Shown here in pieces: positions 1 through 64,000 of a stretch of 64,000 nt of DNA. The translations under genes were made by a program, and so were the position numbers. The notes under the pieces are model-generated. The model made no database searches, was not told where the DNA came from, and was given only the letters and a program-made list of their open reading frames with translations. Source of the DNA: a virus; the IMG/VR virus record IMGVR_UViG_3300024259_002316, positions 15,719 through 79,718 of that record, one strand, 5' to 3'. How positions within the stretch are numbered: the stretch's first letter is position 1; each line of letters begins with the position of its first letter.

Positions 1-3000
1 TGGCATTTCAAATCCTTCTCCTTCAAATCCTTCTTCCACCTCTTCTTCTTCTCCACCCTCTGAAGGAGTTACACCTTGCCACTTAGTCACATTCACTTCT
101 ACTTTATATGTCATCTCCGAAGAACAATTCCCACATTTTCCTTTACCATCAAGAACATCAACATCATCACTACCGCAAACAGGGCAAATAGACCCTGGTG
201 GCAATGGTTCAAGATTATCTGTCAACTCTCCCTCTTCCTCTCCAAATGCTCCTGGTTCATCTGTAAATGTCTCCATTGGAGGAGCACCTACGCCAGGAGT
301 TCCTGGCAATGTTGCTCCAGCACCAGGGGCTTGAGCTGCTCCAGCTTGGCCTCCCATTTCCCCGCCCATCATTTGAGCAGTTTTCTTGATTTCAGTTTTA
401 GCCTCAGCCATTGTGCATTCATCTGTCTCTTCTGCTGGGCATTCCTCAGCAGGGCATTCTTCCCCATTAATATCAGCATCTATCTCTTCTATAGGTCCTT
501 CTATAATATCTCCGATATCATCTGGAATTATTTCTTCCTCAGCACCATCTTGAATATCTATAATTAATTCTCCATTATTCCCTACTTCCACCTTAATAAC
601 TGCCGCTGCAACGGAGTCATCATCTATCATTTCTTGTGCAAATTTCTTTACACCATCAACAAAAGCAACCTTATCCGTAATAGGAACTCCAATATCTTCC
701 ATTGTGGCTCTGATTTGATATTTACCATCTTCTGGTTTATCTAATTCTTTCATAGCCGACTCAAGAGCATCTGCCTTAGTAATAATCTTTGTATCTGCTA
801 TCTTATTCATTCTACTTTGCACTTTAGCTTCAACTTTTTCCATTTGTGATTTATTGTTAACTATAAGGCCAACAGTATCAAAAACGTCCTCTGCCTTCAT
901 CCCGAACTGAGCATTAGAAGCTGCTGCCAGAATCAAAGCATCGATTGTAGAAAGTTTATTTTGAGAAGCTATTTTAGCAAAATATGAAGCATTAGAAGCA
1001 ATAAGATCTACATTCTCTTTTTTATGAGGAAGAGAATTAAGAACAGCCAAAAAAGCTACCTTTGATTTCATTTCCGTATCATCATTAATAACAGAAGCAA
1101 CTTTCATAATCTCTTCTGGAGACTTACGATAAGTAGAAATTAAATCAGTAAGAATATTAATAGCAGTTTTTACAAGAGAAACAGAATAATCTTTATTAGC
1201 CCATCTCTTCAAACCATCAGTCATTGAAATATTTTTCAATTGATCTTCTGTGATAGTTTCGTAATTACCCACAAACTTATGACTACTCAATAGATCTCGT
1301 ATTTGAGCTTGAGTAATTGATTCTGTATAATCTTCTGGAAGATTACCAGCAATATCTCTACTAAAATCATTCCATTGCTTCTCAGTAATAACATCAGGAA
1401 CATCCTCAAAATGGATTACAGCATCGCCTAAAGCACTTTGAGTCTTCAATTGATCCTCTGTAATAGTTTCATATGTTCCAGTTCTCACTTGAGGACTATC
1501 AGAAGTTGTATCATTACTTTGCTCAGAACCACCTATTTGTTCTTTACTTTCAGTAATACCCTCATAAACTTCTCCCTCTCTTGAGTCATCTTTTGTAAGC
1601 TGCTTTTCAGTAATCACTTCTTGATTTTCTGCTCCAGCGGCGACTTTTGTAGTTGTATTTTCGGTAGCCATGTTTGCTCCTATACTTAATTTAGAATTAA
1701 TATTTTCATTTAAATTATGTAGATTCTCTTCCAAAGAGATTACCTTATTAATTAGATTTTGACTTAATGCCGAAAAATCCTCTATTTTTCTTGAAGAATT
1801 TTTAGGCATAGTCACATTCCCAAGCCCTCCCATATCAGAAGTTTGACTTCCAGCAGGTTGTGAAGCTTGCTGAGCTGCCATTTGTTCTGGAGGCAGAGGA
1901 GAAGGGAATTGATCAGTCACTATTGGTGCATCTCCATCTGCAGCCGTCACTGGTGGAGAAGGCAATGCTCCATATCCCATTTCTGTCAATTCATCAAAAA
2001 TACCTTGAAGATCAGACATCGCCTTTACGAGGTCGCTGACATACTCCATGGATATATTTTCTTTTTGCTTTAACATACTTTTAACAACAGCTTCCATCTC
2101 TGTCATGCTGTTTTTAAGAGATTCGAGTTCTTTCACTCCTCCCATTTTTTTAACAACTTCGCTATCTTCTTCTTGCAAATGTGCCTCTTTTATAAGTTTT
2201 CCAATAGTTTCATTAAAAGATGCTACCTTACTTTCTAGAGCAGGAGCATGAAGAACACATTTTACTCCGCAATCGTGACAAGCAGGATTAACCACAAAAC
2301 TATTTTCAATAAATTTTAAGCCATAATTATGTTCAAAAATAGATTGTTCTGAGTGTTTAAGAGTTTTAATATCATCTTTAATGCTACCACAAACAGGACA
2401 TTTATCTTTTTTATCTGTGGGGCTATTATGATAAGAACATTTTAGATCCCCCGTATATTTCCTATTCTTTCTATTGGCAACATGAGAACAATAGTCTTCA
2501 GAAGTATTGGCATTATTATGACAAATAGAACAAACAGAATTCTCTACTGAGCATCCCATAGAAGTTCCTGTGATATATCCTTCCTCTATGCCTCTAGCAA
2601 GACGAGGATAAGCAATTTTATCTATTCTTCCAATAATATAAATGCCTCCTTCTTTTTGATCGTACCAAGAATGAACACATTCTCCTCTAGCTTTTTCTAC
2701 ATCATCATTTTGATGATTAGTAAAGAGAGGAACACCTACAAAACTAGAAGTTGCTGTTTTAAGTTCTTTTTCATCAAAAGCATCTCCATTATCATTCGGC
2801 TCATCTTTTTTGATTGCAAAAACTTTAATATAAAGATGATCTGGATGTTCTTTTGTCGCTTCTTTAAGGTTAAATCCTCCCAAATCCTCCCCTTCTACTG
2901 TAGTAGAGGCGGTTTTTATTTGATTAGGAAGATCGTAAATATCCCAACCATTCCCTGTAGGATTATTAAGCGCTGTAACTTTACATTTATGTGAAAAAGT

Positions 3001-3021
3001 TGCTTTTTTATACATTGCCAT
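1..3021 (-). CDS. Prohead (capsid maturation) protease, HK97/assemblin fold, fused to a long scaffold-like region; partial, runs off left edge
   Basis: My manual translation from ATG 3021 is open to position 1 (1007 codons, no stop); not in the ORF track. Motifs PLFTNH (His), GYITGTSMG (Ser) and FIENSFVVNPA, CxxC Zn inserts, then an acidic, Gly/Pro-rich region. Lies downstream of the portal. Confidence 0.85.
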   Translation of the reverse strand, partial: MAMYKKATFSHKCKVTALNNPTGNGWDIYDLPNQIKTASTTVEGEDLGGFNLKEATKEHPDHLYIKVFAIKKDEPNDNGDAFDEKELKTATSSFVGVPLFTNHQNDDVEKARGECVHSWYDQKEGGIYIIGRIDKIAYPRLARGIEEGYITGTSMGCSVENSVCSICHNNANTSEDYCSHVANRKNRKYTGDLKCSYHNSPTDKKDKCPVCGSIKDDIKTLKHSEQSIFEHNYGLKFIENSFVVNPACHDCGVKCVLHAPALESKVASFNETIGKLIKEAHLQEEDSEVVKKMGGVKELESLKNSMTEMEAVVKSMLKQKENISMEYVSDLVKAMSDLQGIFDELTEMGYGALPSPPVTAADGDAPIVTDQFPSPLPPEQMAAQQASQPAGSQTSDMGGLGNVTMPKNSSRKIEDFSALSQNLINKVISLEENLHNLNENINSKLSIGANMATENTTTKVAAGAENQEVITEKQLTKDDSREGEVYEGITESKEQIGGSEQSNDTTSDSPQVRTGTYETITEDQLKTQSALGDAVIHFEDVPDVITEKQWNDFSRDIAGNLPEDYTESITQAQIRDLLSSHKFVGNYETITEDQLKNISMTDGLKRWANKDYSVSLVKTAINILTDLISTYRKSPEEIMKVASVINDDTEMKSKVAFLAVLNSLPHKKENVDLIASNASYFAKIASQNKLSTIDALILAAASNAQFGMKAEDVFDTVGLIVNNKSQMEKVEAKVQSRMNKIADTKIITKADALESAMKELDKPEDGKYQIRATMEDIGVPITDKVAFVDGVKKFAQEMIDDDSVAAAVIKVEVGNNGELIIDIQDGAEEEIIPDDIGDIIEGPIEEIDADINGEECPAEECPAEETDECTMAEAKTEIKKTAQMMGGEMGGQAGAAQAPGAGATLPGTPGVGAPPMETFTDEPGAFGEEEGELTDNLEPLPPGSICPVCGSDDVDVLDGKGKCGNCSSEMTYKVEVNVTKWQGVTPSEGGEEEEVEEGFEGEGFEMP
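1756..1784 (-). promoter_or_regulatory. Candidate internal late promoter upstream of in-frame ATG 1671 (nested scaffold)
   Basis: TAGAGGATTTTT-N10-TCAAAAT, a partial match to the late motif; GGAG sits 5 nt before ATG 1671. Confidence 0.4.
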
Positions 3022-3037
3022 TTTTATAATTTCCTAT

Positions 3038-3286
3038 TTAATAATATGTAAGTATTTCTTCTAATCTAGTATTAACTGAATTTATAAATTCATCATTATC
3101 TTTTGTAGTGATTATCTTTTCAAAAGCATCTGCCTTACTAATCTTTTGATCTCTCATTAAATCAAAAATCATCATAGCACTACTATTAACTTTTTGTGGA
3201 ACTGGATTATTATCTTTATCAAAACATATAGTTGACAACTTCTTTTGTTCCATATTTTCATAATTTGATGTTTTTAGTATTTTCAT
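3038..3286 (-). CDS. Small hypothetical protein with MKILKTSNY leader
   Basis: ORF with RBS (AGGA); leader shared with the neighbouring gene. Confidence 0.7.
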   Translation of the reverse strand: MKILKTSNYENMEQKKLSTICFDKDNNPVPQKVNSSAMMIFDLMRDQKISKADAFEKIITTKDNDEFINSVNTRLEEILTYY

Positions 3287-3292
3287 TTTTTC

Positions 3293-3655
3293 CTATGATA
3301 GATATGCCAATATCTCAAAATTATCTGGTTCTCTTTCGTACCAAGTATAAGCCACTGCACTATTATCTATATCTTCTCCTGGAGTAAATGGATCTTGAGG
3401 ATTAGCTCCTTTTCTCTGTATGCCTAAACTTCTTCTGCCATTACTTCCCATAAATGAATTCTTAGATACCACTTCTCCAATGACCAATCCGTATCCATCT
3501 AAAACTTCCCATATAACAGAAACCCCACTATCTGATTCTGGAAATCTTCCATTACCATCTAATCCTCTAGCAGATAAATCAGCATTAATTTTTTGGCGTA
3601 AATTATTATCTATTCTTTCTGCCATTTTATAATTTGATGTTTTTATAATTTTCAT
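3293..3655 (-). CDS. Hypothetical protein with MKIIKTSNY leader (start revised to 3655)
   Basis: ATG overlaps the upstream TAA (TAATG); leader near-identical to 3038..3286. Confidence 0.7.
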   Translation of the reverse strand: MKIIKTSNYKMAERIDNNLRQKINADLSARGLDGNGRFPESDSGVSVIWEVLDGYGLVIGEVVSKNSFMGSNGRRSLGIQRKGANPQDPFTPGEDIDNSAVAYTWYEREPDNFEILAYLS

Positions 3656-3825
3656 TATAATTTTTCTCCACAGGATGGACAATATTTCATTCGAGAAGTG
3701 AGGCAAGTCCCACAAGAAGAGCAACAAATTCTAGCAGCTTCTTTTTCCTGCTCTTCCATCTGCTCTTTCCTTACTCCAAACGTATATTTTTTATTATCTT
3801 TTTGACCACATTTAAGCATCATCAT
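3655..3825 (-). CDS. Small zinc-ribbon protein (56 aa), not in track
   Basis: AAGGAG RBS; MMMLKCGQK...CSSCGTCLTSRMKYCPSCGEKL, double CxxC. Confidence 0.7.
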   Translation of the reverse strand: MMMLKCGQKDNKKYTFGVRKEQMEEQEKEAARICCSSCGTCLTSRMKYCPSCGEKL

Positions 3826-3848
3826 AATCTCCTTGATCTAATATTTTT

Positions 3849-3877
3849 TATTCTATATAAGTTAAAAAAATCCTTTA
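3849..3877 (-). promoter_or_regulatory. Putative sigma-28-like late promoter
   Basis: TAAAGGATTTTT-N10-TAGAATA; both boxes identical to the copy at 17801..17829. Confidence 0.65.
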
Positions 3878-3880
3878 TTT

Positions 3881-4357
3881 TTATACTAATGGCTCTTTTG
3901 CCTGCTGAATTGTTTGTGCTGTTTTGATAATTTTCACATCTCCTCCTTTTACGTGTCTTGGAATATTCATAGGCGCTAATTGTTCCACCGTATAATTAGG
4001 AGCGCCTTTAGGAAATGGAATCCCCCATTTATCAGAAGCATGACTAAGAGCAGCTACTGAGCTAGTAAAATACTCCCCACTTGGAGCATATACTTTTGCC
4101 TTAGGATCATCAGGTAATTTTTTAATCCCCGAAAAGAATCTTTTCTTACCTTCTTTTGTTAAAGAAGGACCCATAATTACAAAATAATCAGAATTTGTAG
4201 TATAATCATGACCTTCCCATCTTATGTAGGAGAGTTGTCCAAGCTCTTTATCAAATCTCTTTTTTAATTTCTGAGATCTTTCATGATATCTTGGTTCCCA
4301 CTTTATCCCTCTATCTTTTATTCTTTTTCTGCCCGAAAATTTAAGTAGTGTCTCCAT
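3881..4357 (-). CDS. Conserved-looking hypothetical phage protein
   Basis: 158-aa ORF coupled to the portal; C-terminal KIIKTAQ motif. Confidence 0.7.
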   Translation of the reverse strand: METLLKFSGRKRIKDRGIKWEPRYHERSQKLKKRFDKELGQLSYIRWEGHDYTTNSDYFVIMGPSLTKEGKKRFFSGIKKLPDDPKAKVYAPSGEYFTSSVAALSHASDKWGIPFPKGAPNYTVEQLAPMNIPRHVKGGDVKIIKTAQTIQQAKEPLV

Positions 4358-7300
4358 TCTCCAAATTCCCTATGTATAAAATTTGTCCGTGTGGGATAGA
4401 TGCTCTACTACAACCTATCTTTCCCTTGGAAAGACAATATTCGTACAAAGGGTTCAACCAGTCTTCTACTGAAGCTGTTTTAATTAAAGCTTCATCTTCG
4501 GCTTTCTTTTTACTTTTACTTGCATCTGCTACGTGTTTAGCAATAGTATCTCTTACTGCATCAATATTTTCATTTACTGAATCTTCATTAAATCTAAGCA
4601 CTCTCCATCCAACATTTGCTAATTTTTGATCTCTATTGAGATCTCTTTGTTGAAAATCTTCTCTCTCATGCCATATTGCTCCATCAACCTCTATACCAAC
4701 TCCGATTTTAGGATAAGCAAAATCAATAGCATAAGGTCTTGCTTCTCCTGGTACCTTCACTTGATATTGAGCAAATAGATCATGATTAGTATCCATGGCA
4801 GAAAGAGTTCTAAACATTTTTTGTTCTAGCTTTGTAAGCTTAATCATTTTTGGAGGTGGAGCCTGTTGTTCTTCTTGCTGTTTCTGAGAGCCTCTTTTAC
4901 CTATTACAGGTAAAGCTCCACTAGCTGCTGCCCCCATAGGAGGTCCCCCCCCTGCACCTCCTGCTGGGGCTCCGCCCATATCTCCACCCATTCCTCCTTG
5001 GAGACTAGGCATCATTTCTCCTCCCGCTTCTGGCGGCATTCCCCCTCCCATATCGCCACCCATTGGGGCTCCTCCCATCCCCATCGTTCCTAGATTTCCT
5101 GCTTGGTCAGCCCCTCCCACCATACCAGTAGCAGAAGCCATCACCTGCTCTTCTCTTATTTTCTCTACTTCGGAATCATAATCAAGATCCATTTCTTCCA
5201 AAACTGTTTGGGCTGAAACCATCCCCTTATCATACATTTGCATTAATGTTTGTATCCTATTTGTCTTATCTCTTAATTGTAAATCATTCCATGTAAGTTT
5301 AGGATATAAGTAAACTGTTTCTCCTACCTCTTTAGACTCTTCTTCGTCTATAAATCCTTGCATCATGGCAACAGGTTTGAATAGATTTGTTTCTACCCAC
5401 GCTTGTAACTTGTTTCTCCAATTATCTAATCTCCTAATAAGAACTTCAATACCAACCTGAGCAGAGGTGTTGCCCTGAATAGTGACTATTCCATTCCTCA
5501 TAGTCACAAATAATTCATGAGGAACTGAAAAACAATATATTTTTCCACTATAAGGAACTCTTGTTATTTCTTTTCCTGCATATTTTTTAGACTTAGAGCA
5601 AAGAGTTGGATTCCTACCTTTAAAACCCTTAGAAATATAAACAACATATTGTTGATGATTAGTTTTATATTGATGTCCCGTCTTATTGAAATATTTTTTA
5701 CTATTTTTCTTTTTATTATGCTCTCTAATCTTTACCACATATCCACATTTAAATGCTATTTCTGCAAAATCTTCTGCCAATTGTTTACTAGAAGTATAAT
5801 AAGATTCTCCTTTAACTTTTCTATTTTCACCAATATGATTATGAATACAACCATCTCCATTGATCATAGCTTCTATAATAATTTCCAAACATTCAGAAGT
5901 TAAATTTTTAACAAAAGGAGAAAGCTTTTTATTAATTGCCCCTGAGCCAAAATTATCATTTAAATAAAAAGCCAAATCTTTATTCAAAATATCCATATAA
6001 TCATTTCTATTTCTAATACTCTCTTCATCGAAAGAAGAATAAAATAAATTTTCTATGTCCTCTCTTGCTTTTCCGTTCCTGTTTTGACCGATCCTAACGG
6101 AAGTATAAGTTTTTTCTCCGCTATATTTATGCCAGCTTAACCATCCCTCAGAGACATAATATCCTACTAATTTACAAAAATCATAGATAGAATATTCTTC
6201 TTCTCCTATCTGGACAGTTTTTTGATATTCTCCTACAAATCCATCCGCCGCTCCTATAAACTTGGCTCTTGGTCTAATATCTTCTGCTCTTGTAAATTTA
6301 TACTCATTAGAATCTCTCTTAGCACTCCACATTCTATGATTAGGAGTTACTAAAATGTCTATCTTATCAGTATTAAAATGGACCATCTCTCCTTCATAAT
6401 CATAAACTACTTTCTCATAAGGAAGATGATATTCTATTTCTCTTGTTTCTGGATTATAGCAAGCGATCTTGTCTTTCTTAGGGTCTATCTCCCAATAATA
6501 CTTGAAACCAGAGTCACAAAGTGTTGTAGTATCAGCACTTACGCAATATCCCGCCATTTCTCCATTAAGAATTGCCTGATTAAGCATAAGTCCATCCAAA
6601 ATCTCTTTACCTACTTGCTCAATTTCAGCCGTTATATTATGTATCTTACCCGTTGCTCCATACCACTCATAATCAAAAGAGTGATGAGTAACAATAGTCA
6701 TATTAGGATCATTAGCAACTGCTGACAACTGATTTTGAACATCTTGCAAATCACTACTTGTTGCTGGTCTGTCCTTATCTCCTACTTTAACAACTCTAAC
6801 AGGAAGAATTAACCTCTCAGCCACTATCCAGTTAGCTGTCATAATCTTTGTTTTATATGCCAATACTGTGAATAGTCTTTGGAGCATAGATGTGCCATAA
6901 GTCCCATAATCACTTGCATTATGTTTTAAATGACTAATACATCTATCAGATAGTCTCATTGGCTGACCAGATGAAACCGCTCTAATTAATCCTGCTGGCA
7001 AACTGTCGTATATGCTTTTAGGTTCTTTTCTAGCGACAACAAGTTTTAATTCTTCATCAGGAACCAAATAAAATTCAGGATTACTTGCAAGAGGATTATC
7101 TCTAACATCGATATAATCAGGATTCATTAATTTTATACTTTTAAACGTTCCATCAGCATGGTTACACATTTGTCCATCAAGCTTCCTGCCCTTACCTTTA
7201 CAATGAGGACATTCTATTTCCGCAAATGGAAAAACATCTCCCAAAAGGAAATATTCGTGACTAATAGCATTTAATTTCTCTGCAAGATCTATTTTTTCTA

Positions 7301-7700
7301 CTAATCTTTCATAAAACTTTAAAATCTTTTTAGACTTACATTCTAATTTAAAACCATTCATAGAGAAATTCGAATAAAAATCTACTCCCGCTGCCACCTT
7401 TGGCTCGTTCATATAGTAGAATCTAGACCATTGCATAATCTCCCTACGTCTACTAGCAATTTGCCAGTTTTGAGGAGTATGCAATGGGCTAAAGAACATA
7501 GGTTGTGTCATTGCGACATTAGCACCAGAGCCTGCAAATTGTGCATTTTTAGTAATTGGTAAATTAACTACCTGAGATTGAGGGTATCCATTTTTCTGCA
7601 TAGAAGAACTTGGTGGAGCAGGTGATGGATACGCTCCTGATGCTGCTGCCATTCTTTGTTTATTTTGTGGCGAATTATCTGGTAAAATGAATTTTGCCAT
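4341..7700 (-). CDS. Portal protein with LAGLIDADG intein and C-terminal DUF559/Vsr-like nuclease domain
   Basis: Portal-like N-terminus (SRFYYMNEPKVAAGVDFYSNF), position between terminase and protease, intein ends, and C-terminal IDFAY...GIEVDG..WH...RD..L...GWRVLRF. Confidence 0.75.
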   Translation of the reverse strand: MAKFILPDNSPQNKQRMAAASGAYPSPAPPSSSMQKNGYPQSQVVNLPITKNAQFAGSGANVAMTQPMFFSPLHTPQNWQIASRRREIMQWSRFYYMNEPKVAAGVDFYSNFSMNGFKLECKSKKILKFYERLVEKIDLAEKLNAISHEYFLLGDVFPFAEIECPHCKGKGRKLDGQMCNHADGTFKSIKLMNPDYIDVRDNPLASNPEFYLVPDEELKLVVARKEPKSIYDSLPAGLIRAVSSGQPMRLSDRCISHLKHNASDYGTYGTSMLQRLFTVLAYKTKIMTANWIVAERLILPVRVVKVGDKDRPATSSDLQDVQNQLSAVANDPNMTIVTHHSFDYEWYGATGKIHNITAEIEQVGKEILDGLMLNQAILNGEMAGYCVSADTTTLCDSGFKYYWEIDPKKDKIACYNPETREIEYHLPYEKVVYDYEGEMVHFNTDKIDILVTPNHRMWSAKRDSNEYKFTRAEDIRPRAKFIGAADGFVGEYQKTVQIGEEEYSIYDFCKLVGYYVSEGWLSWHKYSGEKTYTSVRIGQNRNGKAREDIENLFYSSFDEESIRNRNDYMDILNKDLAFYLNDNFGSGAINKKLSPFVKNLTSECLEIIIEAMINGDGCIHNHIGENRKVKGESYYTSSKQLAEDFAEIAFKCGYVVKIREHNKKKNSKKYFNKTGHQYKTNHQQYVVYISKGFKGRNPTLCSKSKKYAGKEITRVPYSGKIYCFSVPHELFVTMRNGIVTIQGNTSAQVGIEVLIRRLDNWRNKLQAWVETNLFKPVAMMQGFIDEEESKEVGETVYLYPKLTWNDLQLRDKTNRIQTLMQMYDKGMVSAQTVLEEMDLDYDSEVEKIREEQVMASATGMVGGADQAGNLGTMGMGGAPMGGDMGGGMPPEAGGEMMPSLQGGMGGDMGGAPAGGAGGGPPMGAAASGALPVIGKRGSQKQQEEQQAPPPKMIKLTKLEQKMFRTLSAMDTNHDLFAQYQVKVPGEARPYAIDFAYPKIGVGIEVDGAIWHEREDFQQRDLNRDQKLANVGWRVLRFNEDSVNENIDAVRDTIAKHVADASKSKKKAEDEALIKTASVEDWLNPLYEYCLSKGKIGCSRASIPHGQILYIGNLENGDTT
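5469..6545 (-). mobile_element. Intein (359 aa) with LAGLIDADG homing endonuclease, in portal
   Basis: GY|CVSADT start; VTMRNGIVTIQGN|T end; LAGLIDADG-like helices VGYYVSEG and IEAMINGDG. Confidence 0.85.
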
Positions 7701-7717
7701 TTCTTATCCTTTATTTC

Positions 7718-8131
7718 TTAGCCGTCTATTGCTAAATCCGTACATGATCTCATAATTTCCTCTTTTCTTTCATCGACATTTATAACATTTTTTCTTTTAG
7801 GGTCTATTCTAGGGTCTGCACACATGCTAAATTCTTCCGAAAAATACTCATCTTTCACAGTCTCTTTATCATGTTCAGCATGATCTTCATCTTTCTTTCT
7901 TCTCGCTACTTTTGAAGCAGCAATAGGAGCAGACTGATTTATAAAATCAAGTTTTGGACCATAATCTTTATACCTCTCTCCTTTTTGAGGAACTTTACGA
8001 GGATGAGGCTTACCTTGATGAGGAGTTATAACCTGTTTACAATTAGGACATTGCTGTTCATTTTGGTTTACAGAAGAATTGCAATACGGACATGTAGAAA
8101 TTGCCTGAGTAGGATCTTTCTCCCCAGGCAA
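7718..8131 (-). CDS. Zinc-ribbon hypothetical protein
   Basis: CPYC...CPNC at the N-terminus. Confidence 0.65.
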   Translation of the reverse strand: MPGEKDPTQAISTCPYCNSSVNQNEQQCPNCKQVITPHQGKPHPRKVPQKGERYKDYGPKLDFINQSAPIAASKVARRKKDEDHAEHDKETVKDEYFSEEFSMCADPRIDPKRKNVINVDERKEEIMRSCTDLAIDG

Positions 8132-8178
8132 TTTTAATGGTTTTAATTCTTTGATGTCTTTTAAAGGCTTAAGGTCTG

Positions 8179-9417
8179 CTAATTTTTTTTTTTACTTGCT
8201 TCTTTCCAATTAAAAGGTTTTGAAGTGTCGTTAGCCCCTGCTATATCTCCTTTAGATCTAGCACTTTGCAGCCTAGCCTCAGCAATACCATGTTCAGGAA
8301 CTACGGGCCTTCTTGTTTGACCTGGCTTTAGTTGCAAATTGCTTGTTTCTGGAATATTCCTGTCAATTTCAAAACGCTTATTAAGATATCCTCCAACCCA
8401 ATTCCCATCTTTATCTTTATAGGGTCTTGAGTATTTGTCCATGATGTTCTCACGCCAAATTGTCTCGTAGTCAATATTCCAGATATCATCAACGACAAGA
8501 CCAAACCCTTTATTTCTCTCAACTATATGCCAATCAGAAACTGGCTGATGTAAGAAAGGGTCTATTCTCGATTGTCCTGGTCCCCATAAAATAGCATTGT
8601 CTAAAGATTTATGCTGTGCTGTTTTTGTGATATTGTAGGCAATTTTTTTGTTCTCCCCCACAACGTCTTGAGCTACCTTCTGAATAGTTTCAGAAACAAC
8701 CTGAACCGATGCCCCTAGTTCTTTATAAGGAGCTTCAACTGCAACTGGCTCTTCATTACCATAAATAAGATTATAAATAACAGAAGCATCTGCCAAGCGT
8801 TGCTCTTCTCCTTTGGTATCAAAATCATCAAAATAGCTTTTTAAAGCTGCCTGAGCAGAATCTGGTTCTTGTGGATTTTCACCTTGTATTTCATTCCATG
8901 CAATCTGAAAAGAGTTTCCAGTAGCAGCCATATTTATTAAAGCATCATTCAACTCAGCATGAGTTTTATATTTCTGAGGAGTTCCCATATCTTCTTGCTG
9001 CAAGTATTGCTCCTCTCCTAGCTCGGCAGTATCATTAAAGCTATCATGGCCAAAAGGAGCAGGTATTTGAGCTTTTTTAAGGTTAAAAGGTTTAGTCATT
9101 TTATTTTTTCCTTTAGCGGTAGGAGTCAATACAACAGGAGCACCTTGCTCTTGAGGAGGGGCTACCATATTATTTTGCATAGTTTCTTGTTGCTCCATCA
9201 CTTCCATTTGTTGCCTTATCATATCTTGCAATTGTTCAAAACTTTGCACACCATATTGTGACAAACTATCCATATTGGCAATACTAGCTAAAGCATCTTC
9301 TGTTGGCAGAGCATTAGATGCATTTAATTGTGTAATAAGCATCTGAAGATAAGAATCCAAAGAGCTTTGGTCATTAATATTTAGCTGTGCTTTTTTATTT
9401 TTCAAATTAAAAGACAC
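8179..9417 (-). CDS. Hypothetical head-module protein
   Basis: 412-aa ORF; repeated FNL(KN)KKAQ, KVAQ, KTAQ motifs. Confidence 0.7.
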   Translation of the reverse strand: MSFNLKNKKAQLNINDQSSLDSYLQMLITQLNASNALPTEDALASIANMDSLSQYGVQSFEQLQDMIRQQMEVMEQQETMQNNMVAPPQEQGAPVVLTPTAKGKNKMTKPFNLKKAQIPAPFGHDSFNDTAELGEEQYLQQEDMGTPQKYKTHAELNDALINMAATGNSFQIAWNEIQGENPQEPDSAQAALKSYFDDFDTKGEEQRLADASVIYNLIYGNEEPVAVEAPYKELGASVQVVSETIQKVAQDVVGENKKIAYNITKTAQHKSLDNAILWGPGQSRIDPFLHQPVSDWHIVERNKGFGLVVDDIWNIDYETIWRENIMDKYSRPYKDKDGNWVGGYLNKRFEIDRNIPETSNLQLKPGQTRRPVVPEHGIAEARLQSARSKGDIAGANDTSKPFNWKEASKKKN

Positions 9418-10080
9418 TTATTGCTCCGATCCCATAAAAAATCCATCAAACATATTTTTTGTTACTTCTTTAGAAGTTAGAGATTTTCCTCCGCCCCTCC
9501 AAGAATTATCTGTTTGATTTTTTCTACTTTTCACATCTTCAGATACCTTTTCTCCACCTGTTTTCTCTTGAATTCTCATAAAATCTGCATTATCAAATAT
9601 ACTCATATTATTTTCTGAAACTTTAAAGTTTGTTCCGCTTAAAGTCCCAGCAGGAGAAACTGATGAAGCTTTGTCTTGAATTGTAGATTTTAGAGTTTCT
9701 GCCATATCTTCCATTCTTTTTTGTTCTGCTCCTCTCTTATTAGAGGCAATATCAGCTTTTTCTTGAATAGTTTTAGTTTTACTATCCATTGCTTCAGGTA
9801 TTTTAGCATTTCTACTAGGATCCCATATAGTATTAGAACTATCACTCTTTATATACTTTGCTGGACCACCTTCATCGGATATATCACCAGTTCTTGCTGA
9901 TGAAATATGTCGTGAAGTCATTAGTCCATCGTCCTTGTTGGACAACTTTTTAGATTTTTGTTCTTCTGCCAATTGATTCAAAGTCTTTTCAGGAGTAGTC
10001 TCTGATTTTACAACTTTTTCAGAAGATTTTTCATTATCCAAAAATTTGATTTGATGTTGATCTGACATTCTTTGGATCAT
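9418..10080 (-). CDS. Hypothetical protein
   Basis: 220-aa ORF translationally coupled to both neighbours. Confidence 0.7.
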   Translation of the reverse strand: MIQRMSDQHQIKFLDNEKSSEKVVKSETTPEKTLNQLAEEQKSKKLSNKDDGLMTSRHISSARTGDISDEGGPAKYIKSDSSNTIWDPSRNAKIPEAMDSKTKTIQEKADIASNKRGAEQKRMEDMAETLKSTIQDKASSVSPAGTLSGTNFKVSENNMSIFDNADFMRIQEKTGGEKVSEDVKSRKNQTDNSWRGGGKSLTSKEVTKNMFDGFFMGSEQ

Positions 10081-10796
10081 TATTTATCTCCAATCATTTT
10101 TTTTAAATTATTAACTATCTTATGTTTCTGCTCTTTTATCATCTCCGTCAGAGTAGATGCTGCTTTAACAGGTCTTTGTTGCTCAGTTTTGCTTTTATCT
10201 GGTTTTCCATAGACCTGATCAAGATTGTCATGCGAAATTTCCTCTTCTGGAGAAGCTAAATCAGCAGACGTAAATTTGATAGTCCATTTTCCATCAGAAC
10301 GCTCAGCCCCATTGAAATTTAATCCAAATAACTGATTAACCTCATGAGAGATTTCTTTTAGTTCTTCATTCTCAATAGTATCTGTAAACCCCTTTTCATC
10401 CTGGTATTTTTTATCAGGTATTACAACTTGTATATCTTTAACTCCCTCAGGAGATATAGATTCTTTTACAAATTCTGCTTTAAAATCTTGCAGTCTTCTT
10501 CCAGGATACCCATAGCTTTGAAGTTTTTCATAAACATATGTAGTAAGAGTTTTTCTACCATTTTCTTTAGGAGCAAGGTCTTGTTCTTCTCCTGGCTGGA
10601 TAGAAACATCATCATTCACGCCATTAGTAGCATTAACATCTTCTTCCATAGCGTCCTCCGTCTCAAATGGGCGAGAAATTCCCTCATCCTCAATAGGAGA
10701 TTCATCGATAGATGATCCATCGAAACCTTCTGATAAAGGATTAGCGAAATTCTGAGCGACCATTACTCGGGTCTTACCTGTTGGCACAATATCCAT
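10080..10796 (-). CDS. Acidic hypothetical head-module protein
   Basis: 238-aa ORF with GGAG RBS; VKAAS motif. Confidence 0.7.
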   Translation of the reverse strand: MDIVPTGKTRVMVAQNFANPLSEGFDGSSIDESPIEDEGISRPFETEDAMEEDVNATNGVNDDVSIQPGEEQDLAPKENGRKTLTTYVYEKLQSYGYPGRRLQDFKAEFVKESISPEGVKDIQVVIPDKKYQDEKGFTDTIENEELKEISHEVNQLFGLNFNGAERSDGKWTIKFTSADLASPEEEISHDNLDQVYGKPDKSKTEQQRPVKAASTLTEMIKEQKHKIVNNLKKMIGDK

Positions 10797-10826
10797 ATCA
10801 CTAACTCCATAATTAAAGATTATCTA

Positions 10827-11660
10827 TTACTTGTCAGCGATAAGGGCGTTTGCATATTCGTCCCCAAAAAGTTGTCTCCAGTATTCTTTCAAGAAACCTT
10901 TATTCTTATCATCAAGATTAGCAATCTTCACAAATTCTGTCTTCTGGGTAGCTTTCTTGTCTTCATCTTTTTTCTTTTTCTTATTAAATGGGCATTCTTC
11001 ACTATCTTTGCCAGGACCAGTTCCATCAGGAACTCCTGGGCCCTTTATTTTACCAGCTTCTTTGGTTTCTCCTTCATCATCATCTTCCTCTTTGTTATTT
11101 CCATCAGCACCTTCAATTTTTGCTTTTAAAGCATCAGGCAATTTCTCTTGTGCAGGAGTTAATTCAGCTTCTTTAGTCTCTGCTGTCTTAACTTCTACTT
11201 CCCTTGAGGCTGTGCAAGGCTTGCAATCACATTTACCTTCACATTTGCATTCTCCACATGGGCTTTTGCATTTTTCACAAATGGCTTCTGCTACCTTAAC
11301 TTCTTCTTCTGTCTCTCCGCCTTTTTCCTCTTTTGAAGGAACTTCTGGATCATTAGTAAACTTCTCTGAGCCTTCTGCTTTTGGTTGTCCAGAATCACAG
11401 CCTTCTTCGTCTGGGCTCTTAGTGGCTGCAGCGGACTTGTCATCTGACTCTTTCTTAGCATTAGGACCATTCTTAGGCATTGTTGTTGATTCACCTTCTT
11501 GGTGTAGAGGCTCAACATCTAACTGACCACTTGAATCTGCCTCATCTTGTTCGGCAGTTTTGACAGAAGCTGTTTTGATATGCTCGCTCTTATATTCAGC
11601 AACGAAATCTTCAAAACGCTTTGCTTTGCCTGTGCTAATTCTATTAGTAATAAGCTTCAT
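10827..11660 (-). CDS. Acidic low-complexity protein rich in KxA motifs (internal head/core protein candidate)
   Basis: AAGGAG RBS; IKTASVKTAE, VKVAE, VKTAETKEAE, TKEAG, VKIAN; late-type promoter at 11715..11743. Confidence 0.7.
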   Translation of the reverse strand: MKLITNRISTGKAKRFEDFVAEYKSEHIKTASVKTAEQDEADSSGQLDVEPLHQEGESTTMPKNGPNAKKESDDKSAAATKSPDEEGCDSGQPKAEGSEKFTNDPEVPSKEEKGGETEEEVKVAEAICEKCKSPCGECKCEGKCDCKPCTASREVEVKTAETKEAELTPAQEKLPDALKAKIEGADGNNKEEDDDEGETKEAGKIKGPGVPDGTGPGKDSEECPFNKKKKKDEDKKATQKTEFVKIANLDDKNKGFLKEYWRQLFGDEYANALIADK

Positions 11661-11714
11661 AGTTTTATTCTCCTTAATAATTTATAAAATCTATGCATAG
11701 TATATATTTTGTAT

Positions 11715-11743
11715 TATTTACAATAATTTATAAAAAACCTTTT
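11715..11743 (-). promoter_or_regulatory. Putative late promoter (degenerate)
   Basis: AAAAGGTTTTTT-N10-GTAAATA. Confidence 0.45.
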
Positions 11744-11749
11744 TTTAAT

Positions 11750-14212
11750 TTACTTTTTTTCCAAATTAGATAGAAACGCTGCCGCCTTATTTCCTCGTTG
11801 TTGCTGTTCTAAAAGATTTGTGATTCTATCATCTATCTTCTTTTTGACTGGTTTTAAATCAGCAAGACTATAACTATCTAAATTATCTAAGTTCAGAACA
11901 TTAGGTTGAGCAGCTTGAGGAGTCCCTCCAAATGGAGCAGATGGTTGGGCTTGAGGCACTCCAGGAGCAACCTGACCTGCATTTTCCGCTCCTAGTCCTG
12001 GATCAAATGATTGAGCATCTGAAGATAAAATTCCCTGCAAACCCGAAACCAGGTCTCCTAAAGATCCCCTTAAAAATTCTATCCTGGCAGATGGATCAGG
12101 TAGCTGACGCTGCTGACCACTTTGATTGATAAACTTTTGTAATAAAGGCATTGCTCGAGTAGTATAATTTTTTACATCTTGATCTCCTTTGGAAGCATAG
12201 CCAAATAGGTCCTTAGTCAATTTAGAAACATCTGTAATAAAGCTAGTATATTCCCTGCCAATATCTCCATATGCAGACCTTGGTTGAGCAGGCTGTGGAG
12301 CAATTTGTTGCTGAACATTTTGTAATTCACCAACAGGTTGCTGAACATTTTGTAATTCAGCAGCAGCTTGTTGCTGTTCTGCTGCTTGAGCTGCTCCTTG
12401 CTCTGCTAAATCTGCCCTACCTTCATTCGTTTTTGCCTCTCCCCTCTCTCTTCTCTGTTGAGACACTTCACTTCTAGGATCACCAACAAGATCACGAGAT
12501 CTTCTAAGAGACTTACTGGGAGCAGCCGCGACTGGAGGAGCCCCAAGAGGTGAAGCAGGTGCAGCAACTTTCATTTTTTTACCAGCTTCTATAATTATAG
12601 TAGAACTTTGTTCTAACTCTGCCTGTATATCTCCTGCTGCCGCAGCAGTTGGCATATTAAGCTTCATAAGAAATGAATTAGCCCTATTAATTACATCTTG
12701 TAACTTTTTAACTACATCTGATTTTCCACCAGTCCCTGTCCATTTATCCTTCATCCAATCCCTAGCTCTACTTAATGGATTCCATCTTGCCTTACCACCT
12801 TCAGGAACATTACCATAAAAATCTGCTTCTTTTTCTACGTCACTTGATACAAAAAAATCGGCGTCCTTTAACATCTCTGCTGAGATGCTCGCCAACTTAT
12901 CCCCAATGTCCTGCATACCACTACTATGTAAAGTATCTGCTAGTTCCATTAATTGAGAAGAACCATCCAATACTTGATCTTTTTGTTTTTGAGATTCTTC
13001 TTCTATAGTGGCATAAACTGCTTCGGGAGTGGAACATCCTTCTTTAACCTTTTGAGACACCTTAGAAACAAACAATTTATTCCATTCTTTTTCTGTTGAA
13101 GCTGACCTTTGAACTCCAGGTCTGTCTAAATAACATTCGTGACAGCTTCCACTATTAGTAGCTAATTCTGCTTCGCTTGTCTCTGCCCCGCACTCCATGC
13201 ATCTTTTATCTCTTTCTTTAGGATCATTGATATCCCATTCTGCCTTTTTTACAAAAGCATATTTTTCCCATCCGCTTTTATCATCATTAATAGCTTTGTT
13301 ATATTCCTCCCAACATTCCGTCCAAACTTCTTGAGCAGGAGTTTTTGGTTGGGTAGTCCTTTTCTGCCTATAACAATTGTCCCAGCACCTTCGGTTTCTA
13401 ATCCAATAACCCTGAGAACCTACATATTGTGCGGTCTTAAAATCATTGAAAATATCCTGTACATTCTTAACAATAGAAGCAGATTTGATTAGCCCTTTAT
13501 TTTGAAGTGCCACTTGCATCTCTGTTAAATTATCACTTATATTATTTTCCATAGTATCTATCCTTTTATTGGATTTTGGCATAACTCTAATTCTTGGTTT
13601 AAAATGCTGAGGCTTTTTACTTCTCCTGTTCTTAGTAAAATTATAATCTGTAATATTATCAACTATAAATGCTCTAATATGTCTTACAGATCTATCATAA
13701 GTCACCAAAATCAAATTACCATTCCCAGCTTGATACATATGATGGGGTTCAACAATTCTATAAATGTTTACCCCTCCTCCTGGAATTTTAGGCAATTCTC
13801 TCTCTCTTAATAAATGCTGTTTGCCGCCTCTGCCTCTTTTTTCTCCTTTTGTCGTATAAAAAATCTTAACAACTCTATTATTCTCAATAGCCCAATCCAT
13901 AGCGTCTTGAGCACTATCAAAATCAGGAACATCTTCTCCCTCAATCGCTATTTCTTCTTCTGGAATTACTTCTGGCTCTTCTATTATGGGCTCTTGCATC
14001 TGAGGTTCTTGTAAATTATCTACAAGAATTTCCTCTACTCCCTCATCATCTACTTCTACAACAGGAACTTCTCCTCTCTCCAGGGCATCATAATCTATTG
14101 TATCAACATCATTTACTTCATATTCATTTAGAGTATCAACTGTATCATCATCGATCCAGTCATATAGGTCTCCAAACTGTTGTGCAAATTTTGAGCTATT
14201 AATGATTAACAT
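11750..14212 (-). CDS. Large protein with WYL-like domain and Q/A-rich low-complexity C-terminus
   Basis: AIENNRVVKIFY...RIVEPHHMY...LVTYDRSVRHIRAFIVDNI resembles WYL; ELQNVQQ tandem repeat; many KxA motifs. Confidence 0.65.
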   Translation of the reverse strand: MLIINSSKFAQQFGDLYDWIDDDTVDTLNEYEVNDVDTIDYDALERGEVPVVEVDDEGVEEILVDNLQEPQMQEPIIEEPEVIPEEEIAIEGEDVPDFDSAQDAMDWAIENNRVVKIFYTTKGEKRGRGGKQHLLRERELPKIPGGGVNIYRIVEPHHMYQAGNGNLILVTYDRSVRHIRAFIVDNITDYNFTKNRRSKKPQHFKPRIRVMPKSNKRIDTMENNISDNLTEMQVALQNKGLIKSASIVKNVQDIFNDFKTAQYVGSQGYWIRNRRCWDNCYRQKRTTQPKTPAQEVWTECWEEYNKAINDDKSGWEKYAFVKKAEWDINDPKERDKRCMECGAETSEAELATNSGSCHECYLDRPGVQRSASTEKEWNKLFVSKVSQKVKEGCSTPEAVYATIEEESQKQKDQVLDGSSQLMELADTLHSSGMQDIGDKLASISAEMLKDADFFVSSDVEKEADFYGNVPEGGKARWNPLSRARDWMKDKWTGTGGKSDVVKKLQDVINRANSFLMKLNMPTAAAAGDIQAELEQSSTIIIEAGKKMKVAAPASPLGAPPVAAAPSKSLRRSRDLVGDPRSEVSQQRRERGEAKTNEGRADLAEQGAAQAAEQQQAAAELQNVQQPVGELQNVQQQIAPQPAQPRSAYGDIGREYTSFITDVSKLTKDLFGYASKGDQDVKNYTTRAMPLLQKFINQSGQQRQLPDPSARIEFLRGSLGDLVSGLQGILSSDAQSFDPGLGAENAGQVAPGVPQAQPSAPFGGTPQAAQPNVLNLDNLDSYSLADLKPVKKKIDDRITNLLEQQQRGNKAAAFLSNLEKK

Positions 14213-14219
14213 TATGTTA

Positions 14220-14248
14220 TATTAAAGAAAAATAATAAAATTCCTTGA
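14220..14248 (-). promoter_or_regulatory. Putative late promoter, probably leaderless transcript
   Basis: TCAAGGAATTTT-N10-TTTAATA ends 7 nt before ATG 14212; no SD. Confidence 0.45.
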
Positions 14249-14249
14249 T

Positions 14250-14624
14250 TTATTTTTCTCTAATAATTTTTTGCATAGGAATTAGATCATTAGTGGACAT
14301 AGAAATATTCCCTAGATCCCCTATAGAAATAGGCTCAAAATCAATCTCCACTTCTTCTGCCAATAAATTAGTAAATTCTTCTTGAAATTTGTCCCTATGC
14401 TCTTCTGCTACTTGAAGATCTTTTACTTCCTCTGCTCCTTCCTCTTTTTTCTCAGCATATTTTTCTACCAACTTAATTCTTGTTTTTTCGAGAGTCTCCA
14501 TTTCTCCTGAACAATCTCTCAAAAACTTCAAAAGACGATAAGAAATACTGATAGGTAATTCTTTATCCGTCAATTTCTGCATATTTCGTGTTATTCCAAA
14601 AATTTCACCTAAAGTAAACTGCAT
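14250..14624 (-). CDS. DUF1617-like phage protein
   Basis: L...ELP..ISYRL...LE..R.KL.EKY pattern; GGAG RBS. Confidence 0.5.
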   Translation of the reverse strand: MQFTLGEIFGITRNMQKLTDKELPISISYRLLKFLRDCSGEMETLEKTRIKLVEKYAEKKEEGAEEVKDLQVAEEHRDKFQEEFTNLLAEEVEIDFEPISIGDLGNISMSTNDLIPMQKIIREK

Positions 14625-14637
14625 ACTATTTGTCTCC

Positions 14638-15006
14638 TTAATCTAAAAACTTCACAAGAGTAGAGTAATCTTCATTAATGACTTCAATCTTGCTTCCAAT
14701 ATTAATATTATTTTTTTTGAAAAAATCATAATTAGCCTCAATAGCCATATTACAATCTTTTTCACTATCGACACATTTATCTGAACAAGGACTAATATTC
14801 GATATTTTAACTATTTCTTTTTCTGGCGAAATAAAAGCAATAGCCAAAGGAATATAAGTATTTACTCCCCAAAACTTCAAATTTTGAGGTCTTTGAAACT
14901 TAAAAAGCATACCATCGTCTTCCCCTAACTTCTTTCTAAACATCAAACCCTGCTGATGTTGAGAAGGAGTTTCAGCAATATCGACTTTTAAATAGTGTTT
15001 AATCAT
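14638..15006 (-). CDS. DUF192 (UPF0127) family protein
   Basis: IAETP..HQQGLMFRK.L..DDGMLF.F......FW..NTYIPL.IAFI. Confidence 0.85.
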   Translation of the reverse strand: MIKHYLKVDIAETPSQHQQGLMFRKKLGEDDGMLFKFQRPQNLKFWGVNTYIPLAIAFISPEKEIVKISNISPCSDKCVDSEKDCNMAIEANYDFFKKNNINIGSKIEVINEDYSTLVKFLD

Positions 15007-15424
15007 TAAATTTAAATCCTTGCCATTCTAAATCTTCACAAAATTCCTTTTTTTCATCATCTGGAACATCAAAAATCATTTCGTCATTAGTTGTCATTAT
15101 TACAGAAATATTGTCATAATCGGATATAGTAAACCACTCTTCTACAACTTGTCTATTTGTATTTTTTGTCATATTAAAATGATTATTAACAATCAAATCT
15201 TCAACTTCTGGAAGCATTCTATAAGTGCTATTAATCCCTCTACGCTGTCTTTCTGCTTCCCCCATTTTGACTAAATATTCATCTTCTTTATATCTAAATG
15301 TTAATTTTCCACCTTGAAAAACTAACATTTCTTGTTTAATCGTATCATACCAATTTAATTTTTCATCTACTTTCTCTTTGCTTGGTTCTTCTTTAGTATC
15401 AAATAAAACTGTTATTTCTGACAT
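14999..15424 (-). CDS. Hypothetical protein
   Basis: 141-aa coupled ORF. Confidence 0.65.
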   Translation of the reverse strand: MSEITVLFDTKEEPSKEKVDEKLNWYDTIKQEMLVFQGGKLTFRYKEDEYLVKMGEAERQRRGINSTYRMLPEVEDLIVNNHFNMTKNTNRQVVEEWFTISDYDNISVIMTTNDEMIFDVPDDEKKEFCEDLEWQGFKFND

Positions 15425-15862
15425 TTATTCTTTCTCTTTAAACCTACCCCACCAAGAAGAGGCAACTTTTAACTGTTTAGCTGTCTTAACTCCCTTGGTA
15501 TTATTTAATGCCTTACTATAATCGACATTAGACCCATCATCCTCAAATATAGATCTTTCATCTCCGAGGATCATGACGTTAATCACTTTTGAACCTTTTT
15601 CTGTAATTTCTATATTTTCCCCTATAACTTTGATCAAACCTGCATCACTCATTCTCCTAGTCTCTTCATGTCCTACTGTGATAGGTTTTTTAAATATCTT
15701 CTCTGCCTGCTTCTTTTCTCCTGATCTCCATATATTATATAAAGATCTAGCAGCAACAGGATCTACATAGTTAGGACTTTTTTGTATCTTATCTGCAAAT
15801 TCTGGCATAATCTCCATTAAATTATCCCATATAGATGATTGATTTTGACCTTGCTTTTTCAT
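15425..15862 (-). CDS. Hypothetical protein (possible winged helix)
   Basis: GLIKVIGENIEITEKG resembles a wHTH wing; C-terminal LKVASSWW. Confidence 0.6.
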   Translation of the reverse strand: MKKQGQNQSSIWDNLMEIMPEFADKIQKSPNYVDPVAARSLYNIWRSGEKKQAEKIFKKPITVGHEETRRMSDAGLIKVIGENIEITEKGSKVINVMILGDERSIFEDDGSNVDYSKALNNTKGVKTAKQLKVASSWWGRFKEKE

Positions 15863-16179
15863 TTCTCCTCCATATATTTTTTAACTATCTTCAGAACCTT
15901 CTCTGCCCATTCTCTATCCATATCTTTTTGTTCTTCTGTTAATTCTGAATAAGGTTTAAAACTATCCTCTTCCCACCTGTCAGATCTCTCTTTAGTTATA
16001 TCTTCCGATTTTAAAATATCTTTTGCCCAACCCATCCATTGCTCATGTTCTAAATCTGACAACTCTTCGATTAGGTCTTTAGGTCCATCATTTTCTGCTT
16101 TTTTCTCTGATTTACCTAACAAAATAAGTTCATCTTCTGTTAAAAATCTTCCATATTTTTCTGTTTTTATTATTTTCAT
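15859..16179 (-). CDS. Hypothetical protein with MKIIKTEKYGRFLTE leader (start revised)
   Basis: Leader DNA identical to that of the adjacent gene; EHEQWM.W motif. Confidence 0.65.
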   Translation of the reverse strand: MKIIKTEKYGRFLTEDELILLGKSEKKAENDGPKDLIEELSDLEHEQWMGWAKDILKSEDITKERSDRWEEDSFKPYSELTEEQKDMDREWAEKVLKIVKKYMEEK

Positions 16180-16587
16180 TTTATTAAGTTGGCTCGAGAA
16201 GCATTGGACTCCCAACCTCTCCTTCAAAATCATCATATAATGAAAAATAAAAAACTGGCTTATCTCCATCATAAACTATATAAGTATTTCCGTCATCAAA
16301 TTCACTATTAAATTTAAAATTATATACCTTTCCATTATACCTAATAGTCCCATCATTCGGCTCATGCGGAAACTCACCACCTCTAGGATTTGATTGTATT
16401 ATTTGAAATCCAGTAATTCTCTCTATATTTTCAAAAACATCTTTTATTTCTTCTTTAGGTTTATTTTGCGCCCACCATTTATCTATGGGTCCAATTTTTT
16501 TAAAAAAATCTTCCATATCCTTTTCTATATTATTTTCTGTCAGAAATCTTCCATATTTTTCTGTTTTTATTATTTTCATTTTATTAA
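16144..16587. repeat. 44-bp exact direct repeat (16144..16187 and 16544..16587)
   Basis: AAATCTTCCATATTTTTCTGTTTTTATTATTTTCATTTTATTAA twice, 400 bp apart, covering the start and leader of two genes. Confidence 0.9.
16184..16579 (-). CDS. Hypothetical protein with MKIIKTEKYGRFLTE leader (start revised)
   Basis: Same leader as 15859..16179, unrelated body. Confidence 0.65.
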   Translation of the reverse strand: MKIIKTEKYGRFLTENNIEKDMEDFFKKIGPIDKWWAQNKPKEEIKDVFENIERITGFQIIQSNPRGGEFPHEPNDGTIRYNGKVYNFKFNSEFDDGNTYIVYDGDKPVFYFSLYDDFEGEVGSPMLLEPT

Positions 16588-16827
16588 TTTTCTCCAACTT
16601 CCTCCCATTAAAACTTTTCCAGCATTTACAGTATGCCCGATTGAAACTGTCATACCTTCACTTTCAGCTTCTAACTGTTTTTTCTCAAGTTCTAATATTT
16701 CTCTAATTGCTTCTCTTACTTCTCTAATAGTCATTCCTAGACCATCTGCAAATGCCTTTTCATAACTTTTTTTCTTTTCTTTATCTGTTCTATCTATTAT
16801 TTTTACTTCCATTTTATTTATAAACAT
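16576..16827 (-). CDS. Small hypothetical protein
   Basis: 83-aa ORF with AAGGA RBS. Confidence 0.55.
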   Translation of the reverse strand: MFINKMEVKIIDRTDKEKKKSYEKAFADGLGMTIREVREAIREILELEKKQLEAESEGMTVSIGHTVNAGKVLMGGSWRKLIK

Positions 16828-16861
16828 CCTTATTGTTTAACCACTCCTCTGATGGTTGCCA

Positions 16862-17764
16862 TTACTTAATATTTTTAGAATAGCGTATTGGCTTTAACTC
16901 TTTATATATTTTAGTAATTGAGCTTTCTCCTGTTCTGGCTCTCTCTTTCTGCTCTTCTGTCCCTCTCTTATAAACTTGAAGTATTCTACAAATACTTTTC
17001 TCTCCTATCCCTATCTTTTTAGATAATACTTTTTTAATATCTATTTTTTCCGACATTCCTCCATCAATTCTAATAAATTGATTTCCTCCGAATCTACTTA
17101 AATTATATTTTGCTTTATCTTGTAATCTCTTAACCCATTCTTTTCCTAATTCTTTTTCAACAATATTGTAATATATTATTTTTGGACTATTAATTATTTT
17201 TAAATATTCTTCTCTTTGCCTTTTTACTTTTTCTTGTTCTTCTTCATAATGCAGCTCTCTATGACAAATAGCACAAAGAACTGTGCATTTTTTTATTTCT
17301 TTTAATATCCTTTCTTTTGAATATCTTAAACCTACGGCTTTAGCTATGTGAAAATCTTTTCCTTCAGGATCTTTATGATGAAAATCCAAAGCTCCCACAC
17401 ATCGATTATATCCACATATTTCACATTTCAACGTCTTCTTATATTCATCAAACCATAATCTATTTTTTTCTCTTGTCTTCCTTCTATATTCTGCGTTTTT
17501 TACCTTATTAAGAGTATTCCATTTTGTGCCATATTCTTTTTTTCGCTTCTCTTTTTCTTCTTGTTCTTTTTTATACTTTTTTGTTAATACGTGTTTTGTT
17601 TTCAAATAATATTTTTTATTAGCTTCCTTTCTTCTTTCTCCTTCCCTCTTATCATTTCTTCTTTTTCTCTTAGCTGTATTTTTACAATCATTACTACAAT
17701 ACATTGTTCCTTTTCTACCGCAGAAATTCTTTTTACATATATTACAACTTAATTCTGTTACCAT
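16862..17764 (-). CDS. HNH homing endonuclease-like protein with N-terminal Zn finger
   Basis: CEICGY...ALDFHH.DP..K....I.KEIKKCTVLCAICHRELH; AGGAG RBS. Confidence 0.8.
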   Translation of the reverse strand: MVTELSCNICKKNFCGRKGTMYCSNDCKNTAKRKRRNDKREGERRKEANKKYYLKTKHVLTKKYKKEQEEKEKRKKEYGTKWNTLNKVKNAEYRRKTREKNRLWFDEYKKTLKCEICGYNRCVGALDFHHKDPEGKDFHIAKAVGLRYSKERILKEIKKCTVLCAICHRELHYEEEQEKVKRQREEYLKIINSPKIIYYNIVEKELGKEWVKRLQDKAKYNLSRFGGNQFIRIDGGMSEKIDIKKVLSKKIGIGEKSICRILQVYKRGTEEQKERARTGESSITKIYKELKPIRYSKNIK

Positions 17765-17800
17765 AATATTAACTCCTATTTAATTACATTTCTGAGTTAA

Positions 17801-17829
17801 TATTCTATCAAATATATAAAAATCCTTTA
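17801..17829 (-). promoter_or_regulatory. Putative sigma-28-like late promoter
   Basis: TAAAGGATTTTT-N10-TAGAATA. Confidence 0.65.
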
Positions 17830-17904
17830 ATTATCTTACTTTTTGTTATATTTTTTTGTGTTTTCTCAAAAAAACACTTAATTTTAATGCTTTTTGTAAG
17901 ACTT

Positions 17905-18675
17905 TTACCTACTTAACTGATATCTACTTGGGTATGGATCTTCAAAGTTACGGTCCATCCAATCAAACGGTTCATTACGTAATTCCCTCCAATAATGCCC
18001 TTCGCCGACTCGTCCATCCCCGTTATAATTCTCTAACCCTTTAGTATACCTTTTTTGCTTCTGTTTTCCTTTCTCTCTTGATCTTAACCCAAAACCAAAA
18101 GGAAATTTTCTTTCAAGCATTGGAAGATCTAGACGGGACCATGGTCCAGCAACACCTGCTGCCGTTGTAAGGTCATATTGAGAAACTCTCTTCTTACCCA
18201 TAGACGCAAAAGACAATAAATTAGAAATATATAACAACCTACTAATATTCCTCGTAATCCAATCAATAGAAATTTTATAGTCAGGAATAGAATATATTTG
18301 ATGTTTATTAAAAGTCTTGATATCTTGAGATAGAGCATAAGAGACGGCTGTATAATATTTAGATTTATCAGCACCTTCAAAGCACAAAAGATATTGAGAA
18401 AGATCTTTCAGAGAAAAAACAAATAAACTAACCATATTATCATCAACAATTTCAGAAGAAAAAGATTGATCTTGCAAAATATCAACCATTTCGTTCCATA
18501 GTGTTAACAATAATTTTTTTTGCTTATTTATGTGTTGATTTAGCAAACGAACAGTTTTTATTACTCCTTGAGTTTTAACATCTCCATCATCGTCACTCAT
18601 TTGGCATGTCTTATTATCTATCAGTTCAATACCATAATAATGAAGTTCTTTTGCTAATAATTCCCATGTACCCAT
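17905..18675 (-). CDS. Hypothetical protein
   Basis: 256-aa ORF in the minus-strand operon. Confidence 0.7.
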   Translation of the reverse strand: MGTWELLAKELHYYGIELIDNKTCQMSDDDGDVKTQGVIKTVRLLNQHINKQKKLLLTLWNEMVDILQDQSFSSEIVDDNMVSLFVFSLKDLSQYLLCFEGADKSKYYTAVSYALSQDIKTFNKHQIYSIPDYKISIDWITRNISRLLYISNLLSFASMGKKRVSQYDLTTAAGVAGPWSRLDLPMLERKFPFGFGLRSREKGKQKQKRYTKGLENYNGDGRVGEGHYWRELRNEPFDWMDRNFEDPYPSRYQLSR

Positions 18676-18680
18676 GAATA

Positions 18681-28547: not shown

Positions 28548-30446
28548 TTATGTATAAATTATATTAGCAAAAATTCTAGGATCATATTCCACAAGAGTCG
28601 AAGCATTATATTGTTTAACTCTAAAATAATATGTTTCTCCTCTAGTCAGATACTCATCTAAACCTATTAAACTATCATATCTACTTTCATATCTAACTTT
28701 CCTGCCAATATAACTAGAAGATACTCCAGAATACGTAAGAGGAACAAACGTTTCTTTTTCTTTTTCATACGTCCAATTTGTAATACCTAAACTATTTTTA
28801 CTTATAAGAATATTACTAAAAAATTCATCGTCAGAAACATCTAAAATAAAATGATAATTTGTAAATTCTGATGGATTATCATCGTTTAGCACAAATTCTA
28901 TTTCCCACCACCCCTCATCATACAAATTATTTTCTTCAATAGGCTTTGCTTCAGAAGTTATATCAGCTAACAACCTGCTAATTTTAAAATTATTATCTTC
29001 TAAGTATTGATTCACACTAGGAGCAAAAGTCGTGTCATTTGCCGTTCTATATCTCAAAGTTGGAAAATCAAAAAGCTTATCTATAAGAGCTTTAATATTT
29101 GGTTCCCATACTTGATTATTAAGCAGCAAATTATTTCCAGCATAAACGAGAAGAGCATAATCAAAATTAGAGCTAGTTTGCCCACCAGAAGGTGACCCGC
29201 CTATCACATTTTCTAAAGTAGTCACATCTACTACATCATCAACAACTTCTCTTATTTCTTTTTCTTTTTTATATAAATTAGCTGCTGATATAGCTATATC
29301 TTTAGACATCATTTCCCATACTACATGCTCATTTATTACTTCTTCTTCAACTACTTCAACACCTGAAAAAGAACATGCCGTTAACGGATCTCCAAATAGA
29401 GTGACTGTCCAATCCAAATAAGGAACACTAAAATAAAAAGCTTCTCCTATTGTCGCTCCTCTTAATAGAGAATAAAAGAAAAAATTAGGGTCTAAAAATC
29501 CATCTATTGTAGGATCAGACATGGCTCCTGCCGTCGAAACATACCCAGCATCTAAAGCCAAATATGGCCATCTGTGGCCAGTGTCACTTCTAACCTCCAA
29601 AGCTCCATCATAATCAGCATTATAAAAGAAAACCCTCATAGCATTACTGTTTTGAAAAAATGTAGTCCTAGTTCTATCAGAAAACCACGACCACACAAAA
29701 GAGTCCCCTTCTACAAATGGAATAGACGGATCTATATATGGATCTTGGAAAGTAGTGCTCCATTGTGACAAATTAAGAGTAGGCAAAAAATTGTCTTTAA
29801 AATCTAATAATAAATCAGTATAATCTTCTGATCCAGTTGTTGCCCTATCAGAATAAGGATCAATATAAAAAGTCCCGTTGGCAAATTTTTGTTTGTTTAA
29901 ATTTGTGGCTTTATCTACTATCCCCTTAGCAAACAATAGATTTGGACCATCTATTCTCGACACAATCAAAGCGGACAATGCATCGGTAGCATCAAACCTG
30001 CTAAATATTTGTCTTCCGTATAATTTATTCAAAGTTTTTGGAGAAAATGTATGTTCTATCCTAGAAATACGAGAAGTTGCTGAATAAATATTTTCATTAC
30101 TAGGATTATTATCATAATACCCACCAGGAACCCTATATCCCAATACAATTCCCCATATATTTCTATCTTCCAATTCTGGAGCTTCTAAAGCGGCTTGTAA
30201 TGGCTCTTCTATATTAATAACAAATTGATTTTCTGTTAAAACTTCTGAAGTAATAGCCGCTTGGATACCTACTTTTTGCCCATCTATTTGCCAATATACT
30301 CCATTTGCCGTTGTTCCCGTGCTAGCAGAAGCATTTATATTAACTGTGCTCATGCCATGGGCATCAATATAATAGTCAGCAAAATCCTCACTATCTAAGT
30401 TCCCATAGATATATACTACTATAAAATTATCTTTTGTAATGGCCAA
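28548..30446 (-). CDS. TIGR03790-like protein
   Basis: VVY....DSEDFADYY; IVLGY.VP; IVSRIDGP; G.MSDP; GATIGEAF; W.VTLFGDPL. Confidence 0.65.
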   Translation of the reverse strand: MAITKDNFIVVYIYGNLDSEDFADYYIDAHGMSTVNINASASTGTTANGVYWQIDGQKVGIQAAITSEVLTENQFVINIEEPLQAALEAPELEDRNIWGIVLGYRVPGGYYDNNPSNENIYSATSRISRIEHTFSPKTLNKLYGRQIFSRFDATDALSALIVSRIDGPNLLFAKGIVDKATNLNKQKFANGTFYIDPYSDRATTGSEDYTDLLLDFKDNFLPTLNLSQWSTTFQDPYIDPSIPFVEGDSFVWSWFSDRTRTTFFQNSNAMRVFFYNADYDGALEVRSDTGHRWPYLALDAGYVSTAGAMSDPTIDGFLDPNFFFYSLLRGATIGEAFYFSVPYLDWTVTLFGDPLTACSFSGVEVVEEEVINEHVVWEMMSKDIAISAANLYKKEKEIREVVDDVVDVTTLENVIGGSPSGGQTSSNFDYALLVYAGNNLLLNNQVWEPNIKALIDKLFDFPTLRYRTANDTTFAPSVNQYLEDNNFKISRLLADITSEAKPIEENNLYDEGWWEIEFVLNDDNPSEFTNYHFILDVSDDEFFSNILISKNSLGITNWTYEKEKETFVPLTYSGVSSSYIGRKVRYESRYDSLIGLDEYLTRGETYYFRVKQYNASTLVEYDPRIFANIIYT

Positions 30447-30481
30447 TTTTAACCCTTATCTATTCTATACGTACCTATAAT

Positions 30482-30510
30482 ATTTCGTTTTTATATGGGT
30501 TTTTCCTTTA
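30482..30510 (-). promoter_or_regulatory. Putative late promoter (degenerate)
   Basis: TAAAGGAAAAAC-N10-ACGAAAT(A). Confidence 0.45.
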
Positions 30511-30578
30511 ATAAATAAAAAGCCCAAAGCATTTAACTGCTTCAGGCTTATTAGAGAGACTACAACCAAACGTAATTA

Positions 30579-31022
30579 TTATTCTTTAGCATTTCCAACA
30601 ATACCCCCTGTGGCTCCTCTTTCAGATTCTTCTTGATGAATATCATCTACCTCTTCGACTACAGGACACACAACAGGAACAATCACTATTTGTGCTAAAC
30701 CCTGATGTTTTTCAACCGTTAAATTTTTATCAGAAATATTAGAAACTTTAACAAGAATTTCCCCTTGATACTCACAATCTATAACTCCTGCTCCTATCAA
30801 AAAATCTGACCTACTTTTTGGCCAAACCAAAGCAACAGTCCCATCGGAAAAATCTGCCGTCACTCCTGTTCTTACTACTTGAATAGTATGAGGGGGTATT
30901 ACCACATCTTCCAAAGCATAAACATCCATTCCTGCATCAGTAGGATGTTTTCTCGTAGGTGCTTTTGCTTCTTTTTCAATTCTTTTTACTTTCAATACCT
31001 GGTTACTACACATACATGTCAT
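30579..31022 (-). CDS. dut: Trimeric dUTPase
   Basis: DAGMDV, KSRS, GVIDCEYQGEI, LAQIVIVP, RGATGG motifs. Confidence 0.92.
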   Translation of the reverse strand: MTCMCSNQVLKVKRIEKEAKAPTRKHPTDAGMDVYALEDVVIPPHTIQVVRTGVTADFSDGTVALVWPKSRSDFLIGAGVIDCEYQGEILVKVSNISDKNLTVEKHQGLAQIVIVPVVCPVVEEVDDIHQEESERGATGGIVGNAKE

Positions 31023-31057
31023 ACTTTTTTCTCCTATTTAATTTTATATTTACTAAC

Positions 31058-33493
31058 TCAGCATCGTCCCCAACCACAAGATTTACATTGTATGCAACCT
31101 TCTACCCTTACTAGCTCTGCTCCACACTCTTTGCAACAATCCCCATGAATTTTAGTATCATCTGGGATATACTTTTTAAGAACCCTACTAAGAGCTTTAG
31201 CAAAACTAAGAAGATCCCCCTTCACCTTCTCTAATTGATGGACTACAAAGCCAACATCACAACCATGTCTCAAATTACTTGAAATTAATCTTGTAATAGC
31301 TTCTTGATCATCGCTAATATTATCTGAGATACTCTCGATAATCATTTCTCCATTATCTTCAAGTAAAGAGTATTGTCCTCTCTTTTGTTTTTTAATATTC
31401 CCCGATTTAAGATTTCTTCTAATATTTCCATCTTTTCCAGCAAAAACCTCATAAGGTTCTCCTTCAGCACCAAAAAGTCCAACAAGAACAAAATACTGTT
31501 CTCCTTTTGACGTAGTATGATATATATGACATTTTAAAATAGGAGGACGTTTAGGAGCTTGTGTTTTTATAATAGAAGCTGTTTTCTCTTCTTTTGTATT
31601 GTCTACTAAAACACCTGTTCTACAATTTTTTCTATAAACAGTTATCCCTTTGCACCCTTCTTCCCATGCTGTCTCATATATTTTAGCTACTTCTTCTACA
31701 GTGACATCTTCTGGCAAATTAACAGTAGAACTAATAGAATGATCGACATGCTTATTAGCGGTGGCCTGAAGTTTGACTCTATTTTTCCAATTAATATCAT
31801 CTGCACAACACCCAAACCATGGAGATTTCTCAACATCTGTTTCTCCTGTTATCTCCATCCATTTCTTTACAGTAGGATGATAGATGTCAAATTCTTGCCA
31901 TTTATCTCCTGTTCCATCTATAAAATCAACCCTTGCTCCTTCGTCGTTTTGATTAATCTTTTTTCTTCTTTTATAACTTATTTGAAAACATGGTTCAATA
32001 CCAGACGTAGTTTGAGTTAAAATCGAAACAGATCCAGCAGGTGCCGTTGTTAGTAAGGCAACATTCCTTCTACCATATTTTTGCATTTCTTTATAAAGCT
32101 CTGGATCTTCTTCTTTTATCCGAAGAAGAAATGGGTTGTTTTTCTCTAACTTTGCATTCCACATTTTAAATGGACCAAGTTCCTTCGCCATTTCAACAGA
32201 AGATTCATAACAACTAAGTTTTAAGGTTTTATAAATTTCATCAACAACCTCAATACTTTTCGCAGAACCATATTTAATACCAAGAGCAGCTAATGCATCT
32301 CCTAATGCTGTTATACCAGTTCCTGTTCTTCTCCCCATCTCTGCCTTCTCTATAGTTTTTTCCCATAATTTTAATTCTACTTCTTTTATCTCATCTTTCT
32401 CTGGATCATTTTTAATTTTATCAACTACCCTTTGGAGGGTTTCTATCTCCATGTCAATAATATCATCCTGCATCCTTTGAGCTATTTTAACATCTCTTCT
32501 AAATTCTTCATAATCGAAATAAGCTTTTTTAGTAAATGCCCCTTTAACATATGTTAAAAGATTAAGAAGCAAAAGTCTACAAGAATCATTAGGACACAGG
32601 GGCACCTCTCCACACGGGTTAGTGGAGGATGTCGAGAAGCCTAATTCTGAATAACAATCAGATGGAGATTCCCTTATAATATTATCCCAAAATAACAACC
32701 CTGGTTCTGCTGTTGCGTGTGCATTTTCTACAATTTGCATCCACACTTCTTTTGCATCTACCTGATTACTGATGGAGGGCTTTGTAGAATCTACTGGAAA
32801 TCTTTGTTCGTAAGTAGTCCCTTTTTTAACGGCATCTAAAAACTCGTCCGTTAAACGAATAGAAAGATTAGCCCCAGTAACTTTTGTAAGATCTCTTTTA
32901 GCTTTTGCAAATTCTAAAATTTCGGGATGATGAACAGAAAGAGAGATTAAAAGAGCGCCTCTTCGACCTGATTGACCAACCTCTCTAATAGTCCTAGAAA
33001 ATCTCTCCATAAAAGAGATAATCCCAGTAGATGTTTTAGCAGCATTTGTAGTTGCTGAACCACAAGGTCTTAAATGAGATATGTCAGTCCCTACTCCTCC
33101 TCTACGCTTACTGATTTGAACTATTTCTTGATCTGTTAAGCATATTCCACCATAGCTGTCTACTGGTGATTCTACGACAAAACAATTTGAAAGACTTACA
33201 TATTGATAAATATTACCAATACCATATAGAGGAGAACCCTGAGGGATAATACGTTCAAAACCTTGAATAAACTCTTTAATTTCTTCTTTTGTCCAAGGTT
33301 TTTTAAATTTCTTTTTTTCTATTTCTGCGATTTCTGAGGAAACTCTTTCGAACATGTCCTCTGGAGTCGCTTCTAAAAGGCTAATATCATTGCCTCGTAA
33401 TGCATATTTATCTAAAAATACTTTTGCTGGTAAATCTTCCCCTCCGAAATACTCTATACTCTGTTTTAGAGCATCATCGTAATTATAAGCCAT
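31058..33493 (-). CDS. nrdJ: Class II (B12-dependent) ribonucleotide reductase
   Basis: SNCFV, RRGGVG, TNPCGEVPL, TAPAGSVS, ISSTVNLP, GCKGITVYR; C-terminal Zn ribbon; no intein. Confidence 0.92.
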   Translation of the reverse strand: MAYNYDDALKQSIEYFGGEDLPAKVFLDKYALRGNDISLLEATPEDMFERVSSEIAEIEKKKFKKPWTKEEIKEFIQGFERIIPQGSPLYGIGNIYQYVSLSNCFVVESPVDSYGGICLTDQEIVQISKRRGGVGTDISHLRPCGSATTNAAKTSTGIISFMERFSRTIREVGQSGRRGALLISLSVHHPEILEFAKAKRDLTKVTGANLSIRLTDEFLDAVKKGTTYEQRFPVDSTKPSISNQVDAKEVWMQIVENAHATAEPGLLFWDNIIRESPSDCYSELGFSTSSTNPCGEVPLCPNDSCRLLLLNLLTYVKGAFTKKAYFDYEEFRRDVKIAQRMQDDIIDMEIETLQRVVDKIKNDPEKDEIKEVELKLWEKTIEKAEMGRRTGTGITALGDALAALGIKYGSAKSIEVVDEIYKTLKLSCYESSVEMAKELGPFKMWNAKLEKNNPFLLRIKEEDPELYKEMQKYGRRNVALLTTAPAGSVSILTQTTSGIEPCFQISYKRRKKINQNDEGARVDFIDGTGDKWQEFDIYHPTVKKWMEITGETDVEKSPWFGCCADDINWKNRVKLQATANKHVDHSISSTVNLPEDVTVEEVAKIYETAWEEGCKGITVYRKNCRTGVLVDNTKEEKTASIIKTQAPKRPPILKCHIYHTTSKGEQYFVLVGLFGAEGEPYEVFAGKDGNIRRNLKSGNIKKQKRGQYSLLEDNGEMIIESISDNISDDQEAITRLISSNLRHGCDVGFVVHQLEKVKGDLLSFAKALSRVLKKYIPDDTKIHGDCCKECGAELVRVEGCIQCKSCGWGRC

Positions 33494-33537
33494 TATTATA
33501 AGCTCTCCATTATATTCTAACACAAAATGTTCAAAAT

Positions 33538-33566
33538 ATAATAGAGGTTATATAATCACTTTTCAA
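33538..33566 (-). promoter_or_regulatory. Sigma-70-like promoter for nrdJ
   Basis: TTGAAA-AGTGATTATATAACCTC(17)-TATTAT. Confidence 0.6.
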
Positions 33567-34303
33567 CCCATTAACATTGCTACTAACTGCTCTCTACTAT
33601 ATTTTTGATCTCCCAGAGTGGGAATCACCTCTTCTATCGTCTTTCTTTCAGGAAAAACTTTATTTCGAGAGCAATTGATAATTGTTTTCCCCTTACTGTG
33701 GTCTCTTATAAATTTCAGCCCTTTAACGCAAGCTGGCAGAGTATGTGCCCTATGCATAGAATTATTACCATAAAAATCAGTCGTCCCATCCTTAGCATTA
33801 CGGCAGTCCATACCAACTAATATGATTGGGTCACATCCTAAAGCATAGACAAATTGATATGCTATAGACCCACTACTCCCTCTTCCATATAGCTTTGTAA
33901 CATCTGCTGTTAATTTGGGCTCTCTCCCATTTAGAATAAAAGTATAATATCCCCCTTGTGTCTCAGACCCTGCCCTACAATATTTTATAGCTTGAGTTTT
34001 CACAACTTTTTGTTTTTCTTGTGACCACAATGCCAAATCTTGCCATAATAATATGGTAGGATCATACTTGAAAAAAATTCTATTTATTCCAACAGTAAAA
34101 TAGCTATCTAACAAAGTAAGATCAACTTTATTAAGAGAAGGAGCATTCCCCAATATAAAACAGGGAATGCCCTTCATTTTTTCTCCCCACGCTCTAGGAC
34201 TTAAAGAAGCAGTTTTTCTGGGAGGCACTCTCCTAGCTTTTGCAGCAGAGCTTGGTCTCTCTCCTGCTCTTCTTGCTGCTCTTCTCTCTTCCCTCCTCCC
34301 CAT
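33563..34303 (-). CDS. DUF115/Maf-like (MptE-like) protein (start revised)
   Basis: CFILGNAPSL...TVGINR...GSSGSIAYQFVYALGCDPIILVGMD. Confidence 0.7.
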   Translation of the reverse strand: MGRREERRAARRAGERPSSAAKARRVPPRKTASLSPRAWGEKMKGIPCFILGNAPSLNKVDLTLLDSYFTVGINRIFFKYDPTILLWQDLALWSQEKQKVVKTQAIKYCRAGSETQGGYYTFILNGREPKLTADVTKLYGRGSSGSIAYQFVYALGCDPIILVGMDCRNAKDGTTDFYGNNSMHRAHTLPACVKGLKFIRDHSKGKTIINCSRNKVFPERKTIEEVIPTLGDQKYSREQLVAMLMG

Positions 34304-34304
34304 A

Positions 34305-34877
34305 CTATTTGATGCCCTTGTCAAATTTACTCCATGATTCAGGAATATCAATTCTTGGATCAATAAGGATTCTATCCGCATCAGGTTTAGAAGGGTTTTT
34401 AATTAATTTAAGACCAGCTTGCTCAGGAGTTCTGTCTGCCTTCATCCTATTAATATCTTTTGAGCACACAACCATATTCTCCCATGAATTTTTACCTCCT
34501 TGAGCGCGAGGAACAACATGGTCAATATCAGCTTCAGCCTCTTTGATTCTTTTTCCTGTATATTGACATTTATACCCATCTCGAATATAGATGTTTCTTT
34601 TCGTAAGTTTAACTTTTTTCCTATACACTTCATCATAAGTGGATAAAACTATTATCTCTGGAACTTTAACATCATAATTAGTGCTAACTACTATAGAATC
34701 TGTTTCTTTAATGGGTTGTTTAGTCCAGTCTCTCCATCGATAAACATACCATGTGTCAGTATCTACAGCAGAAGCCTTGTCAGCAAAAATTAGGGTCAAT
34801 GCTCTATATGCTGGAATTACCCGAACTCGTAACCACATTTTATTCAGAACCAATACTGGCTTGTTTAATGAAGACAT
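34305..34877 (-). CDS. HNH endonuclease (McrA-like)
   Basis: RNIYIRDGYKCQY...DIDHVVPRAQGGKNSWENMV.C...N..K..RTP..AG. Confidence 0.88.
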   Translation of the reverse strand: MSSLNKPVLVLNKMWLRVRVIPAYRALTLIFADKASAVDTDTWYVYRWRDWTKQPIKETDSIVVSTNYDVKVPEIIVLSTYDEVYRKKVKLTKRNIYIRDGYKCQYTGKRIKEAEADIDHVVPRAQGGKNSWENMVVCSKDINRMKADRTPEQAGLKLIKNPSKPDADRILIDPRIDIPESWSKFDKGIK

Positions 34878-34878
34878 A

Positions 34879-35382
34879 CTATTTTTCCTTTACGAAATTA
34901 TTAAACTCTCTTACAAACTCTTCATTATCATCAATTATTTTTATTTCTATATTCTCTTTATATCTAATACAAACTTCTAATGTTATCCTAGCAACTGTTT
35001 TAGCATCAAGATTTCCAGCATCTATCCCTACCCCACAAATAGTTAAAGATTGCATCCCGTCACTAATTACTTTCTTCAGAGCATTATCCAAAGCTTTATT
35101 AATTATATAAATCGAACTAAAATCACTTTGCAATCTTTTTATCACAACATGATACAATCTTTTCAGACCTCTTCTTTTCAATCTTCCAGGGCCCGTTGAG
35201 AAACAGTCTCCTACTTCTATTGTATTATTCGTAATAAACTGCTTTACTTCTTTAGAAATCCCTGAAAGACCATTTTTCACTATTCTTGCAGGGACGCCTC
35301 TGCTCATCACTCCCATCGTATTGGAGGGAATAATAAGAGCTTCTGATTTAGGATAACATACATCTCCTAAAATAGCTTGCAT
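34879..35382 (-). CDS. Macrodomain (ADP-ribose-binding) protein
   Basis: ILGD....SEALI.PSN..G.M..GV...I; GD...T.PG.L; diverged from the canonical NAAN/GGG motifs. Confidence 0.7.
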   Translation of the reverse strand: MQAILGDVCYPKSEALIIPSNTMGVMSRGVPARIVKNGLSGISKEVKQFITNNTIEVGDCFSTGPGRLKRRGLKRLYHVVIKRLQSDFSSIYIINKALDNALKKVISDGMQSLTICGVGIDAGNLDAKTVARITLEVCIRYKENIEIKIIDDNEEFVREFNNFVKEK

Positions 35383-35522
35383 ATCAATTTACCTCATTTC
35401 TCCACAATTGTCTACTCTTTTTTTCACTTTTTCCTACTTTTTGTCAAAAATACCACTTTTTTCTACTTTTTTACTAATTTTTCCCATTTTTCGCTTGTGA
35501 TTTACAAAACTTACTGTACAAT

Positions 35523-35600
35523 ATATTGATATCGATATATTGATATCGATAGGACTATGGACTATGGACTATGGACTATATACTATATACTATAGGACTA
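35523..35600. repeat. Short tandem repeats in AT-rich intergenic region
   Basis: ATATTGATATCGAT x2, GGACTAT x4, ATACTAT x2. Confidence 0.9.
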
Positions 35601-35642
35601 AATATTATATAAATATAATATGCCCGTAGAGAGCAAAAAAGC

Positions 35643-36488
35643 TTAAAATAGAGGTCCATTGTCATTACATTTCTTTATAAATTCTTCTATATTACTTCCA
35701 AAGAAGTCGGGGTTACGCTCTATTTTATTTTTTAGTCTATTTATAATATCCATATGAATCTGACTGATTCTAGATTCTGAAGTATTAATTTTAGCACCTA
35801 TCTCTCCCATAGTTAAATTCTCATAGTAATAATAATAAATTATTTTTTGTTCTATTAATGAAAAGTTTTTACTAATTAACTTACTTATAAATTCTTTTCT
35901 AATTAACTTACTATCGGGAGAATTAGACTTAGTATCTGCCAAATCTACTAAAGAATCTTGTTTAAAATCTTCATGCTTACTAGAATCATTAATATCACTG
36001 CCTTCAATACTTATGAGATTTAAAGGACTGTATTTTTTAATATTAGTAGCATATTCTTTCTGATTTATACCTAATTGCTCTATAACCTCATATTCTGTAA
36101 CTTTTCTTCCTTCTAAGTGTTCTAATTCTTGTCTTTTCTTCTCAATAAGGTTCTGATTTAACCTTACAGATCTTGGAACAAAATCATTTTTTCTAACATT
36201 ATCTATCATTGAGCCACTTATTCTACGATTAGCATAAGTAGGAAAATCTACCCCTCGATCCAAAGAAAATCTATCAATCGCTATGTATAAACCATCTAAA
36301 CCATAGCTAGTTAACTCATCTGGCTGTAGATTCCATTGTAAATTCTCAGCTATTTTAAAAGAAATCTTTTGGACTAAAGGGTAGTAAAGTTCAACTAATT
36401 GTTGTTTAAATTTGTCTTTTTTGCTTTTTATGCTCTCTTTTTGAAATTTTTGCCATAGTTCTATATTACTAATTTTTTGTTTTTCCAT
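35643..36488 (-). CDS. RNA polymerase sigma factor, FliA/WhiG (sigma-28) type
   Basis: Region 2 LVELY.PLV...DEL.SYG..GL..AIDRF...RGV.F.TYA..RI.G.M.D..R..D.VPRSVR; region 4 Y.ENLTM.EIG......SESRISQIH. Confidence 0.88.
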   Translation of the reverse strand: MEKQKISNIELWQKFQKESIKSKKDKFKQQLVELYYPLVQKISFKIAENLQWNLQPDELTSYGLDGLYIAIDRFSLDRGVDFPTYANRRISGSMIDNVRKNDFVPRSVRLNQNLIEKKRQELEHLEGRKVTEYEVIEQLGINQKEYATNIKKYSPLNLISIEGSDINDSSKHEDFKQDSLVDLADTKSNSPDSKLIRKEFISKLISKNFSLIEQKIIYYYYYENLTMGEIGAKINTSESRISQIHMDIINRLKNKIERNPDFFGSNIEEFIKKCNDNGPLF

Positions 36489-36523
36489 GCCAAACCCTTA
36501 AATATAAACTGTTACGTAGTATA

Positions 36524-36552
36524 ATGTTAAAGAAAAAACTATCACTTTTCAA
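36524..36552 (-). promoter_or_regulatory. Sigma-70-like promoter for the sigma gene
   Basis: TTGAAA-AGTGATAGTTTTTTCTT(17)-TAACAT. Confidence 0.5.
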
Positions 36553-36561
36553 ATATTTTTC

Positions 36562-36590
36562 TTGATATGTAAAAGTGAATCTGATATAAT
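36562..36590 (+). promoter_or_regulatory. Sigma-70-like promoter for the pncB operon
   Basis: TTGATA-17-TATAAT, back-to-back with the sigma-gene promoter at the strand switch. Confidence 0.7.
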
Positions 36591-36686
36591 CTCCGAAAAT
36601 ATAGAAAATTTATTTTTTCCAGACAATGAGTTTTTCATAATTGTTGTAATGAATGATGTAAATAATCCTTTAATAATGGAGCAGAA

Positions 36687-37892
36687 ATGGCAAAACAAAT
36701 AATCACAAGTCTTTTAGACACAGACCTTTATAAACTAACCATGCAACAGGCGGTGCTCCAGTTGTTCCCAAAATCTGCGGTAACTTATAGGTTTAAGAAC
36801 AGGGGGGATCAAAGATTTAATGCCGATTTCCTACAAAAACTCCAAGACCAAATATTTTTAATGTCATCAATTCAACTAACTCCAGAAGAATATTCGTGGA
36901 TTAAGAGGGAAATTCCTTTCTTTAAATCTTTATATATTGAATATTTAAAGAATTACCGTTTTAATCCAAACGAGGTTATGGTTAGTTTGGGTCAAGATGG
37001 TGATATTCTTTTAAATATAAAAGGATTATGGGCTTCTACAATACTCTGGGAAGTGCCTCTGATGGCTATAATTAGCGAACTTTACTTTAGAGAAATAGAT
37101 ACTGAATGGAGACCTAGCGATGTCGAGGTAGAGGTTCGAGCAGGAGATAAGATGAGAGACCTACAAAGTGCTCAATGTCTTTATGCCGACTTTGGGACAA
37201 GGCGTAGAAGAGGGTTCTGGGTTCAGGATGACGTGGTTGGTGTCATGGCAAGGGCCCAAAAGAATGCTCACTTTCCCTGTTTTATAGGAACAAGTAATGT
37301 CTATTTTGCTATGAAGTATAATATTAAACCTATCGGGACGATGGCACACGAATGGTTTATGGGTATGAGTGTTCTAGAAGGTTTATATAATGCAAATTAT
37401 TTTGCTTTGGAAAATTGGGTAAGAGTTTATCATGCAGATCTAGGTATTGCTCTAACTGATACTTATAGTTTTGATGCCTTTCTTAAAGATTTTAAAATGG
37501 AATGGGCCAAGATTTATGACGGTGTTCGTCATGATAGTGGAAATCCTTGTTTCTTCGCGGATAAAATAATTGAAATGTATAAGGGTTATGGGATAGATCC
37601 TCTATCTAAAACCATTGTTTTTAGCGATAGTCTCACCACAGATAAGGCAATTCAGATAAAAGCATATTGTGAAGGTAGAATAAAAGTTAGCTTCGGCATA
37701 GGGACTCACTTTACTAACGATTTTGAAAATAGCAAAGCTCTCAATATGGTTATCAAGATGTGGTCCTGTGCCGCAAGCGAAAGACATAGACAAATACCTG
37801 TAGTTAAACTAAGCGATGAGAATGGTAAGGTTATGGGAGATCCAGATGCTGTAAAAGTCGCTAAATGGATGTTTTTCGGAGAAAAATTATAA
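36687..37892 (+). CDS. pncB: Nicotinate phosphoribosyltransferase
   Basis: SLLDTDLYKLTMQQAV, DFGTRRR, GTSNV, GTMAHEW, LTDTY, GVRHDSG, IVFSDSL, FGIGT, VKLSD. Confidence 0.93.
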   Translation: MAKQIITSLLDTDLYKLTMQQAVLQLFPKSAVTYRFKNRGDQRFNADFLQKLQDQIFLMSSIQLTPEEYSWIKREIPFFKSLYIEYLKNYRFNPNEVMVSLGQDGDILLNIKGLWASTILWEVPLMAIISELYFREIDTEWRPSDVEVEVRAGDKMRDLQSAQCLYADFGTRRRRGFWVQDDVVGVMARAQKNAHFPCFIGTSNVYFAMKYNIKPIGTMAHEWFMGMSVLEGLYNANYFALENWVRVYHADLGIALTDTYSFDAFLKDFKMEWAKIYDGVRHDSGNPCFFADKIIEMYKGYGIDPLSKTIVFSDSLTTDKAIQIKAYCEGRIKVSFGIGTHFTNDFENSKALNMVIKMWSCAASERHRQIPVVKLSDENGKVMGDPDAVKVAKWMFFGEKL

Positions 37893-37894
37893 GA

Positions 37895-38575
37895 ATGAAA
37901 ACAAAAACTACTATACATAAATTTAGTTTAGCAGTTAAATTAAAAAACTGCCAAAATAACTTTCTTCCTTTTAAAGAGGCAAGAGTATTTGTAAGAAAAT
38001 TAAAGCTAAAAAATTATAAGGAATGGAGAGAATATTGCATATCAGGCCAAAAACCTAAAAACATTCCATCTACTCCCCACATGGTTTATAAAAATAAAGG
38101 ATGGAAAAATGTTTACAATTGGTTGGGAACGCCTCAAAAAATGCATGTAGGTAAAGATTTTATTCCGTTTGAAGATGCTAGAGAATTTGCAAAGAGTTTA
38201 AAATTAAAAAGTTGTAGAGAATGGAAAAAATATGCAAAGTCAGGAAGAAGACCCAAAAATATTCCATCTAATCCTTATGCAATTTATAAAGATAAAGGAT
38301 GGGTTGGTTGGGGAGATTGGACGGGAGAGAATAACTTATCTAACATAGAAATAAATGAAAACCTTCTTCCTTTTAAAGAGGCAAGAGCATTTGCAAGAAA
38401 ATTAAAGTTAAAAAGCCAAAAAGAATGGTTTGCATATTTTAACAAACATGAAAGACCGTTTAATATTCCAATAAGCCCACACCAGTCTTATAAAAATAAA
38501 GGATGGATTAGTTGGGGAGATTGGTTAGGAATAAGTCATTTACAAATATTTCATAATCGTACAAAAAAATCCTAA
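37895..38575 (+). CDS. Protein made of three 'integrase-repeat'-like units
   Basis: Three repeats of F(L/I)PF.EAR.F...LKLK...EW..Y......P.NIP..P...YK.KGW..W..W.G; no catalytic domain seen. Confidence 0.75.
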   Translation: MKTKTTIHKFSLAVKLKNCQNNFLPFKEARVFVRKLKLKNYKEWREYCISGQKPKNIPSTPHMVYKNKGWKNVYNWLGTPQKMHVGKDFIPFEDAREFAKSLKLKSCREWKKYAKSGRRPKNIPSNPYAIYKDKGWVGWGDWTGENNLSNIEINENLLPFKEARAFARKLKLKSQKEWFAYFNKHERPFNIPISPHQSYKNKGWISWGDWLGISHLQIFHNRTKKS

Positions 38576-38592
38576 GAACAAGGAATAAAAAA

Positions 38593-38979
38593 ATGGATAA
38601 AAGAAAAAAAAGATTTAATTGGTACACTTGGTTTATTATTCTATGTATAGCATATGCTACCTATGGAATAACTAGAGCAATAGCTTCGAAAATAAATACA
38701 AATAGAATCATAGAAGATATTAGAATACTAACAATATTCCATCCTGATTTTAACGAAAAAGATCGACCTTACTTAAAAAGATTTTTTATAGAAAATAAAG
38801 GATGGTGGGGCCAAAAAGTTTGGACAAGAAATCAACATGTTAAAGATGAGAATAGAGAATTATATAATAAACTACTACAATATAACGAAAAAAAGCTAAA
38901 AGAATTGGACAATGAAACAAATAGACGTGTTGAAGAACATGGAAAAACATATAGAACAAAATTCGAGCAAGGATTGTAA
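38593..38979 (+). CDS. Hypothetical membrane-anchored protein
   Basis: N-terminal hydrophobic helix. Confidence 0.55.
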   Translation: MDKRKKRFNWYTWFIILCIAYATYGITRAIASKINTNRIIEDIRILTIFHPDFNEKDRPYLKRFFIENKGWWGQKVWTRNQHVKDENRELYNKLLQYNEKKLKELDNETNRRVEEHGKTYRTKFEQGL

Positions 38980-38999
38980 AAAATAAAGATAAGAAATTA

Positions 39000-39653
39000 G
39001 TGAAACAATACCTAGAAATACAAGGACCAAACAAAGCCCCCAGAGAAAATTGTATTGCTTTCTACAAACATGATGGAAGCAACATAAGAGCAGAATGGTC
39101 TCGCAAAAGAAGTTGGTATAAATTTGGCAGTAGAAAAGTTCTTATAGATAAGACACATGATTTAGGAGAAGCAGTAGATATATTTCTTAATACCTATGGG
39201 GATGATTTAGAATATATTTTTAAACAAGATAAAAATTTTAGAAGCTGTCAAAATGTGACAGTATTTGGAGAATTCTTTGGTAAAAATAGTTTCGCAGGAC
39301 AACATGAAGAAAATGATCCAAAAGAAATAGTTCTTTTCGATGTTAATATTCATAAAAAAGGAATAATGTCTCCTACCGATTTTATAAAAATATTTGGGCA
39401 TTTAAAAATTCCCGAAATTATTTATCAAGGCAAATTTAATGAAAGTTTTATCCAAAATGTCAAAGAAGGAAAATATCCTGTGGAAGAAGGAATAGTGGCA
39501 AAAGGACTTCTTCCTCATGGCAAACCTCCGCATAACCTATGGATGGCAAAAGTAAAAACAAAAGCATGGATAGAAAAACTAAAAAGAGAATATGAGATTT
39601 ATCCCGAAAAATTTAAGAATGTATTAAAAGATAATTTACAGGAGCAAACGTAA
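39000..39653 (+). CDS. ATP-dependent RNA ligase-like (Rnl2-type adenylation domain)
   Basis: Motif I KHDGSN, FGEFFG, LFDV, EEGIVAK, MAKVK; GTG start. Confidence 0.75.
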   Translation: MKQYLEIQGPNKAPRENCIAFYKHDGSNIRAEWSRKRSWYKFGSRKVLIDKTHDLGEAVDIFLNTYGDDLEYIFKQDKNFRSCQNVTVFGEFFGKNSFAGQHEENDPKEIVLFDVNIHKKGIMSPTDFIKIFGHLKIPEIIYQGKFNESFIQNVKEGKYPVEEGIVAKGLLPHGKPPHNLWMAKVKTKAWIEKLKREYEIYPEKFKNVLKDNLQEQT

Positions 39654-40183
39654 TGGAAGATATGCAGAGAATAAGTGGTTTTGAATGTCATGGCGCAAAT
39701 GGAAGCTTTAAAGGTTCTGTTTTTATAGAGTCTAAAAAATATGATGCTCTATTAAAAGAGATAAAAGATAATATATCTTTCGAAGCTTCTGAGCATTTGC
39801 GATCACTCCAAAGTTTGATTGAAATGGAATGGGCTAAAGAGAATGAAACTGATAAACGTAACGATCATGCAGAGGAGTTAGAGAATCTATTTAAATCAGC
39901 AGGATTTGATCCAATTTACGTTAAGACAATAAACAATGAATACTGTGGAAAAGCATGTTGTTATAAATATCCTTGGATTATTGTTACTACCAGGAAAGGA
40001 AATATTAAACTTGGATGGAGAAAGAGCGTAATGAATCTCGACTGGTCAGATTCAGATATTAACGTTGATGGTAATGAAATATTTAAATATGAAAAAGGAA
40101 CGAGAGGAACGAATTATATTCATTGTTGGGGCAAAGATAAAGCTGTTGAATATTTGAAAAAACTTAACTCTGAGAAAGGATAA
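39653..40183 (+). CDS. Hypothetical protein
   Basis: 176-aa coupled ORF. Confidence 0.65.
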   Translation: MEDMQRISGFECHGANGSFKGSVFIESKKYDALLKEIKDNISFEASEHLRSLQSLIEMEWAKENETDKRNDHAEELENLFKSAGFDPIYVKTINNEYCGKACCYKYPWIIVTTRKGNIKLGWRKSVMNLDWSDSDINVDGNEIFKYEKGTRGTNYIHCWGKDKAVEYLKKLNSEKG

Positions 40184-40186
40184 ACG

Positions 40187-41371
40187 ATGAAGAAAATACT
40201 TATTACAGGCGGTCCAGTCCATGCTTATCTTGATGATGTAAAAATCATTACAAATAGATTCAAAGGTGGGCTAATGGCTGACCTTGCAGAAAAATTTATT
40301 AAAATGAGCCATTATACATCTATTTCTAAAGATAGAATACATGTGACATATCTTTGTTCCAAGGATTCCAAACAACCTAGGAATATAGTAAATAGCGATC
40401 CTAATAAACCATGTGAAGAAATTACTCCTTATCTCACGGTAGTCTATCATAATGGTATTGATGACTATATAGGCAAAGTGTTATGTCTTGCTCCACAAAT
40501 GGACGCTATAATCCTGGGAGCAGCAGTCGCTAATCTTGTCCCAAAAGACAGAATCACAGGAAAATTTCCCAGTCATGATTATAAGATTGGAGATACTATC
40601 CCTATTGATTTTACAATAGCACCAAGAGTTATTGATGCAGTAAAAGAGGTTAATCCAAATGTCCATCTATTTGGGTTTAAACTTCTTTCTGGTGTTGATT
40701 ATTATGAGCTTGTAAGAGCCGCTTATGGAGTTTTGTTAGAGTCTAAAGCAGTAACAGTTTTTGCTAACGATGCAAAAGATTTAATGCAAAAATATGCTGT
40801 AACAAAAGAAAGAGGTGTCCACCCTCTTCATAATGATGAATTGCCACAATGGATTTTAGATAGAATGAATGAAAAATATTATTCTACTAAAACTGCTGAA
40901 CTTCCTATGACTGATAAAATGAAAGAGGGAAAACTTGAGTTGATGAAAATTTTAGCAGAGCATAGACATTCTTTTGTCAAAACAGATGAAGGATATGTGT
41001 TTGGTTCAGGAGCATTACTGTTAGAGAAAGACCCTTTGAGATTTGTAACTACAGCTAGAGGAAAAGAAGAATGGGAAGATTTTGTTTTTGTAGATGCTGT
41101 GAATCATGATAATAGAAAGGTGTTTTGCACACCCCATAAAAAAGCATCTTTAAACGCTCCTCTTTTTCATTATATGTTTAGCCATTTAGCTGACATAAAA
41201 TATATTCTTCATTTCCACCATCAAAGAGCAGGACTTATAACTCTAGACTATGCTACTCCTGGAACTGATCAAGATTCAACTATGAGGACATTGTTACCAT
41301 ATCGTTCCTTTAATATTAAAGGTCATGGATGCATCCTTTCCTATGGTGAAAATGGAGAATTATTGAAATGA
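40187..41371 (+). CDS. CoaB-like (phosphopantothenate-cysteine ligase) domain fused to class II aldolase-like domain
   Basis: KILITGGP....LDDVKIITNRFKG, IILGAAVAN, LFGFKL, VFAND; C-terminal F.TTARGK...ASLNAP...ILHFHH...PGT...KGHG. Confidence 0.65.
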   Translation: MKKILITGGPVHAYLDDVKIITNRFKGGLMADLAEKFIKMSHYTSISKDRIHVTYLCSKDSKQPRNIVNSDPNKPCEEITPYLTVVYHNGIDDYIGKVLCLAPQMDAIILGAAVANLVPKDRITGKFPSHDYKIGDTIPIDFTIAPRVIDAVKEVNPNVHLFGFKLLSGVDYYELVRAAYGVLLESKAVTVFANDAKDLMQKYAVTKERGVHPLHNDELPQWILDRMNEKYYSTKTAELPMTDKMKEGKLELMKILAEHRHSFVKTDEGYVFGSGALLLEKDPLRFVTTARGKEEWEDFVFVDAVNHDNRKVFCTPHKKASLNAPLFHYMFSHLADIKYILHFHHQRAGLITLDYATPGTDQDSTMRTLLPYRSFNIKGHGCILSYGENGELLK

Positions 41372-42030
41372 GATATTTATCTTGCTGTGAATACGAAAAA
41401 ATATATCAAAGATATATTAATCCTGATAATGTGTATCAAATGATGAGTTTGGCAGGAGATTATCAGGGCAAAAGTTTTTTAGATCTTTGTTGCGGAGGTG
41501 GAGCCGCTACTCAAGACGCGATAAGAAGAGGAGCTTCTTTTTGTGCAATGGTTGACCAAGAAAAAAGAATGATACCTGACAAATTCTTTAAGTCTGACAA
41601 TATAGAAATTTTTGATTGTTCTATTTTTCAAAGTTTTTATCAGATGGAGCAAAAAATACCATCTAAACAATTTGATATCGTTTTTTGCCGACAAGGAGTT
41701 AATTATTGGTTAAATCCTAAAATGATAGAACTACTAGATTGTTTTATCTCCCCAGGAGGTGTTTTTATATTTAACACGTTTAATACAAAACCATCAAAAG
41801 AACCAGTAGTTAAAGAATATAAAATTAGGGGAGTAAGTTTTGTCGAAGTTAGTTATATAGCAGGTATCGATGTTGTATATCATATACAAATAAGAGAAGG
41901 ATATGAACCTCATATGACACAATTTGGGTGGATAAGTGAAGAAAAATTTCGACAAAGTTTTGGAGACAAATATGATATAGAAATAGTTAAAAGAGGCAAA
42001 ACAGATATTTATAAATGTGTAAAGAAATAA
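41368..42030 (+). CDS. Class I SAM-dependent methyltransferase
   Basis: FLDLCCGGG, MVD, FDIVFCRQ, PGGVFIF. Confidence 0.8.
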   Translation: MRYLSCCEYEKIYQRYINPDNVYQMMSLAGDYQGKSFLDLCCGGGAATQDAIRRGASFCAMVDQEKRMIPDKFFKSDNIEIFDCSIFQSFYQMEQKIPSKQFDIVFCRQGVNYWLNPKMIELLDCFISPGGVFIFNTFNTKPSKEPVVKEYKIRGVSFVEVSYIAGIDVVYHIQIREGYEPHMTQFGWISEEKFRQSFGDKYDIEIVKRGKTDIYKCVKK

Positions 42031-42051
42031 TAGTGTTGTAAGGAATAAATT

Positions 42052-42267
42052 ATGAATTGGACCGAAATTGTTATAATAATATATACTTTTTTATTGTTTT
42101 TATATGCCTGTTTTTTGACATGTAGAGTAACTTACATACAAGAATTAGAAGAACAAAATATAAAAGATAAATATGAAAAAAGAACAAATTTACATGTAAA
42201 AATATATTATATAGCAGCAGGCGCTTTGATGACTATGATTGTTGTTTTTGATAAATGTTTTAAATAA
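42052..42267 (+). CDS. Small membrane protein
   Basis: Two hydrophobic segments; AAGGA RBS. Confidence 0.5.
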   Translation: MNWTEIVIIIYTFLLFLYACFLTCRVTYIQELEEQNIKDKYEKRTNLHVKIYYIAAGALMTMIVVFDKCFK

Positions 42268-42280
42268 GAGAAAGAAAAAA

Positions 42281-43051
42281 ATGGATTACCAATTAGAAAT
42301 ATATAATGTATCTCAATGGATGAAAAACTACGCTGAAAAAGCAGGTAGCGATGGCTATGTGGTTGGACTAAGTGGGGGCATCGATTCCGCTGTTGTCGCC
42401 TGTCTTGCCGTAAAAGCTCTTGGCAAAGACAATGTTATCGGAGTATCAATTCCATGTCAAACAAAAGACGAAAGCATGCAAGATGCTGCATATCTTTCCA
42501 TGGATCTCGGGATTGCTTTAAGAGTCTTTCCGATTGATGAAGCATACGAAAATTTCTATAGCAGACTTTTACCTGGAAAGAAGGAAACGCACCAATTGAC
42601 TCAGGCCAATATGAAAGCAAGACTCAGAATGACTGTTTTGTATATGATGGCCAATCAATTTAATTATCTTGTTGCTGGCACAGGAAATCTATCAGAGTTG
42701 ATGGTGGGTTATTGTACCAAATATGGAGATGGGGGAGTTGATATAGAATCATTAGGAAACTACTACAAATCAGAAGTATATAAGATGGCAGAACTTATGC
42801 CAGAGATACCTGATTCTACTAAAACAAAAGCTCCATCCGCCGACCTGTGGGAGGGGCAAACTGACGAAGAAGAACTTGGGATGAGTTATGTTGAACTAGA
42901 TACTATCCTTAGAGACATAAATCGGCAAGGTCTAGTTTTGCCATCGACAATACTTGCTTTAGGAGAAGAAAAAACTGGTAGAGTTCAATCTATGATCAAA
43001 ACTGCTGAGCACAAAAACAATACTCCGCCCAGATATAAAAGAAATTCCTAA
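42281..43051 (+). CDS. nadE: NH3-dependent NAD+ synthetase (start revised)
   Basis: GLSGGIDSAVVA, NMKARLRM, GTGNLSE, GYCTKYGDG, KAPSADLWEGQTDEEELG; no glutaminase domain. Confidence 0.93.
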   Translation: MDYQLEIYNVSQWMKNYAEKAGSDGYVVGLSGGIDSAVVACLAVKALGKDNVIGVSIPCQTKDESMQDAAYLSMDLGIALRVFPIDEAYENFYSRLLPGKKETHQLTQANMKARLRMTVLYMMANQFNYLVAGTGNLSELMVGYCTKYGDGGVDIESLGNYYKSEVYKMAELMPEIPDSTKTKAPSADLWEGQTDEEELGMSYVELDTILRDINRQGLVLPSTILALGEEKTGRVQSMIKTAEHKNNTPPRYKRNS

Positions 43052-43055
43052 TATT

Positions 43056-43283
43056 ATGATTGAATCAAAATGTCCAAAATGTGAAAAACACTTTAGGTCA
43101 GAACTTTTTGATAGTTCATCGAGATTTAAAGATAAAGATAAATTTAATTATTGGTATATTACCCATGCTCGCGACTTTTCTCAAGATAATAAACTACGAG
43201 AAGGGTACGTATTAAGATGCCACCACTGTAATCAGATATTTGAAATAAAATTTGATCCTGTGCAAGACGAAAAGGAAAAATGA
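43056..43283 (+). CDS. Small zinc-ribbon protein
   Basis: CPKC...CHHC. Confidence 0.6.
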   Translation: MIESKCPKCEKHFRSELFDSSSRFKDKDKFNYWYITHARDFSQDNKLREGYVLRCHHCNQIFEIKFDPVQDEKEK

Positions 43284-43597
43284 AAATGGCATTAGATGAA
43301 ATTAAAAAGAAAATAGCTCTTTTTATTGGAGATCTTAATGAGTATCAAAGTTATTTATATGATAGATGGGTTGATGAAAAAGAACCTAAAAATTTTACCT
43401 TTTATGCTGATAGTACGAAAGCTGAATTTGAAAAAAATAAAAAAGTAAATTGTAAAACCTCTGTATTCGTTAGTTTTAATAAAGAACCTTTTGGCTTCAC
43501 TTTTGACTTTGAAGGATTAAGAGTTAATATCTATTATTATTTTGATTCCGAAGCTGGATTGCATTATTGGGGATGGGGAACAAATCCTACACCTTAA
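43280..43597 (+). CDS. Hypothetical protein
   Basis: 105-aa coupled ORF. Confidence 0.55.
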   Translation: MKMALDEIKKKIALFIGDLNEYQSYLYDRWVDEKEPKNFTFYADSTKAEFEKNKKVNCKTSVFVSFNKEPFGFTFDFEGLRVNIYYYFDSEAGLHYWGWGTNPTP

Positions 43598-43623
43598 TAA
43601 AAACTAGAAATATGAATACAAAA

Positions 43624-43705
43624 ACTAACCATCTAAGAATACTCAAAGATGGTTAGTCTCTATAAAATCAAAATAGATTTTCCCTGTTAGGGGGATCTAT
43701 TTTGT
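43624..43705. terminator. Two hairpins between convergent genes (bidirectional terminator candidate)
   Basis: ACTAACCATCT/AGATGGTTAGT and CAAAATAGAT/ATCTATTTTG inverted repeats. Confidence 0.65.
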
Positions 43706-44637
43706 TCTCTATTTACTTTCGCATATCGCCACAGACTAGACATTTTACTCTTTTTCTTTTGAACCATATCTATAGTAGTTTTGCTTTGGATGCCGTCCAT
43801 GATTCCTGTTTCTCCTGGCCCTCCAAATAGTTTCTTTCTGTCATCATCGTCAAGTTGTTCTTGAGTTATTTCAACAGTATCAACAACTTCATTAAAAGCT
43901 CTTTTTTGTATAATTATATTATAAACAAATACTCCTACTAGTGCTGCTAATATAATTCCTCCGCCTATTACCACATAGACAAAATAAGCTTCTACAAATA
44001 TGGCGATAGACATAACCACAATACACATAGCAGCAAGAGTGAGGCTTAATTTACTATTATACATAAAGCCAAAAACTCCCAATGCTCCTGCTCCAACTAT
44101 AGATGCAAGAATTAGCCATTTTATAGCTCTATGGATAGCAGCGTCCCTTTCATTCTCTGCTTTTATCTTTGCTTCTATGGCTTGGTCTCTTTCTTGAGCC
44201 ATAGTTTCTAAGGCTTTTTCTATAGTTGCTATTTTTTCCTTCGCATTTACTAATAATCTTTCAGCCCCCGTTATTCCTACTGATGCTTCATTGATTATTT
44301 TAGTGTCTTCAATAATGTTATCAGAGCTTTCTTTAATAGTGTCCAAGTGAGGATCTATATCTTCCCTAGCCTCATCTGGAACTTTCTTTTGAACTTTAGT
44401 TGTTTCATGATTTATTGTTATGGCTTCCTTTGTTATATCTTTAGTCGCCACTTTAATAGCTTTATTGCTTTCTTTTATAGCCTTGTGCGCATCTGTTATG
44501 TCTTTTTTAGGGTTAAGCTCTGGCTTAATAATAGGTGCTTTTTTGCAAAACAGACCAAAAGATGAGCACAAACGACCACAACCCGCTGACCCCATCATAA
44601 ACATACATAGCAACATGATAATAACTTTATTCTTCAT
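43687..44637 (-). CDS. Predicted lipoprotein with coiled coil and C-terminal transmembrane helices
   Basis: Signal peptide ending SAG-C, long heptad region, about 3 TM segments. Confidence 0.6.
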   Translation of the reverse strand: MKNKVIIMLLCMFMMGSAGCGRLCSSFGLFCKKAPIIKPELNPKKDITDAHKAIKESNKAIKVATKDITKEAITINHETTKVQKKVPDEAREDIDPHLDTIKESSDNIIEDTKIINEASVGITGAERLLVNAKEKIATIEKALETMAQERDQAIEAKIKAENERDAAIHRAIKWLILASIVGAGALGVFGFMYNSKLSLTLAAMCIVVMSIAIFVEAYFVYVVIGGGIILAALVGVFVYNIIIQKRAFNEVVDTVEITQEQLDDDDRKKLFGGPGETGIMDGIQSKTTIDMVQKKKSKMSSLWRYAKVNREQNRSP

Positions 44638-44977
44638 TACAATTTCCTTTATCTATAGTGTTTAAATATTCTATAATTGTCCATACAAGTCCAGCCGTAA
44701 TGAGCCCACTAAAAGGCCAGAAGAAATACAAAGAACCTAAAAAACAAGCAATAGTGCCAATAACGATATCAGCGACCAAGGTTGTCCAGAATGACGTGCA
44801 AGTAGTGCATGATAGCATTTCAGGAAGTTTGGGATGAATTTTGCCCATGATTGTCTGCAATTTATCTCTAAATGGCTTAATTGGCCAATCATCTCCCTTT
44901 TCGACTAATAAGATTGCCATCCCGTATCCAAGTATTACGGATATCATTAAACAAATCAAAAATTCAAGCATAGACAA
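44627..44977 (-). CDS. Small membrane protein (DUF1360-like)
   Basis: TM helix, L.C..C.SFW motif, further TM helices. Confidence 0.55.
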   Translation of the reverse strand: MSMLEFLICLMISVILGYGMAILLVEKGDDWPIKPFRDKLQTIMGKIHPKLPEMLSCTTCTSFWTTLVADIVIGTIACFLGSLYFFWPFSGLITAGLVWTIIEYLNTIDKGNCNEE

Positions 44978-45009
44978 ATCTCCTTTGTCAGTTTTTCACA
45001 ATCTTCAGT

Positions 45010-45037
45010 ATTATAGATATTTTGCTTTCACTTTCAA
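45010..45037 (-). promoter_or_regulatory. Sigma-70-like promoter
   Basis: TTGAAA-GTGAAAGCAAAATATC(16)-TATAAT. Confidence 0.55.
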
Positions 45038-45047
45038 ATCTTATTTT

Positions 45048-45076
45048 TGCAGGATTTTGTGAGGTTTTATCGAAAG
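45048..45076 (+). promoter_or_regulatory. Putative late promoter for the long kinase isoform
   Basis: TGCAGGATTTTG-N10-TCGAAAG, 8 nt before ATG 45085. Confidence 0.45.
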
Positions 45077-45084
45077 TATAAAAC

Positions 45085-45600
45085 ATGAATTGGTATAAAA
45101 AAACATTGACAAGTGATTCTCAAAGTGATATTATTTCTCCAATGAAAAAAGAATTTATCATCATGAGGGGAGCCAGTGGATCGGGTAAGTCCTTTCTAGC
45201 TAAACAATTAGCAGGAGAAAATGGGCAAATTTTCTCTGCTGATGACTACTTTATGGACTATCAAGGGAATTATAATTGGGAGGGCAGTGAGATATCTACT
45301 GCTCATAAGTGGAACCATAATCGTATAAAAGAAGCTATAGAAAATGGAATCTCTCCTGTAGTAATGGATAATACCAATATCACGATGTGGGATATGGCTC
45401 AATCAAAACCCATAATACAGCATGCCATGGAAAGAGGATATGATGTCAGAATAGAAGAAACTCAAACTCCTTGGGCCTTTGATCCTAAAGAACTAGCAAA
45501 AAGGAATACTCACGGACTAGATGAGAAAAGAATAGAAAAGCAAATTAGTAGGTGGGCTCCTGACGTTACTGTTGATGATGTGTTAAATTATGAAAAATAA
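45085..45600 (+). CDS. AAA_33/N4BP2-like polynucleotide kinase
   Basis: IMRGASGSGKS, FSADDYF, VVMDNTN, RNTHG. Confidence 0.85.
   Translation: MNWYKKTLTSDSQSDIISPMKKEFIIMRGASGSGKSFLAKQLAGENGQIFSADDYFMDYQGNYNWEGSEISTAHKWNHNRIKEAIENGISPVVMDNTNITMWDMAQSKPIIQHAMERGYDVRIEETQTPWAFDPKELAKRNTHGLDEKRIEKQISRWAPDVTVDDVLNYEK
45106..45134 (+). promoter_or_regulatory. Sigma-70 promoter embedded in the kinase leader
   Basis: TTGACA-17-TATTAT ending 7 nt before in-frame ATG 45142 (Met20). Confidence 0.65.
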
Positions 45601-46114
45601 ATTAAAAAAATGGCCCAATAATTGGGTAGAGCACATGACGGAAACATGTTTTTTCTATTTTGAAGATAAAGAAATATCTTTTATAGATTCAAAGATTCTT
45701 TGTTCGGACAAGACAAAACAAGCTAAAATATATTGTATTTGTTTGACTTTTAAAAAATATAATAAAATATACGATATTTTTATCAATTATGAAGGGTCAT
45801 GTTTTGTAGTAAACTATTATTATAAAAACTATTATAACTTAAAAAGAAAAAAAGAACTAGAACAAGATTTTATTTTTATGATGGACACTTTGCTAAGAGG
45901 GGCTGATAAGGTTGGCTCATTTCTTTATTCTGATTTGGGAGGAGAAGCTTCAAGAGATAATATCACATCTGCTTATAACATAACCCAATCTATAGAAAAT
46001 ACTATTAATTTTCATTCTGACAGAAATGACGATGATGATAATGAAGAAGAGAGAGATCCGATTGAACCTCTCTCTCCGTGCGATATGGTGGAGCCAGAAC
46101 TAATCTGTTCTTAA
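45590..46114 (+). CDS. Hypothetical protein
   Basis: 174-aa coupled ORF. Confidence 0.55.
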   Translation: MKNKLKKWPNNWVEHMTETCFFYFEDKEISFIDSKILCSDKTKQAKIYCICLTFKKYNKIYDIFINYEGSCFVVNYYYKNYYNLKRKKELEQDFIFMMDTLLRGADKVGSFLYSDLGGEASRDNITSAYNITQSIENTINFHSDRNDDDDNEEERDPIEPLSPCDMVEPELICS

Positions 46115-46722
46115 ATTTTTATAGTTTGAGCAAGAATGTCTTTTACTTTGATATTCTCAGTTTGATACCATCCGGTCGGCATGCCCTCAAAACATTGATT
46201 CAGATAAAAACAATAATGATTATACCAATTCTTCCGAGCATGTTCTGTTGATTTTATAATAGCTTTTTTCTCTGTGCCAGACGTAATATTGGCATATCTT
46301 TCTGCTTCTTTATTTATATCTTCTGATTCTTTTTTATTTACGCAAATAGGACCCCAATGAACTAATTTTCTATCACCAGAAATAGCCCAACAATCAATAT
46401 TATATTTGGCAAAAGTTAGAAATTTTTTACTAAATTTTATTGCTAAAGGGTCGTATCCTTGATTTTCTAAATAGTTGTCAGAGCAGATGTTACTAAGTAT
46501 TTTATTGTCTATTGCTAAAAGATCTCCTGAATGAAAAATTGTTTTAGCTAAAACATCTATATCTTTAACTCTAATGTTCGGTTTTGTTATATTTTTAGAA
46601 TATGAACCCCACAAATGAACAGACTTTACTCCTTCTACATCTTTAAGAGAAGAAACAGTTTTTTCGATGTATGGTTTTGCCTCTTTGATTTTAGGCATAC
46701 ACTTTTCGTACCAAGAACTCAA
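46111..46722 (-). CDS. Pol-beta-superfamily nucleotidyltransferase
   Basis: VHLWGSY...KDIDVL; TTG start with GGAG RBS. Confidence 0.7.
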   Translation of the reverse strand: MSSWYEKCMPKIKEAKPYIEKTVSSLKDVEGVKSVHLWGSYSKNITKPNIRVKDIDVLAKTIFHSGDLLAIDNKILSNICSDNYLENQGYDPLAIKFSKKFLTFAKYNIDCWAISGDRKLVHWGPICVNKKESEDINKEAERYANITSGTEKKAIIKSTEHARKNWYNHYCFYLNQCFEGMPTGWYQTENIKVKDILAQTIKI

Positions 46723-46753
46723 TATATGTCTCCATAAGTTATATTATACTTAT

Positions 46754-46782
46754 TATTCGACTAAAATTTTAGTATTCCTTTA
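46754..46782 (-). promoter_or_regulatory. Putative sigma-28-like late promoter
   Basis: TAAAGGAATACT-N10-TCGAATA. Confidence 0.6.
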
Positions 46783-46846
46783 TTGCTAATATGAATTTAG
46801 TAATTTTCCGATATAAGGATATTAACTTTTTAGTAGGATAATTATA

Positions 46847-47614
46847 ATGAAAAAAAAGATATATGATTTTATAGATAATGAAGAAAAATATATTCCTATA
46901 ATAGCAAAAGAAATTATTGAGACATTTAAACAAGAAGCTAATTCTGAAAATGTAGAATATAGTTTTACTATTGATGGAGAAACAAAAGAGATAAAAGAAG
47001 ATAATGCTAACACATATTTTGTTTTTGATACCATCGGGGAAACATGCCTTGATAGTTTTAAGAAATTACTTTTTGATGAAGATTTAGCAGACATAGAAGA
47101 AGAAAGCGACGAAGAAAGACAATTAATGGAAGATGTGAGAAACTTTCTTTTAAAAATATGTAAAGAAATAACAGTTGGTTATAAAAAAGATGTTCAAAAG
47201 ACTATTCGTAGAGTAGTTTTGGGAGACAAATACGGAGAAAAACAGGTTCCTCTTTCAGATATAGAAGTGATATCAATAGATGTGGCAGACTATTCTTCTG
47301 TCCCAGAATCCTATAAATATATTTTGAGAATAGGGAAAGTTCCTCACTCAGAGATAAGTACAGATGAAATTATCAAATTTGTGCAGAATAGACAAGAATT
47401 AACAGGAATGGATATAGATAGTGTATTCTCTATCGAGAAACAAGCAGGTAACCCGTTATTTGACAATGTTTTAGTTATTGAGCCCACAAGAAAGTTCTTA
47501 AATGAAATATCTATTTATCTTTTTGTGGATTATACTATACTAGTAAATGACGAAGAAACTGTAATAAAAGAAAAAAAGAAAAAAGCAAAAAAGAAAAAAA
47601 TACAATCAAGTTAG
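46847..47614 (+). CDS. Hypothetical protein
   Basis: 255-aa ORF with AGGA RBS. Confidence 0.7.
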   Translation: MKKKIYDFIDNEEKYIPIIAKEIIETFKQEANSENVEYSFTIDGETKEIKEDNANTYFVFDTIGETCLDSFKKLLFDEDLADIEEESDEERQLMEDVRNFLLKICKEITVGYKKDVQKTIRRVVLGDKYGEKQVPLSDIEVISIDVADYSSVPESYKYILRIGKVPHSEISTDEIIKFVQNRQELTGMDIDSVFSIEKQAGNPLFDNVLVIEPTRKFLNEISIYLFVDYTILVNDEETVIKEKKKKAKKKKIQSS

Positions 47615-47620
47615 GAAAAA

Positions 47621-47742
47621 GACAGCATACAACTGCTGATCTGATAAGATTGTATATTATTGGTAAGTGGAGCGTTGTTAAGTTCTCGAGATCGGCTATC
47701 ACGTTTCTATTTATTAGAGAACTGATAATAAACAATCTTATC
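47621..47742 (+). ncRNA. Candidate structured ncRNA upstream of tRNA-Arg
   Basis: Nested inverted repeats: GATAAGATTGT/ACAATCTTATC (11 bp), TATTAT/ATAATA, AGTTCTC/GAGAACT; small CAGCA/TGCTG hairpin before them. Confidence 0.4.
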
Positions 47743-47756
47743 TCCTTTTTCATAAA

Positions 47757-47827
47757 GCCTTGGTAGTTCAGTGGGCGAACAGCTATTTCCGAAATAGAAA
47801 ATGAGGGTCCGATTCCCTTCCAGGGCA
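47757..47827 (+). tRNA. tRNA-Arg(CCG), no encoded CCA
   Basis: Cloverleaf: GCCTTGG/CCAGGGC acceptor, GTTC/GAAC D-stem, loop TT-CCG-AA, atypical T-loop TCCGATT. Confidence 0.75.
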
Positions 47828-47840
47828 GTAGGAAGATAAA

Positions 47841-48404
47841 ATGAATGAAGAAATATCTAAAAATTACATCATAACGGATAGCCATTTTTCCCATGAAGCT
47901 ATGCAGCAATATTGTGGTAGACCCTTTGATTTTGAGAAAAAGATAATCAAGCAATGGCAGGCAACCGTTAGCCCTCAAGATATAGTGTTTCATCTAGGAG
48001 ATGTCACATGGGGATCTCAAGGACAGCTACAGCAGATAATGCATGGATTGCCAGGAACTAAAATTCTTATTAGAGGAAATCATGACAAAGACCATTCTAA
48101 TAATTGGTTTATTAAAGCAGGTTTTTCTGTTGTTCTAGAAAAAGCTCAAATAAGTAAAGTTATCTTGTCCCATTTCCCTGCCATTTTAAGTCGAGAAGAA
48201 ATAGATTTTAACATTATTAATATCCATGGGCATTTTCATAATATGCCTCCAAAAAAATGGGAAAAGCAATTAATAGAAAGAATTACTTATAATCATTATT
48301 TACTTAGTTTAGAAGACGTTAATTATAAGCCAATATCATTAGAAGCAGCTATAAAAAGAAAATTTATCAAAAATTCCAAAAAATTATTGGAAAGTGAAAA
48401 ATGA
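47841..48404 (+). CDS. Calcineurin-like metallophosphoesterase
   Basis: TDSHF.H, HLGD, RGNHD, LSHFP, IHGHFH. Confidence 0.88.
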   Translation: MNEEISKNYIITDSHFSHEAMQQYCGRPFDFEKKIIKQWQATVSPQDIVFHLGDVTWGSQGQLQQIMHGLPGTKILIRGNHDKDHSNNWFIKAGFSVVLEKAQISKVILSHFPAILSREEIDFNIINIHGHFHNMPPKKWEKQLIERITYNHYLLSLEDVNYKPISLEAAIKRKFIKNSKKLLESEK

Positions 48405-48459
48405 TATGATACAAAGAAAACGTTATTAACCATTACTTTTATTTAGTGTGAGGTAAAAC

Positions 48460-48732
48460 ATGTTTACACTTAAGAAGACAGGCGAAGCTCTTATTGATAA
48501 AAATATAAAGAAGGTTATATCCTTTGATATAACTGTTCAGGCAATGCTTAAAGGTATTCATGATTGCCAAGAGCAGATAAATACTAATACTGAGACTATC
48601 AAAGTGCTCCAGGCAGAAAATGAAAGAATTACAGAGGTGCAAACTAGAGCATTTAAGCTTAAGGATAGTCTAGAGAAGACATTAGAAGAATTTAAAGATC
48701 CAGAAAAAAAGAGGGAAAAAGAAAAAAAATAA
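48460..48732 (+). CDS. Small coiled-coil protein
   Basis: GAGGT RBS; heptad pattern. Confidence 0.6.
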   Translation: MFTLKKTGEALIDKNIKKVISFDITVQAMLKGIHDCQEQINTNTETIKVLQAENERITEVQTRAFKLKDSLEKTLEEFKDPEKKREKEKK

Positions 48733-48748
48733 CAATTCTATACGATAT

Positions 48749-48821
48749 TGAGCAGTAGTTTAATTGGTGGAACATCTGTCTCTGGAACAGAAGGTTGCAG
48801 GTTCGAGTCCTGCCTGCTCAG
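48749..48821 (+). tRNA. tRNA-Gln(CUG), no encoded CCA
   Basis: TGAGCAG/CTGCTCA acceptor with U1-A72 and G73; stem TCTGT/ACAGA; loop CT-CTG-GA; T-loop TTCGAGT. Confidence 0.88.
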
Positions 48822-48915
48822 TTATAAAAGGTAAATATGAACGACAACACAAACAATTTGGAGCCTGAACCGTACGGTTGGAGATGGTGCGGACTCTTTA
48901 AGATTCGGGACAATC

Positions 48916-49215
48916 GTGAATATTCCAAGGGAAATATCTACAGATATTGTAAAATATCTCCAAGAAAAGAAAGGACAATCTGTTCCTGACATAGCTAAGT
49001 TTATGTCCACCACTCCCACTCACATCCAAGCAATTATCGATCAAAAGTCAAATCTTCAATTAGAAAATGTCGATAACTACCTCAACAATCTCAATATGAA
49101 ATTTTGGGAATTTATTTCTGAAGCCATTCCCGAAGAGCATCTGTCTCCCAGAATAAGAAGTAAAATTCAACTCTGTCAAGAATTAGCTGAGACTATAAAA
49201 AAGAAGAAACATTAA
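48916..49215 (+). CDS. XRE-like helix-turn-helix protein
   Basis: KGQSVPDIAKFMSTTPTHIQAI...NLQL. Confidence 0.55.
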   Translation: MNIPREISTDIVKYLQEKKGQSVPDIAKFMSTTPTHIQAIIDQKSNLQLENVDNYLNNLNMKFWEFISEAIPEEHLSPRIRSKIQLCQELAETIKKKKH

Positions 49216-49222
49216 AAAGTCC

Positions 49223-49251
49223 TTGCAAGTGAAAGTATATTTTGATATAAT
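49223..49251 (+). promoter_or_regulatory. Sigma-70-like promoter
   Basis: TTGCAA-GTGAAAGTATATTTTGA(17)-TATAAT. Confidence 0.7.
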
Positions 49252-49323
49252 ACTACTATTGATAATAGTATAATTATATAAATAACTATAAAATAAGGAC
49301 TTATACAAAAAGTTTAAATAAAG

Positions 49324-49767
49324 ATGGAAAAAATTGAACAAAAAGACCCAGGAGTAAAGGTAGGGGTAACGTCCATCATTGTAAGAGAAGGGAAAATATT
49401 GCTTGGTCTTAGAGGAGATGCTTGCGAAACAGCTAGGAACGAATGGGCCTACCCTGGAGGCAGAATGGACTATGGAGAAGATCCTATTACCTCTATAGCA
49501 AGAGAAGTTCATGAAGAAACGTTTATGTATGTACGTAAAAAAGATATAAAATTTCTTACTTGGGTCAATGAGTTCTTTCCCGAAGATAATAAGCATTATG
49601 TTAGTTTGGTATTTTGGATGACAAATCTAAAAGGAGACCCCATAGTAACAGAAAAAGATAAATGTAAAGAATGGAGATGGTTCGATCCAGATGACCTACC
49701 TGATAATACTTTTTGGGCATCTAAATTGAACATTAAAAAATATAGAGATAGAATAAAAAATGGCTAG
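49324..49767 (+). CDS. Nudix hydrolase (MutT/NUDT15-like)
   Basis: Nudix box GGRMDYGEDPITSIAREVHEET; EKDKCKEWRWF. Confidence 0.88.
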   Translation: MEKIEQKDPGVKVGVTSIIVREGKILLGLRGDACETARNEWAYPGGRMDYGEDPITSIAREVHEETFMYVRKKDIKFLTWVNEFFPEDNKHYVSLVFWMTNLKGDPIVTEKDKCKEWRWFDPDDLPDNTFWASKLNIKKYRDRIKNG

Positions 49768-50266
49768 AAAACAGACAACATGGATAGTGGACGTGGGAGA
49801 GGGAGATACCGAAGAATATCCAACAAAAAAAGAAGCAGAGATAGCAGAGGCAGAGTATCGCATAGATAAAGAAATTTATACTTTAACACAAATTTTTAGA
49901 AACTATTTTAAGGATTTTTATGACAAAGGGACTGGAGACAGACATAATAAATATATTCATCTATGTGTAGATTGAGGGATGAAATTATTAGAATATGAAT
50001 GCAAATTCGACGAACACAGAAATGAAAGAGGAGAGTTAGTATATAAACATGATGGAAAAATTATCACATTTTTAGATGGCACTCGATGTGCAGAATGTGA
50101 TAGAAAAGCTTTTATTCTATTTCAAAAAATGATTGCAGATTATAATAGAAAAAAACAAATAAATATTATAATAGATATCAGAAATTGGTCAGATACGTGC
50201 TCCCAACCCAAGCAAGAGTTGTTGCAGATTCTGAAAATAGTGGGATTCTGGGATAAAAATCATTAA
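49760..50266 (+). CDS. Two small hypothetical ORFs (49760..49975; 49979..50266)
   Basis: Coupled ORFs in the track with RBS-like sequences. Confidence 0.5.
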
Positions 50267-50366
50267 AATTCCAGACAATGAGTTTTTTCAATTAGTAGGT
50301 AAGAAAGACCTAAAAACGACGTAAAAAAGGTAAAAATGACCAAAAACGACAAAAAAAGGTAAAAAG

Positions 50367-52445
50367 ATGTCAAAAACAGACCTATTTGAACAAAATACTC
50401 AAAAAAGAATCAAAGAACTTGAAAAAACGATTATAGCTCTTGATACGGCTTTTCATGTAACAGGAGATGATTGCATCGACCCTTTTACAGGAGAAGTTGT
50501 ACTTGATAATGAGTATGATGCTCTTAAAAAAGAGCTTGAAAATCTACATCCTACATCTAAAATATTTAAAGATGTAACTGCTGCCAAATCATCTAAAATA
50601 AAAAATAAGATTATCCACGACCCTCCTATGACTTCTATTAATAAGTGCAATGGAACAGAAAAAGAAAAAGAAGCAATTCTTATGAAATTTTTTGAAGATT
50701 GTCGCAAAATAGATAAAGACATAGCAAGTCAGAAAAGCTATCCTGTTTGGTTGGAAAAATTCTTCACTATGTCATATAAACATGACGGTTTAGCTTTATC
50801 TTGTGAATATGAAAATGGAGATTTAAAAAGAGTAGGACTGCGTTCTAAAAGTGGGCAAGACGGTATTGACGTAACAGATTTAGCAAAATATATTGCAGGT
50901 ATTCCCCAAAACCTTAAAGACCCTGTAACTTGTAAGATTAGAGGAGAAGTCGAAACTCCAATTTCTGATTTTATAAGAGTAAGTGAAGAACTCGGAGATG
51001 ATGCTAAAGCTAATCCTAGAGCGCACACTGCTGGAAGTATGAATCACAAAACAGCAAAGAAGATGAAAGATCGAGGATTAAGATTTACAGCTTATAATGT
51101 TGTAGGTATTAAAAATCCTCCATACAAGACAGAAATCGAAAGAGCAAAGTGGACATCGAAATTAGGTTTTCATTATGTTAAAACAATTCCTTTTACTTTT
51201 GATATGTTGAAAACATTTGAAGACCAACACCGTAGATTAAATTTTATGGTGGATGGTGCTGTTATCTCTATTGGTAATTTAGAACTGCAAAAACAAATGG
51301 GGCAATCTGGAAGTAAACTTACAGGTAATCCTAAAGGTAAAATTGCTTTTAAGTTCAAAGATGAAATTAAAACTGCCATTGTTAAAGATATAACATGGCA
51401 AACAGGAAGAACAGGCAATATTACTCCTGTTCTTATCTTTGACGGAATACAACTAGAAGGAACAACTGTTAGCAAATGCACTGCCCACAACCTTGGAATG
51501 ATTAAAACTCATAAAATTGGAATAGGTTCTGAAATTGAGATTATTAAATCAGGAAAGATTATTCCGAAAATAAATAAAGTTATTAAAGCCAAAGGTTCGG
51601 CAAAGATTCCTACAAATTGTCCTTCTTGTGGAGAACGTCTTTTGGAAGTAGATGGTTCTGATGGAGCATTATCTTTAATCTGTGACAATTCTGACTGCTC
51701 TGCTCAAAATGTAAAAAGTCTTAATCATTGGATGAAAGTTTTGGGAGTAAAAGGAATTGCAGGAAGCACGATTGAAAAACTTATTGATGCTGGTTTAATC
51801 CGAAAAAGATCAGACTTTTATAAGCTTACTTTGGGAACTTTGCTAAATAATGGTATCACCGAAAGAACAGCAGTTTTGATTCTTGCCAGAATATGGATGA
51901 TTCCATCTCCTGAACAAGAAAAAGATAATGTTGTGCTAAGAAATAAATTAAAACCGATATTAAAAATAAACATTCCAACAGAAAAATTCTTTGCAGCTTT
52001 CGGGATTAAAGAAGCTGGAAAAGAAGTTGGCAGATTACTATCTCAACAATATCAAGATTTTAATGAAATAAGAAACTTGACTATAAGCGAACTTGAATCT
52101 ATAGATGGTATTGGCTCTATTACGGCTAAAAACACAGTTGACTTCTTAACCAAAAATAAACACGAAATCGATCAGTTGCTTCAGTTCATAACTCTTGAAT
52201 CTGCCAAAAATAAAGGTGGGAAATTAGATGGACAAGTATTTGTTCTTTCTGGTTCTATAGAGGGAGGAAAAGACCTATGGAAAGAATCTATCGAGGAGCA
52301 AGGAGGAATAGTTAAAAGCAGCGTTAGCAAAAAAACAAATTATTTGGTTGCGGGAGATGGCTCTGGTAGTAAATCAGATAAAGCAGAAGAGTTGAATATC
52401 CCTATTCTAACTGTCGATGATTTAGAAAAAATGATAGATGACTGA
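50367..52445 (+). CDS. ligA: NAD+-dependent DNA ligase
   Basis: KHDG adenylation motif, RGEV, DGAV, AFKF, WQTGRTG.ITPV, C4 Zn finger, HhH, BRCT. Confidence 0.92.
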   Translation: MSKTDLFEQNTQKRIKELEKTIIALDTAFHVTGDDCIDPFTGEVVLDNEYDALKKELENLHPTSKIFKDVTAAKSSKIKNKIIHDPPMTSINKCNGTEKEKEAILMKFFEDCRKIDKDIASQKSYPVWLEKFFTMSYKHDGLALSCEYENGDLKRVGLRSKSGQDGIDVTDLAKYIAGIPQNLKDPVTCKIRGEVETPISDFIRVSEELGDDAKANPRAHTAGSMNHKTAKKMKDRGLRFTAYNVVGIKNPPYKTEIERAKWTSKLGFHYVKTIPFTFDMLKTFEDQHRRLNFMVDGAVISIGNLELQKQMGQSGSKLTGNPKGKIAFKFKDEIKTAIVKDITWQTGRTGNITPVLIFDGIQLEGTTVSKCTAHNLGMIKTHKIGIGSEIEIIKSGKIIPKINKVIKAKGSAKIPTNCPSCGERLLEVDGSDGALSLICDNSDCSAQNVKSLNHWMKVLGVKGIAGSTIEKLIDAGLIRKRSDFYKLTLGTLLNNGITERTAVLILARIWMIPSPEQEKDNVVLRNKLKPILKINIPTEKFFAAFGIKEAGKEVGRLLSQQYQDFNEIRNLTISELESIDGIGSITAKNTVDFLTKNKHEIDQLLQFITLESAKNKGGKLDGQVFVLSGSIEGGKDLWKESIEEQGGIVKSSVSKKTNYLVAGDGSGSKSDKAEELNIPILTVDDLEKMIDD

Positions 52446-53010
52446 AGAACATAAAATACAGATAATAAAACATATAGAACCAGAACCTCTTCGAGAGGTT
52501 GGAGATATTCTCTATCCTTTTGCAAATTGGGAAACCACATCCACAGGAGATGGATGGTATACAAGATTTCCTGAAGAATTTTACGAAGAAAAACCTTATT
52601 ACCCACTAACAGAAATTTCTCAGAATCCATGGGATGCTCTGATTAAACTGGGAGTAAATTGTTTCGACTTTAAAGAAAAGGTCCAATACGAATGCCCTTA
52701 TAATAAATATATTCATTTTTGGTGCATTCCTGTCATAATTTTTTCGGACAATATCGAATTATGGATAAATAAATATAATATTCCTCATTCTCGATCTTTT
52801 TGCGATCAAGCATGGGCAAAGAAATTTTTTCCTGTAAAAACAAAAAATGGATTACCATTTACAAAAATTCAAAGATCATTATTAGGACCAGGATATACTT
52901 CAAAAACACTTGTTAATAGTGGAAATGGATATTTATATGACTCTCTATTAGTATTAGATAATGGGGATTATCTTGGTGCAAAAGTTTGGATATGGTTTAG
53001 TAAGAAATGA
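52438..53010 (+). CDS. Hypothetical protein
   Basis: 190-aa coupled ORF. Confidence 0.6.
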   Translation: MTEEHKIQIIKHIEPEPLREVGDILYPFANWETTSTGDGWYTRFPEEFYEEKPYYPLTEISQNPWDALIKLGVNCFDFKEKVQYECPYNKYIHFWCIPVIIFSDNIELWINKYNIPHSRSFCDQAWAKKFFPVKTKNGLPFTKIQRSLLGPGYTSKTLVNSGNGYLYDSLLVLDNGDYLGAKVWIWFSKK

Positions 53011-53315
53011 GTTGGAATTATAGAGTAATATTGCATAAGGCGGGAGAATTAAAAGAAAATCCCAAATTAAAATGGGAAGAATATCTTGCAATACATGAGG
53101 TTTATTACGATGAGAATGACGTTCCTGAGTCAGTAACAAAAGAACCTATTACAATTTCTGGAGAAGAAGGAAAAAATTCTTTAGTCTCTATCAAATGGAC
53201 ATTAGAAGGAATATTAACGGCTTTACAAAAGCCAATTTTAAATTACGATACTCTAGAAGAAATAGACAAGGAGAAACAAAATGATTTTAGCAAAAGCATT
53301 AAAACAAAAGAATAG
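53007..53315 (+). CDS. Conserved-looking small phage protein
   Basis: MSWNYRVI...AIHEVYYD pattern. Confidence 0.6.
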   Translation: MSWNYRVILHKAGELKENPKLKWEEYLAIHEVYYDENDVPESVTKEPITISGEEGKNSLVSIKWTLEGILTALQKPILNYDTLEEIDKEKQNDFSKSIKTKE

Positions 53316-53712
53316 GTTAGCACAAAGGATATCAAAGTTACAAGAAGAGATTCAAGTGGAGAATAGCTCTCGAGTAGATGATCCAAAAAAAATCAATGTA
53401 GAAGATTCTTTGGCGGAACTAGAATCAACAACCGAAAAACTTATCAAAATTAAAATAGCTATCTTTGTTGCTTCTACGCCAGTGCGAGAGAATATCTTAC
53501 GACTTGGAGAATTGAAATCTAAAATTGTATTTCTAAAAGGCATAAGTACTATAGAAGGAAAAATTAGACATTACGAGAGAGGCGATGTTGAATACAGCGT
53601 CGCAAAAGACAAGATATGGGTAAAAAACCAAATAACAATATGCGAACAATCTATTGATTGTCTCCAAGACGAATTGGACACATTTAACCACACTACCAAT
53701 ATTGAAATATAA
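53281..53712 (+). CDS. Coiled-coil protein resembling the DIP1984/DUF6847 family
   Basis: M.LAKALK.KNRL...I..LQ..I...N; IDCLQDELD.FNHTT.IEI C-terminus. Confidence 0.55.
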   Translation: MILAKALKQKNRLAQRISKLQEEIQVENSSRVDDPKKINVEDSLAELESTTEKLIKIKIAIFVASTPVRENILRLGELKSKIVFLKGISTIEGKIRHYERGDVEYSVAKDKIWVKNQITICEQSIDCLQDELDTFNHTTNIEI

Positions 53713-53713
53713 T

Positions 53714-53896
53714 AGTTAGGAGGGTTGAAAGAACAGGCGAATAATGGCTAATCTTATGGGCCCCACAAGGGTTAAGACTGATTAGATCTGGATCTTTTAA
53801 AATAAAAACTCAAGACTCAATTTTACAAGATATAAGATGTAATCTGCAAAACTTAATATAAGTCAAATTTTCCTAAGTACTTTGATTCTCCTAACT
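53714..53896 (+). ncRNA. Candidate structured RNA immediately 3' of the DIP1984-like gene
   Basis: Closing stem AGTTAGGAG/CTCCTAACT; internal hairpin CTAATC-TTA..GCCC-CACAA-GGGT-TAAG-GATTAG; short (C/T)AAGA repeats. Confidence 0.5.
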
Positions 53897-53938
53897 TATA
53901 TAAATTTAGAAAAAAGTAGAAAAAAGTGAAAAAAAGAC

Positions 53939-53966
53939 TTGCATTTCAAAAGTGAAAGTGTATAAT
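53939..53966 (+). promoter_or_regulatory. Sigma-70-like promoter for the nicotinamidase-vWA operon
   Basis: TTGCAT-16-TATAAT preceded by AAAAAAGT(A/G) repeats. Confidence 0.65.
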
Positions 53967-54019
53967 AGCAGTTGTAGTGAAGAATAAGGTTACTAATAAT
54001 TTTTTGAAAGGAAGTAGCA

Positions 54020-54877
54020 ATGGCTGAAAGAATTGACTTGTTGATCATTGACCCACAAAATGACTTTTGTTCCCCCGACGCGAATGCAAAAAAGGGGACT
54101 CCTCAAGAAGGGAATGGAGTCTACGAAGGGACTCTGTATGTTCCTGGTGCAGAAAAAGACATGGAACGACTAGGAGAGATGGTCAAAAAGTTTGGTACCA
54201 AAATCAAGAAAATCCATGTAACTCTTGATTGCCACCACTTAATTGACGTAACTCATCCCTTGATGTGGAGGAACAGTGATGGGCAGAATCCTGACCCATT
54301 CTCCATCTTTGGTTCAAAAGAAATTAAAGATGGGGTCTGGACCCCTGTGTTTCCTTCTCTCCGTCAAAAGTTTATTGACTACTGCGAAGAACTCGAAACA
54401 GGGTGTCGATACCCATTATGTATTTGGCCTCCCCACTGTTTGATTGGAAGTCCTGGTAATAATGTTCTGCCTATATTATTCGATACTCTTCAAAAGTGGG
54501 AAGAGAACAGGACAGATAATGTGGATTATGTAAGTAAAGGAAGTAATCCTTTTACCGAACATTATTCGGCCGTCAAAGCAGAGGTTCCTGATGTTCAAGA
54601 TCCTTCAACGCAATTAAACACTCGTTTAATTCAAACGTTGATGGAGGCAGACCAAATTCTGATTGCAGGAGAAGCAGGTAGTCACTGTGTTAAATCAACT
54701 GTGGAAGATATCGCAGATGGTTTTCAAGATGATTCCTACATAAAAAAGATGATTCTTCTTGAAGATGCTGTCAGCCCTGTTCAAAGTCCATTCGTAGATT
54801 TTCCTGCTATTCAAGCTCAGTTTATTGCTGACATGAAGGCAAGGGGAATGCAAACCGCAAATACCACCGATTTTTAA
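54020..54877 (+). CDS. pncA: Nicotinamidase/isochorismatase-family hydrolase (PncA-like)
   Basis: LLIIDPQNDFC, D.H, WPPHCLIG, KG.NPFTEHYSA, AGEAGSHCV (catalytic D/K/C). Confidence 0.8.
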   Translation: MAERIDLLIIDPQNDFCSPDANAKKGTPQEGNGVYEGTLYVPGAEKDMERLGEMVKKFGTKIKKIHVTLDCHHLIDVTHPLMWRNSDGQNPDPFSIFGSKEIKDGVWTPVFPSLRQKFIDYCEELETGCRYPLCIWPPHCLIGSPGNNVLPILFDTLQKWEENRTDNVDYVSKGSNPFTEHYSAVKAEVPDVQDPSTQLNTRLIQTLMEADQILIAGEAGSHCVKSTVEDIADGFQDDSYIKKMILLEDAVSPVQSPFVDFPAIQAQFIADMKARGMQTANTTDF

Positions 54878-54891
54878 AGGAAAACAAAATC

Positions 54892-55632
54892 ATGAGTAGT
54901 ACTACTTTAACCCAACATAGTTTGACAGGTCAGGCATATGGATATTCGGCAGCAGATCTCGGAGATCTGGGAGCAACCGAATATACTCTTGTTACCATGG
55001 TCGTTGATGGTAGTGGCAGCGTTTCTGCTTTCAAAGATGAAATTGAAACATGTATTCAAGAGGTTGTAAAGGCATGTAAATACAGTCCTCGATCTGATTA
55101 TTTACTTATCAGATTAATTGTTTTCAATAGTGATATGAAAGAAATACATGGTTTCAAACAGTTAATTGATTGCGATATCAATGATTATAAAGATTGCATA
55201 CATCCTAGTGGAACTACAGCGTTGTTCTCAACAGCAAGAAATGCAATTACTGCCACCAATGATTACGGTAAGCAATTAGCAGACAATGATTTTGAAGCCA
55301 ATGCTATTGTGTTTATTCTAACTGATGGCATGGACAATGAATCAGGAAGTATTGATTCATCTTCTGTGGGTGCCGCTTTGAAAGATGCTATGAGGGACGA
55401 GGCTCTTGAGTCAATAGTATCTATTCTAGTCGGTGTCGGCATTGGTGATTCATACAATGTTGGTGATTACTTGGATACTTTTAAAGATGAAGCAGGTTTG
55501 AACCAGTATGTAGAAATCAAAAATGCTACTGAAAAAACCTTAGCTAAACTTGCCGATTTCATCTCTAAATCGGTATCGAGTCAAAGTAAGGCGCTAGGCA
55601 GTGGGTCAATGTCTCAACAGTTGACTTTCTAA
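54892..55632 (+). CDS. vWA-domain protein (TerY-like)
   Basis: MIDAS VVDGSGS, SGTTALF, FILTDGMDN. Confidence 0.85.
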   Translation: MSSTTLTQHSLTGQAYGYSAADLGDLGATEYTLVTMVVDGSGSVSAFKDEIETCIQEVVKACKYSPRSDYLLIRLIVFNSDMKEIHGFKQLIDCDINDYKDCIHPSGTTALFSTARNAITATNDYGKQLADNDFEANAIVFILTDGMDNESGSIDSSSVGAALKDAMRDEALESIVSILVGVGIGDSYNVGDYLDTFKDEAGLNQYVEIKNATEKTLAKLADFISKSVSSQSKALGSGSMSQQLTF

Positions 55633-55659
55633 AAATTAACGTGGTCGTTATTTTGGTTG

Positions 55660-55696
55660 CCCTACCTATCCTTTTGGGTAGGTGGGGCTTTTTTAT
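55660..55696 (+). terminator. Intrinsic terminator after vWA gene
   Basis: GCCCTACCTATCC-TTTTG-GGTAGGTGGGGC followed by TTTTTT. Confidence 0.75.
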
Positions 55697-55725
55697 TAAT
55701 CAAATTTCTATTAGAAGAAAATATT

Positions 55726-55923
55726 ATGAAAACTTTTATAGCTGAACATAATGGAATCTATCTTGGAGGATACTCTGTTATTACAGCAAAAGATAGAAAC
55801 CAAGCAAGAAGATTATTAAAAAAATTACTAAAAGAACATAGCTTATCATTAAACAGTATTACACTTGAAGAAGTTGATATAACTTCTCCTAATGCTGCAA
55901 TGATCTGGAATGGAGATTATTAA
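55726..55923 (+). CDS. Small hypothetical protein (start revised)
   Basis: MKTFIAEHNGIYLGG; the track start lies inside the terminator. Confidence 0.55.
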   Translation: MKTFIAEHNGIYLGGYSVITAKDRNQARRLLKKLLKEHSLSLNSITLEEVDITSPNAAMIWNGDY

Positions 55924-56768
55924 TGAACACTAATTGTGCTTTTTATATAGGAACTACTCACGATTTCTGCCAAGATTATGCTCGTGTAAGGAAAAATGCA
56001 GTAATAGTATCTGATGGTTGCTCTGGCTCTCTTTGCTCAGATATAGGATCAAGAGTGCTTGGCGTCACAGCAATAAATAAAATAATAGAATTAGACAGTC
56101 TCTATAATTTTGACGAAAAAGAATGTATTTTGCTTGCTCGTCCATCAATACAAATGCTAAATTTACCCCACGAGTGCTTAGATGCCACTTTGTTAGCTGC
56201 TATTGTGTATGAATATGGATCACAAGCAATATGCTGCGGAGATGGGGTGATAGTCATATCGATGAAAAATGACTATAAAATTGTAATTGATTGTGCTTAT
56301 AGTGATAGTTATCCTTTTTACATGAATTATCTTTATGATACTTCAGGAAGATATCTTAGTTGGAAAAATAACCATAATAAAAGAATAATTACTATGACAG
56401 CGATTAGTCCTGAAGGAGAGGTGATTTCAGAAATAATCGGAGAAAACAAAAGATTGCCTCAAGATGCAGGTGTTATAAAAGTATTAGAACATAAAACCCT
56501 CGTCGAGATACCAGATAATAATCTTATTGAATTTATTGCTGTAATGTCAGATGGCGTTCATAGTTTTTATGAAACCATAACAACAGAAACTTCAAAATTT
56601 AATAAATCAGTATCTTACATAGATGTTTTAAAAGATTTTTTAGCATTTAAGAATTATAACCAGCTATTTGTGCAAAGAAGAGTTAATAAGTTTCGTAAAA
56701 CTTGTGCTAAAAAGAATTGGGGCAATTCTGATGATGTCTCATTGGCTGTTATTTATGCTGGAGAATAA
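55923..56768 (+). CDS. PP2C-like protein phosphatase (TerY-P type)
   Basis: H..CQDY, VSDGCSG, LDATLL, CGDGV, VMSDGV, DDVSLA. Confidence 0.85.
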   Translation: MNTNCAFYIGTTHDFCQDYARVRKNAVIVSDGCSGSLCSDIGSRVLGVTAINKIIELDSLYNFDEKECILLARPSIQMLNLPHECLDATLLAAIVYEYGSQAICCGDGVIVISMKNDYKIVIDCAYSDSYPFYMNYLYDTSGRYLSWKNNHNKRIITMTAISPEGEVISEIIGENKRLPQDAGVIKVLEHKTLVEIPDNNLIEFIAVMSDGVHSFYETITTETSKFNKSVSYIDVLKDFLAFKNYNQLFVQRRVNKFRKTCAKKNWGNSDDVSLAVIYAGE

Positions 56769-57102
56769 AAATTTATTCAAAAAAAATAAACATAAAAAAT
56801 GAAAAACTTTTTATTCGATTTTCTCGTTTTCAAGCAAAAAGAACGATAAAAGGAGCAAAACAATTTTTCGATGCTCAAAGTTTTGGAGATTTTCCTCAAG
56901 ACCCTGACCCTTATTATATTTGTTTGAATGACGGAAAGCAACAATTTGATCTATTATGTAGTGAATATCAACAAATGTATTCTAATGGAGAATGGTGGGG
57001 ATTCTACCAATTATGGATAGATTTTAAAGGTGAGAGATGGTTATTGTCTCATCTTTGTAAATGGCATAAAAATATTCCCCAATGGATAAATAAAGAAAGT
57101 CA

Positions 57103-58827
57103 ATGATGCAAGTATATATTCAAGGCAATAAGAATAAAATCAATTTGACAAAAAATCAATTTGTAGCATCTGGAGGAGAAGGGTCTATTTACGCTTCAAA
57201 AGGAACTGCCTTTAAAATATATTCTAGTTCTAAGCAGGTAATACCTCATTCTAAAATAAAAGAATTGTCTTCTATAGCCAATCCTAATGTTATTAAGCCA
57301 GAACAACTAGTTTTGGCAAATAATAACAAACCCATTGGTTATACTATGAAACATGTCCCATCGACTTATGCTTTATGTCAGATTTTTCCCAAAGCATTTA
57401 GAGATAGAACAGGACTGGACACAAAAGAAGTCCTAAAACTTGTTCAAAAAATGCAATCAACTATTTCTGATATTCATAAAAAAAATATTTTGATTGTTGA
57501 TCTGAATGAAATGAATTTTCTGGTTGATAAGAAATTCTCCAATATATTTTTTATAGATGTCGATAGTTATCAAACTTCTAGTTTCCCAGCAACAGCTATT
57601 ATGGAAACTATCAGAGATCGACATATGGTCGATAAGACTGCTTTCTCCGTATTAACCGATTGGTTTTCATTTGCAGTCGTATCTTTTCAGATGTTTATAG
57701 GAATTCACCCATACAAAGGGAAACATCCAACAATTAATTATCCTCATGATAAAATGAGGCAGCTAGATGAAAGGATGCAGCAGAACATACCTGTTTTTCA
57801 TAGAGATGTAAAATATCCTAAAGTTTGTTTGCCTTTTGATGTTATCCCTCAAGCATATAAAGATTGGTATAAAGCTGTCTTTTTTGATGGCAAAAGATTG
57901 CCTCCGCCTACAGAACCTGTGCAAGTTCTTGTTATACCTATTGCGGTCCAAACTGTTAAAGGTAATGAAGATTTTGATATTACTGAAATATTTACATACA
58001 ATAGTCATATTATAAGGTATGTATCTATAGACGGGAATAGAGCAATAACTACTTCGGACGGTCTTTATATAGACAAAAAGGAGATACCTCAAACCTATGG
58101 CAATAGGAATATGCATGTCGCTATTACTCCTTTAACTAATAAGGTTATGTCTGCCTCTCTAGTTAACGGCGAAGTTTTTGTATATAATTGCTCTGACAAG
58201 ACCTTCCCCAAACAAAGAATCGCAGCAGATGATATCATGTCATCCAAAGGTAGAGTTTATATTAAAAATAAAGATATAGTATCTGAACTTACTTTTGTTG
58301 AAATGGGAAAAAATATTCATGTGGTTTCTCAACATGTAGGAAATGTCATGGAAAATTCTACTAAATTCTATGACGGAGTTATTATACAAAACGTCTTAGG
58401 ATCATTTGTGGCTTCTATATTTCCATCTTCTGGAATGCACCATCAAATAAAATGTCCAGAATTCACAGGTTATCAGATTATAGATGCCAAATATAGGGAC
58501 AATGTGCTAGTAGTCATTGCTAGTCAAAAAGGTAAATATGATAAGTTTATCTTAAAGTTTGATAACAAATTCTCAACTTACTCATTACGAAAAGTCGATG
58601 ATATATCATATGTTGGTATAAACTTTGCAGTTTTAGAGAATGGGATAGTTGTCCATATAAATGAGAATGAAGAAATGGAAATCTTTTCTAATAAGAAAGA
58701 TTCTAATACTGTAAAGGTAATTGATAATGATGCCATATCAGGAAATATGAAGCTATTTAATGATGGTGTTCAAGTTGTTTTTGCTCAAAATAAAACATTA
58801 TATAGATTAAAGATGAAAGGAAAATAG
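57103..58827 (+). CDS. Ser/Thr protein kinase with C-terminal beta-rich domain (TerY-P type)
   Basis: SGGEGSIY, AFKIY, IVDLNEMNFLV, FIDVDSY, DWFSFAV, IHPYKG. Confidence 0.88.
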   Translation: MMQVYIQGNKNKINLTKNQFVASGGEGSIYASKGTAFKIYSSSKQVIPHSKIKELSSIANPNVIKPEQLVLANNNKPIGYTMKHVPSTYALCQIFPKAFRDRTGLDTKEVLKLVQKMQSTISDIHKKNILIVDLNEMNFLVDKKFSNIFFIDVDSYQTSSFPATAIMETIRDRHMVDKTAFSVLTDWFSFAVVSFQMFIGIHPYKGKHPTINYPHDKMRQLDERMQQNIPVFHRDVKYPKVCLPFDVIPQAYKDWYKAVFFDGKRLPPPTEPVQVLVIPIAVQTVKGNEDFDITEIFTYNSHIIRYVSIDGNRAITTSDGLYIDKKEIPQTYGNRNMHVAITPLTNKVMSASLVNGEVFVYNCSDKTFPKQRIAADDIMSSKGRVYIKNKDIVSELTFVEMGKNIHVVSQHVGNVMENSTKFYDGVIIQNVLGSFVASIFPSSGMHHQIKCPEFTGYQIIDAKYRDNVLVVIASQKGKYDKFILKFDNKFSTYSLRKVDDISYVGINFAVLENGIVVHINENEEMEIFSNKKDSNTVKVIDNDAISGNMKLFNDGVQVVFAQNKTLYRLKMKGK

Positions 58828-58829
58828 GT

Positions 58830-59114
58830 ATGAGTAAAAACGGTATTAAATGCCCATATTGTGGAGGACAAAATTTAACCATATGGGTAGAACAAATACG
58901 AAATGAATCTTATATTATAGAAAATAATAAATTATATAAACATTCTGTTGGGGATGAAAGGGATACAGGAAATAAAAAGATATTTTGTAGAGATTGTCTC
59001 CAAAATGAAAATGTCCTAGATCCGACCTGGAAAATAACAGAACAAGAATCACAAATAATAAAAGATATGCTTGATTTAGATAGATCGGCAGATGTGACAG
59101 AATATATGAAATAA
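58830..59114 (+). CDS. Zinc-ribbon protein
   Basis: CPYCG...CRDC. Confidence 0.6.
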   Translation: MSKNGIKCPYCGGQNLTIWVEQIRNESYIIENNKLYKHSVGDERDTGNKKIFCRDCLQNENVLDPTWKITEQESQIIKDMLDLDRSADVTEYMK

Positions 59115-59115
59115 A

Positions 59116-59478
59116 ATGGCAGAAGAGAGAAAAAACTACTGGATAAAAATATTCATTAAGAAATGCACTTCTTTACATACTGCTCAAGAGCAACTAGATG
59201 CTTATTTCGAGTGGTGTGAACATACCTATAATGTGTCCGAACAATACTCTAATCAATTAAAGACAATATTCACAATTGACGAGTATATTAATAGGCTTAT
59301 TCCTGTTGTGGACAAATATTTCTCAATAGACGAGTTGAAAGAAATGATAAGATTCTATTCAACCGATACTGGGAAAAAACTATTAGATCTTAGTTTTTTA
59401 CAAAATATAGGAAAAGCCAGTATGGATCTCAACACAGAGATAGAACAAAAATTTTCAACAGGGAATAACAAATTGTGA
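59116..59478 (+). CDS. DUF2059-like protein
   Basis: KYFSIDELKEMIRFYSTDTGKKL. Confidence 0.6.
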   Translation: MAEERKNYWIKIFIKKCTSLHTAQEQLDAYFEWCEHTYNVSEQYSNQLKTIFTIDEYINRLIPVVDKYFSIDELKEMIRFYSTDTGKKLLDLSFLQNIGKASMDLNTEIEQKFSTGNNKL

Positions 59479-61055
59479 TGGAAGATTTTGATATTATAGG
59501 AAAACCAATAACGGAAGAAGAAACAGAATGTGAACAAATTATACAATATGATAAAGCATATTACGATAATTTAAAAGAACAACATATTTCAACAGCAGAA
59601 CAAATCAACAAAAAACGATGGAAGTTTGTAGAAAGCGTTCCTTTTGAAACGGTCCTGGACTATGGCTGCGGATGCGGAGAGTTGACTGAATATGCCCCCG
59701 ATGGGATAGTTGTAGATTCATATGATATAGGGAAGCTAAATGGTGAATCATATCCACAAACAGGAATTAACCATGATCATTATGATCTAGTATTTTTTAA
59801 TGATGTATTAGAACATATTGATTGGCTAAATAATCCAGACAATGATATAGAGAAAATATTAAAAATAGTAAAGTATGTTTGCATATCCATCCCTTTATGG
59901 GAATATGATGATGGAAACAATATAAAAGAATGGAAACATTACAAACCCAAAGAACATCTTACATATTTTGATTACACAGAAATAACTCAGTTCTTTAGAA
60001 AGCGGGGGTTTAGAGAAATTATACAAGATACAAACGAATGCCCTCCACGAGAAAATATATTCTCAGCCATTTATAAGCAAATTATACATCCTCCCCAGAA
60101 AAATAAGTCCACAACAATCATCTCCCCTATTGAAAAACAAAATAAAAAAAGAAAAATAATTTTAAAACAAAAACAATCACCAGGAGATATTCTAACATTC
60201 ACAAGATCAGTCACAGATTTAAAACTATCCTATCCCGAATGGGATATTGATGTTAAAACTCCTGCAAACGAAATATTTGAGAATTGTCCTCATATAACCC
60301 ACCTAGATGAAAAAGATCCAGAAGTAGAAGTGTTTAATATCACATATCCTGATATAAATATATCAGGATGGAATGGTCTTCATTATAGCGATGCATTTAG
60401 AAATAATATGGAAGAACAATTAGGAGTTAAAATAGTTAAAACTGGGTTTAAACCCGAGCTATGGATTTCTGATGAAGAAAAAGGGTGGATTAACCAGGTA
60501 GAGGCAGAGTTCGGATGGAAAGGTCCTTTTTGGCTTTTAAATGCTGGACAAAAACCAGATAATGATCTTAAATATTATTATAGATGGCAAGAAGTTGTTG
60601 ATTTGTTGAATTTTCACTTTGCAGATAAAGTAAAAATAATTCAAATAGGTCACTCATCACATAAACATAAGAAGTTAGAAGATGTTTTAGATTTAGTTGG
60701 AAAAACAGATATAAGACAACTGATTAGATTGGCTTATTGGTCTGAGGGTTTAGTAGGCCCTCTTTCTTTTCAATTCGTTTTGGCAGCAGCACTAGAGAAA
60801 CCAGGGGTAGTAGTAGCGGGAGGAAAAGAAGGGGTTAACTGGCATATTTATCCTCACATTAGACACATATGCACAAATGGAACAATAGACTGCTGTAAAT
60901 GGGATGGTTGTTGGAAGAGCAAAAAGGAAGATTGTCTACATTATAGTGAAGATGAGGGGCCATTATGTTATAGCTTAATTAAACCTCATATGATAGCAGA
61001 ATCGGTTTTAATGTACTATGAGGGCAAAATTCTTTCAACAGAAAAAAGAGTATAG
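59475..61055 (+). CDS. Methyltransferase + GT9 (heptosyltransferase-like) glycosyltransferase fusion
   Basis: VLDYGCGCG, DVLEHI; SPGDIL, NCPHI, IIQIG, DLVGKTDIRQL, AAALEKP. Confidence 0.8.
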   Translation: MMEDFDIIGKPITEEETECEQIIQYDKAYYDNLKEQHISTAEQINKKRWKFVESVPFETVLDYGCGCGELTEYAPDGIVVDSYDIGKLNGESYPQTGINHDHYDLVFFNDVLEHIDWLNNPDNDIEKILKIVKYVCISIPLWEYDDGNNIKEWKHYKPKEHLTYFDYTEITQFFRKRGFREIIQDTNECPPRENIFSAIYKQIIHPPQKNKSTTIISPIEKQNKKRKIILKQKQSPGDILTFTRSVTDLKLSYPEWDIDVKTPANEIFENCPHITHLDEKDPEVEVFNITYPDINISGWNGLHYSDAFRNNMEEQLGVKIVKTGFKPELWISDEEKGWINQVEAEFGWKGPFWLLNAGQKPDNDLKYYYRWQEVVDLLNFHFADKVKIIQIGHSSHKHKKLEDVLDLVGKTDIRQLIRLAYWSEGLVGPLSFQFVLAAALEKPGVVVAGGKEGVNWHIYPHIRHICTNGTIDCCKWDGCWKSKKEDCLHYSEDEGPLCYSLIKPHMIAESVLMYYEGKILSTEKRV

Positions 61056-61061
61056 AATAAA

Positions 61062-62330
61062 ATGCAATCAAGTTATATAGATAAAACATATCATAATTTT
61101 GTAAAGAATAAAAAAGTTATTGTTGTGGGGGCAGCTCCGCATCTGTTAAATAGCAAACAAGGCAATTTTATAGATTCTTTTGATTTAGTAGTTAGGATTA
61201 ATAAGGGTTTTGAATTAACAGAAGATATGCAAATAGATCTTGGAACAAGAACAGATATTATTTACAGTGGAGTTACGACTCAATGGCATATCCATGGAAA
61301 AATTATTCCAGAGGAATTAAAAGGCAAAGTAAAATGGATATGTAGTTCTAATATAAGTGAAGGAGTGGGAACAAAAATAGAAGAAAAATTTAGACAACGG
61401 AATAAAAATCTTATTCCATTTCATACTATAAATCTTCAATTTCATAAAAAAATAATGCAAAAATTAGATTCGTATCCTAATTCAGGAACTACTGCAATTT
61501 TAGACTTATTATTACACGAAGTTAAAGAGTTATATATTACAGGATTTACATTTTTTCAAAAAAGAAAAGAATGTAATAAAATATATTTCCCAGGATATAG
61601 GCCAGAAACTCAATATAATGATCCAGCCCATAATGCTCCACGACAACTAGAATATATGAAAGAGATTGTAAAACAAGATAGCAGAATAAAAGTAGACGAT
61701 GTTTTACATAAAATCCTTACTGAGGAAACAAAGAAAGATATACTATTAAAAGAAGCCAATAAGAAAGAGATTATAACTAAAAGAAAAAAGAAACAAGAAA
61801 TATATAAACAAAATTACTCTAACCCTCAAAATAGTTTTAACAATATTCTCACGGAAGAAGATTATAAAACAATAAAGAGTATAGATCAAATATCTTCTCT
61901 TTGTGATGTCGGATGCGGGGATGGGACGTTTTGTTTATGGGTGAAAAAGAATATATGTAGATCTTTATATGGGGTAGATTTTGCTTCTAATTTCTGTCCA
62001 GTAAGAATGTGGTGGTTTAAAGAAGATGCTCACGATATAAGATTGCCAGATAAATATATTGATTATATAACGGCGTTAAATCTTATGGAGTATCTGATTG
62101 TAGAAGATGTCGATTTCGTATTGCAAGAATTTTGCAGGATTGCTGTTAAAGGTGTAATTTTTTACTTAACTTTTACTCTTCCTGATTCTAATAATATATT
62201 AGAGAAAAAACTAAAAACTATTATAAAACCTAAATCTTGGTGGATAAATAAGTTTGAAAAATATGGAAGAATAAAAGAAGTAGATAAATTTATAATTATC
62301 TCTCTGGAGGAAAATGAAAATGAATACTAA
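61062..62330 (+). CDS. GT29 (sialyltransferase-like) domain + methyltransferase fusion
   Basis: VIVVGAAP.L....G..IDSFD.VVR.N...GTRT, PNSGT.AI, LYITGF; C-terminal LCDVGCGDG. Confidence 0.7.
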   Translation: MQSSYIDKTYHNFVKNKKVIVVGAAPHLLNSKQGNFIDSFDLVVRINKGFELTEDMQIDLGTRTDIIYSGVTTQWHIHGKIIPEELKGKVKWICSSNISEGVGTKIEEKFRQRNKNLIPFHTINLQFHKKIMQKLDSYPNSGTTAILDLLLHEVKELYITGFTFFQKRKECNKIYFPGYRPETQYNDPAHNAPRQLEYMKEIVKQDSRIKVDDVLHKILTEETKKDILLKEANKKEIITKRKKKQEIYKQNYSNPQNSFNNILTEEDYKTIKSIDQISSLCDVGCGDGTFCLWVKKNICRSLYGVDFASNFCPVRMWWFKEDAHDIRLPDKYIDYITALNLMEYLIVEDVDFVLQEFCRIAVKGVIFYLTFTLPDSNNILEKKLKTIIKPKSWWINKFEKYGRIKEVDKFIIISLEENENEY

Positions 62331-63330
62331 AACTAATAACCAAAGATTAAGATTTGATCCCCAAAAAGACAAACACGTAAAATATTTATTTGTTTCTCCT
62401 TTTGTTAATGGAGGAAAATTTGTAGCTTCGAGCATTCCCCTTCAAGCAAAAATCTTTCCTACCAAAAAACATAAAACATCAGATTCTTTGATGTATTTAT
62501 TTAAAAATGGATTAGAAGTGGAGAATATGCTGATTGCCAATGCTTGCGTAGTAACTAATGAGCTAAAAAAATATATAAAAGACAACGATATTAAAGTGTC
62601 ATTTTATGAAAAGGGATTTTTTCCCCATGTTGGAAGATGGATATTTGATAACGAGGGATACTTTTGCGAGTCATTATTATCAAAATCTAGAATAGAAGAT
62701 ATAGACATAAATGAACAAGAAGTCCAAAAATCTATAGACGAATATAAACATAAACATATAAAACAAAATAGACATTTAACTATAGATGGGTCCTTTATAA
62801 CATTTGTAATGCAGCACCCCGATGATGGAACTATTCAACAAGGTTTTGATAATTTTAATGGATTTCAAAAAATAATAGACTGGATTCGTTCATCGGTATT
62901 AGAAAAAAATGAATATCTTATTGTAAAAATGCATCCCAGTAATCATCTAACACAAGAAAAAATAAATATTCCAGATAAAAGCATAGCTATTCAATCTAAA
63001 GATTTTAATGACTCTATAATTAGAAATTCTGAATTAGTTATCGGTATCAATTCTAGCTTACTCCACGATGCAAGTATTATTTACCACAAACCTGTTTTAT
63101 CATTAGGTAAAAGCTGGTTTACTTCTCATCCAGAAATATCTCCTATAATTAGTATGGCAGATAAAATAATTAAGAGACCCGTAATTGATGATAGTATTAT
63201 TTCGTATCGTAGAAAAATGTTTTATTTGTTGAATAAAATGCAGACTCCATATCAATGCGACTTTAAAGACTTTTTATATATGCATAAAAAAGCTCAAAAT
63301 ATAAAAGCAATAGAAGATTGGACAAAATGA
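62314..63330 (+). CDS. Capsule polysaccharide biosynthesis (KpsS/KpsC-like) protein
   Basis: YEKGFFP, FD..G, MQ.PDD, VKMHP, VIGINSS, KPV..LG.SWF. Confidence 0.7.
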   Translation: MKMNTKTNNQRLRFDPQKDKHVKYLFVSPFVNGGKFVASSIPLQAKIFPTKKHKTSDSLMYLFKNGLEVENMLIANACVVTNELKKYIKDNDIKVSFYEKGFFPHVGRWIFDNEGYFCESLLSKSRIEDIDINEQEVQKSIDEYKHKHIKQNRHLTIDGSFITFVMQHPDDGTIQQGFDNFNGFQKIIDWIRSSVLEKNEYLIVKMHPSNHLTQEKINIPDKSIAIQSKDFNDSIIRNSELVIGINSSLLHDASIIYHKPVLSLGKSWFTSHPEISPIISMADKIIKRPVIDDSIISYRRKMFYLLNKMQTPYQCDFKDFLYMHKKAQNIKAIEDWTK

Positions 63331-64000
63331 TAATGACAGATACAAATGCCCCATTAGTCAGTGTGATAATGACTTCTGTATTCCCAGAATTATGGGAAGA
63401 TATATACGAGAAATTTAATACAGATAATAATATACCCTTTGAGATGATTGTTGTAGGTCCTAAAGGTAATCATGAAATAAAACATCATAATTTTGAATTT
63501 ATAGAAGCCAATGTAAAACCTGTTCAATGCGTAGAAATAGCAGCTAGAAATGCAAAAGGAAAACATATATGGATAGCTGCGGACGATGTATCTGTAAGCC
63601 CTGGGTTTTTAAACCAGATGATACATTTTAAAATAAGAATACACAATGAGAAAACATTATTATGTCCTATAGTAATAAATCCAAAAGGAAATGCAATATT
63701 TCAGACCCCAGGAAAATGGGCCAACAATACTTCGGTCCCATTAATTAACGAAATGTTTTTAATAGATACAAAAATTTGGCATCAAATAGGAGGTATTGAT
63801 AAAAACTTCATAGGTATAAATTTTGAAAAAGATATAGCATTTCGTTTATATCTGCAAGGAGGAGAATTTTTTATTGTGCCTACCACGAAAGCCTTTGTAA
63901 ATAAGGGTTCTGCGCAAAAAAAACCAAATTTGACTAGTCTTGTTTCTCCTAATGACAGAACATTTCTACATGATTTATGGATAACTAGAAACGAACACAA
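63327..64000 (+). CDS. GT2-family glycosyltransferase, partial (runs off right edge; not in track)
   Basis: My manual translation MIMTDTNAPLVSVIM...FEMIVVG...KGKHIWIAADD...IGGID.NF...EKDIAFR; ATGA overlap with the upstream gene. Confidence 0.8.
   Translation, partial: MIMTDTNAPLVSVIMTSVFPELWEDIYEKFNTDNNIPFEMIVVGPKGNHEIKHHNFEFIEANVKPVQCVEIAARNAKGKHIWIAADDVSVSPGFLNQMIHFKIRIHNEKTLLCPIVINPKGNAIFQTPGKWANNTSVPLINEMFLIDTKIWHQIGGIDKNFIGINFEKDIAFRLYLQGGEFFIVPTTKAFVNKGSAQKKPNLTSLVSPNDRTFLHDLWITRNEH

What the first reader, a model, noticed from the sequence alone, without database searches (positions are those of the whole stretch)
36687..54877. Phage-encoded deamidated (Preiss-Handler) NAD+ rebuilding route: PncA + PncB + NadE, a candidate third NAD-reconstitution pathway
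Seen: clear pncB (36687), nadE (42281) and pncA-like (54020) genes; pncB and pncA sit directly behind AGTGA-class early promoters. An NAD-dependent LigA, a macrodomain and a Nudix are also present. Known: Thoeris, DSR/SIR2, TIR and SEFIR defences deplete NAD+ to nicotinamide + ADPR, and the described phage countermeasures NARP1 (Adps+Namat) and NARP2 (Nampt+Nmnat) use amidated intermediates. Inference: this phage goes Nam -> nicotinate -> NaMN -> (NaAD) -> NAD, also removing nicotinamide. Caveats: the genes are dispersed, and no NadD/NadR adenylyltransferase or PRPP synthase is visible in the window. That step is host-supplied, encoded elsewhere, or NadE acts as an NMN synthetase as in Francisella.
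Basis: partly seen in the sequence, partly recalled or inferred. Interest (0 to 1): 0.85.

Follow-up and report, generated by a model that had tools for sequence, protein, structure and literature searches.

The report
Huge-phage nicotinamide-to-NAD salvage genes
A fragment of a roughly half-megabase marine phage really does carry three enzymes (a long-form nicotinamidase, PncB and NadE) of the nicotinamide-to-nicotinate-to-NAD+ recycling route, and they travel together in many huge phages. However, phage Preiss-Handler genes were already described in 2024, and the proposed anti-defence role is still untested.

Summary
pncB (36687-37892) and an ammonia-type nadE (42281-43051) pass curated family cut-offs. 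The 'pncA-like' gene (54020-54877) is a divergent long-form nicotinamidase: it fails curated HMM cut-offs, but its Asp/Lys/Cys triad and metal-site residues are invariant, and its closest folds are all nicotinamidases.

No NaMN adenylyltransferase or PRPP synthase lies in the 90-kb contig, which is about 19% of the genome. The closest complete relative (548 kb, syntenic) has a bona fide NadD. Our contig lacks it at the syntenic site.

Across 67 non-redundant huge-phage loci the long-form pncA is followed by vWA, PP2C and kinase genes in 61-62. pncB lies within 10 kb in 20 and nadE in 14. Bacterial chromosomes carry the same cassette next to pncB.

The deamidated salvage route is therefore well supported. 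The 'third NAD-reconstitution pathway' label is not: NARP3 is PnuC+NadR (2026), and Preiss-Handler clusters in 'NAD-jumbo phages' were published in 2024. A counter-defence role remains an inference.

Earlier reports of this scan describe the same nicotinamidase-vWA-PP2C-kinase/NAD cassette on other DNA. A word search returned 61 notes in at least 54 genomes, of which I read eight.

The parts
36562..36590 (+). sigma-70-like promoter before pncB (TTGATA-17-TATAAT, TG-extended, AAAGTGAA in the spacer)
   Evidence: It is the joint-best (11 of 12) promoter-like site in 36001-55900. Function is not shown.
36687..37892 (+). pncB, nicotinate phosphoribosyltransferase (401 aa)
   Evidence: passes the NF003704 and TIGR01514 cut-offs. 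It is 55% identical to the syntenic gene of the 548-kb relative G005.
42281..43051 (+). nadE, NH3-dependent NAD+ synthetase (256 aa from ATG 42281; the ORF opens at TTG 42239)
47841..48404 (+). calcineurin-like metallophosphatase. The same family recurs near pncA-like genes in 15 of 67 phage locus clusters.
49324..49767 (+). Nudix hydrolase with an intact Nudix box; substrate unknown. A related family recurs in the NAD neighbourhoods.
50367..52445 (+). NAD+-dependent DNA ligase LigA, an NAD consumer
   Evidence: adenylation, OB, HhH and BRCT domains
53939..53966 (+). sigma-70-like promoter before pncA (TTGCAT-16-TATAAT), conserved almost base for base in G005
54020..54877 (+). long-form nicotinamidase-like protein (PncA-like, 285 aa)
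54892..55632 (+). vWA protein with an intact MIDAS motif. It lies directly downstream of pncA-like in 62 of 67 phage locus clusters.
55659..55688 (+). intrinsic-terminator-like hairpin (13 pairs plus a T run) after the vWA gene
55923..56768 (+). PP2C-like phosphatase, part of the conserved cassette
57103..58827 (+). Ser/Thr-kinase-like protein (574 aa), part of the conserved cassette
34879..35382 (-). macrodomain protein (ADP-ribose binding or removing fold)
   Evidence: 37 bits, cut-off 22; weak likeness to the DarG macrodomain

Best explanation
The window is part of a marine huge phage of roughly 0.5 Mb. Its non-structural arm carries three enzymes of the deamidated (Preiss-Handler) NAD+ salvage route.

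The proposed steps are:
1. A long-form nicotinamidase turns nicotinamide into nicotinate.
2. PncB turns nicotinate into NaMN, using host PRPP and ATP.
3. NadE amidates NaAD to NAD+ with ammonia and ATP.

The step between 2 and 3 (NaMN to NaAD, NadD) is not encoded in the 90 kb held. It is done either by the universal host NadD or by a gene in the unsampled 80% of the genome.

The genes belong to an 'NAD island' conserved in huge phages and also found in bacterial chromosomes. Its hub is the cassette pncA-like, vWA, PP2C, Ser/Thr kinase.

The net effect is to recycle nicotinamide and keep the NAD+ pool up during infection. That would serve the phage's own NAD users, such as LigA. It would also blunt NAD+-cleaving defences, whose product is nicotinamide.

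Shown here: gene identities, conserved catalytic residues, fold and gene linkage. Inferred: enzyme activities, timing of expression and the benefit to the phage.
For: Gene identities: for pncB and nadE. See for the nicotinamidase-like protein.

It is phage DNA: the contig is syntenic from g036 to g094 with G005, a 548-kb IMG/VR record rated 100% complete. In G005 pncB, nadE and pncA stand in the same order.

Linkage in phages: 80 IMG/VR loci fall into 67 clusters at 90% PncA identity. Of these, vWA is nearby in 62, PP2C in 61 and kinase in 61, co-directional in nearly all loci and immediately downstream in most. pncB lies within 10 kb in 20 and nadE in 14, sometimes interleaved inside the cassette (L022, L027, L029). 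By my own rough estimate (about 21 kb sampled of roughly 350 kb), chance would give about 3-5% for a single-copy gene.

Whole-record counts: among 22 records over 200 kb with the pncA-like gene, 17 have a NAPRTase-family match (11 of them strong PncB), 17 have NadE and 18 have CTP_transf_like. Eight have strong PncB, NadE and CTP_transf_like together.

The missing step in relatives: NadD in G005 and G001 passes the equivalog cut-offs. NadM-like (14 loci) and NadD-like (6 loci) genes also sit in the neighbourhoods.

Bacteria: in a 6.18-Mb Capsulimonadaceae chromosome the order is pncA-like, vWA, PP2C, kinase, pncB, flanked by ordinary cell genes. In two 4.2-Mb chromosomes the pncA-like gene is directly followed by pncB.

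Shared inheritance: the best PncB homologues lie on contigs of the same lengths as those that carry the PncA-like homologues.
Against: No activity was measured. The nicotinamidase-like protein fails both curated HMM cut-offs. It also carries about 60 extra residues between the metal motif and the WPxHC motif.

The residue-level match of D70/H72 to the canonical D-x-H metal site rests on motif and secondary-structure position only. hhalign placed that segment differently.

In this phage the three genes are spread over 18 kb among unrelated genes. NadD is absent even at the site where G005 has it: the flanking homologues are 78 bp apart, and tblastn found nothing better than E=0.6.

Five of the 22 large records with the pncA-like gene have no NAPRTase-family match and five have no NadE (three lack both), so the cassette can exist without the rest of the route.

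Nothing here separates 'counter-defence' from 'general NAD supply'.
Confidence: 0.7

Rival explanations
1. Dedicated counter-defence. The trio exists specifically to rebuild NAD+ from the nicotinamide released by Thoeris, DSR, SIR2 or TIR NADases. It would be a NARP-like system working through deamidated intermediates.
For: Nicotinamide, the substrate of the first enzyme, is the NADase product. Proven phage systems NARP1, NARP2 and NARP3 show that NAD+ rebuilding is selected for in phages (10.1101/2024.02.11.579819; PMC13464706). ADP-ribose-related genes are nearby: the macrodomain and the Nudix. pncB and pncA have strong host-type promoters. The link to a signalling triad would fit a damage-sensing switch.
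Against: There is no experiment, and no host or defence system is known for this phage. The route costs PRPP and at least two ATP. It also needs a NadD that is not seen here. The same cassette with pncB sits in ordinary bacterial chromosomes, where it cannot be anti-defence against the cell's own systems. In the passages I searched, the NARP papers do not mention PncA, PncB or NadE.
Confidence: 0.3
2. The pncA-like protein belongs functionally to the vWA-PP2C-kinase switch and acts on something other than free nicotinamide. In that case pncB and nadE in this window are independent metabolic passengers, and the 'trio' is not a pathway.
For: Linkage to vWA, PP2C and kinase (61-62 of 67 clusters) is far tighter than to pncB (20) or nadE (14). 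pncA-like and vWA form a promoter-to-terminator unit. The protein fails the nicotinamidase HMM cut-offs and has a large insertion.
Against: All nicotinamidase catalytic residues are invariant, as is the nicotinamidase-type D-x-H...H metal motif (the specificity of that motif is from my own knowledge). The nearest folds are nicotinamidases, about five orders of magnitude ahead of RutB- or biuret-type amidases. pncB is directly adjacent in several phages and bacterial chromosomes, and sometimes sits inside the cassette.
Confidence: 0.1
3. Francisella-like bypass. NadE acts as an NMN synthetase (NaMN to NMN), so no NaMN adenylyltransferase is needed, and a host NMN adenylyltransferase finishes the job.
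For: The second-best solved-structure match of NadE is 3fiu, E=8.5e-39. I recall this entry as the F. tularensis NMN synthetase; the tool labels it only 'NH(3)-dependent NAD(+) synthetase'. No NadD is present in the contig. Some related phages carry NadM-like rather than NadD genes near the cassette.
Against: The best match is P. horikoshii NadE. The archaeal-type short NadE of M. jannaschii is a strict NAD synthetase with no NMN synthetase activity (PMC3376133). The closest complete relatives pair this NadE with a canonical NadD. The specificity residues could not be checked because the primary paper is not held.
Confidence: 0.08
4. The genes are host DNA next to a provirus, since IMG/VR flags the record as 'provirus', and are not phage genes.
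For: The IMG/VR end class is 'provirus'. The genes are of cellular type.
Against: The whole stretch from the structural genes through pncB, nadE, ligA and pncA to the contig end is collinear with a 548-kb complete huge-phage record. The three NAD genes and ligA also lie in the same region of a 461-kb record with terminal repeats. G+C content is uniform at 0.30-0.37.
Confidence: 0.02

Closest known systems
Preiss-Handler gene clusters of 'NAD-jumbo phages' (for example Kuafu_71 pncB-nadD-nadE; Microbiome 2024, PMC11662467)
   Same: Huge or jumbo phages carrying pncB and nadE, together with NAD-consuming enzymes such as ligases. The proposal is the same: the phage makes its own NAD+.
   Different: Here nadD is not found in the 19% of the genome that is held. 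The genes are dispersed over 18 kb rather than clustered. A divergent nicotinamidase adds an entry step from nicotinamide, and that gene heads a vWA-PP2C-kinase cassette. I found no mention of the cassette in the parts of that paper I read. That work is also annotation only.
NARP1 (Adps+Namat), NARP2 (Nampt+Nmnat) and NARP3 (PnuC+NadR): the experimentally shown phage NAD+ reconstitution pathways
   Same: Phage-encoded enzymes that rebuild NAD+. NARP2 also starts from nicotinamide.
   Different: None of their defining genes is present here. This route goes through deamidated intermediates, needs four steps, and has no experimental link to defence.
Bacterial salvage pathway I, PncA-PncB(-NadD)-NadE, for example the P. 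aeruginosa pncA-pncB1-nadE operon PA4918-4920 (PMC7318152)
   Same: The same enzyme families and the same chemistry.
   Different: The nicotinamidase is a 265-290 aa long form with a roughly 60-residue insertion, below the curated PncA thresholds. It is coupled to a signalling triad.
TerY-P triad (vWA + PP2C + Ser/Thr kinase; described as cited in PMC10542128)
   Same: The same three-domain gene architecture stands directly downstream of the pncA-like gene.
   Different: No PADLOC defence model matched the vWA or PP2C. The kinase had only weak hits to unrelated models. Here the triad is tied to an NAD salvage enzyme, not to tellurite-resistance or restriction genes.
Francisella tularensis NadE* (NMN synthetase, which I recall as PDB 3fiu)
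   Same: A short single-domain NadE of the same subgroup, and a good sequence match.
   Different: There is no evidence for altered substrate preference. The relatives keep NadD.

Membership tests
Nicotinamidase (PncA/Pnc1) | Isochorismatase-like fold closest to solved nicotinamidases | tested here: met
   The AF2 model has pLDDT 89.6. The Foldseek PDB top 11 and Swiss-Prot top 8 hits are nicotinamidases, with E from 9e-14 to 4e-8.
Nicotinamidase (PncA/Pnc1) | Catalytic triad Asp-Lys-Cys | tested here: met
   D11, K173 and C223 align with D8, K96 and C138 of M. tuberculosis PncA and with the E. coli PncA motifs (the residue numbers of the known enzymes are from my own knowledge). They are invariant in 32 homologues.
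Nicotinamidase (PncA/Pnc1) | Metal site Asp-x-His plus the His of the WPxHC motif | tested here: inconclusive
   H139 in WPPHC aligns with the third ligand. D70-x-H72 (and H79) are invariant and follow strand 2 as in known enzymes. However, hhalign aligned that segment differently, and no residue-level superposition was available.
Nicotinamidase (PncA/Pnc1) | Score above curated family cut-offs | tested here: not met
   Pfam PF00857 scores 22.9 against a cut-off of 27. NCBIfam NF008623 scores 30.7 against 174. NF008623 is a narrow model that passes in only 1 of 14 control genomes.
Nicotinamidase (PncA/Pnc1) | Genomic coupling to pncB | tested here: met
   pncB lies within 10 kb in 20 of 67 phage clusters and within 8 kb in 20 of 69 genome/MAG clusters. 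It is directly adjacent in several, including complete bacterial chromosomes.
Nicotinamidase (PncA/Pnc1) | Hydrolysis of nicotinamide to nicotinate | not testable with these tools
   This needs an enzyme assay.
PncB (ATP-dependent NAPRTase) | Equivalog-level HMM match over the full length | tested here: met
   TIGR01514 scores 447.9 (cut-off 269.55) and NF003704 scores 482.1 (cut-off 379).
NadE, NH3-dependent NAD+ synthetase | Equivalog-level HMM match and no glutaminase (CN-hydrolase) domain | tested here: met
   NF010587 scores 262.5 (cut-off 255) and TIGR00552 scores 240.1. It is a single-domain protein of 256-270 aa.
Complete Preiss-Handler pathway (the criterion for an 'NAD-jumbo phage') | NaMN adenylyltransferase (NadD/NadM) encoded by the phage | tested here: inconclusive
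   It is absent from the 90,403-bp contig and from the syntenic site. The contig is only about 19% of the genome, and relatives G005 and G001 have a bona fide NadD.
NARP1 | PRPS-like Adps plus Namat | tested here: not met
   There is no Pribosyltran_N match in the contig. The only NAPRTase-family gene is an equivalog PncB.
NARP2 | Nampt plus Nmnat | tested here: not met
   There is no CTP_transf_like match. The PRTase is PncB-type, not Nampt. This holds for the contig only.
NARP3 | PnuC transporter plus NadR-like enzyme | tested here: not met
   There is no NMN_transporter match and no CTP_transf_like match in the contig.
TerY-P triad | vWA, PP2C and Ser/Thr kinase genes in one co-directional unit | tested here: met
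TerY-P triad | Sequence membership in the known anti-phage TerY-P families | tested here: not met
   PADLOC gave no hit for the vWA or PP2C. The kinase had only weak hits to unrelated models.

The most novel reading that the evidence does not exclude
The long-form nicotinamidase may be the regulated entry point of an NAD island shared by huge phages and bacteria. A vWA-PP2C-kinase phospho-switch, invariably encoded beside it, would sense a signal such as metal or NAD-breakdown stress. It would then turn nicotinamide recycling on. In the phage this would give a switched Preiss-Handler counter-measure against NAD+-depleting immunity. I found no description of this coupling in the papers I could search. 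Earlier reports of this scan reached the same reading on other genomes.
Probability: 0.3. Interest if true: 0.8.

Novelty: new member of a known kind. Interest (0 to 1): 0.45.

Why it matters
If the route works as read, huge phages can recycle the nicotinamide left by NAD+-cleaving defences through a four-step deamidated pathway, different from the three proven phage systems. That would widen the set of genes to look for when predicting whether a phage escapes NAD-depletion immunity.

The more unusual point is not the trio itself. Its first enzyme is almost always encoded with a vWA protein, a phosphatase and a kinase, in both phages and bacteria. This hints at an undescribed control layer on NAD salvage.

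For this window alone the gain is modest:
- The pathway class was already published from annotation.
- One step is missing from the fragment.
- Nothing ties it to defence.

Tried and rejected
- **Close DNA relatives.** Megablast of 36687-43051 against GenBank phages found no match.
- **Hidden adenylyltransferase.** I grepped for HxGH, searched PF01467 at E<=1, ran HMMs built from the NadD-like and NadM-like neighbourhood families, and ran tblastn with five relatives' NadD/NadM proteins. All were negative.
- **PRPP synthase and PnuC.** Both are absent.
- **Does PncA-like bind the vWA protein?** Complex prediction gave no verdict, neither for nor against binding.
- **PADLOC.** No model matched PncA-like, vWA, PP2C, PncB or NadE, so I did not file the triad as TerY-P defence.
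- **Displacement test.** I asked whether bacterial genomes with the long-form gene lack a canonical PncA. Four of five had no hit above the NF008623 cut-off. That model passes in only 1 of 14 control genomes, and the genomes hold other isochorismatase-family genes, so the result is inconclusive.
- **Expression.** All 24 listed sequencing runs are DNA (seawater or marine metagenomes), with no RNA run, so I laid no reads.
- **NadE substrate preference.** The primary paper on Francisella NMN synthetase is not held. My recollection of its specificity residues was too uncertain to use.
- **hhalign of the metal motif.** It placed the canonical D-W-H segment against a different part of the insertion, so that feature is marked inconclusive.
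- **The 147-kb contig** that also carries this exact PncA-like protein was not returned by the look-up of encoding contigs. The extra roughly 57 kb could not be searched.

Full report
**What the DNA is.** The window is bases 15719-79718 of a 90,403-bp IMG/VR virus record. CheckV rates it 19% complete, which implies a genome near half a megabase. G+C is even at 0.30-0.37. The strand bias flips at about 36 kb, where a minus-strand structural block meets a plus-strand non-structural block. From the last structural genes to its end the contig is collinear with a 548-kb IMG/VR record rated 100% complete (G005). Protein identities are mostly 50-74% (range 30-74%). The 'provirus' flag of the record is therefore unlikely to mean host DNA. 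Exact copies occur in seawater metagenomes, and no RNA run was found.

**The three genes.**
- pncB (36687-37892) matches both NAPRTase Pfam domains. It passes the equivalog cut-offs of NCBIfam (TIGR01514 448 bits, NF003704 482 bits).
- nadE is a single-domain, ammonia-type NAD+ synthetase that passes NF010587 and TIGR00552.
- The third gene (54020-54877) is not a textbook pncA. Pfam Isochorismatase scores 22.9 against a cut-off of 27, and the E. coli-type PncA model 30.7 against 174.

**Evidence that the third gene is a nicotinamidase.** The best solved-structure sequence hit is M. tuberculosis PncA, aligning the IDxQNDFC, WPxHC, KG and SHC motifs. A profile of 32 homologues matches E. coli PncA with 97.6% probability over nearly its whole length. 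D11, K173 and C223 (the triad), D70, H72, H79 and H139 (metal-site candidates) and W136 are invariant. The AlphaFold model (pLDDT 89.6) finds nicotinamidases as its top 11 PDB hits and top 8 Swiss-Prot hits. These lie about five orders of magnitude in E-value ahead of RutB, biuret hydrolase and other relatives. The family is a 265-290 aa 'long form' with a roughly 60-residue insertion between the D-x-H motif and WPxHC. One caveat remains: the residue-level equivalence of D70/H72 to the canonical metal ligands is inferred, not superposed.

**The missing step.** The 90-kb contig holds no CTP_transf_like domain at E<=1 and no HxGH motif in any called ORF of 60 aa or more. The NadD-like and NadM-like family HMMs found nothing. 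tblastn with five relatives' enzymes gave nothing better than E=0.6. PRPP synthase is absent here and in four relatives, so PRPP must come from the host.

In G005 a bona fide NadD (TIGR00482 184 bits, GGTFNPIHVGH motif) sits 20 kb downstream of pncA. It lies between homologues of two genes that are only 78 bp apart in our contig. So this phage lacks nadD at the syntenic place. Whether it has one elsewhere cannot be told from 19% of the genome. Host NadD is near-universal (my own knowledge) and would serve.

A scan of IMG/VR with the family profile returned 80 loci, many on contigs of 200-548 kb. After collapsing near-identical copies, 67 clusters remained. The gene is followed by a vWA gene in 62, a PP2C gene in 61 and a kinase gene in 61, co-directional in nearly all loci and immediately downstream in most. 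pncB lies within 10 kb in 20, nadE in 14, and either one in 26. In some phages pncB and nadE sit inside the cassette (L027, L029) or directly before it (L022). By my own rough estimate, a single-copy gene in a genome of about 350 kb would fall in such a window about 3-5% of the time.

Other recurrent neighbours are a Nudix, a NadM-like NMNAT-Nudix fusion, a NadD-like gene and a metallophosphatase. Our window has the Nudix and the metallophosphatase. Across 22 records over 200 kb that carry the gene, 17 have a NAPRTase-family match (11 of them strong PncB), 17 have NadE and 18 have CTP_transf_like. Eight have all three strongly, often within about 10 kb of each other. The best PncB homologues lie on contigs of the same lengths as those carrying the long-form nicotinamidase homologues, so the two genes appear to have travelled together in this phage group.

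**Bacteria have it too.** The same profile finds the family in bacterial genomes and MAGs. In a complete 6.18-Mb Capsulimonadaceae chromosome the order is pncA-like, vWA, PP2C, kinase, pncB. The locus is flanked by a permease, a BlaR1-type peptidase, a flavin reductase and an ECF sigma factor. In two 4.2-Mb chromosomes pncA-like is directly followed by pncB without the triad. This pairing is the strongest context argument that the long form feeds PncB.

**Promoters.** A near-consensus, TG-extended sigma-70-type promoter lies 96 nt before pncB. A TTGCAT-16-TATAAT site lies 53 nt before pncA. Both have AAAGTGAA in the spacer, and the composite pattern occurs nowhere else in the window. The pncA promoter is kept almost base for base in G005 although the proteins differ by 26%. 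The G005 pncB promoter is a plain TTGACA-17-TATAAT. Host-type promoters fit early or middle expression, but that is inference. A strong terminator-like hairpin follows the vWA gene.

**What is known.** NARP1 and NARP2 are described in 10.1101/2024.02.11.579819. NARP3, published in August 2026, is PnuC plus a NadR-like enzyme (PMC13464706). Term searches of both papers found no mention of PncA, PncB or NadE. A 2024 Microbiome paper reports 174 'NAD-jumbo phages' with complete salvage or Preiss-Handler pathways. It includes pncB-nadD-nadE clusters and mentions phage pncA (PMC11662467). The class of finding is therefore published, at annotation level.

I found no paper that tests the deamidated route against NAD-depleting defence. 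I also found none that links a nicotinamidase to a vWA-PP2C-kinase triad. Earlier reports of this scan describe the same cassette on other DNA: a word search returned 61 notes in at least 54 genomes, of which eight were shown. I consulted them after my own analysis, and they agree with it.

**Reading.** The most likely function is nicotinamide recycling into NAD+ in the infected cell (confidence 0.7). The adenylyltransferase step and PRPP would be supplied by the host or by unsampled phage genes. Whether selection acts through defence evasion (0.3 as a dedicated role) or through general NAD supply cannot be decided in silico. General supply could feed the phage's NAD+-dependent LigA, which is present in the closest relatives but absent from three of the five NAD-island phages I checked.

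The Francisella-type NMN synthetase idea is possible but unnecessary. NadE matches P. horikoshii NadE best, and relatives keep NadD (PMC3376133). No defining gene of NARP1, NARP2 or NARP3 is present. The triad has the TerY-P architecture but matches no PADLOC defence model (PMC10542128). The complex prediction for PncA-like with vWA gave no verdict.

**Verdict.** This is a new member of a known kind (phage Preiss-Handler/NAD salvage genes). The unexplained and more interesting feature is the conserved coupling of the nicotinamidase to a signalling triad.

Noticed in passing
window 39000-39653, 45085-45600, 47841-48404; tRNAs at 47757-47827 and 48748-48822: An RNA-ligase-family gene, an AAA_33 (polynucleotide-kinase-like) kinase and a metallophosphatase lie between the NAD genes, next to tRNA-Arg(CCG) and tRNA-Gln(CTG). 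This could be an RNA or tRNA repair set.
   Followed up: no
window 40187-41371: A 394-aa protein has a DFP/CoaB-like domain (phosphopantothenate-cysteine-ligase type) and a weak class II aldolase match. It is conserved in G005 between pncB and nadE. A more distant huge phage (LR756500.1) encodes a CoaD-like adenylyltransferase fusion. This hints at CoA-pathway genes in these phages.
   Followed up: no
contig bases 85079-85155 (outside the window, about window position 69361-69437): G005 has a 132-aa ORF plus nadD between homologues of g087 and the DNA methyltransferase g088. This phage has only 78 bp there, so there was a clean gain or loss of nadD between close relatives.
   Followed up: yes
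G005 (IMG/VR 548-kb record; L035, L101, L129-L132) and several 'MAG' contigs: The PncB protein found on a contig of the same length (547,943 bp) as the phage record G005 is named at NCBI as from a Candidatus Asgardarchaeia MAG. Contigs of 40-410 kb carrying the cassette are filed under Patescibacteria/CPR MAGs. These look like huge-phage contigs binned into cellular MAGs.
   Followed up: no
L142 4283-7285 (minus strand; Capsulimonadaceae chromosome OZ244065.1): A 1000-aa protein with a WGR domain and an ATP-dependent DNA-ligase domain is encoded divergently just upstream of the bacterial pncA-vWA-PP2C-kinase-pncB operon.
   Followed up: no
L022 8300-9988 and the open frames of 560-700 aa: In 18 related phage loci NadE is about 560 aa long. 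In the representative (L022) the roughly 310-residue N-terminal part matched no Pfam family. It is not the CN-hydrolase glutaminase domain seen in LR756511.1.
   Followed up: no
window 61062-62330 and 62314-63330: There is a sialyltransferase-like (GT29) domain fused to a methyltransferase, followed by a capsule-synthesis-like gene. These are surface-glycan genes in a phage.
   Followed up: no
window 53713-53938: The 300-nt gap before pncA holds repeated GAAAAAAGT(A/G) units just upstream of the promoter. G005 has a similar AAAAAAGTGA element.
   Followed up: partly

Follow-up and report, generated by a model that had tools for sequence, protein, structure and literature searches.

A conserved promoter in the tag-enzyme linker of a huge-phage kinase gene suggests tagged and tagless forms of one enzyme

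Introduction

Can one phage gene supply the same enzyme both with and without an N-terminal tag, by means of a second promoter placed inside its own first codons? The question is raised by a kinase gene within a 64,000-nucleotide stretch of viral DNA, the whole of which was analysed and is referred to here as the window. An earlier note on this DNA had proposed that two nested promoters yield two isoforms of the kinase, an early short one and a late one whose leader of 19 residues serves to package it into the capsid. We have followed up this proposal by computational comparison with related genes, and the features that enter the argument are collected in Table 1.

The 90-kb virus record around the window has an estimated completeness of only 19%, so that the window is best regarded as a fragment of a huge phage. 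Its GC content is about 33%. A minus-strand morphogenesis block extends from position 1 to about 36.5 kb, with the terminase at 21356-24475 within it, and is followed by a plus-strand block of metabolism and replication genes. The head genes of the phage include those for a protease-scaffold polyprotein and the capsid protein, and a metallophosphoesterase is encoded at 47841-48404. The DNA of the locus gave no match among cultured or deposited phages. When deposited phages were searched with the kinase by tblastn, only distant ATPases of 28-40% identity were returned, in which the leader is absent; the best match was to a 595-kb uncultured phage, with no tagged ORF (that is, one beginning with the MNWYKK-type leader described below) near the matched gene. 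A scan of prokaryote genomes for relatives of the kinase found none.

Table 1. Coordinates of the features discussed, numbered from the first nucleotide of the window.
Feature	Coordinates	Strand	Remarks
Head-module ORF, 152 aa, begins MSNWYKTS	19791..20249	-	L176 homologue, in the same place after the terminase, begins MNWYKKNT
Head-module ORF, 77 aa, begins MANWFNKK	20251..20484	-	L176 homologue begins MNNWYKKAQ
Phage sigma factor (Sigma70_r2 + r4)	35643..36488	-	Behind an AGTGA-class host-type promoter at 36552(-)
Divergent host-type promoter TTGAAA-16-TATAAT, AGTGA class	45010..45037	-	Predicted to drive minus-strand membrane-protein gene 44627-44977
Phage-type late-like promoter element GCAGGA(45049-45054)-N15-TCGAAAG(45070-45076)	45048..45076	+	Ends 8 nt before ATG 45085
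Full-length kinase ORF, 171 aa	45085..45600	+	N-terminal tag, linker, PNK-like P-loop kinase (predicted)
Putative address tag MNWYKK(T)(L), codons 1-8	45085..45108	+	Family consensus M-N-W-Y-K-K-[A/S]-[Q/K]
Intragenic promoter of sigma-70/sigma-A type, TTGACA-17-TATTAT	45106..45134	+	Codons 8-17; AGTGA after the -35 box, TG before the -10 box
Short in-frame ORF, 152 aa, from Met20	45142..45600	+	Predicted leaderless, tagless kinase
Convergent neighbour, 203 aa, begins MSSWYEK (tag variant)	46111..46722	-	Putative minimal nucleotidyltransferase (G-S...D-x-D motif found by eye)
Perfect late-type promoter AAGGA-N15-TCGAATA, then SD (GGAG)	46754..46780	-	Before the nucleotidyltransferase-like gene; conserved in L001, L090, L093

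Results and Discussion

The kinase fold begins at an internal methionine

The full-length product (MNWYKKTLTSDSQSDIISPMKKEF...) matches Pfam AAA_33 over residues 25-155 (2e-14), and the profile of its family recovers the kinase domain of T4 Pnk at 6e-07 together with Clostridium thermocellum Pnkp. An AlphaFold model of the protein (mean pLDDT 88.7) has CthPnkp, T4 Pnk, PSTK and Pnkp1 as its top Foldseek matches, with a probability of 1.0. Residues K35, S36 and D53 are invariant across the family, and the alignment with T4 Pnk includes the sequence DDY. The features by which a polynucleotide-kinase-like enzyme may be recognised, namely a Walker A motif (GxxGxGKS), an acidic motif after strand 2 and the PNK fold, are all present, and the gene product is predicted to be a stand-alone polynucleotide-kinase-like P-loop kinase.

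In the model the chain is disordered over residues 1-17, where pLDDT values are below 50, and the first beta-strand starts at residue 22. In the profile alignment residue 2 of T4 Pnk pairs with position 22, which places Met1 of the T4 enzyme at Met20-21. On both grounds the short product that would start at Met20 (MKKEFIIMRGASGSGKS...) is predicted to have the natural N-terminus of the kinase fold, as the earlier note had supposed. A protein search returned 116 kinase homologues, the closer of which mostly carry the same 19-residue leader. The extension, said in the earlier note to distinguish the long form, is conserved, and its first residues behave as a peptide tag that persists in kinase homologues of as little as about 45% identity.

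A promoter in the linker is conserved at the level of DNA

The near-consensus sigma-70 promoter that had been noted within the first 19 codons is indeed present: TTGACA (45106-45111) is separated from TATTAT (45129-45134) by a spacer of 17 nt, within the 16-18 bp expected for sigma-70, and the in-frame ATG of Met20 follows 7 nt later at 45142. The match scores 11/12. The bases between the -10 box and this ATG are pyrimidine-rich and lack GGAG, and no SD precedes Met20; a start codon some 6-8 nt after a -10 box and devoid of an SD is the geometry of a leaderless mRNA. Taken from the window alone the match is not beyond chance, since sigma-70 sites scoring at least 11/12 occur four times as against 4.3 in shuffled sequence, and the case for the promoter rests on the relatives. 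What is enriched in the window is the exact class TTGMMAAGTGA, of which the internal promoter is a member (4 found, 0.25 expected), unlike the form TTGACAAGTGA with two mismatches (19 matches, 25 expected). Looser members of the AGTGA class lie at 45037(-) and 49228(+). One exact member stands before the gene for the phage sigma factor, which host polymerase must read, and for this reason the class is taken to be early.

DNA of the relatives was obtained from viral and metagenome contigs (designated by L numbers), and 14 distinct long-leader genes, whose proteins are 48-70% identical, were compared codon by codon. Both starts had been suggested as worth seeking in relatives. The ATG of Met20 is invariant in all 14 genes, and 13 of them have a promoter scoring at least 10/12 whose -10 box ends exactly 7 nt before this ATG; the scores of these promoters range from 10 to 12 out of 12 and five have a perfect TTGACA-17-TATAAT. 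The -10 box is poor in L092, and an insertion in L082 removes the ATG at 7 nt.

Several features of these genes indicate that the constraint on the internal promoter acts on the DNA and not on the peptide. Leu8 is encoded by TTG in 10 of the 14, a codon that accounts for 7% of Leu elsewhere in these genes, and the other four have CTT or GTT followed by GA at codon 8, which restores TTGA(A/C)A with a shift of one base and a spacer of 16 nt. Codon 15 specifies six different residues (D, N, G, H, S and V), always as NNT, and codon 16 starts with A in every compared gene, while the residues at positions 15-17 vary (DII, DIM, NII, GNI, DKI, GII, SII, VII, VIV). Pairwise identity at third positions is 0.67 in codons 8-17 as against 0.45 in codons 21-46, although it is the P-loop encoded there that is better conserved as protein. 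On resampling of synonymous codons, P values of 0.003-0.034 were obtained for 11 of the 14 genes, and a value of 0.087 for the window's own copy. For Ser10 the codon is AGT in 12 of 13 genes, and AGTGA is thereby preserved behind the -35 box.

Conservation beyond coding constraint, seen in the resampling and in the TTG and NNT codons, extends to relatives in which the promoter is retained as non-coding DNA. In L098 and L099 an in-frame stop replaces the leader, and a perfect TTGACAagtga-17-TATAAT, with TG before the -10 box, is kept as an intergenic element that ends 6 nt before the ATG of the kinase, the only start there. L083 and L088 have AGA at the place of the upstream ATG, and a tagged ORF ahead of the kinase is joined to it in a fusion; promoter and Met20 are unchanged. 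Kinase homologues with a short linker (MNWYKKAQNKKTLYIMRG) possess neither the internal Met nor the promoter, and the linker of 11 residues therefore appears to have been inserted in one clade, with the promoter as its content. The control was a scan of 120 tagged ORF entries for a promoter scoring at least 10/12 and followed by an in-frame ATG. There were 13 positive rows, representing 12 distinct kinase genes (L129 repeats L100), and the combination was found in none of the non-kinase ORFs.

These comparisons bear on the simplest alternative, namely that the gene makes a single protein, with Met20 as the true start and 19 untranslated codons before it, or with the long form alone and a look-alike of a promoter arising from the linker. 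Such a reading would account for the chance-level match in the window, for the ease with which AT-rich coding DNA mimics -10 boxes and for the short start that several gene callers chose in homologues (entries of 152-158 aa), but it would not account for hexamer bases that stay fixed over varying linker residues, for a promoter that outlives the coding function of the leader or for the failure of other tagged ORFs to show such a match. Nor does it sit well with the presence of the MNWYKK peptide on at least 116 ORFs and on the kinase homologues without linker or internal Met. We consider a single protein very improbable.

A second alternative accepts the internal promoter as real and gives it an RNA as its main product. 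In the relatives the convergent gene directly follows the kinase, and the promoter therefore serves no other gene in the sense direction; early transcription could instead pass through the kinase into the nucleotidyltransferase-like gene and act on this convergent late gene by antisense or interference, the short protein being a by-product. The two genes abut or overlap in L001, L090, L093 and L240, with little or no room for a terminator, and the late promoter of the convergent gene is strongly conserved, as might be expected of such an arrangement. In the window, however, an ORF of 174 aa and terminator-like hairpins lie between them. An RNA function would also leave unexplained why the ATG is held at 6-7 nt from the promoter, invariant in 14 of 14 genes and exactly at the boundary of the fold, and why in L098 and L099 the kinase has no start other than the short one. 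We therefore regard an RNA as the main product as improbable, and favour a protein made from Met20; the predicted leaderless, tagless kinase is well supported by these comparisons of sequence.

The upstream element resembles a late promoter of the phage

The long form had been assigned to a late-type promoter ending 8 nt before its ATG. The position of this element stands, being conserved in relatives, and its match to the motif is weak. Three perfect copies of the late motif AAGGA-N15-T[AC]GAATA occur in the window (3875-, 17827- and 46780-), and compared with them the upstream element is degenerate (a 10/12-type match); its GCAGGA form is seen nowhere else in the window. Among the relatives, TTTGCAGGATT-N30/31-ATG is kept at the orthologous intergenic spot before the first tagged gene in L001/L193, L093 and L240. 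In L086 and L091 a copy nearer the consensus (GAAGGA-N15/16-[TA]CGAATA) precedes the kinase ATG and ends 7 nt from it, and in L100 and L129 a near-consensus late copy ends 7 nt before another MNWYKK gene. Several relatives have an SD and upstream coding sequence before the long start in place of a promoter. When other loci were scanned for this consensus in the neighbourhood of head genes, nothing clear emerged. A late promoter of the T4 type (TATAAATA) was also considered; TATAAAAC occurs directly before the ATG, but the motif is not associated with gene starts in the window and this candidate was set aside.

We infer that the upstream element is a late promoter. Since late-like copies end 7 nt before the ATG in relatives, it is plausible that a leaderless RNA, here belonging to a phage-specific class, underlies the long form too. 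The proposal of two nested promoters and two isoforms thus holds for the internal promoter, Met20 and the extension, all of which are conserved, and less well for the upstream element, a weak copy of its motif.

MNWYKK is a peptide tag shared by unrelated proteins

Similar NW(Y/F)K leaders had been pointed out on the two head-module ORFs, and they are found there; a fourth ORF of the window, the convergent neighbour of the kinase with its MSSWYEK start, had been overlooked. The pattern [NS]W[YF] at residues 2-5 is thus seen in four window ORFs, as against 0.04 expected. With two further genes outside the window this genome has six tagged genes. The convergent gene gave no match to Pfam, PHROG or NCBIfam; it is syntenic and 58-78% identical in L001, L090, L093 and L240, where its product always starts with MS[ST]WYEKCMPK. 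The first of the two tagged ORFs outside the window follows a terminator and a late-like element situated 8 nt before its ATG. All six genes are located behind late-like elements, whose temporal class we infer, or inside the head operon, and none is preceded by a host-type promoter. The layout of the kinase locus is itself suggestive: the intergenic host-type promoter points left, and the right-pointing one comes behind the tag instead of ahead of it.

Pattern scans of viral contigs revealed the tag at the N-terminus of at least 116 distinct ORFs belonging to many unrelated families; the set analysed comprises 116 distinct ORFs, each 100 aa or longer. Their consensus reads M-N-W-Y-K-[K 58%]-[A 48%, S 27%]-[Q 44%, K 23%], beyond which the sequences are unrelated. 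When NWYKKAQ was searched for without requiring a start codon, 20 of 27 matches lay at the start or within 6 residues of it. Synonymous codons vary in the tag much as they do in gene bodies (TAC 14% versus 17%, AAG 15% versus 24%), so that the constraint lies at the level of the peptide, and MNWYKK[A/S][Q/K] is on this evidence a real peptide tag. The tag might instead be a conserved 5' mRNA element that serves leaderless or re-initiating translation, but this reading at the level of RNA was rejected in view of this synonymous variation and of tagged genes that are led by an SD (20251(-) and 46722(-)).

The tagged families include ADP-ribosyltransferases of the ART-PolyVal type, GNAT acetyltransferases, a PARP-like/GNAT fusion, AAA_33 kinases alone or fused, a poly(A)-polymerase-like nucleotidyltransferase (PolyA_pol), multi-HTH proteins and a UvrD-type helicase that carries a zinc ribbon and an intein. 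Their genes may form arrays, which comprise 17 consecutive genes in L224, about 14 genes in L264 and 7 in L184. In relatives of the kinase locus a variable island of one to four tagged genes lies between a conserved minus-strand gene and the kinase, which is the last and most conserved member of the island. A 19-kb contig binned with a Halanaerobium MAG has four tagged genes and offers a weak hint at the host, in agreement with the saline-sediment sources and with the Firmicutes-like promoter and SD signals.

Positions 9-25, which follow the tag, were inspected for a cleavage motif and none was found: enrichment of any one residue does not exceed about 3-fold, and no Glu is conserved. The lack of a motif does not exclude cleavage. 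Of the hallmarks of a T4-type capsid targeting sequence (CTS), the tagged proteins have the shared short N-terminal peptide and lack a conserved protease site behind it. A literature search for the letters of the tag retrieved only unrelated dengue epitopes and no description of the tag.

A model for two forms of the kinase

Our best explanation overall, which we hold to be rather likely, is that a PNK-like kinase is made in tagged and tagless forms from two promoters. The long form, translated from ATG 45085, would consist of the tag of 8 residues, the linker of 11 residues and the enzyme, and its RNA in this phage probably begins at the late-like promoter; in relatives it may come from the same element or by read-through from the array of other tagged genes. 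That a long form exists is indicated by the tag itself, which is conserved as a peptide at N-termini with normal synonymous variation. Host RNA polymerase acting at the linker promoter would begin an RNA at the AUG of Met20 or one base before it, and this leaderless mRNA would yield the short, untagged form of the kinase. That two isoforms arise from two promoters is, as judged from the pattern of conservation, quite probable. The assignment of the short form to the early and the long form to the late stage we favour only slightly. The model supposes that the linker promoter is active, that ribosomes translate its leaderless RNA and that the job of the tag is needed only late in infection.

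What that job might be is less certain. The most plausible late role would be the loading of the kinase into the head for injection, as with the internal proteins and Alt of T4, and yet we regard a capsid-loading signal as less likely than not. Two isoforms could also be made for a tag of another kind, one that docks late proteins on the replication or transcription machinery, a membrane, a chaperone or a protease, or that sets stability, and that the early kinase simply does without; we put the chance of this at somewhat below even. It would suit a tag of just 8 residues with no cleavage motif behind it, and a tagged set that includes a poly(A)-polymerase-like enzyme as well as multi-HTH DNA-binding proteins and a UvrD-type helicase, the last two of which need not be virion cargo. 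It fits less well with two tagged ORFs fixed in the head module beside the terminase in two phages, with the tagged arrays that adjoin head genes in L184 and L232, and with the lack of a host-type promoter before any tagged gene of this genome. The hypervariable array, in which small enzymes of unrelated kinds share one leader, likewise resembles the T-even internal-protein locus (PMC3012670).

In its fullest and quite speculative form, the capsid reading would make MNWYKK[A/S][Q/K] a head-loading or other late-stage sorting tag of a huge-phage clade, possibly with anaerobic Firmicutes-like hosts, that arms virions with a rapidly changing stock of separate small enzymes (ADP-ribosyltransferases, acetyltransferases, a kinase for RNA or DNA ends, nucleotidyltransferases and helicases); the promoter would have evolved within the linker of the kinase gene, the kinase being injected in tagged form and made again early without the tag. 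If the design works as read here, the tagless early copy would be natural evidence that the tag has a stage-specific job, and a promoter in the codons of a flexible linker, maintained over long evolutionary times, would be a compact route by which a virus gives one enzyme two fates. In huge phages known only from uncultured material, a tag of 8 residues would then mark dozens of unrelated proteins in each genome, in arrays that resemble counter-defence arsenals, and it would point to huge-phage proteins possibly delivered with the DNA.

Comparison with known systems

Nested in-frame proteins from early and late transcripts are said to have been described for T4 gene 49, which encodes endonuclease VII, by Barth, Powell, Trupin and Mosig in 1988 (Genetics 120:329), the choice between them reportedly being made by RNA structure and internal ribosome binding on the longer early RNA. 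The kinase resembles gene 49 in having long and short in-frame products that would be set by the temporal class of the transcript. It differs in that a host-type promoter lies in the coding linker, that the RNA is predicted to be leaderless and that the piece removed is a tag and not part of the enzyme. The cI gene of lambda is read as a leaderless mRNA from PRM and as a leadered one from PRE, with the same protein made from both RNAs; the kinase shares with it a -10 box about 7 nt before the AUG, for which an mRNA starting at the start codon is predicted here.

Intragenic leaderless ORFs that encode isoforms have been mapped in Caulobacter and Mycobacterium (PMC4117421, PMC9094748), where, as proposed for the kinase, an internal leaderless start can give an isoform shortened at its N-terminus. 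In these bacterial cases few isoforms are reported to have a conserved architecture linked to function, whereas the kinase promoter is conserved across a clade and lies between tag and fold.

The T-even internal-protein locus encodes diverse defence-related proteins that have in common only the capsid targeting sequence (PMC3012670). Like the CTS of IPI-III and Alt, MNWYKK is a short N-terminal peptide found on unrelated, fast-evolving proteins of a hypervariable locus, and the tagged set likewise includes an ADP-ribosyltransferase, with expression apparently from contexts of a putative late type. Unlike the CTS, with which it has no sequence similarity, MNWYKK lacks a conserved protease site and heads much larger arrays, of up to 17 genes, and it is at most a putative head-loading signal. 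The ART-PolyVal clade has been described in proteins that are believed to enter the cell together with the phage DNA (Iyer et al. 2017, PMC5512222). The tagged proteins have the ART-PolyVal domain in common with these polyvalent proteins and, in their GNAT, nucleotidyltransferase and helicase classes, resemble the multi-domain effectors for which injection has been proposed; they are, however, encoded by separate small genes with a leader of 8 residues and not as a giant fusion with a MuF or portal-linked module.

The predicted enzyme shares the P-loop kinase fold, Walker A motif and ADDY/RDDY acidic motif of T4 Pnk and C. thermocellum Pnkp (1ly1/1ltq and 4gp6/4gp7), and the N-terminus of its short form corresponds to Met1 of T4 Pnk. 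Unlike these enzymes, with which it is about 20% identical, it has no phosphatase domain, and its kinase activity is a prediction. Compared with all of these cases, what sets this gene apart is a full consensus promoter situated in the linker between a tag and an enzyme and conserved across a clade of phages.

Arrays and fusions of tagged genes

Genes that begin with the tag, an N-terminal peptide starting MNWYKK, occur in other contigs as arrays in which the stop and start codons of neighbouring genes abut or overlap, and many array members share a (Y)xDIGH motif and are small paralogues of one another. In two relatives the kinase's own ATG is replaced by AGA, and the kinase is therefore fused in frame with the preceding tagged ORF. 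The predicted single product comprises, in order, the tag, an unknown domain, RNWYKK, the promoter linker and the kinase. The internal promoter is intact in both, despite the loss of the kinase ATG.

The phage's own genome encodes two further tagged ORFs, the first a multi-HTH protein of 316 aa that begins MNWYKRQIKISY and the second a protein of 174 aa. Upstream of the multi-HTH ORF are a hairpin of terminator type and an element resembling the late promoter, the latter ending 8 nt before the ATG. Four tagged genes, including an ART-PolyVal-like gene with the N-terminus MNWFKKASTYIAYHGS, lie on a contig that was placed in the bin of an uncultured Halanaerobium MAG. This contig is probably a phage fragment co-binned with the MAG, and provides the sole hint of a host.

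Features identified in the window (plain coordinates) and in other contigs (L-numbers)
Feature	Location	Strand	Remarks
Tagged-gene array, 17 genes	L224:387-8310	+	consecutive, same direction, each starting MNWYK
Tagged-gene array, ~14 genes	L264:2062-12957	+	as above
Tagged-gene array, 7 genes	L184:147-3310	+	as above
Kinase fusions	L083:397-1482; L088:1-60		two relatives
Two tagged ORFs	L291:189-1662	-	own genome, ~4-7 kb left of window
Four tagged genes	L294:3072-6650		CAZYRX010000043.1; contig 19 kb, 28% GC
TTGMMAAGTGA	33556-33566	-	
TTGMMAAGTGA	35123-35133	-	
TTGMMAAGTGA	36542-36552	-	
TTGMMAAGTGA	45106-45116	+	kinase internal promoter
HNH endonuclease gene	16862-17764		
Terminase large subunit	21356-24475	-	1039 aa
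1345-aa ORF	24500-28537	-	
174-aa ORF	45590-46114	+	overlaps kinase stop codon
Putative minimal nucleotidyltransferase	46111-46722	-	motif judged by eye; without family match
Calcineurin-type metallophosphoesterase	47841-48404		TIGR04123/PdeM hit weak, below the cut-off

An AGTGA element after the host-type -35

A host-type -35 hexamer followed directly by AGTGA (TTGMMAAGTGA) is found four times in the window, against 0.25 expected, and the same AGTGA is retained in the kinase promoters of relatives. This AGTGA could lengthen the -35 element or serve as a binding site for a regulator.

Differences in gene content

The terminase large subunit is considerably longer than its counterpart in the related phage L176 (637 aa), with which it shares 69% identity over 491 aa, and this suggests an insertion, e.g. 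an intein or homing element. In L176 the counterpart of the 1345-aa ORF is split into three ORFs (123, 181 and 1101 aa), an instance of fusion or fission of head-module genes. The HNH endonuclease gene near the terminase is preceded by a perfect late promoter. Beside the kinase, the 174-aa ORF, for which a search for a family match found none, is an insertion specific to the window: every syntenic relative lacks it, and in these relatives the kinase directly adjoins the convergent gene.

A possible end-repair gene set

The PNK-like kinase, the putative nucleotidyltransferase and the metallophosphoesterase (25.5 bits to TIGR04123/PdeM, cut-off 150) are grouped at 45085-48404, and their synteny is maintained in relatives. 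Since these putative activities are the three found in bacterial Pnkp, the trio could constitute a split nucleic-acid end-repair set. Bacterial Pnkp unites kinase, nucleotidyltransferase and metallophosphoesterase activities in one protein, whereas in the window the kinase, the putative nucleotidyltransferase and the weakly matched metallophosphoesterase are encoded by separate genes.

What the first reader, a model, noticed from the sequence alone, without database searches (positions are those of the whole stretch)
54020..58827. Nicotinamidase-vWA-PP2C-Ser/Thr kinase module: a TerY-P-like triad carried by a phage and wired to NAD metabolism
Seen: pncA-like and vWA genes form a promoter-to-terminator unit, followed by PP2C and kinase genes with small ORFs interleaved. 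Known: the TerY-phosphorylation triad (vWA + PP2C + kinase) is a bacterial stress and antiphage system. Inference: the phage has captured a phospho-switch, used against competing phages or to rewire host signalling, whose input or output may be nicotinamide released by NADase defences. The terminator would set vWA in excess over kinase and phosphatase.
Basis: partly seen in the sequence, partly recalled or inferred. Interest (0 to 1): 0.75.

Follow-up and report, generated by a model that had tools for sequence, protein, structure and literature searches.

The report
Nicotinamidase cassette with kinase-phosphatase-vWA switch
A giant phage carries a fixed four-gene unit (a nicotinamide-recycling enzyme, a metal-binding adaptor, a phosphatase and a protein kinase) that recurs in well over a hundred huge phages and in bacterial chromosomes next to the other NAD+ recycling genes, which points to a phosphorylation control of NAD+ recovery that I could not find described.

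Summary
Window 54020-58827 encodes, on one strand, a nicotinamidase-like hydrolase, a vWA protein with an intact MIDAS site, a PP2C phosphatase and a Hanks-type Ser/Thr kinase. A sigma-70-like promoter precedes the first gene and a strong terminator hairpin follows the vWA gene. The two small interleaved ORFs are not conserved.

The window is a fragment of a huge phage. The gene order PNC>vWA>PP2C>kinase recurs in 43 of 59 and 69 of 80 viral loci (seeded on the hydrolase and the kinase respectively) and in 46 of 80 bacterial loci. All catalytic residues are invariant. pncB, nadE and the NAD regulator NrtR lie beside the cassette, or even inside it, in about half of the loci.

So the link to NAD metabolism is real, but it is to Preiss-Handler salvage, not to a free-standing defence triad:
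- PADLOC gives no TerY-P hit.
- The kinase carries a C-terminal 7-bladed beta-propeller, not a zinc ribbon or OB fold.
- The closest characterised relative is the E. coli YegL-PphC-YegI triad.
- Some bacterial copies sit among ordinary chromosomal genes.

Most likely this is a reversible phospho-switch on nicotinamide recycling; the target is inferred. The scan has noted this cassette before on other DNA (72 notes, at least 60 genomes). I found no paper describing it.

The parts
53938..53967 (+). Promoter-like site TTGCAT-16 nt-TGTATAAT (extended -10) ahead of the hydrolase gene. It contains AAGTGA-N4-7-TATAAT, a motif found only here and upstream of pncB (36573) in the window.
   Evidence: Sequence read. 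Motif count 2, 0.17 expected by chance.
54020..54877 (+). Nicotinamidase-like cysteine hydrolase (PNC, P0001, 285 aa). Catalytic residues D11, K173, C223. Metal ligands D70, H72, H79/H139. Carries a roughly 45-aa insertion relative to M. tuberculosis PncA.
   Evidence: Residues invariant in 47 viral and 79 genomic homologues.
54892..55632 (+). vWA protein (P0002, 246 aa). MIDAS residues D39-x-S-x-S43, T109, D145. The conserved Ser cluster S225/S227/S232 lies on the C-terminal helix, and S241 in the tail just beyond it.
55659..55697 (+). Intrinsic-terminator-like hairpin (13 bp stem, 8 GC pairs, 4-nt loop) followed by TTTTTTATT.
   Evidence: A comparable hairpin follows vWA in 12 of 43 relatives, against 3 of 50 after PNC, 0 of 39 after PP2C and 3 of 37 after the kinase.
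55726..55923 (+). 65-aa ORF (from its ATG start) overlapping the PP2C start. No homologue found, so its coding status is doubtful.
55923..56768 (+). PP2C-type Ser/Thr phosphatase (P0004, 281 aa). Metal-binding residues D31, D107, D210, D270, D271.
56924..57106 (+). 60-aa ORF with a TTG start, overlapping the kinase start. No homologue found, so its coding status is doubtful.
57103..57915 (+). Kinase domain of P0006 (residues 1 to about 271). Hanks-type, YegI-like. Conserved G24-G25-E26, K38, D133/N138, D152, and the D186-W187 subdomain IX motif.
   Evidence: hhalign against E. coli YegI gives probability 98.5%, E 3.9e-15.
57916..58827 (+). C-terminal seven-bladed beta-propeller of P0006 (residues 272-574). 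Its sequence is poorly conserved.
   Evidence: AlphaFold model pLDDT 89.6, pTM 0.87, about 27 strands. Only propeller matches in PDB and AFDB.
36687..37892 (+). pncB (nicotinate phosphoribosyltransferase), the next step of the same pathway, 16 kb upstream in this phage.
   Evidence: PF04095 208 bits and PF17767 131 bits.
42239..43051 (+). nadE (NH3-dependent NAD synthetase), the last step of the pathway.
   Evidence: PF02540 247 bits.

Best explanation
The four genes are one conserved functional cassette that belongs to the nicotinamide-to-NAD+ (Preiss-Handler) salvage gene set.

Proposed mechanism:
1. The first gene encodes an active metal-dependent nicotinamidase. It turns nicotinamide, the product of NAD+ cleavage, into nicotinate for PncB and NadE, which this phage also encodes.
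2. The vWA protein, the PP2C phosphatase and the YegI-type kinase form a reversible Ser/Thr phosphorylation switch that gates this first step.
3. The kinase's beta-propeller takes the input signal, either a protein or a small ligand.
4. The kinase phosphorylates the invariant serine cluster on the C-terminal helix of the vWA protein, and PP2C reverses this.
5. The phosphorylation state changes what the vWA MIDAS site binds, most likely the nicotinamidase encoded directly upstream.
6. In the phage, the cassette lets infection rebuild or hold NAD+ (for its NAD-dependent ligase, or against NAD+-depleting defences) under post-translational control.

Shown: the gene content, the conservation of the cassette and of all active-site residues, the association with pncB, nadE and NrtR, the folds, and the homology of the kinase to YegI.

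Inferred: enzymatic activity, that vWA is the phospho-target, that vWA binds the nicotinamidase, and the nature of the signal.
For: Linkage:
- PNC-seeded IMG/VR loci: 43 of 59 hold all four genes, 41 of them in the order PNC>vWA>PP2C>kinase, all on one strand.
- Kinase-seeded loci: 69 of 80 are complete, 65 in canonical order.
- Bacterial and archaeal assemblies: 46 of 80 are complete, all canonical.

NAD context:
- Clustering the flanking ORFs gave only pncB, NrtR and two forms of nadE as recurrent neighbours.
- In 13 kinase-seeded loci these genes lie inside the cassette, for example PNC-vWA-PncB-NadE-PP2C-kinase.
- In Rhodoferax MAG contigs NrtR is divergent from the operon. The flanks examined in one of them (L116) are cellular-type genes.
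- The window itself has pncB and nadE. A spacer motif is shared only by the pncB and PNC promoters.

Activity:
- The nicotinamidase triad and metal ligands, the MIDAS site, the PP2C aspartates and the kinase catalytic residues are invariant across viral and genomic members.
- The family profile hits solved nicotinamidases first.

Switch:
- S225, S227 and S232 are invariant on the last helix of a confidently modelled vWA fold.
- E. coli YegL shows the same Ser-rich C-terminal stretch.
- In the E. coli triad, YegI is an active autophosphorylating kinase (bioRxiv 10.1101/819920). PphC is the characterised PP2C-like phosphatase of the same operon (bioRxiv 10.1101/303594, title and abstract only).

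The PNC and vWA genes are nearly always adjacent, and a terminator recurs after vWA.
Against: - No direct evidence exists for any phosphorylation target or for a nicotinamidase-vWA contact.
- The same hydrolase subfamily also occurs as a plain pncA-pncB pair with none of the three triad genes found within 9 kb in some Armatimonadota and other loci (L072, L100, L126, L133). The enzyme therefore does not need the triad.
- The hydrolase scores below the curated cut-offs of Pfam and NCBIfam, and its substrate has not been assayed.
- No NadD gene was seen in the clusters, so the encoded pathway is incomplete without the host.
- NrtR is absent from the 90-kb record that holds this window, but that record is only about 19% of the genome.
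- The beta-propeller is poorly conserved, which fits a variable protein target at least as well as a fixed metabolite.
Confidence: 0.6

Rival explanations
1. A TerY-P-type defence or conflict triad was captured by the phage and is used for superinfection exclusion or against host defences. The nicotinamidase acts as an accessory that processes nicotinamide released by NADases.
For: - The architecture vWA + PP2C + Ser/Thr kinase matches the definition of the TerY-P triad (PMC11090510).
- The kinase weakly matches the defence kinase models PD-T4-6 and mad6.
- The surrounding phage region is rich in NAD/ADP-ribose genes: Nudix and LigA here, and macro, NADAR and Nudix in Variovorax.
- A poorly conserved propeller would suit recognition of variable invader proteins.
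Against: - No PADLOC TerY-P model matches the vWA or PP2C proteins of five family members, even at E <= 1.
- The kinase lacks the zinc ribbon or OB fold that defines the TerY-P kinases.
- The cassette sits among ordinary chromosomal genes in bacteria and beside an NAD-metabolism regulator, not in recognisable defence islands.
- Its constant partners are metabolic enzymes.
Confidence: 0.15
2. The kinase and phosphatase act on host proteins as part of phage takeover. The neighbouring nicotinamidase and vWA genes merely share an early transcription unit.
For: - Phage-encoded Ser/Thr kinases that target host proteins are known (own knowledge; T7 gp0.7).
- A terminator separates PNC-vWA from PP2C-kinase here and in 28% of relatives.
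Against: - The same four genes form one compact operon in cellular genomes, where there is no host to take over.
- The kinase tree shows taxonomically coherent Armatimonadota, Acidobacteriota and Myxococcota clades. This suggests long residence in cells.
- Linkage to the hydrolase survives at 25-45% identity.
Confidence: 0.08
3. The vWA protein is a MIDAS-type assembly or metal-loading chaperone for the metallo-nicotinamidase, analogous to the vWA partners of MoxR systems. The kinase-phosphatase pair only tunes that chaperone.
For: - The PNC and vWA genes are adjacent in most loci.
- The hydrolase has a fully conserved metal site.
- vWA domains are described as Mg2+-dependent peptide-binding chaperones in ADP-ribose-processing neighbourhoods (PMC9503650).
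Against: - No MoxR-type AAA+ ATPase accompanies the cassette in any locus examined.
- Related hydrolases work in pncA-pncB pairs without any vWA gene.
Confidence: 0.1
4. The linkage is historical rather than functional. An ordinary pncA happens to have been inherited next to an unrelated signalling triad.
For: Operons can hitch-hike, and some loci keep the hydrolase without the triad.
Against: - The order and strand are kept in 152 of 158 complete loci, at identities down to about 25-30% and across phages and at least eight phyla.
- Insertions of homing-endonuclease-like and unknown genes accumulate between the four genes without ever dispersing them.
- The reverse, kinase-seeded search still finds the hydrolase in 69 of 80 loci.
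Confidence: 0.05

Closest known systems
E. coli YegL - PphC (YegK) - YegI triad (yeg operon). Kinase and phosphatase characterised biochemically: bioRxiv 10.1101/819920 and 10.1101/303594.
   Same: - Same gene order, vWA > PP2C > kinase.
- The kinase domain is clearly homologous: hhalign 98.5%, E 3.9e-15, 241 columns, with the shared motifs GGEG, KIY, D-x-N-x-x-NF and ID-x-DS-[YF]-Q.
- PP2C is related over its N-terminal half (76%, E 2e-5).
- The vWA proteins share the MIDAS site and a Ser-rich C-terminal stretch.
   Different: [quoted passage not shown] The kinase here is soluble with a 7-bladed beta-propeller.
- The vWA-YegL similarity is weak (hhalign probability 10%).
- The yeg operon has no nicotinamidase and no NAD genes nearby.
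- The substrates and physiological role of the Yeg triad are unknown.
TerY-P triad (Anantharaman, Iyer and Aravind 2012, as summarised in PMC11090510; stand-alone anti-phage versions from Gao et al. 2020, cited there).
   Same: A three-component set of a vWA protein with a MIDAS site, a PP2C phosphatase and a Ser/Thr kinase. It is proposed to act as a phosphorylation-dependent switch.
   Different: - The TerY-P kinase carries a C-terminal zinc ribbon or OB fold. This one carries a beta-propeller.
- No PADLOC hit for the vWA or PP2C proteins.
- TerY-P associates with Ter, CoCoNuT or restriction genes. This cassette associates with pncA, pncB, nadE and NrtR.
NrtR-regulated Preiss-Handler (salvage I) operons, e.g. 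nrtR<>pncA-pncB-nadE (Rodionov et al. 2008, PMC2330246).
   Same: The same pathway genes and the same Nudix-wHTH regulator lie next to the cassette in many loci. The divergent nrtR<>operon layout is seen in Rhodoferax.
   Different: The described regulons contain no kinase, phosphatase or vWA gene. This phage fragment has no NrtR.
Phage NAD+ reconstitution pathways NARP1, NARP2 and NARP3, and the NAD+ biosynthetic clusters of jumbo phages (bioRxiv 10.1101/2024.02.11.579819; PMC13464706; PMC11662467).
   Same: Phage-encoded enzymes that rebuild NAD+ from its breakdown products. A pncB-nadD-nadE cluster has been noted in gut jumbo phages.
   Different: - NARP1-3 use Adps/Namat, Nampt/Nmnat and PnuC/NadR, not the deamidated route through nicotinamidase.
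- None of these papers mentions an associated kinase, phosphatase or vWA gene.

Membership tests
Nicotinamidase (PncA) within the isochorismatase superfamily | Catalytic Asp-Lys-Cys triad | tested here: met
   D11, K173 and C223 align with D8, K96 and C138 of M. tuberculosis PncA. K173 and C223 are invariant in 24 viral and all 79 genomic homologues; D11 is invariant in the viral set and present in 78 of 79 genomic ones, the remaining sequence having a gap.
Nicotinamidase (PncA) within the isochorismatase superfamily | Metal site Asp-His-His (D-x-H ... H), which separates nicotinamidases from other isochorismatase-like hydrolases | tested here: met
   D70, H72 and H139 are invariant in both sets. 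H79 is invariant in the viral set and present in 77 of 79 genomic members. WPPHC aligns with the H71 motif of PncA.
Nicotinamidase (PncA) within the isochorismatase superfamily | Closer to solved nicotinamidases than to other superfamily members | tested here: met
   Of the seven best matches of the family profile, six are named nicotinamidases or pyrazinamidases and the seventh (3r2j) is annotated only as an alpha/beta-hydrolase-like protein. The best is 2h0r at E 4e-19; entries named isochorismatase appear only at E > 1e-5.
Nicotinamidase (PncA) within the isochorismatase superfamily | Reaches the curated family cut-offs | tested here: not met
   Pfam PF00857 scores 22.9 bits against a cut-off of 27. 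NCBIfam NF008623 scores 30.7 against 174. This is a divergent subfamily of about 265-285 aa with an insertion.
Nicotinamidase (PncA) within the isochorismatase superfamily | Hydrolyses nicotinamide to nicotinate | not testable with these tools
   Needs an enzyme assay. The genomic link to pncB in 58 of the 219 loci is supportive.
TerY-P triad | vWA protein with MIDAS site + PP2C phosphatase + Ser/Thr kinase encoded together | tested here: met
TerY-P triad | Kinase fused at its C-terminus to a zinc ribbon (TerY-C) or an OB fold (definition from PMC11090510) | tested here: not met
   The C-terminal 300 residues fold as a 7-bladed beta-propeller (pLDDT 89.6).
TerY-P triad | Recognised by defence-system profile models | tested here: not met
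   PADLOC-DB gives no hit for four vWA and three PP2C family members at E <= 1. The kinases match only PD-T4-6, mad6 and MkoA, weakly. I could not verify which TerY-P models that library holds.
TerY-P triad | Confers phage resistance or tellurite resistance | not testable with these tools
   Needs a plaque assay or a resistance assay.
E. coli YegL-PphC-YegI type triad | Kinase domain homologous to YegI | tested here: met
   hhalign probability 98.5%, E 3.9e-15, residues 20-267 against YegI 20-296.
E. coli YegL-PphC-YegI type triad | Phosphatase homologous to PphC and vWA protein homologous to YegL | tested here: inconclusive
   PP2C profile against PphC: 76%, E 2.2e-5, N-terminal 115 columns only. 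vWA profile against YegL: probability 10%, E 0.003, though the MIDAS site and the Ser-rich C-terminus align.
E. coli YegL-PphC-YegI type triad | Kinase anchored in the membrane by two helices after the kinase domain | tested here: not met
   YegI topology is from 10.1101/819920. Here the region after the kinase domain is an all-beta soluble propeller.
NrtR-controlled NAD salvage regulon | NrtR gene adjacent to the cassette | tested here: inconclusive
   NrtR (NUDIX + NrtR_WHD) lies within 7-9 kb (the flank fetched) in 51 of the 219 loci, and is divergent from the operon in Rhodoferax. It is absent from this window's 90-kb record, which is only 19% complete.
NrtR-controlled NAD salvage regulon | NrtR operator upstream of the operon | not tested
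   No operator search was done. The 19-nt box shared by pncB and ligA is not present upstream of the hydrolase gene.

The most novel reading that the evidence does not exclude
The cassette is a sensor-controlled fourth phage route for rebuilding NAD+, the deamidated route (nicotinamide > nicotinate > NaMN > NAD+). The kinase's beta-propeller detects NAD+ depletion, either through a breakdown product or through the attacking NADase itself. It then phosphorylates the vWA protein, which releases or activates the nicotinamidase. Salvage is thereby switched on post-translationally within the short time of an infection. The same switch governs NAD+ homeostasis in many bacteria. This would be the first case of a TerY-P/Yeg-type triad with an identified metabolic output.
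Probability: 0.2. Interest if true: 0.85.

Novelty: new variant of a known kind. Interest (0 to 1): 0.62.

Why it matters
vWA-PP2C-kinase triads are widespread (TerY-P, and E. coli Yeg), but none has a known substrate or output. Here the triad is locked to one enzyme of known chemistry, which offers a direct experimental handle: nicotinamidase activity and NAD+ levels can be measured.

NAD+ depletion is a major anti-phage strategy, and phage NAD+ rebuilding pathways are an active field. A phosphorylation-gated deamidated route in huge phages would add both a pathway and a mode of control.

The cassette is abundant. At least 2,500 kinase clusters at 90% identity match at E <= 1e-10. It spans huge phages and many bacterial phyla. 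It is annotated only as 'cysteine hydrolase' and 'hypothetical protein'.

Tried and rejected
- Megablast of the 4.8-kb region against GenBank phages found nothing. Protein-level searches were needed.
- Complex prediction for nicotinamidase + vWA, using my own alignments, gave 'no answer' (score 0.02). This is neither support nor evidence against binding.
- The vWA family profile found no PDB sequence match at E <= 0.01. The fold search was needed instead.
- PADLOC and PHROGs gave no informative names for the hydrolase, the PP2C or the small ORFs.
- The small ORFs at 55726-55923 and 56924-57106 have no homologues in 219 related loci at E <= 0.01. I do not count them as parts of the system.
- The recurrent 370-aa inserted ORF (cluster c13) has no Pfam or PDB match.
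- No NrtR was found in the window's own record.
- The 19-nt box shared by pncB and ligA is not upstream of the hydrolase gene.
- The original TerY-P paper (PMC4104200) is not held, so its definition is taken second-hand from PMC11090510.
- I considered that the bacterial hits were all mis-binned phage or prophage. I rejected this for Capsulimonadaceae, Chthonomonadaceae and Rhodoferax, whose flanks are cellular. It remains possible for the Bradyrhizobium and Patescibacteria clade.

Full report
WHAT IS THERE

The window is bases 15719-79718 of a 90.4-kb IMG/VR virus record that CheckV rates as 19% complete. It is therefore a fragment of a huge phage. Its nearest relatives are contigs of 460-548 kb.

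Between 54020 and 58827, four + strand ORFs encode the following:
- a 285-aa isochorismatase-superfamily hydrolase
- a 246-aa vWA protein
- a 281-aa PP2C_2 phosphatase
- a 574-aa protein with a kinase domain

The single-sequence domain scores are weak; two of the four fall below Pfam's cut-offs. I therefore tested each call with family alignments built from related loci.

THE FOUR PROTEINS

Hydrolase. It aligns with M. tuberculosis PncA across the WPPHC metal motif, the KG...YSA lysine motif and the catalytic cysteine. A profile of 24 family members hits solved nicotinamidases first (yeast Pnc1, E 4e-19). Six of its seven best matches are named nicotinamidases or pyrazinamidases, and entries named isochorismatase appear only much lower. 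D11, K173 and C223 (catalytic triad) and D70, H72, H79 and H139 (metal site) are invariant or nearly so in viral and genomic homologues.

vWA protein. It has a complete MIDAS site (D39, S43, T109, D145). It folds confidently (pLDDT 89.4) into a vWA domain that matches integrin I-domains. Its last helix carries serines S225, S227 and S232, which are invariant in 24 viral members and present in 54-55 of 56 genomic members.

PP2C. It keeps all five metal-binding aspartates.

Kinase. It keeps the glycine loop, the catalytic lysine, the D-x-N-x-x-N catalytic loop, the D-x-D metal loop and the DW(F)S subdomain IX signature of protein kinases. Residues 272-574 fold (pLDDT 89.6, pTM 0.87) into a seven-bladed beta-propeller. 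The only structural matches are generic propellers.

TRANSCRIPTION SIGNALS

A TTGCAT-16-TGTATAAT promoter-like site precedes the hydrolase gene. Its spacer motif AAGTGA-N4-7-TATAAT occurs only twice in 64 kb, the other copy lying upstream of pncB.

A strong hairpin plus T-run follows the vWA stop codon. A comparable terminator follows vWA in 12 of 43 non-redundant relatives. The figures after the other genes are 3 of 50 (hydrolase), 0 of 39 (PP2C) and 3 of 37 (kinase).

The two small interleaved ORFs have no homologue anywhere.

CONSERVATION OF THE CASSETTE

Four GenBank phage records hold both the hydrolase and the kinase; three of them are huge phages of 462-595 kb.

I scanned IMG/VR with the hydrolase, then in reverse with a kinase alignment, and scanned 185,579 species genomes with a hydrolase alignment. 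This gave 219 loci. All four genes are present in:
- 43 of 59 hydrolase-seeded viral loci
- 69 of 80 kinase-seeded viral loci
- 46 of 80 genomic loci

The genes are always on one strand, and 152 of the 158 complete loci have the order hydrolase > vWA > PP2C > kinase. Many incomplete loci are cut by contig ends. The two viral sets overlap, because some contigs were found by both seeds. Identities fall to 25-45%, so this is selection and not recent common descent.

In phages, unrelated genes (homing-endonuclease-like and unknown ORFs) have been inserted between the four genes without dispersing them. In bacteria the operon is compact.

THE NAD CONNECTION

Unsupervised clustering of all flanking ORFs gave only four further recurrent families. 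Pfam identifies them as PncB, NrtR (NUDIX + NrtR winged helix), glutamine-dependent NadE and NH3-dependent NadE.

They lie within 7-9 kb (the flank fetched) in about half of the complete loci. In 13 kinase-seeded phage loci they sit inside the cassette (PNC-vWA-PncB-NadE-PP2C-kinase, or PNC-vWA-PP2C-PncB-NadE-kinase). In Rhodoferax, NrtR is divergent from the operon, and pncB-nadE-nrtR lie just upstream.

The window's phage has pncB at 36687 and nadE at 42239, plus a Nudix gene and an NAD-dependent ligase.

Some loci have the same hydrolase subfamily next to pncB alone. This supports its role as a true salvage nicotinamidase and shows that the triad is an add-on.

PHAGE OR CELL

The Capsulimonadaceae chromosome, the Chthonomonadaceae contig and the Rhodoferax contig have ordinary cellular flanks: permease, BlaR1-type peptidase, ECF sigma factor, MFS transporter.

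The Bradyrhizobium copy has prophage-like flanks: DUF3799 nuclease, phage-type Dam, HerA.

In a kinase tree, the virus and genome labels need only 5 changes, against a mean of 31.6 for shuffled labels. There are coherent Armatimonadota/Acidobacteriota and Myxococcota clades, and the window sits in an all-viral clade of ten. The tree is unrooted, so the direction of transfer is open. 'Captured by the phage' is therefore possible but not shown.

COMPARISON WITH KNOWN SYSTEMS

TerY-P, as defined in PMC11090510, has the same three protein types, but its kinase ends in a zinc ribbon or an OB fold. PADLOC recognises neither the vWA nor the PP2C protein of this family. I therefore do not file the cassette as TerY-P.

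- The kinase domain is clearly homologous to YegI (98.5%, E 3.9e-15).
- The PP2C is related to PphC over its N-terminal half (76%).
- The vWA match to YegL is weak, but it aligns the MIDAS site and the Ser-rich C-terminus.
- The gene order is the same.

YegI is an active kinase that autophosphorylates (bioRxiv 10.1101/819920). PphC is the characterised PP2C-like phosphatase encoded in the same operon (bioRxiv 10.1101/303594; I saw only its title and abstract). YegI's substrates are unknown, and it is membrane-anchored rather than propeller-bearing.

None of the following mentions a kinase, phosphatase or vWA partner: the NrtR regulon paper, the survey of viral NAD+/ADP-ribose systems, the jumbo-phage reviews, the jumbo-phage NAD+ paper and the NARP3 paper, which also summarises NARP1 and NARP2.

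MECHANISM

I commit to a reversible phospho-switch on the first step of nicotinamide recycling. The propeller is the input, the vWA serine helix is the phospho-site, and the MIDAS site is the output contact to the nicotinamidase.

The last helix of integrin I-domains is the allosteric lever of the MIDAS site (own knowledge). This makes serines on that helix a plausible control point. These steps are inference. The only direct test I could run, a complex prediction, gave no verdict.

STANDING IN THIS SCAN

The scan has noted the same cassette before on other DNA: 72 notes in at least 60 genomes. The follow-ups reached the same reading. My counts were made independently on this window's relatives.

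VERDICT

- Observation: confirmed.
- Interpretation: partly supported.
- Novelty: a new variant that joins two known kinds, a Yeg/TerY-P-type triad and a Preiss-Handler salvage cluster.
- Interest: 0.62.

Noticed in passing
window 36617-36635 and 50269-50287: An exact 19-nt box, TTCCAGACAATGAGTTTTT, lies upstream of pncB and of the NAD-dependent ligase gene. It occurs nowhere else in the window, even allowing 3 mismatches (0.08 expected by chance). It is not upstream of the hydrolase gene.
   Followed up: partly
L056:6992-8086: One 364-aa ORF joins the N-terminal 125 residues of the hydrolase to a full vWA protein. It could be a fusion or a deletion variant of the cassette.
   Followed up: no
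L020:6941-8314: A degraded cassette. The hydrolase gene is followed directly by only the C-terminal propeller part of the kinase, read through a stop codon. The vWA and PP2C genes are missing.
   Followed up: no
L225 (Variovorax sp. SRS16 plasmid 2, NZ_LR594667.1, 610-646 kb): An 801-kb replicon of a cultured isolate carries the cassette split by IS3 and IS21 elements. Nearby genes include pncB, an NAD kinase, two Nudix genes, macro and NADAR genes, a Glu-tRNA-ligase-family gene and a peptidyl-tRNA hydrolase. This gene content resembles that of huge phages. PGAP names the hydrolase 'cysteine hydrolase' and the vWA protein and kinase 'hypothetical'.
   Followed up: partly
L115, L134 (Bradyrhizobium) and L098-L127 (Patescibacteria MAGs): In the kinase tree the Bradyrhizobium copies, which have prophage-like flanks, nest inside a long-stemmed clade of contigs binned as candidate-phyla bacteria. 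Those contigs, one of them 412 kb, may be phages or mobile elements rather than cellular DNA.
   Followed up: no
L018:8819-9928, L029, L033, L054, L096: An ORF of about 370 aa with no Pfam or PDB sequence match is repeatedly inserted between the vWA and PP2C genes. L053 holds a copy too, but downstream of the kinase gene.
   Followed up: partly
window 59116-59478: A 120-aa DUF2059 protein lies just after the kinase gene. It is conserved in that position only in the closest related phage contigs, not in the wider family.
   Followed up: partly
L116:5097-7775: In Rhodoferax, an 892-aa adenosine-deaminase-NUDIX fusion protein lies between the pncB-nadE-nrtR genes and the NrtR<>cassette promoter region.
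   Followed up: no
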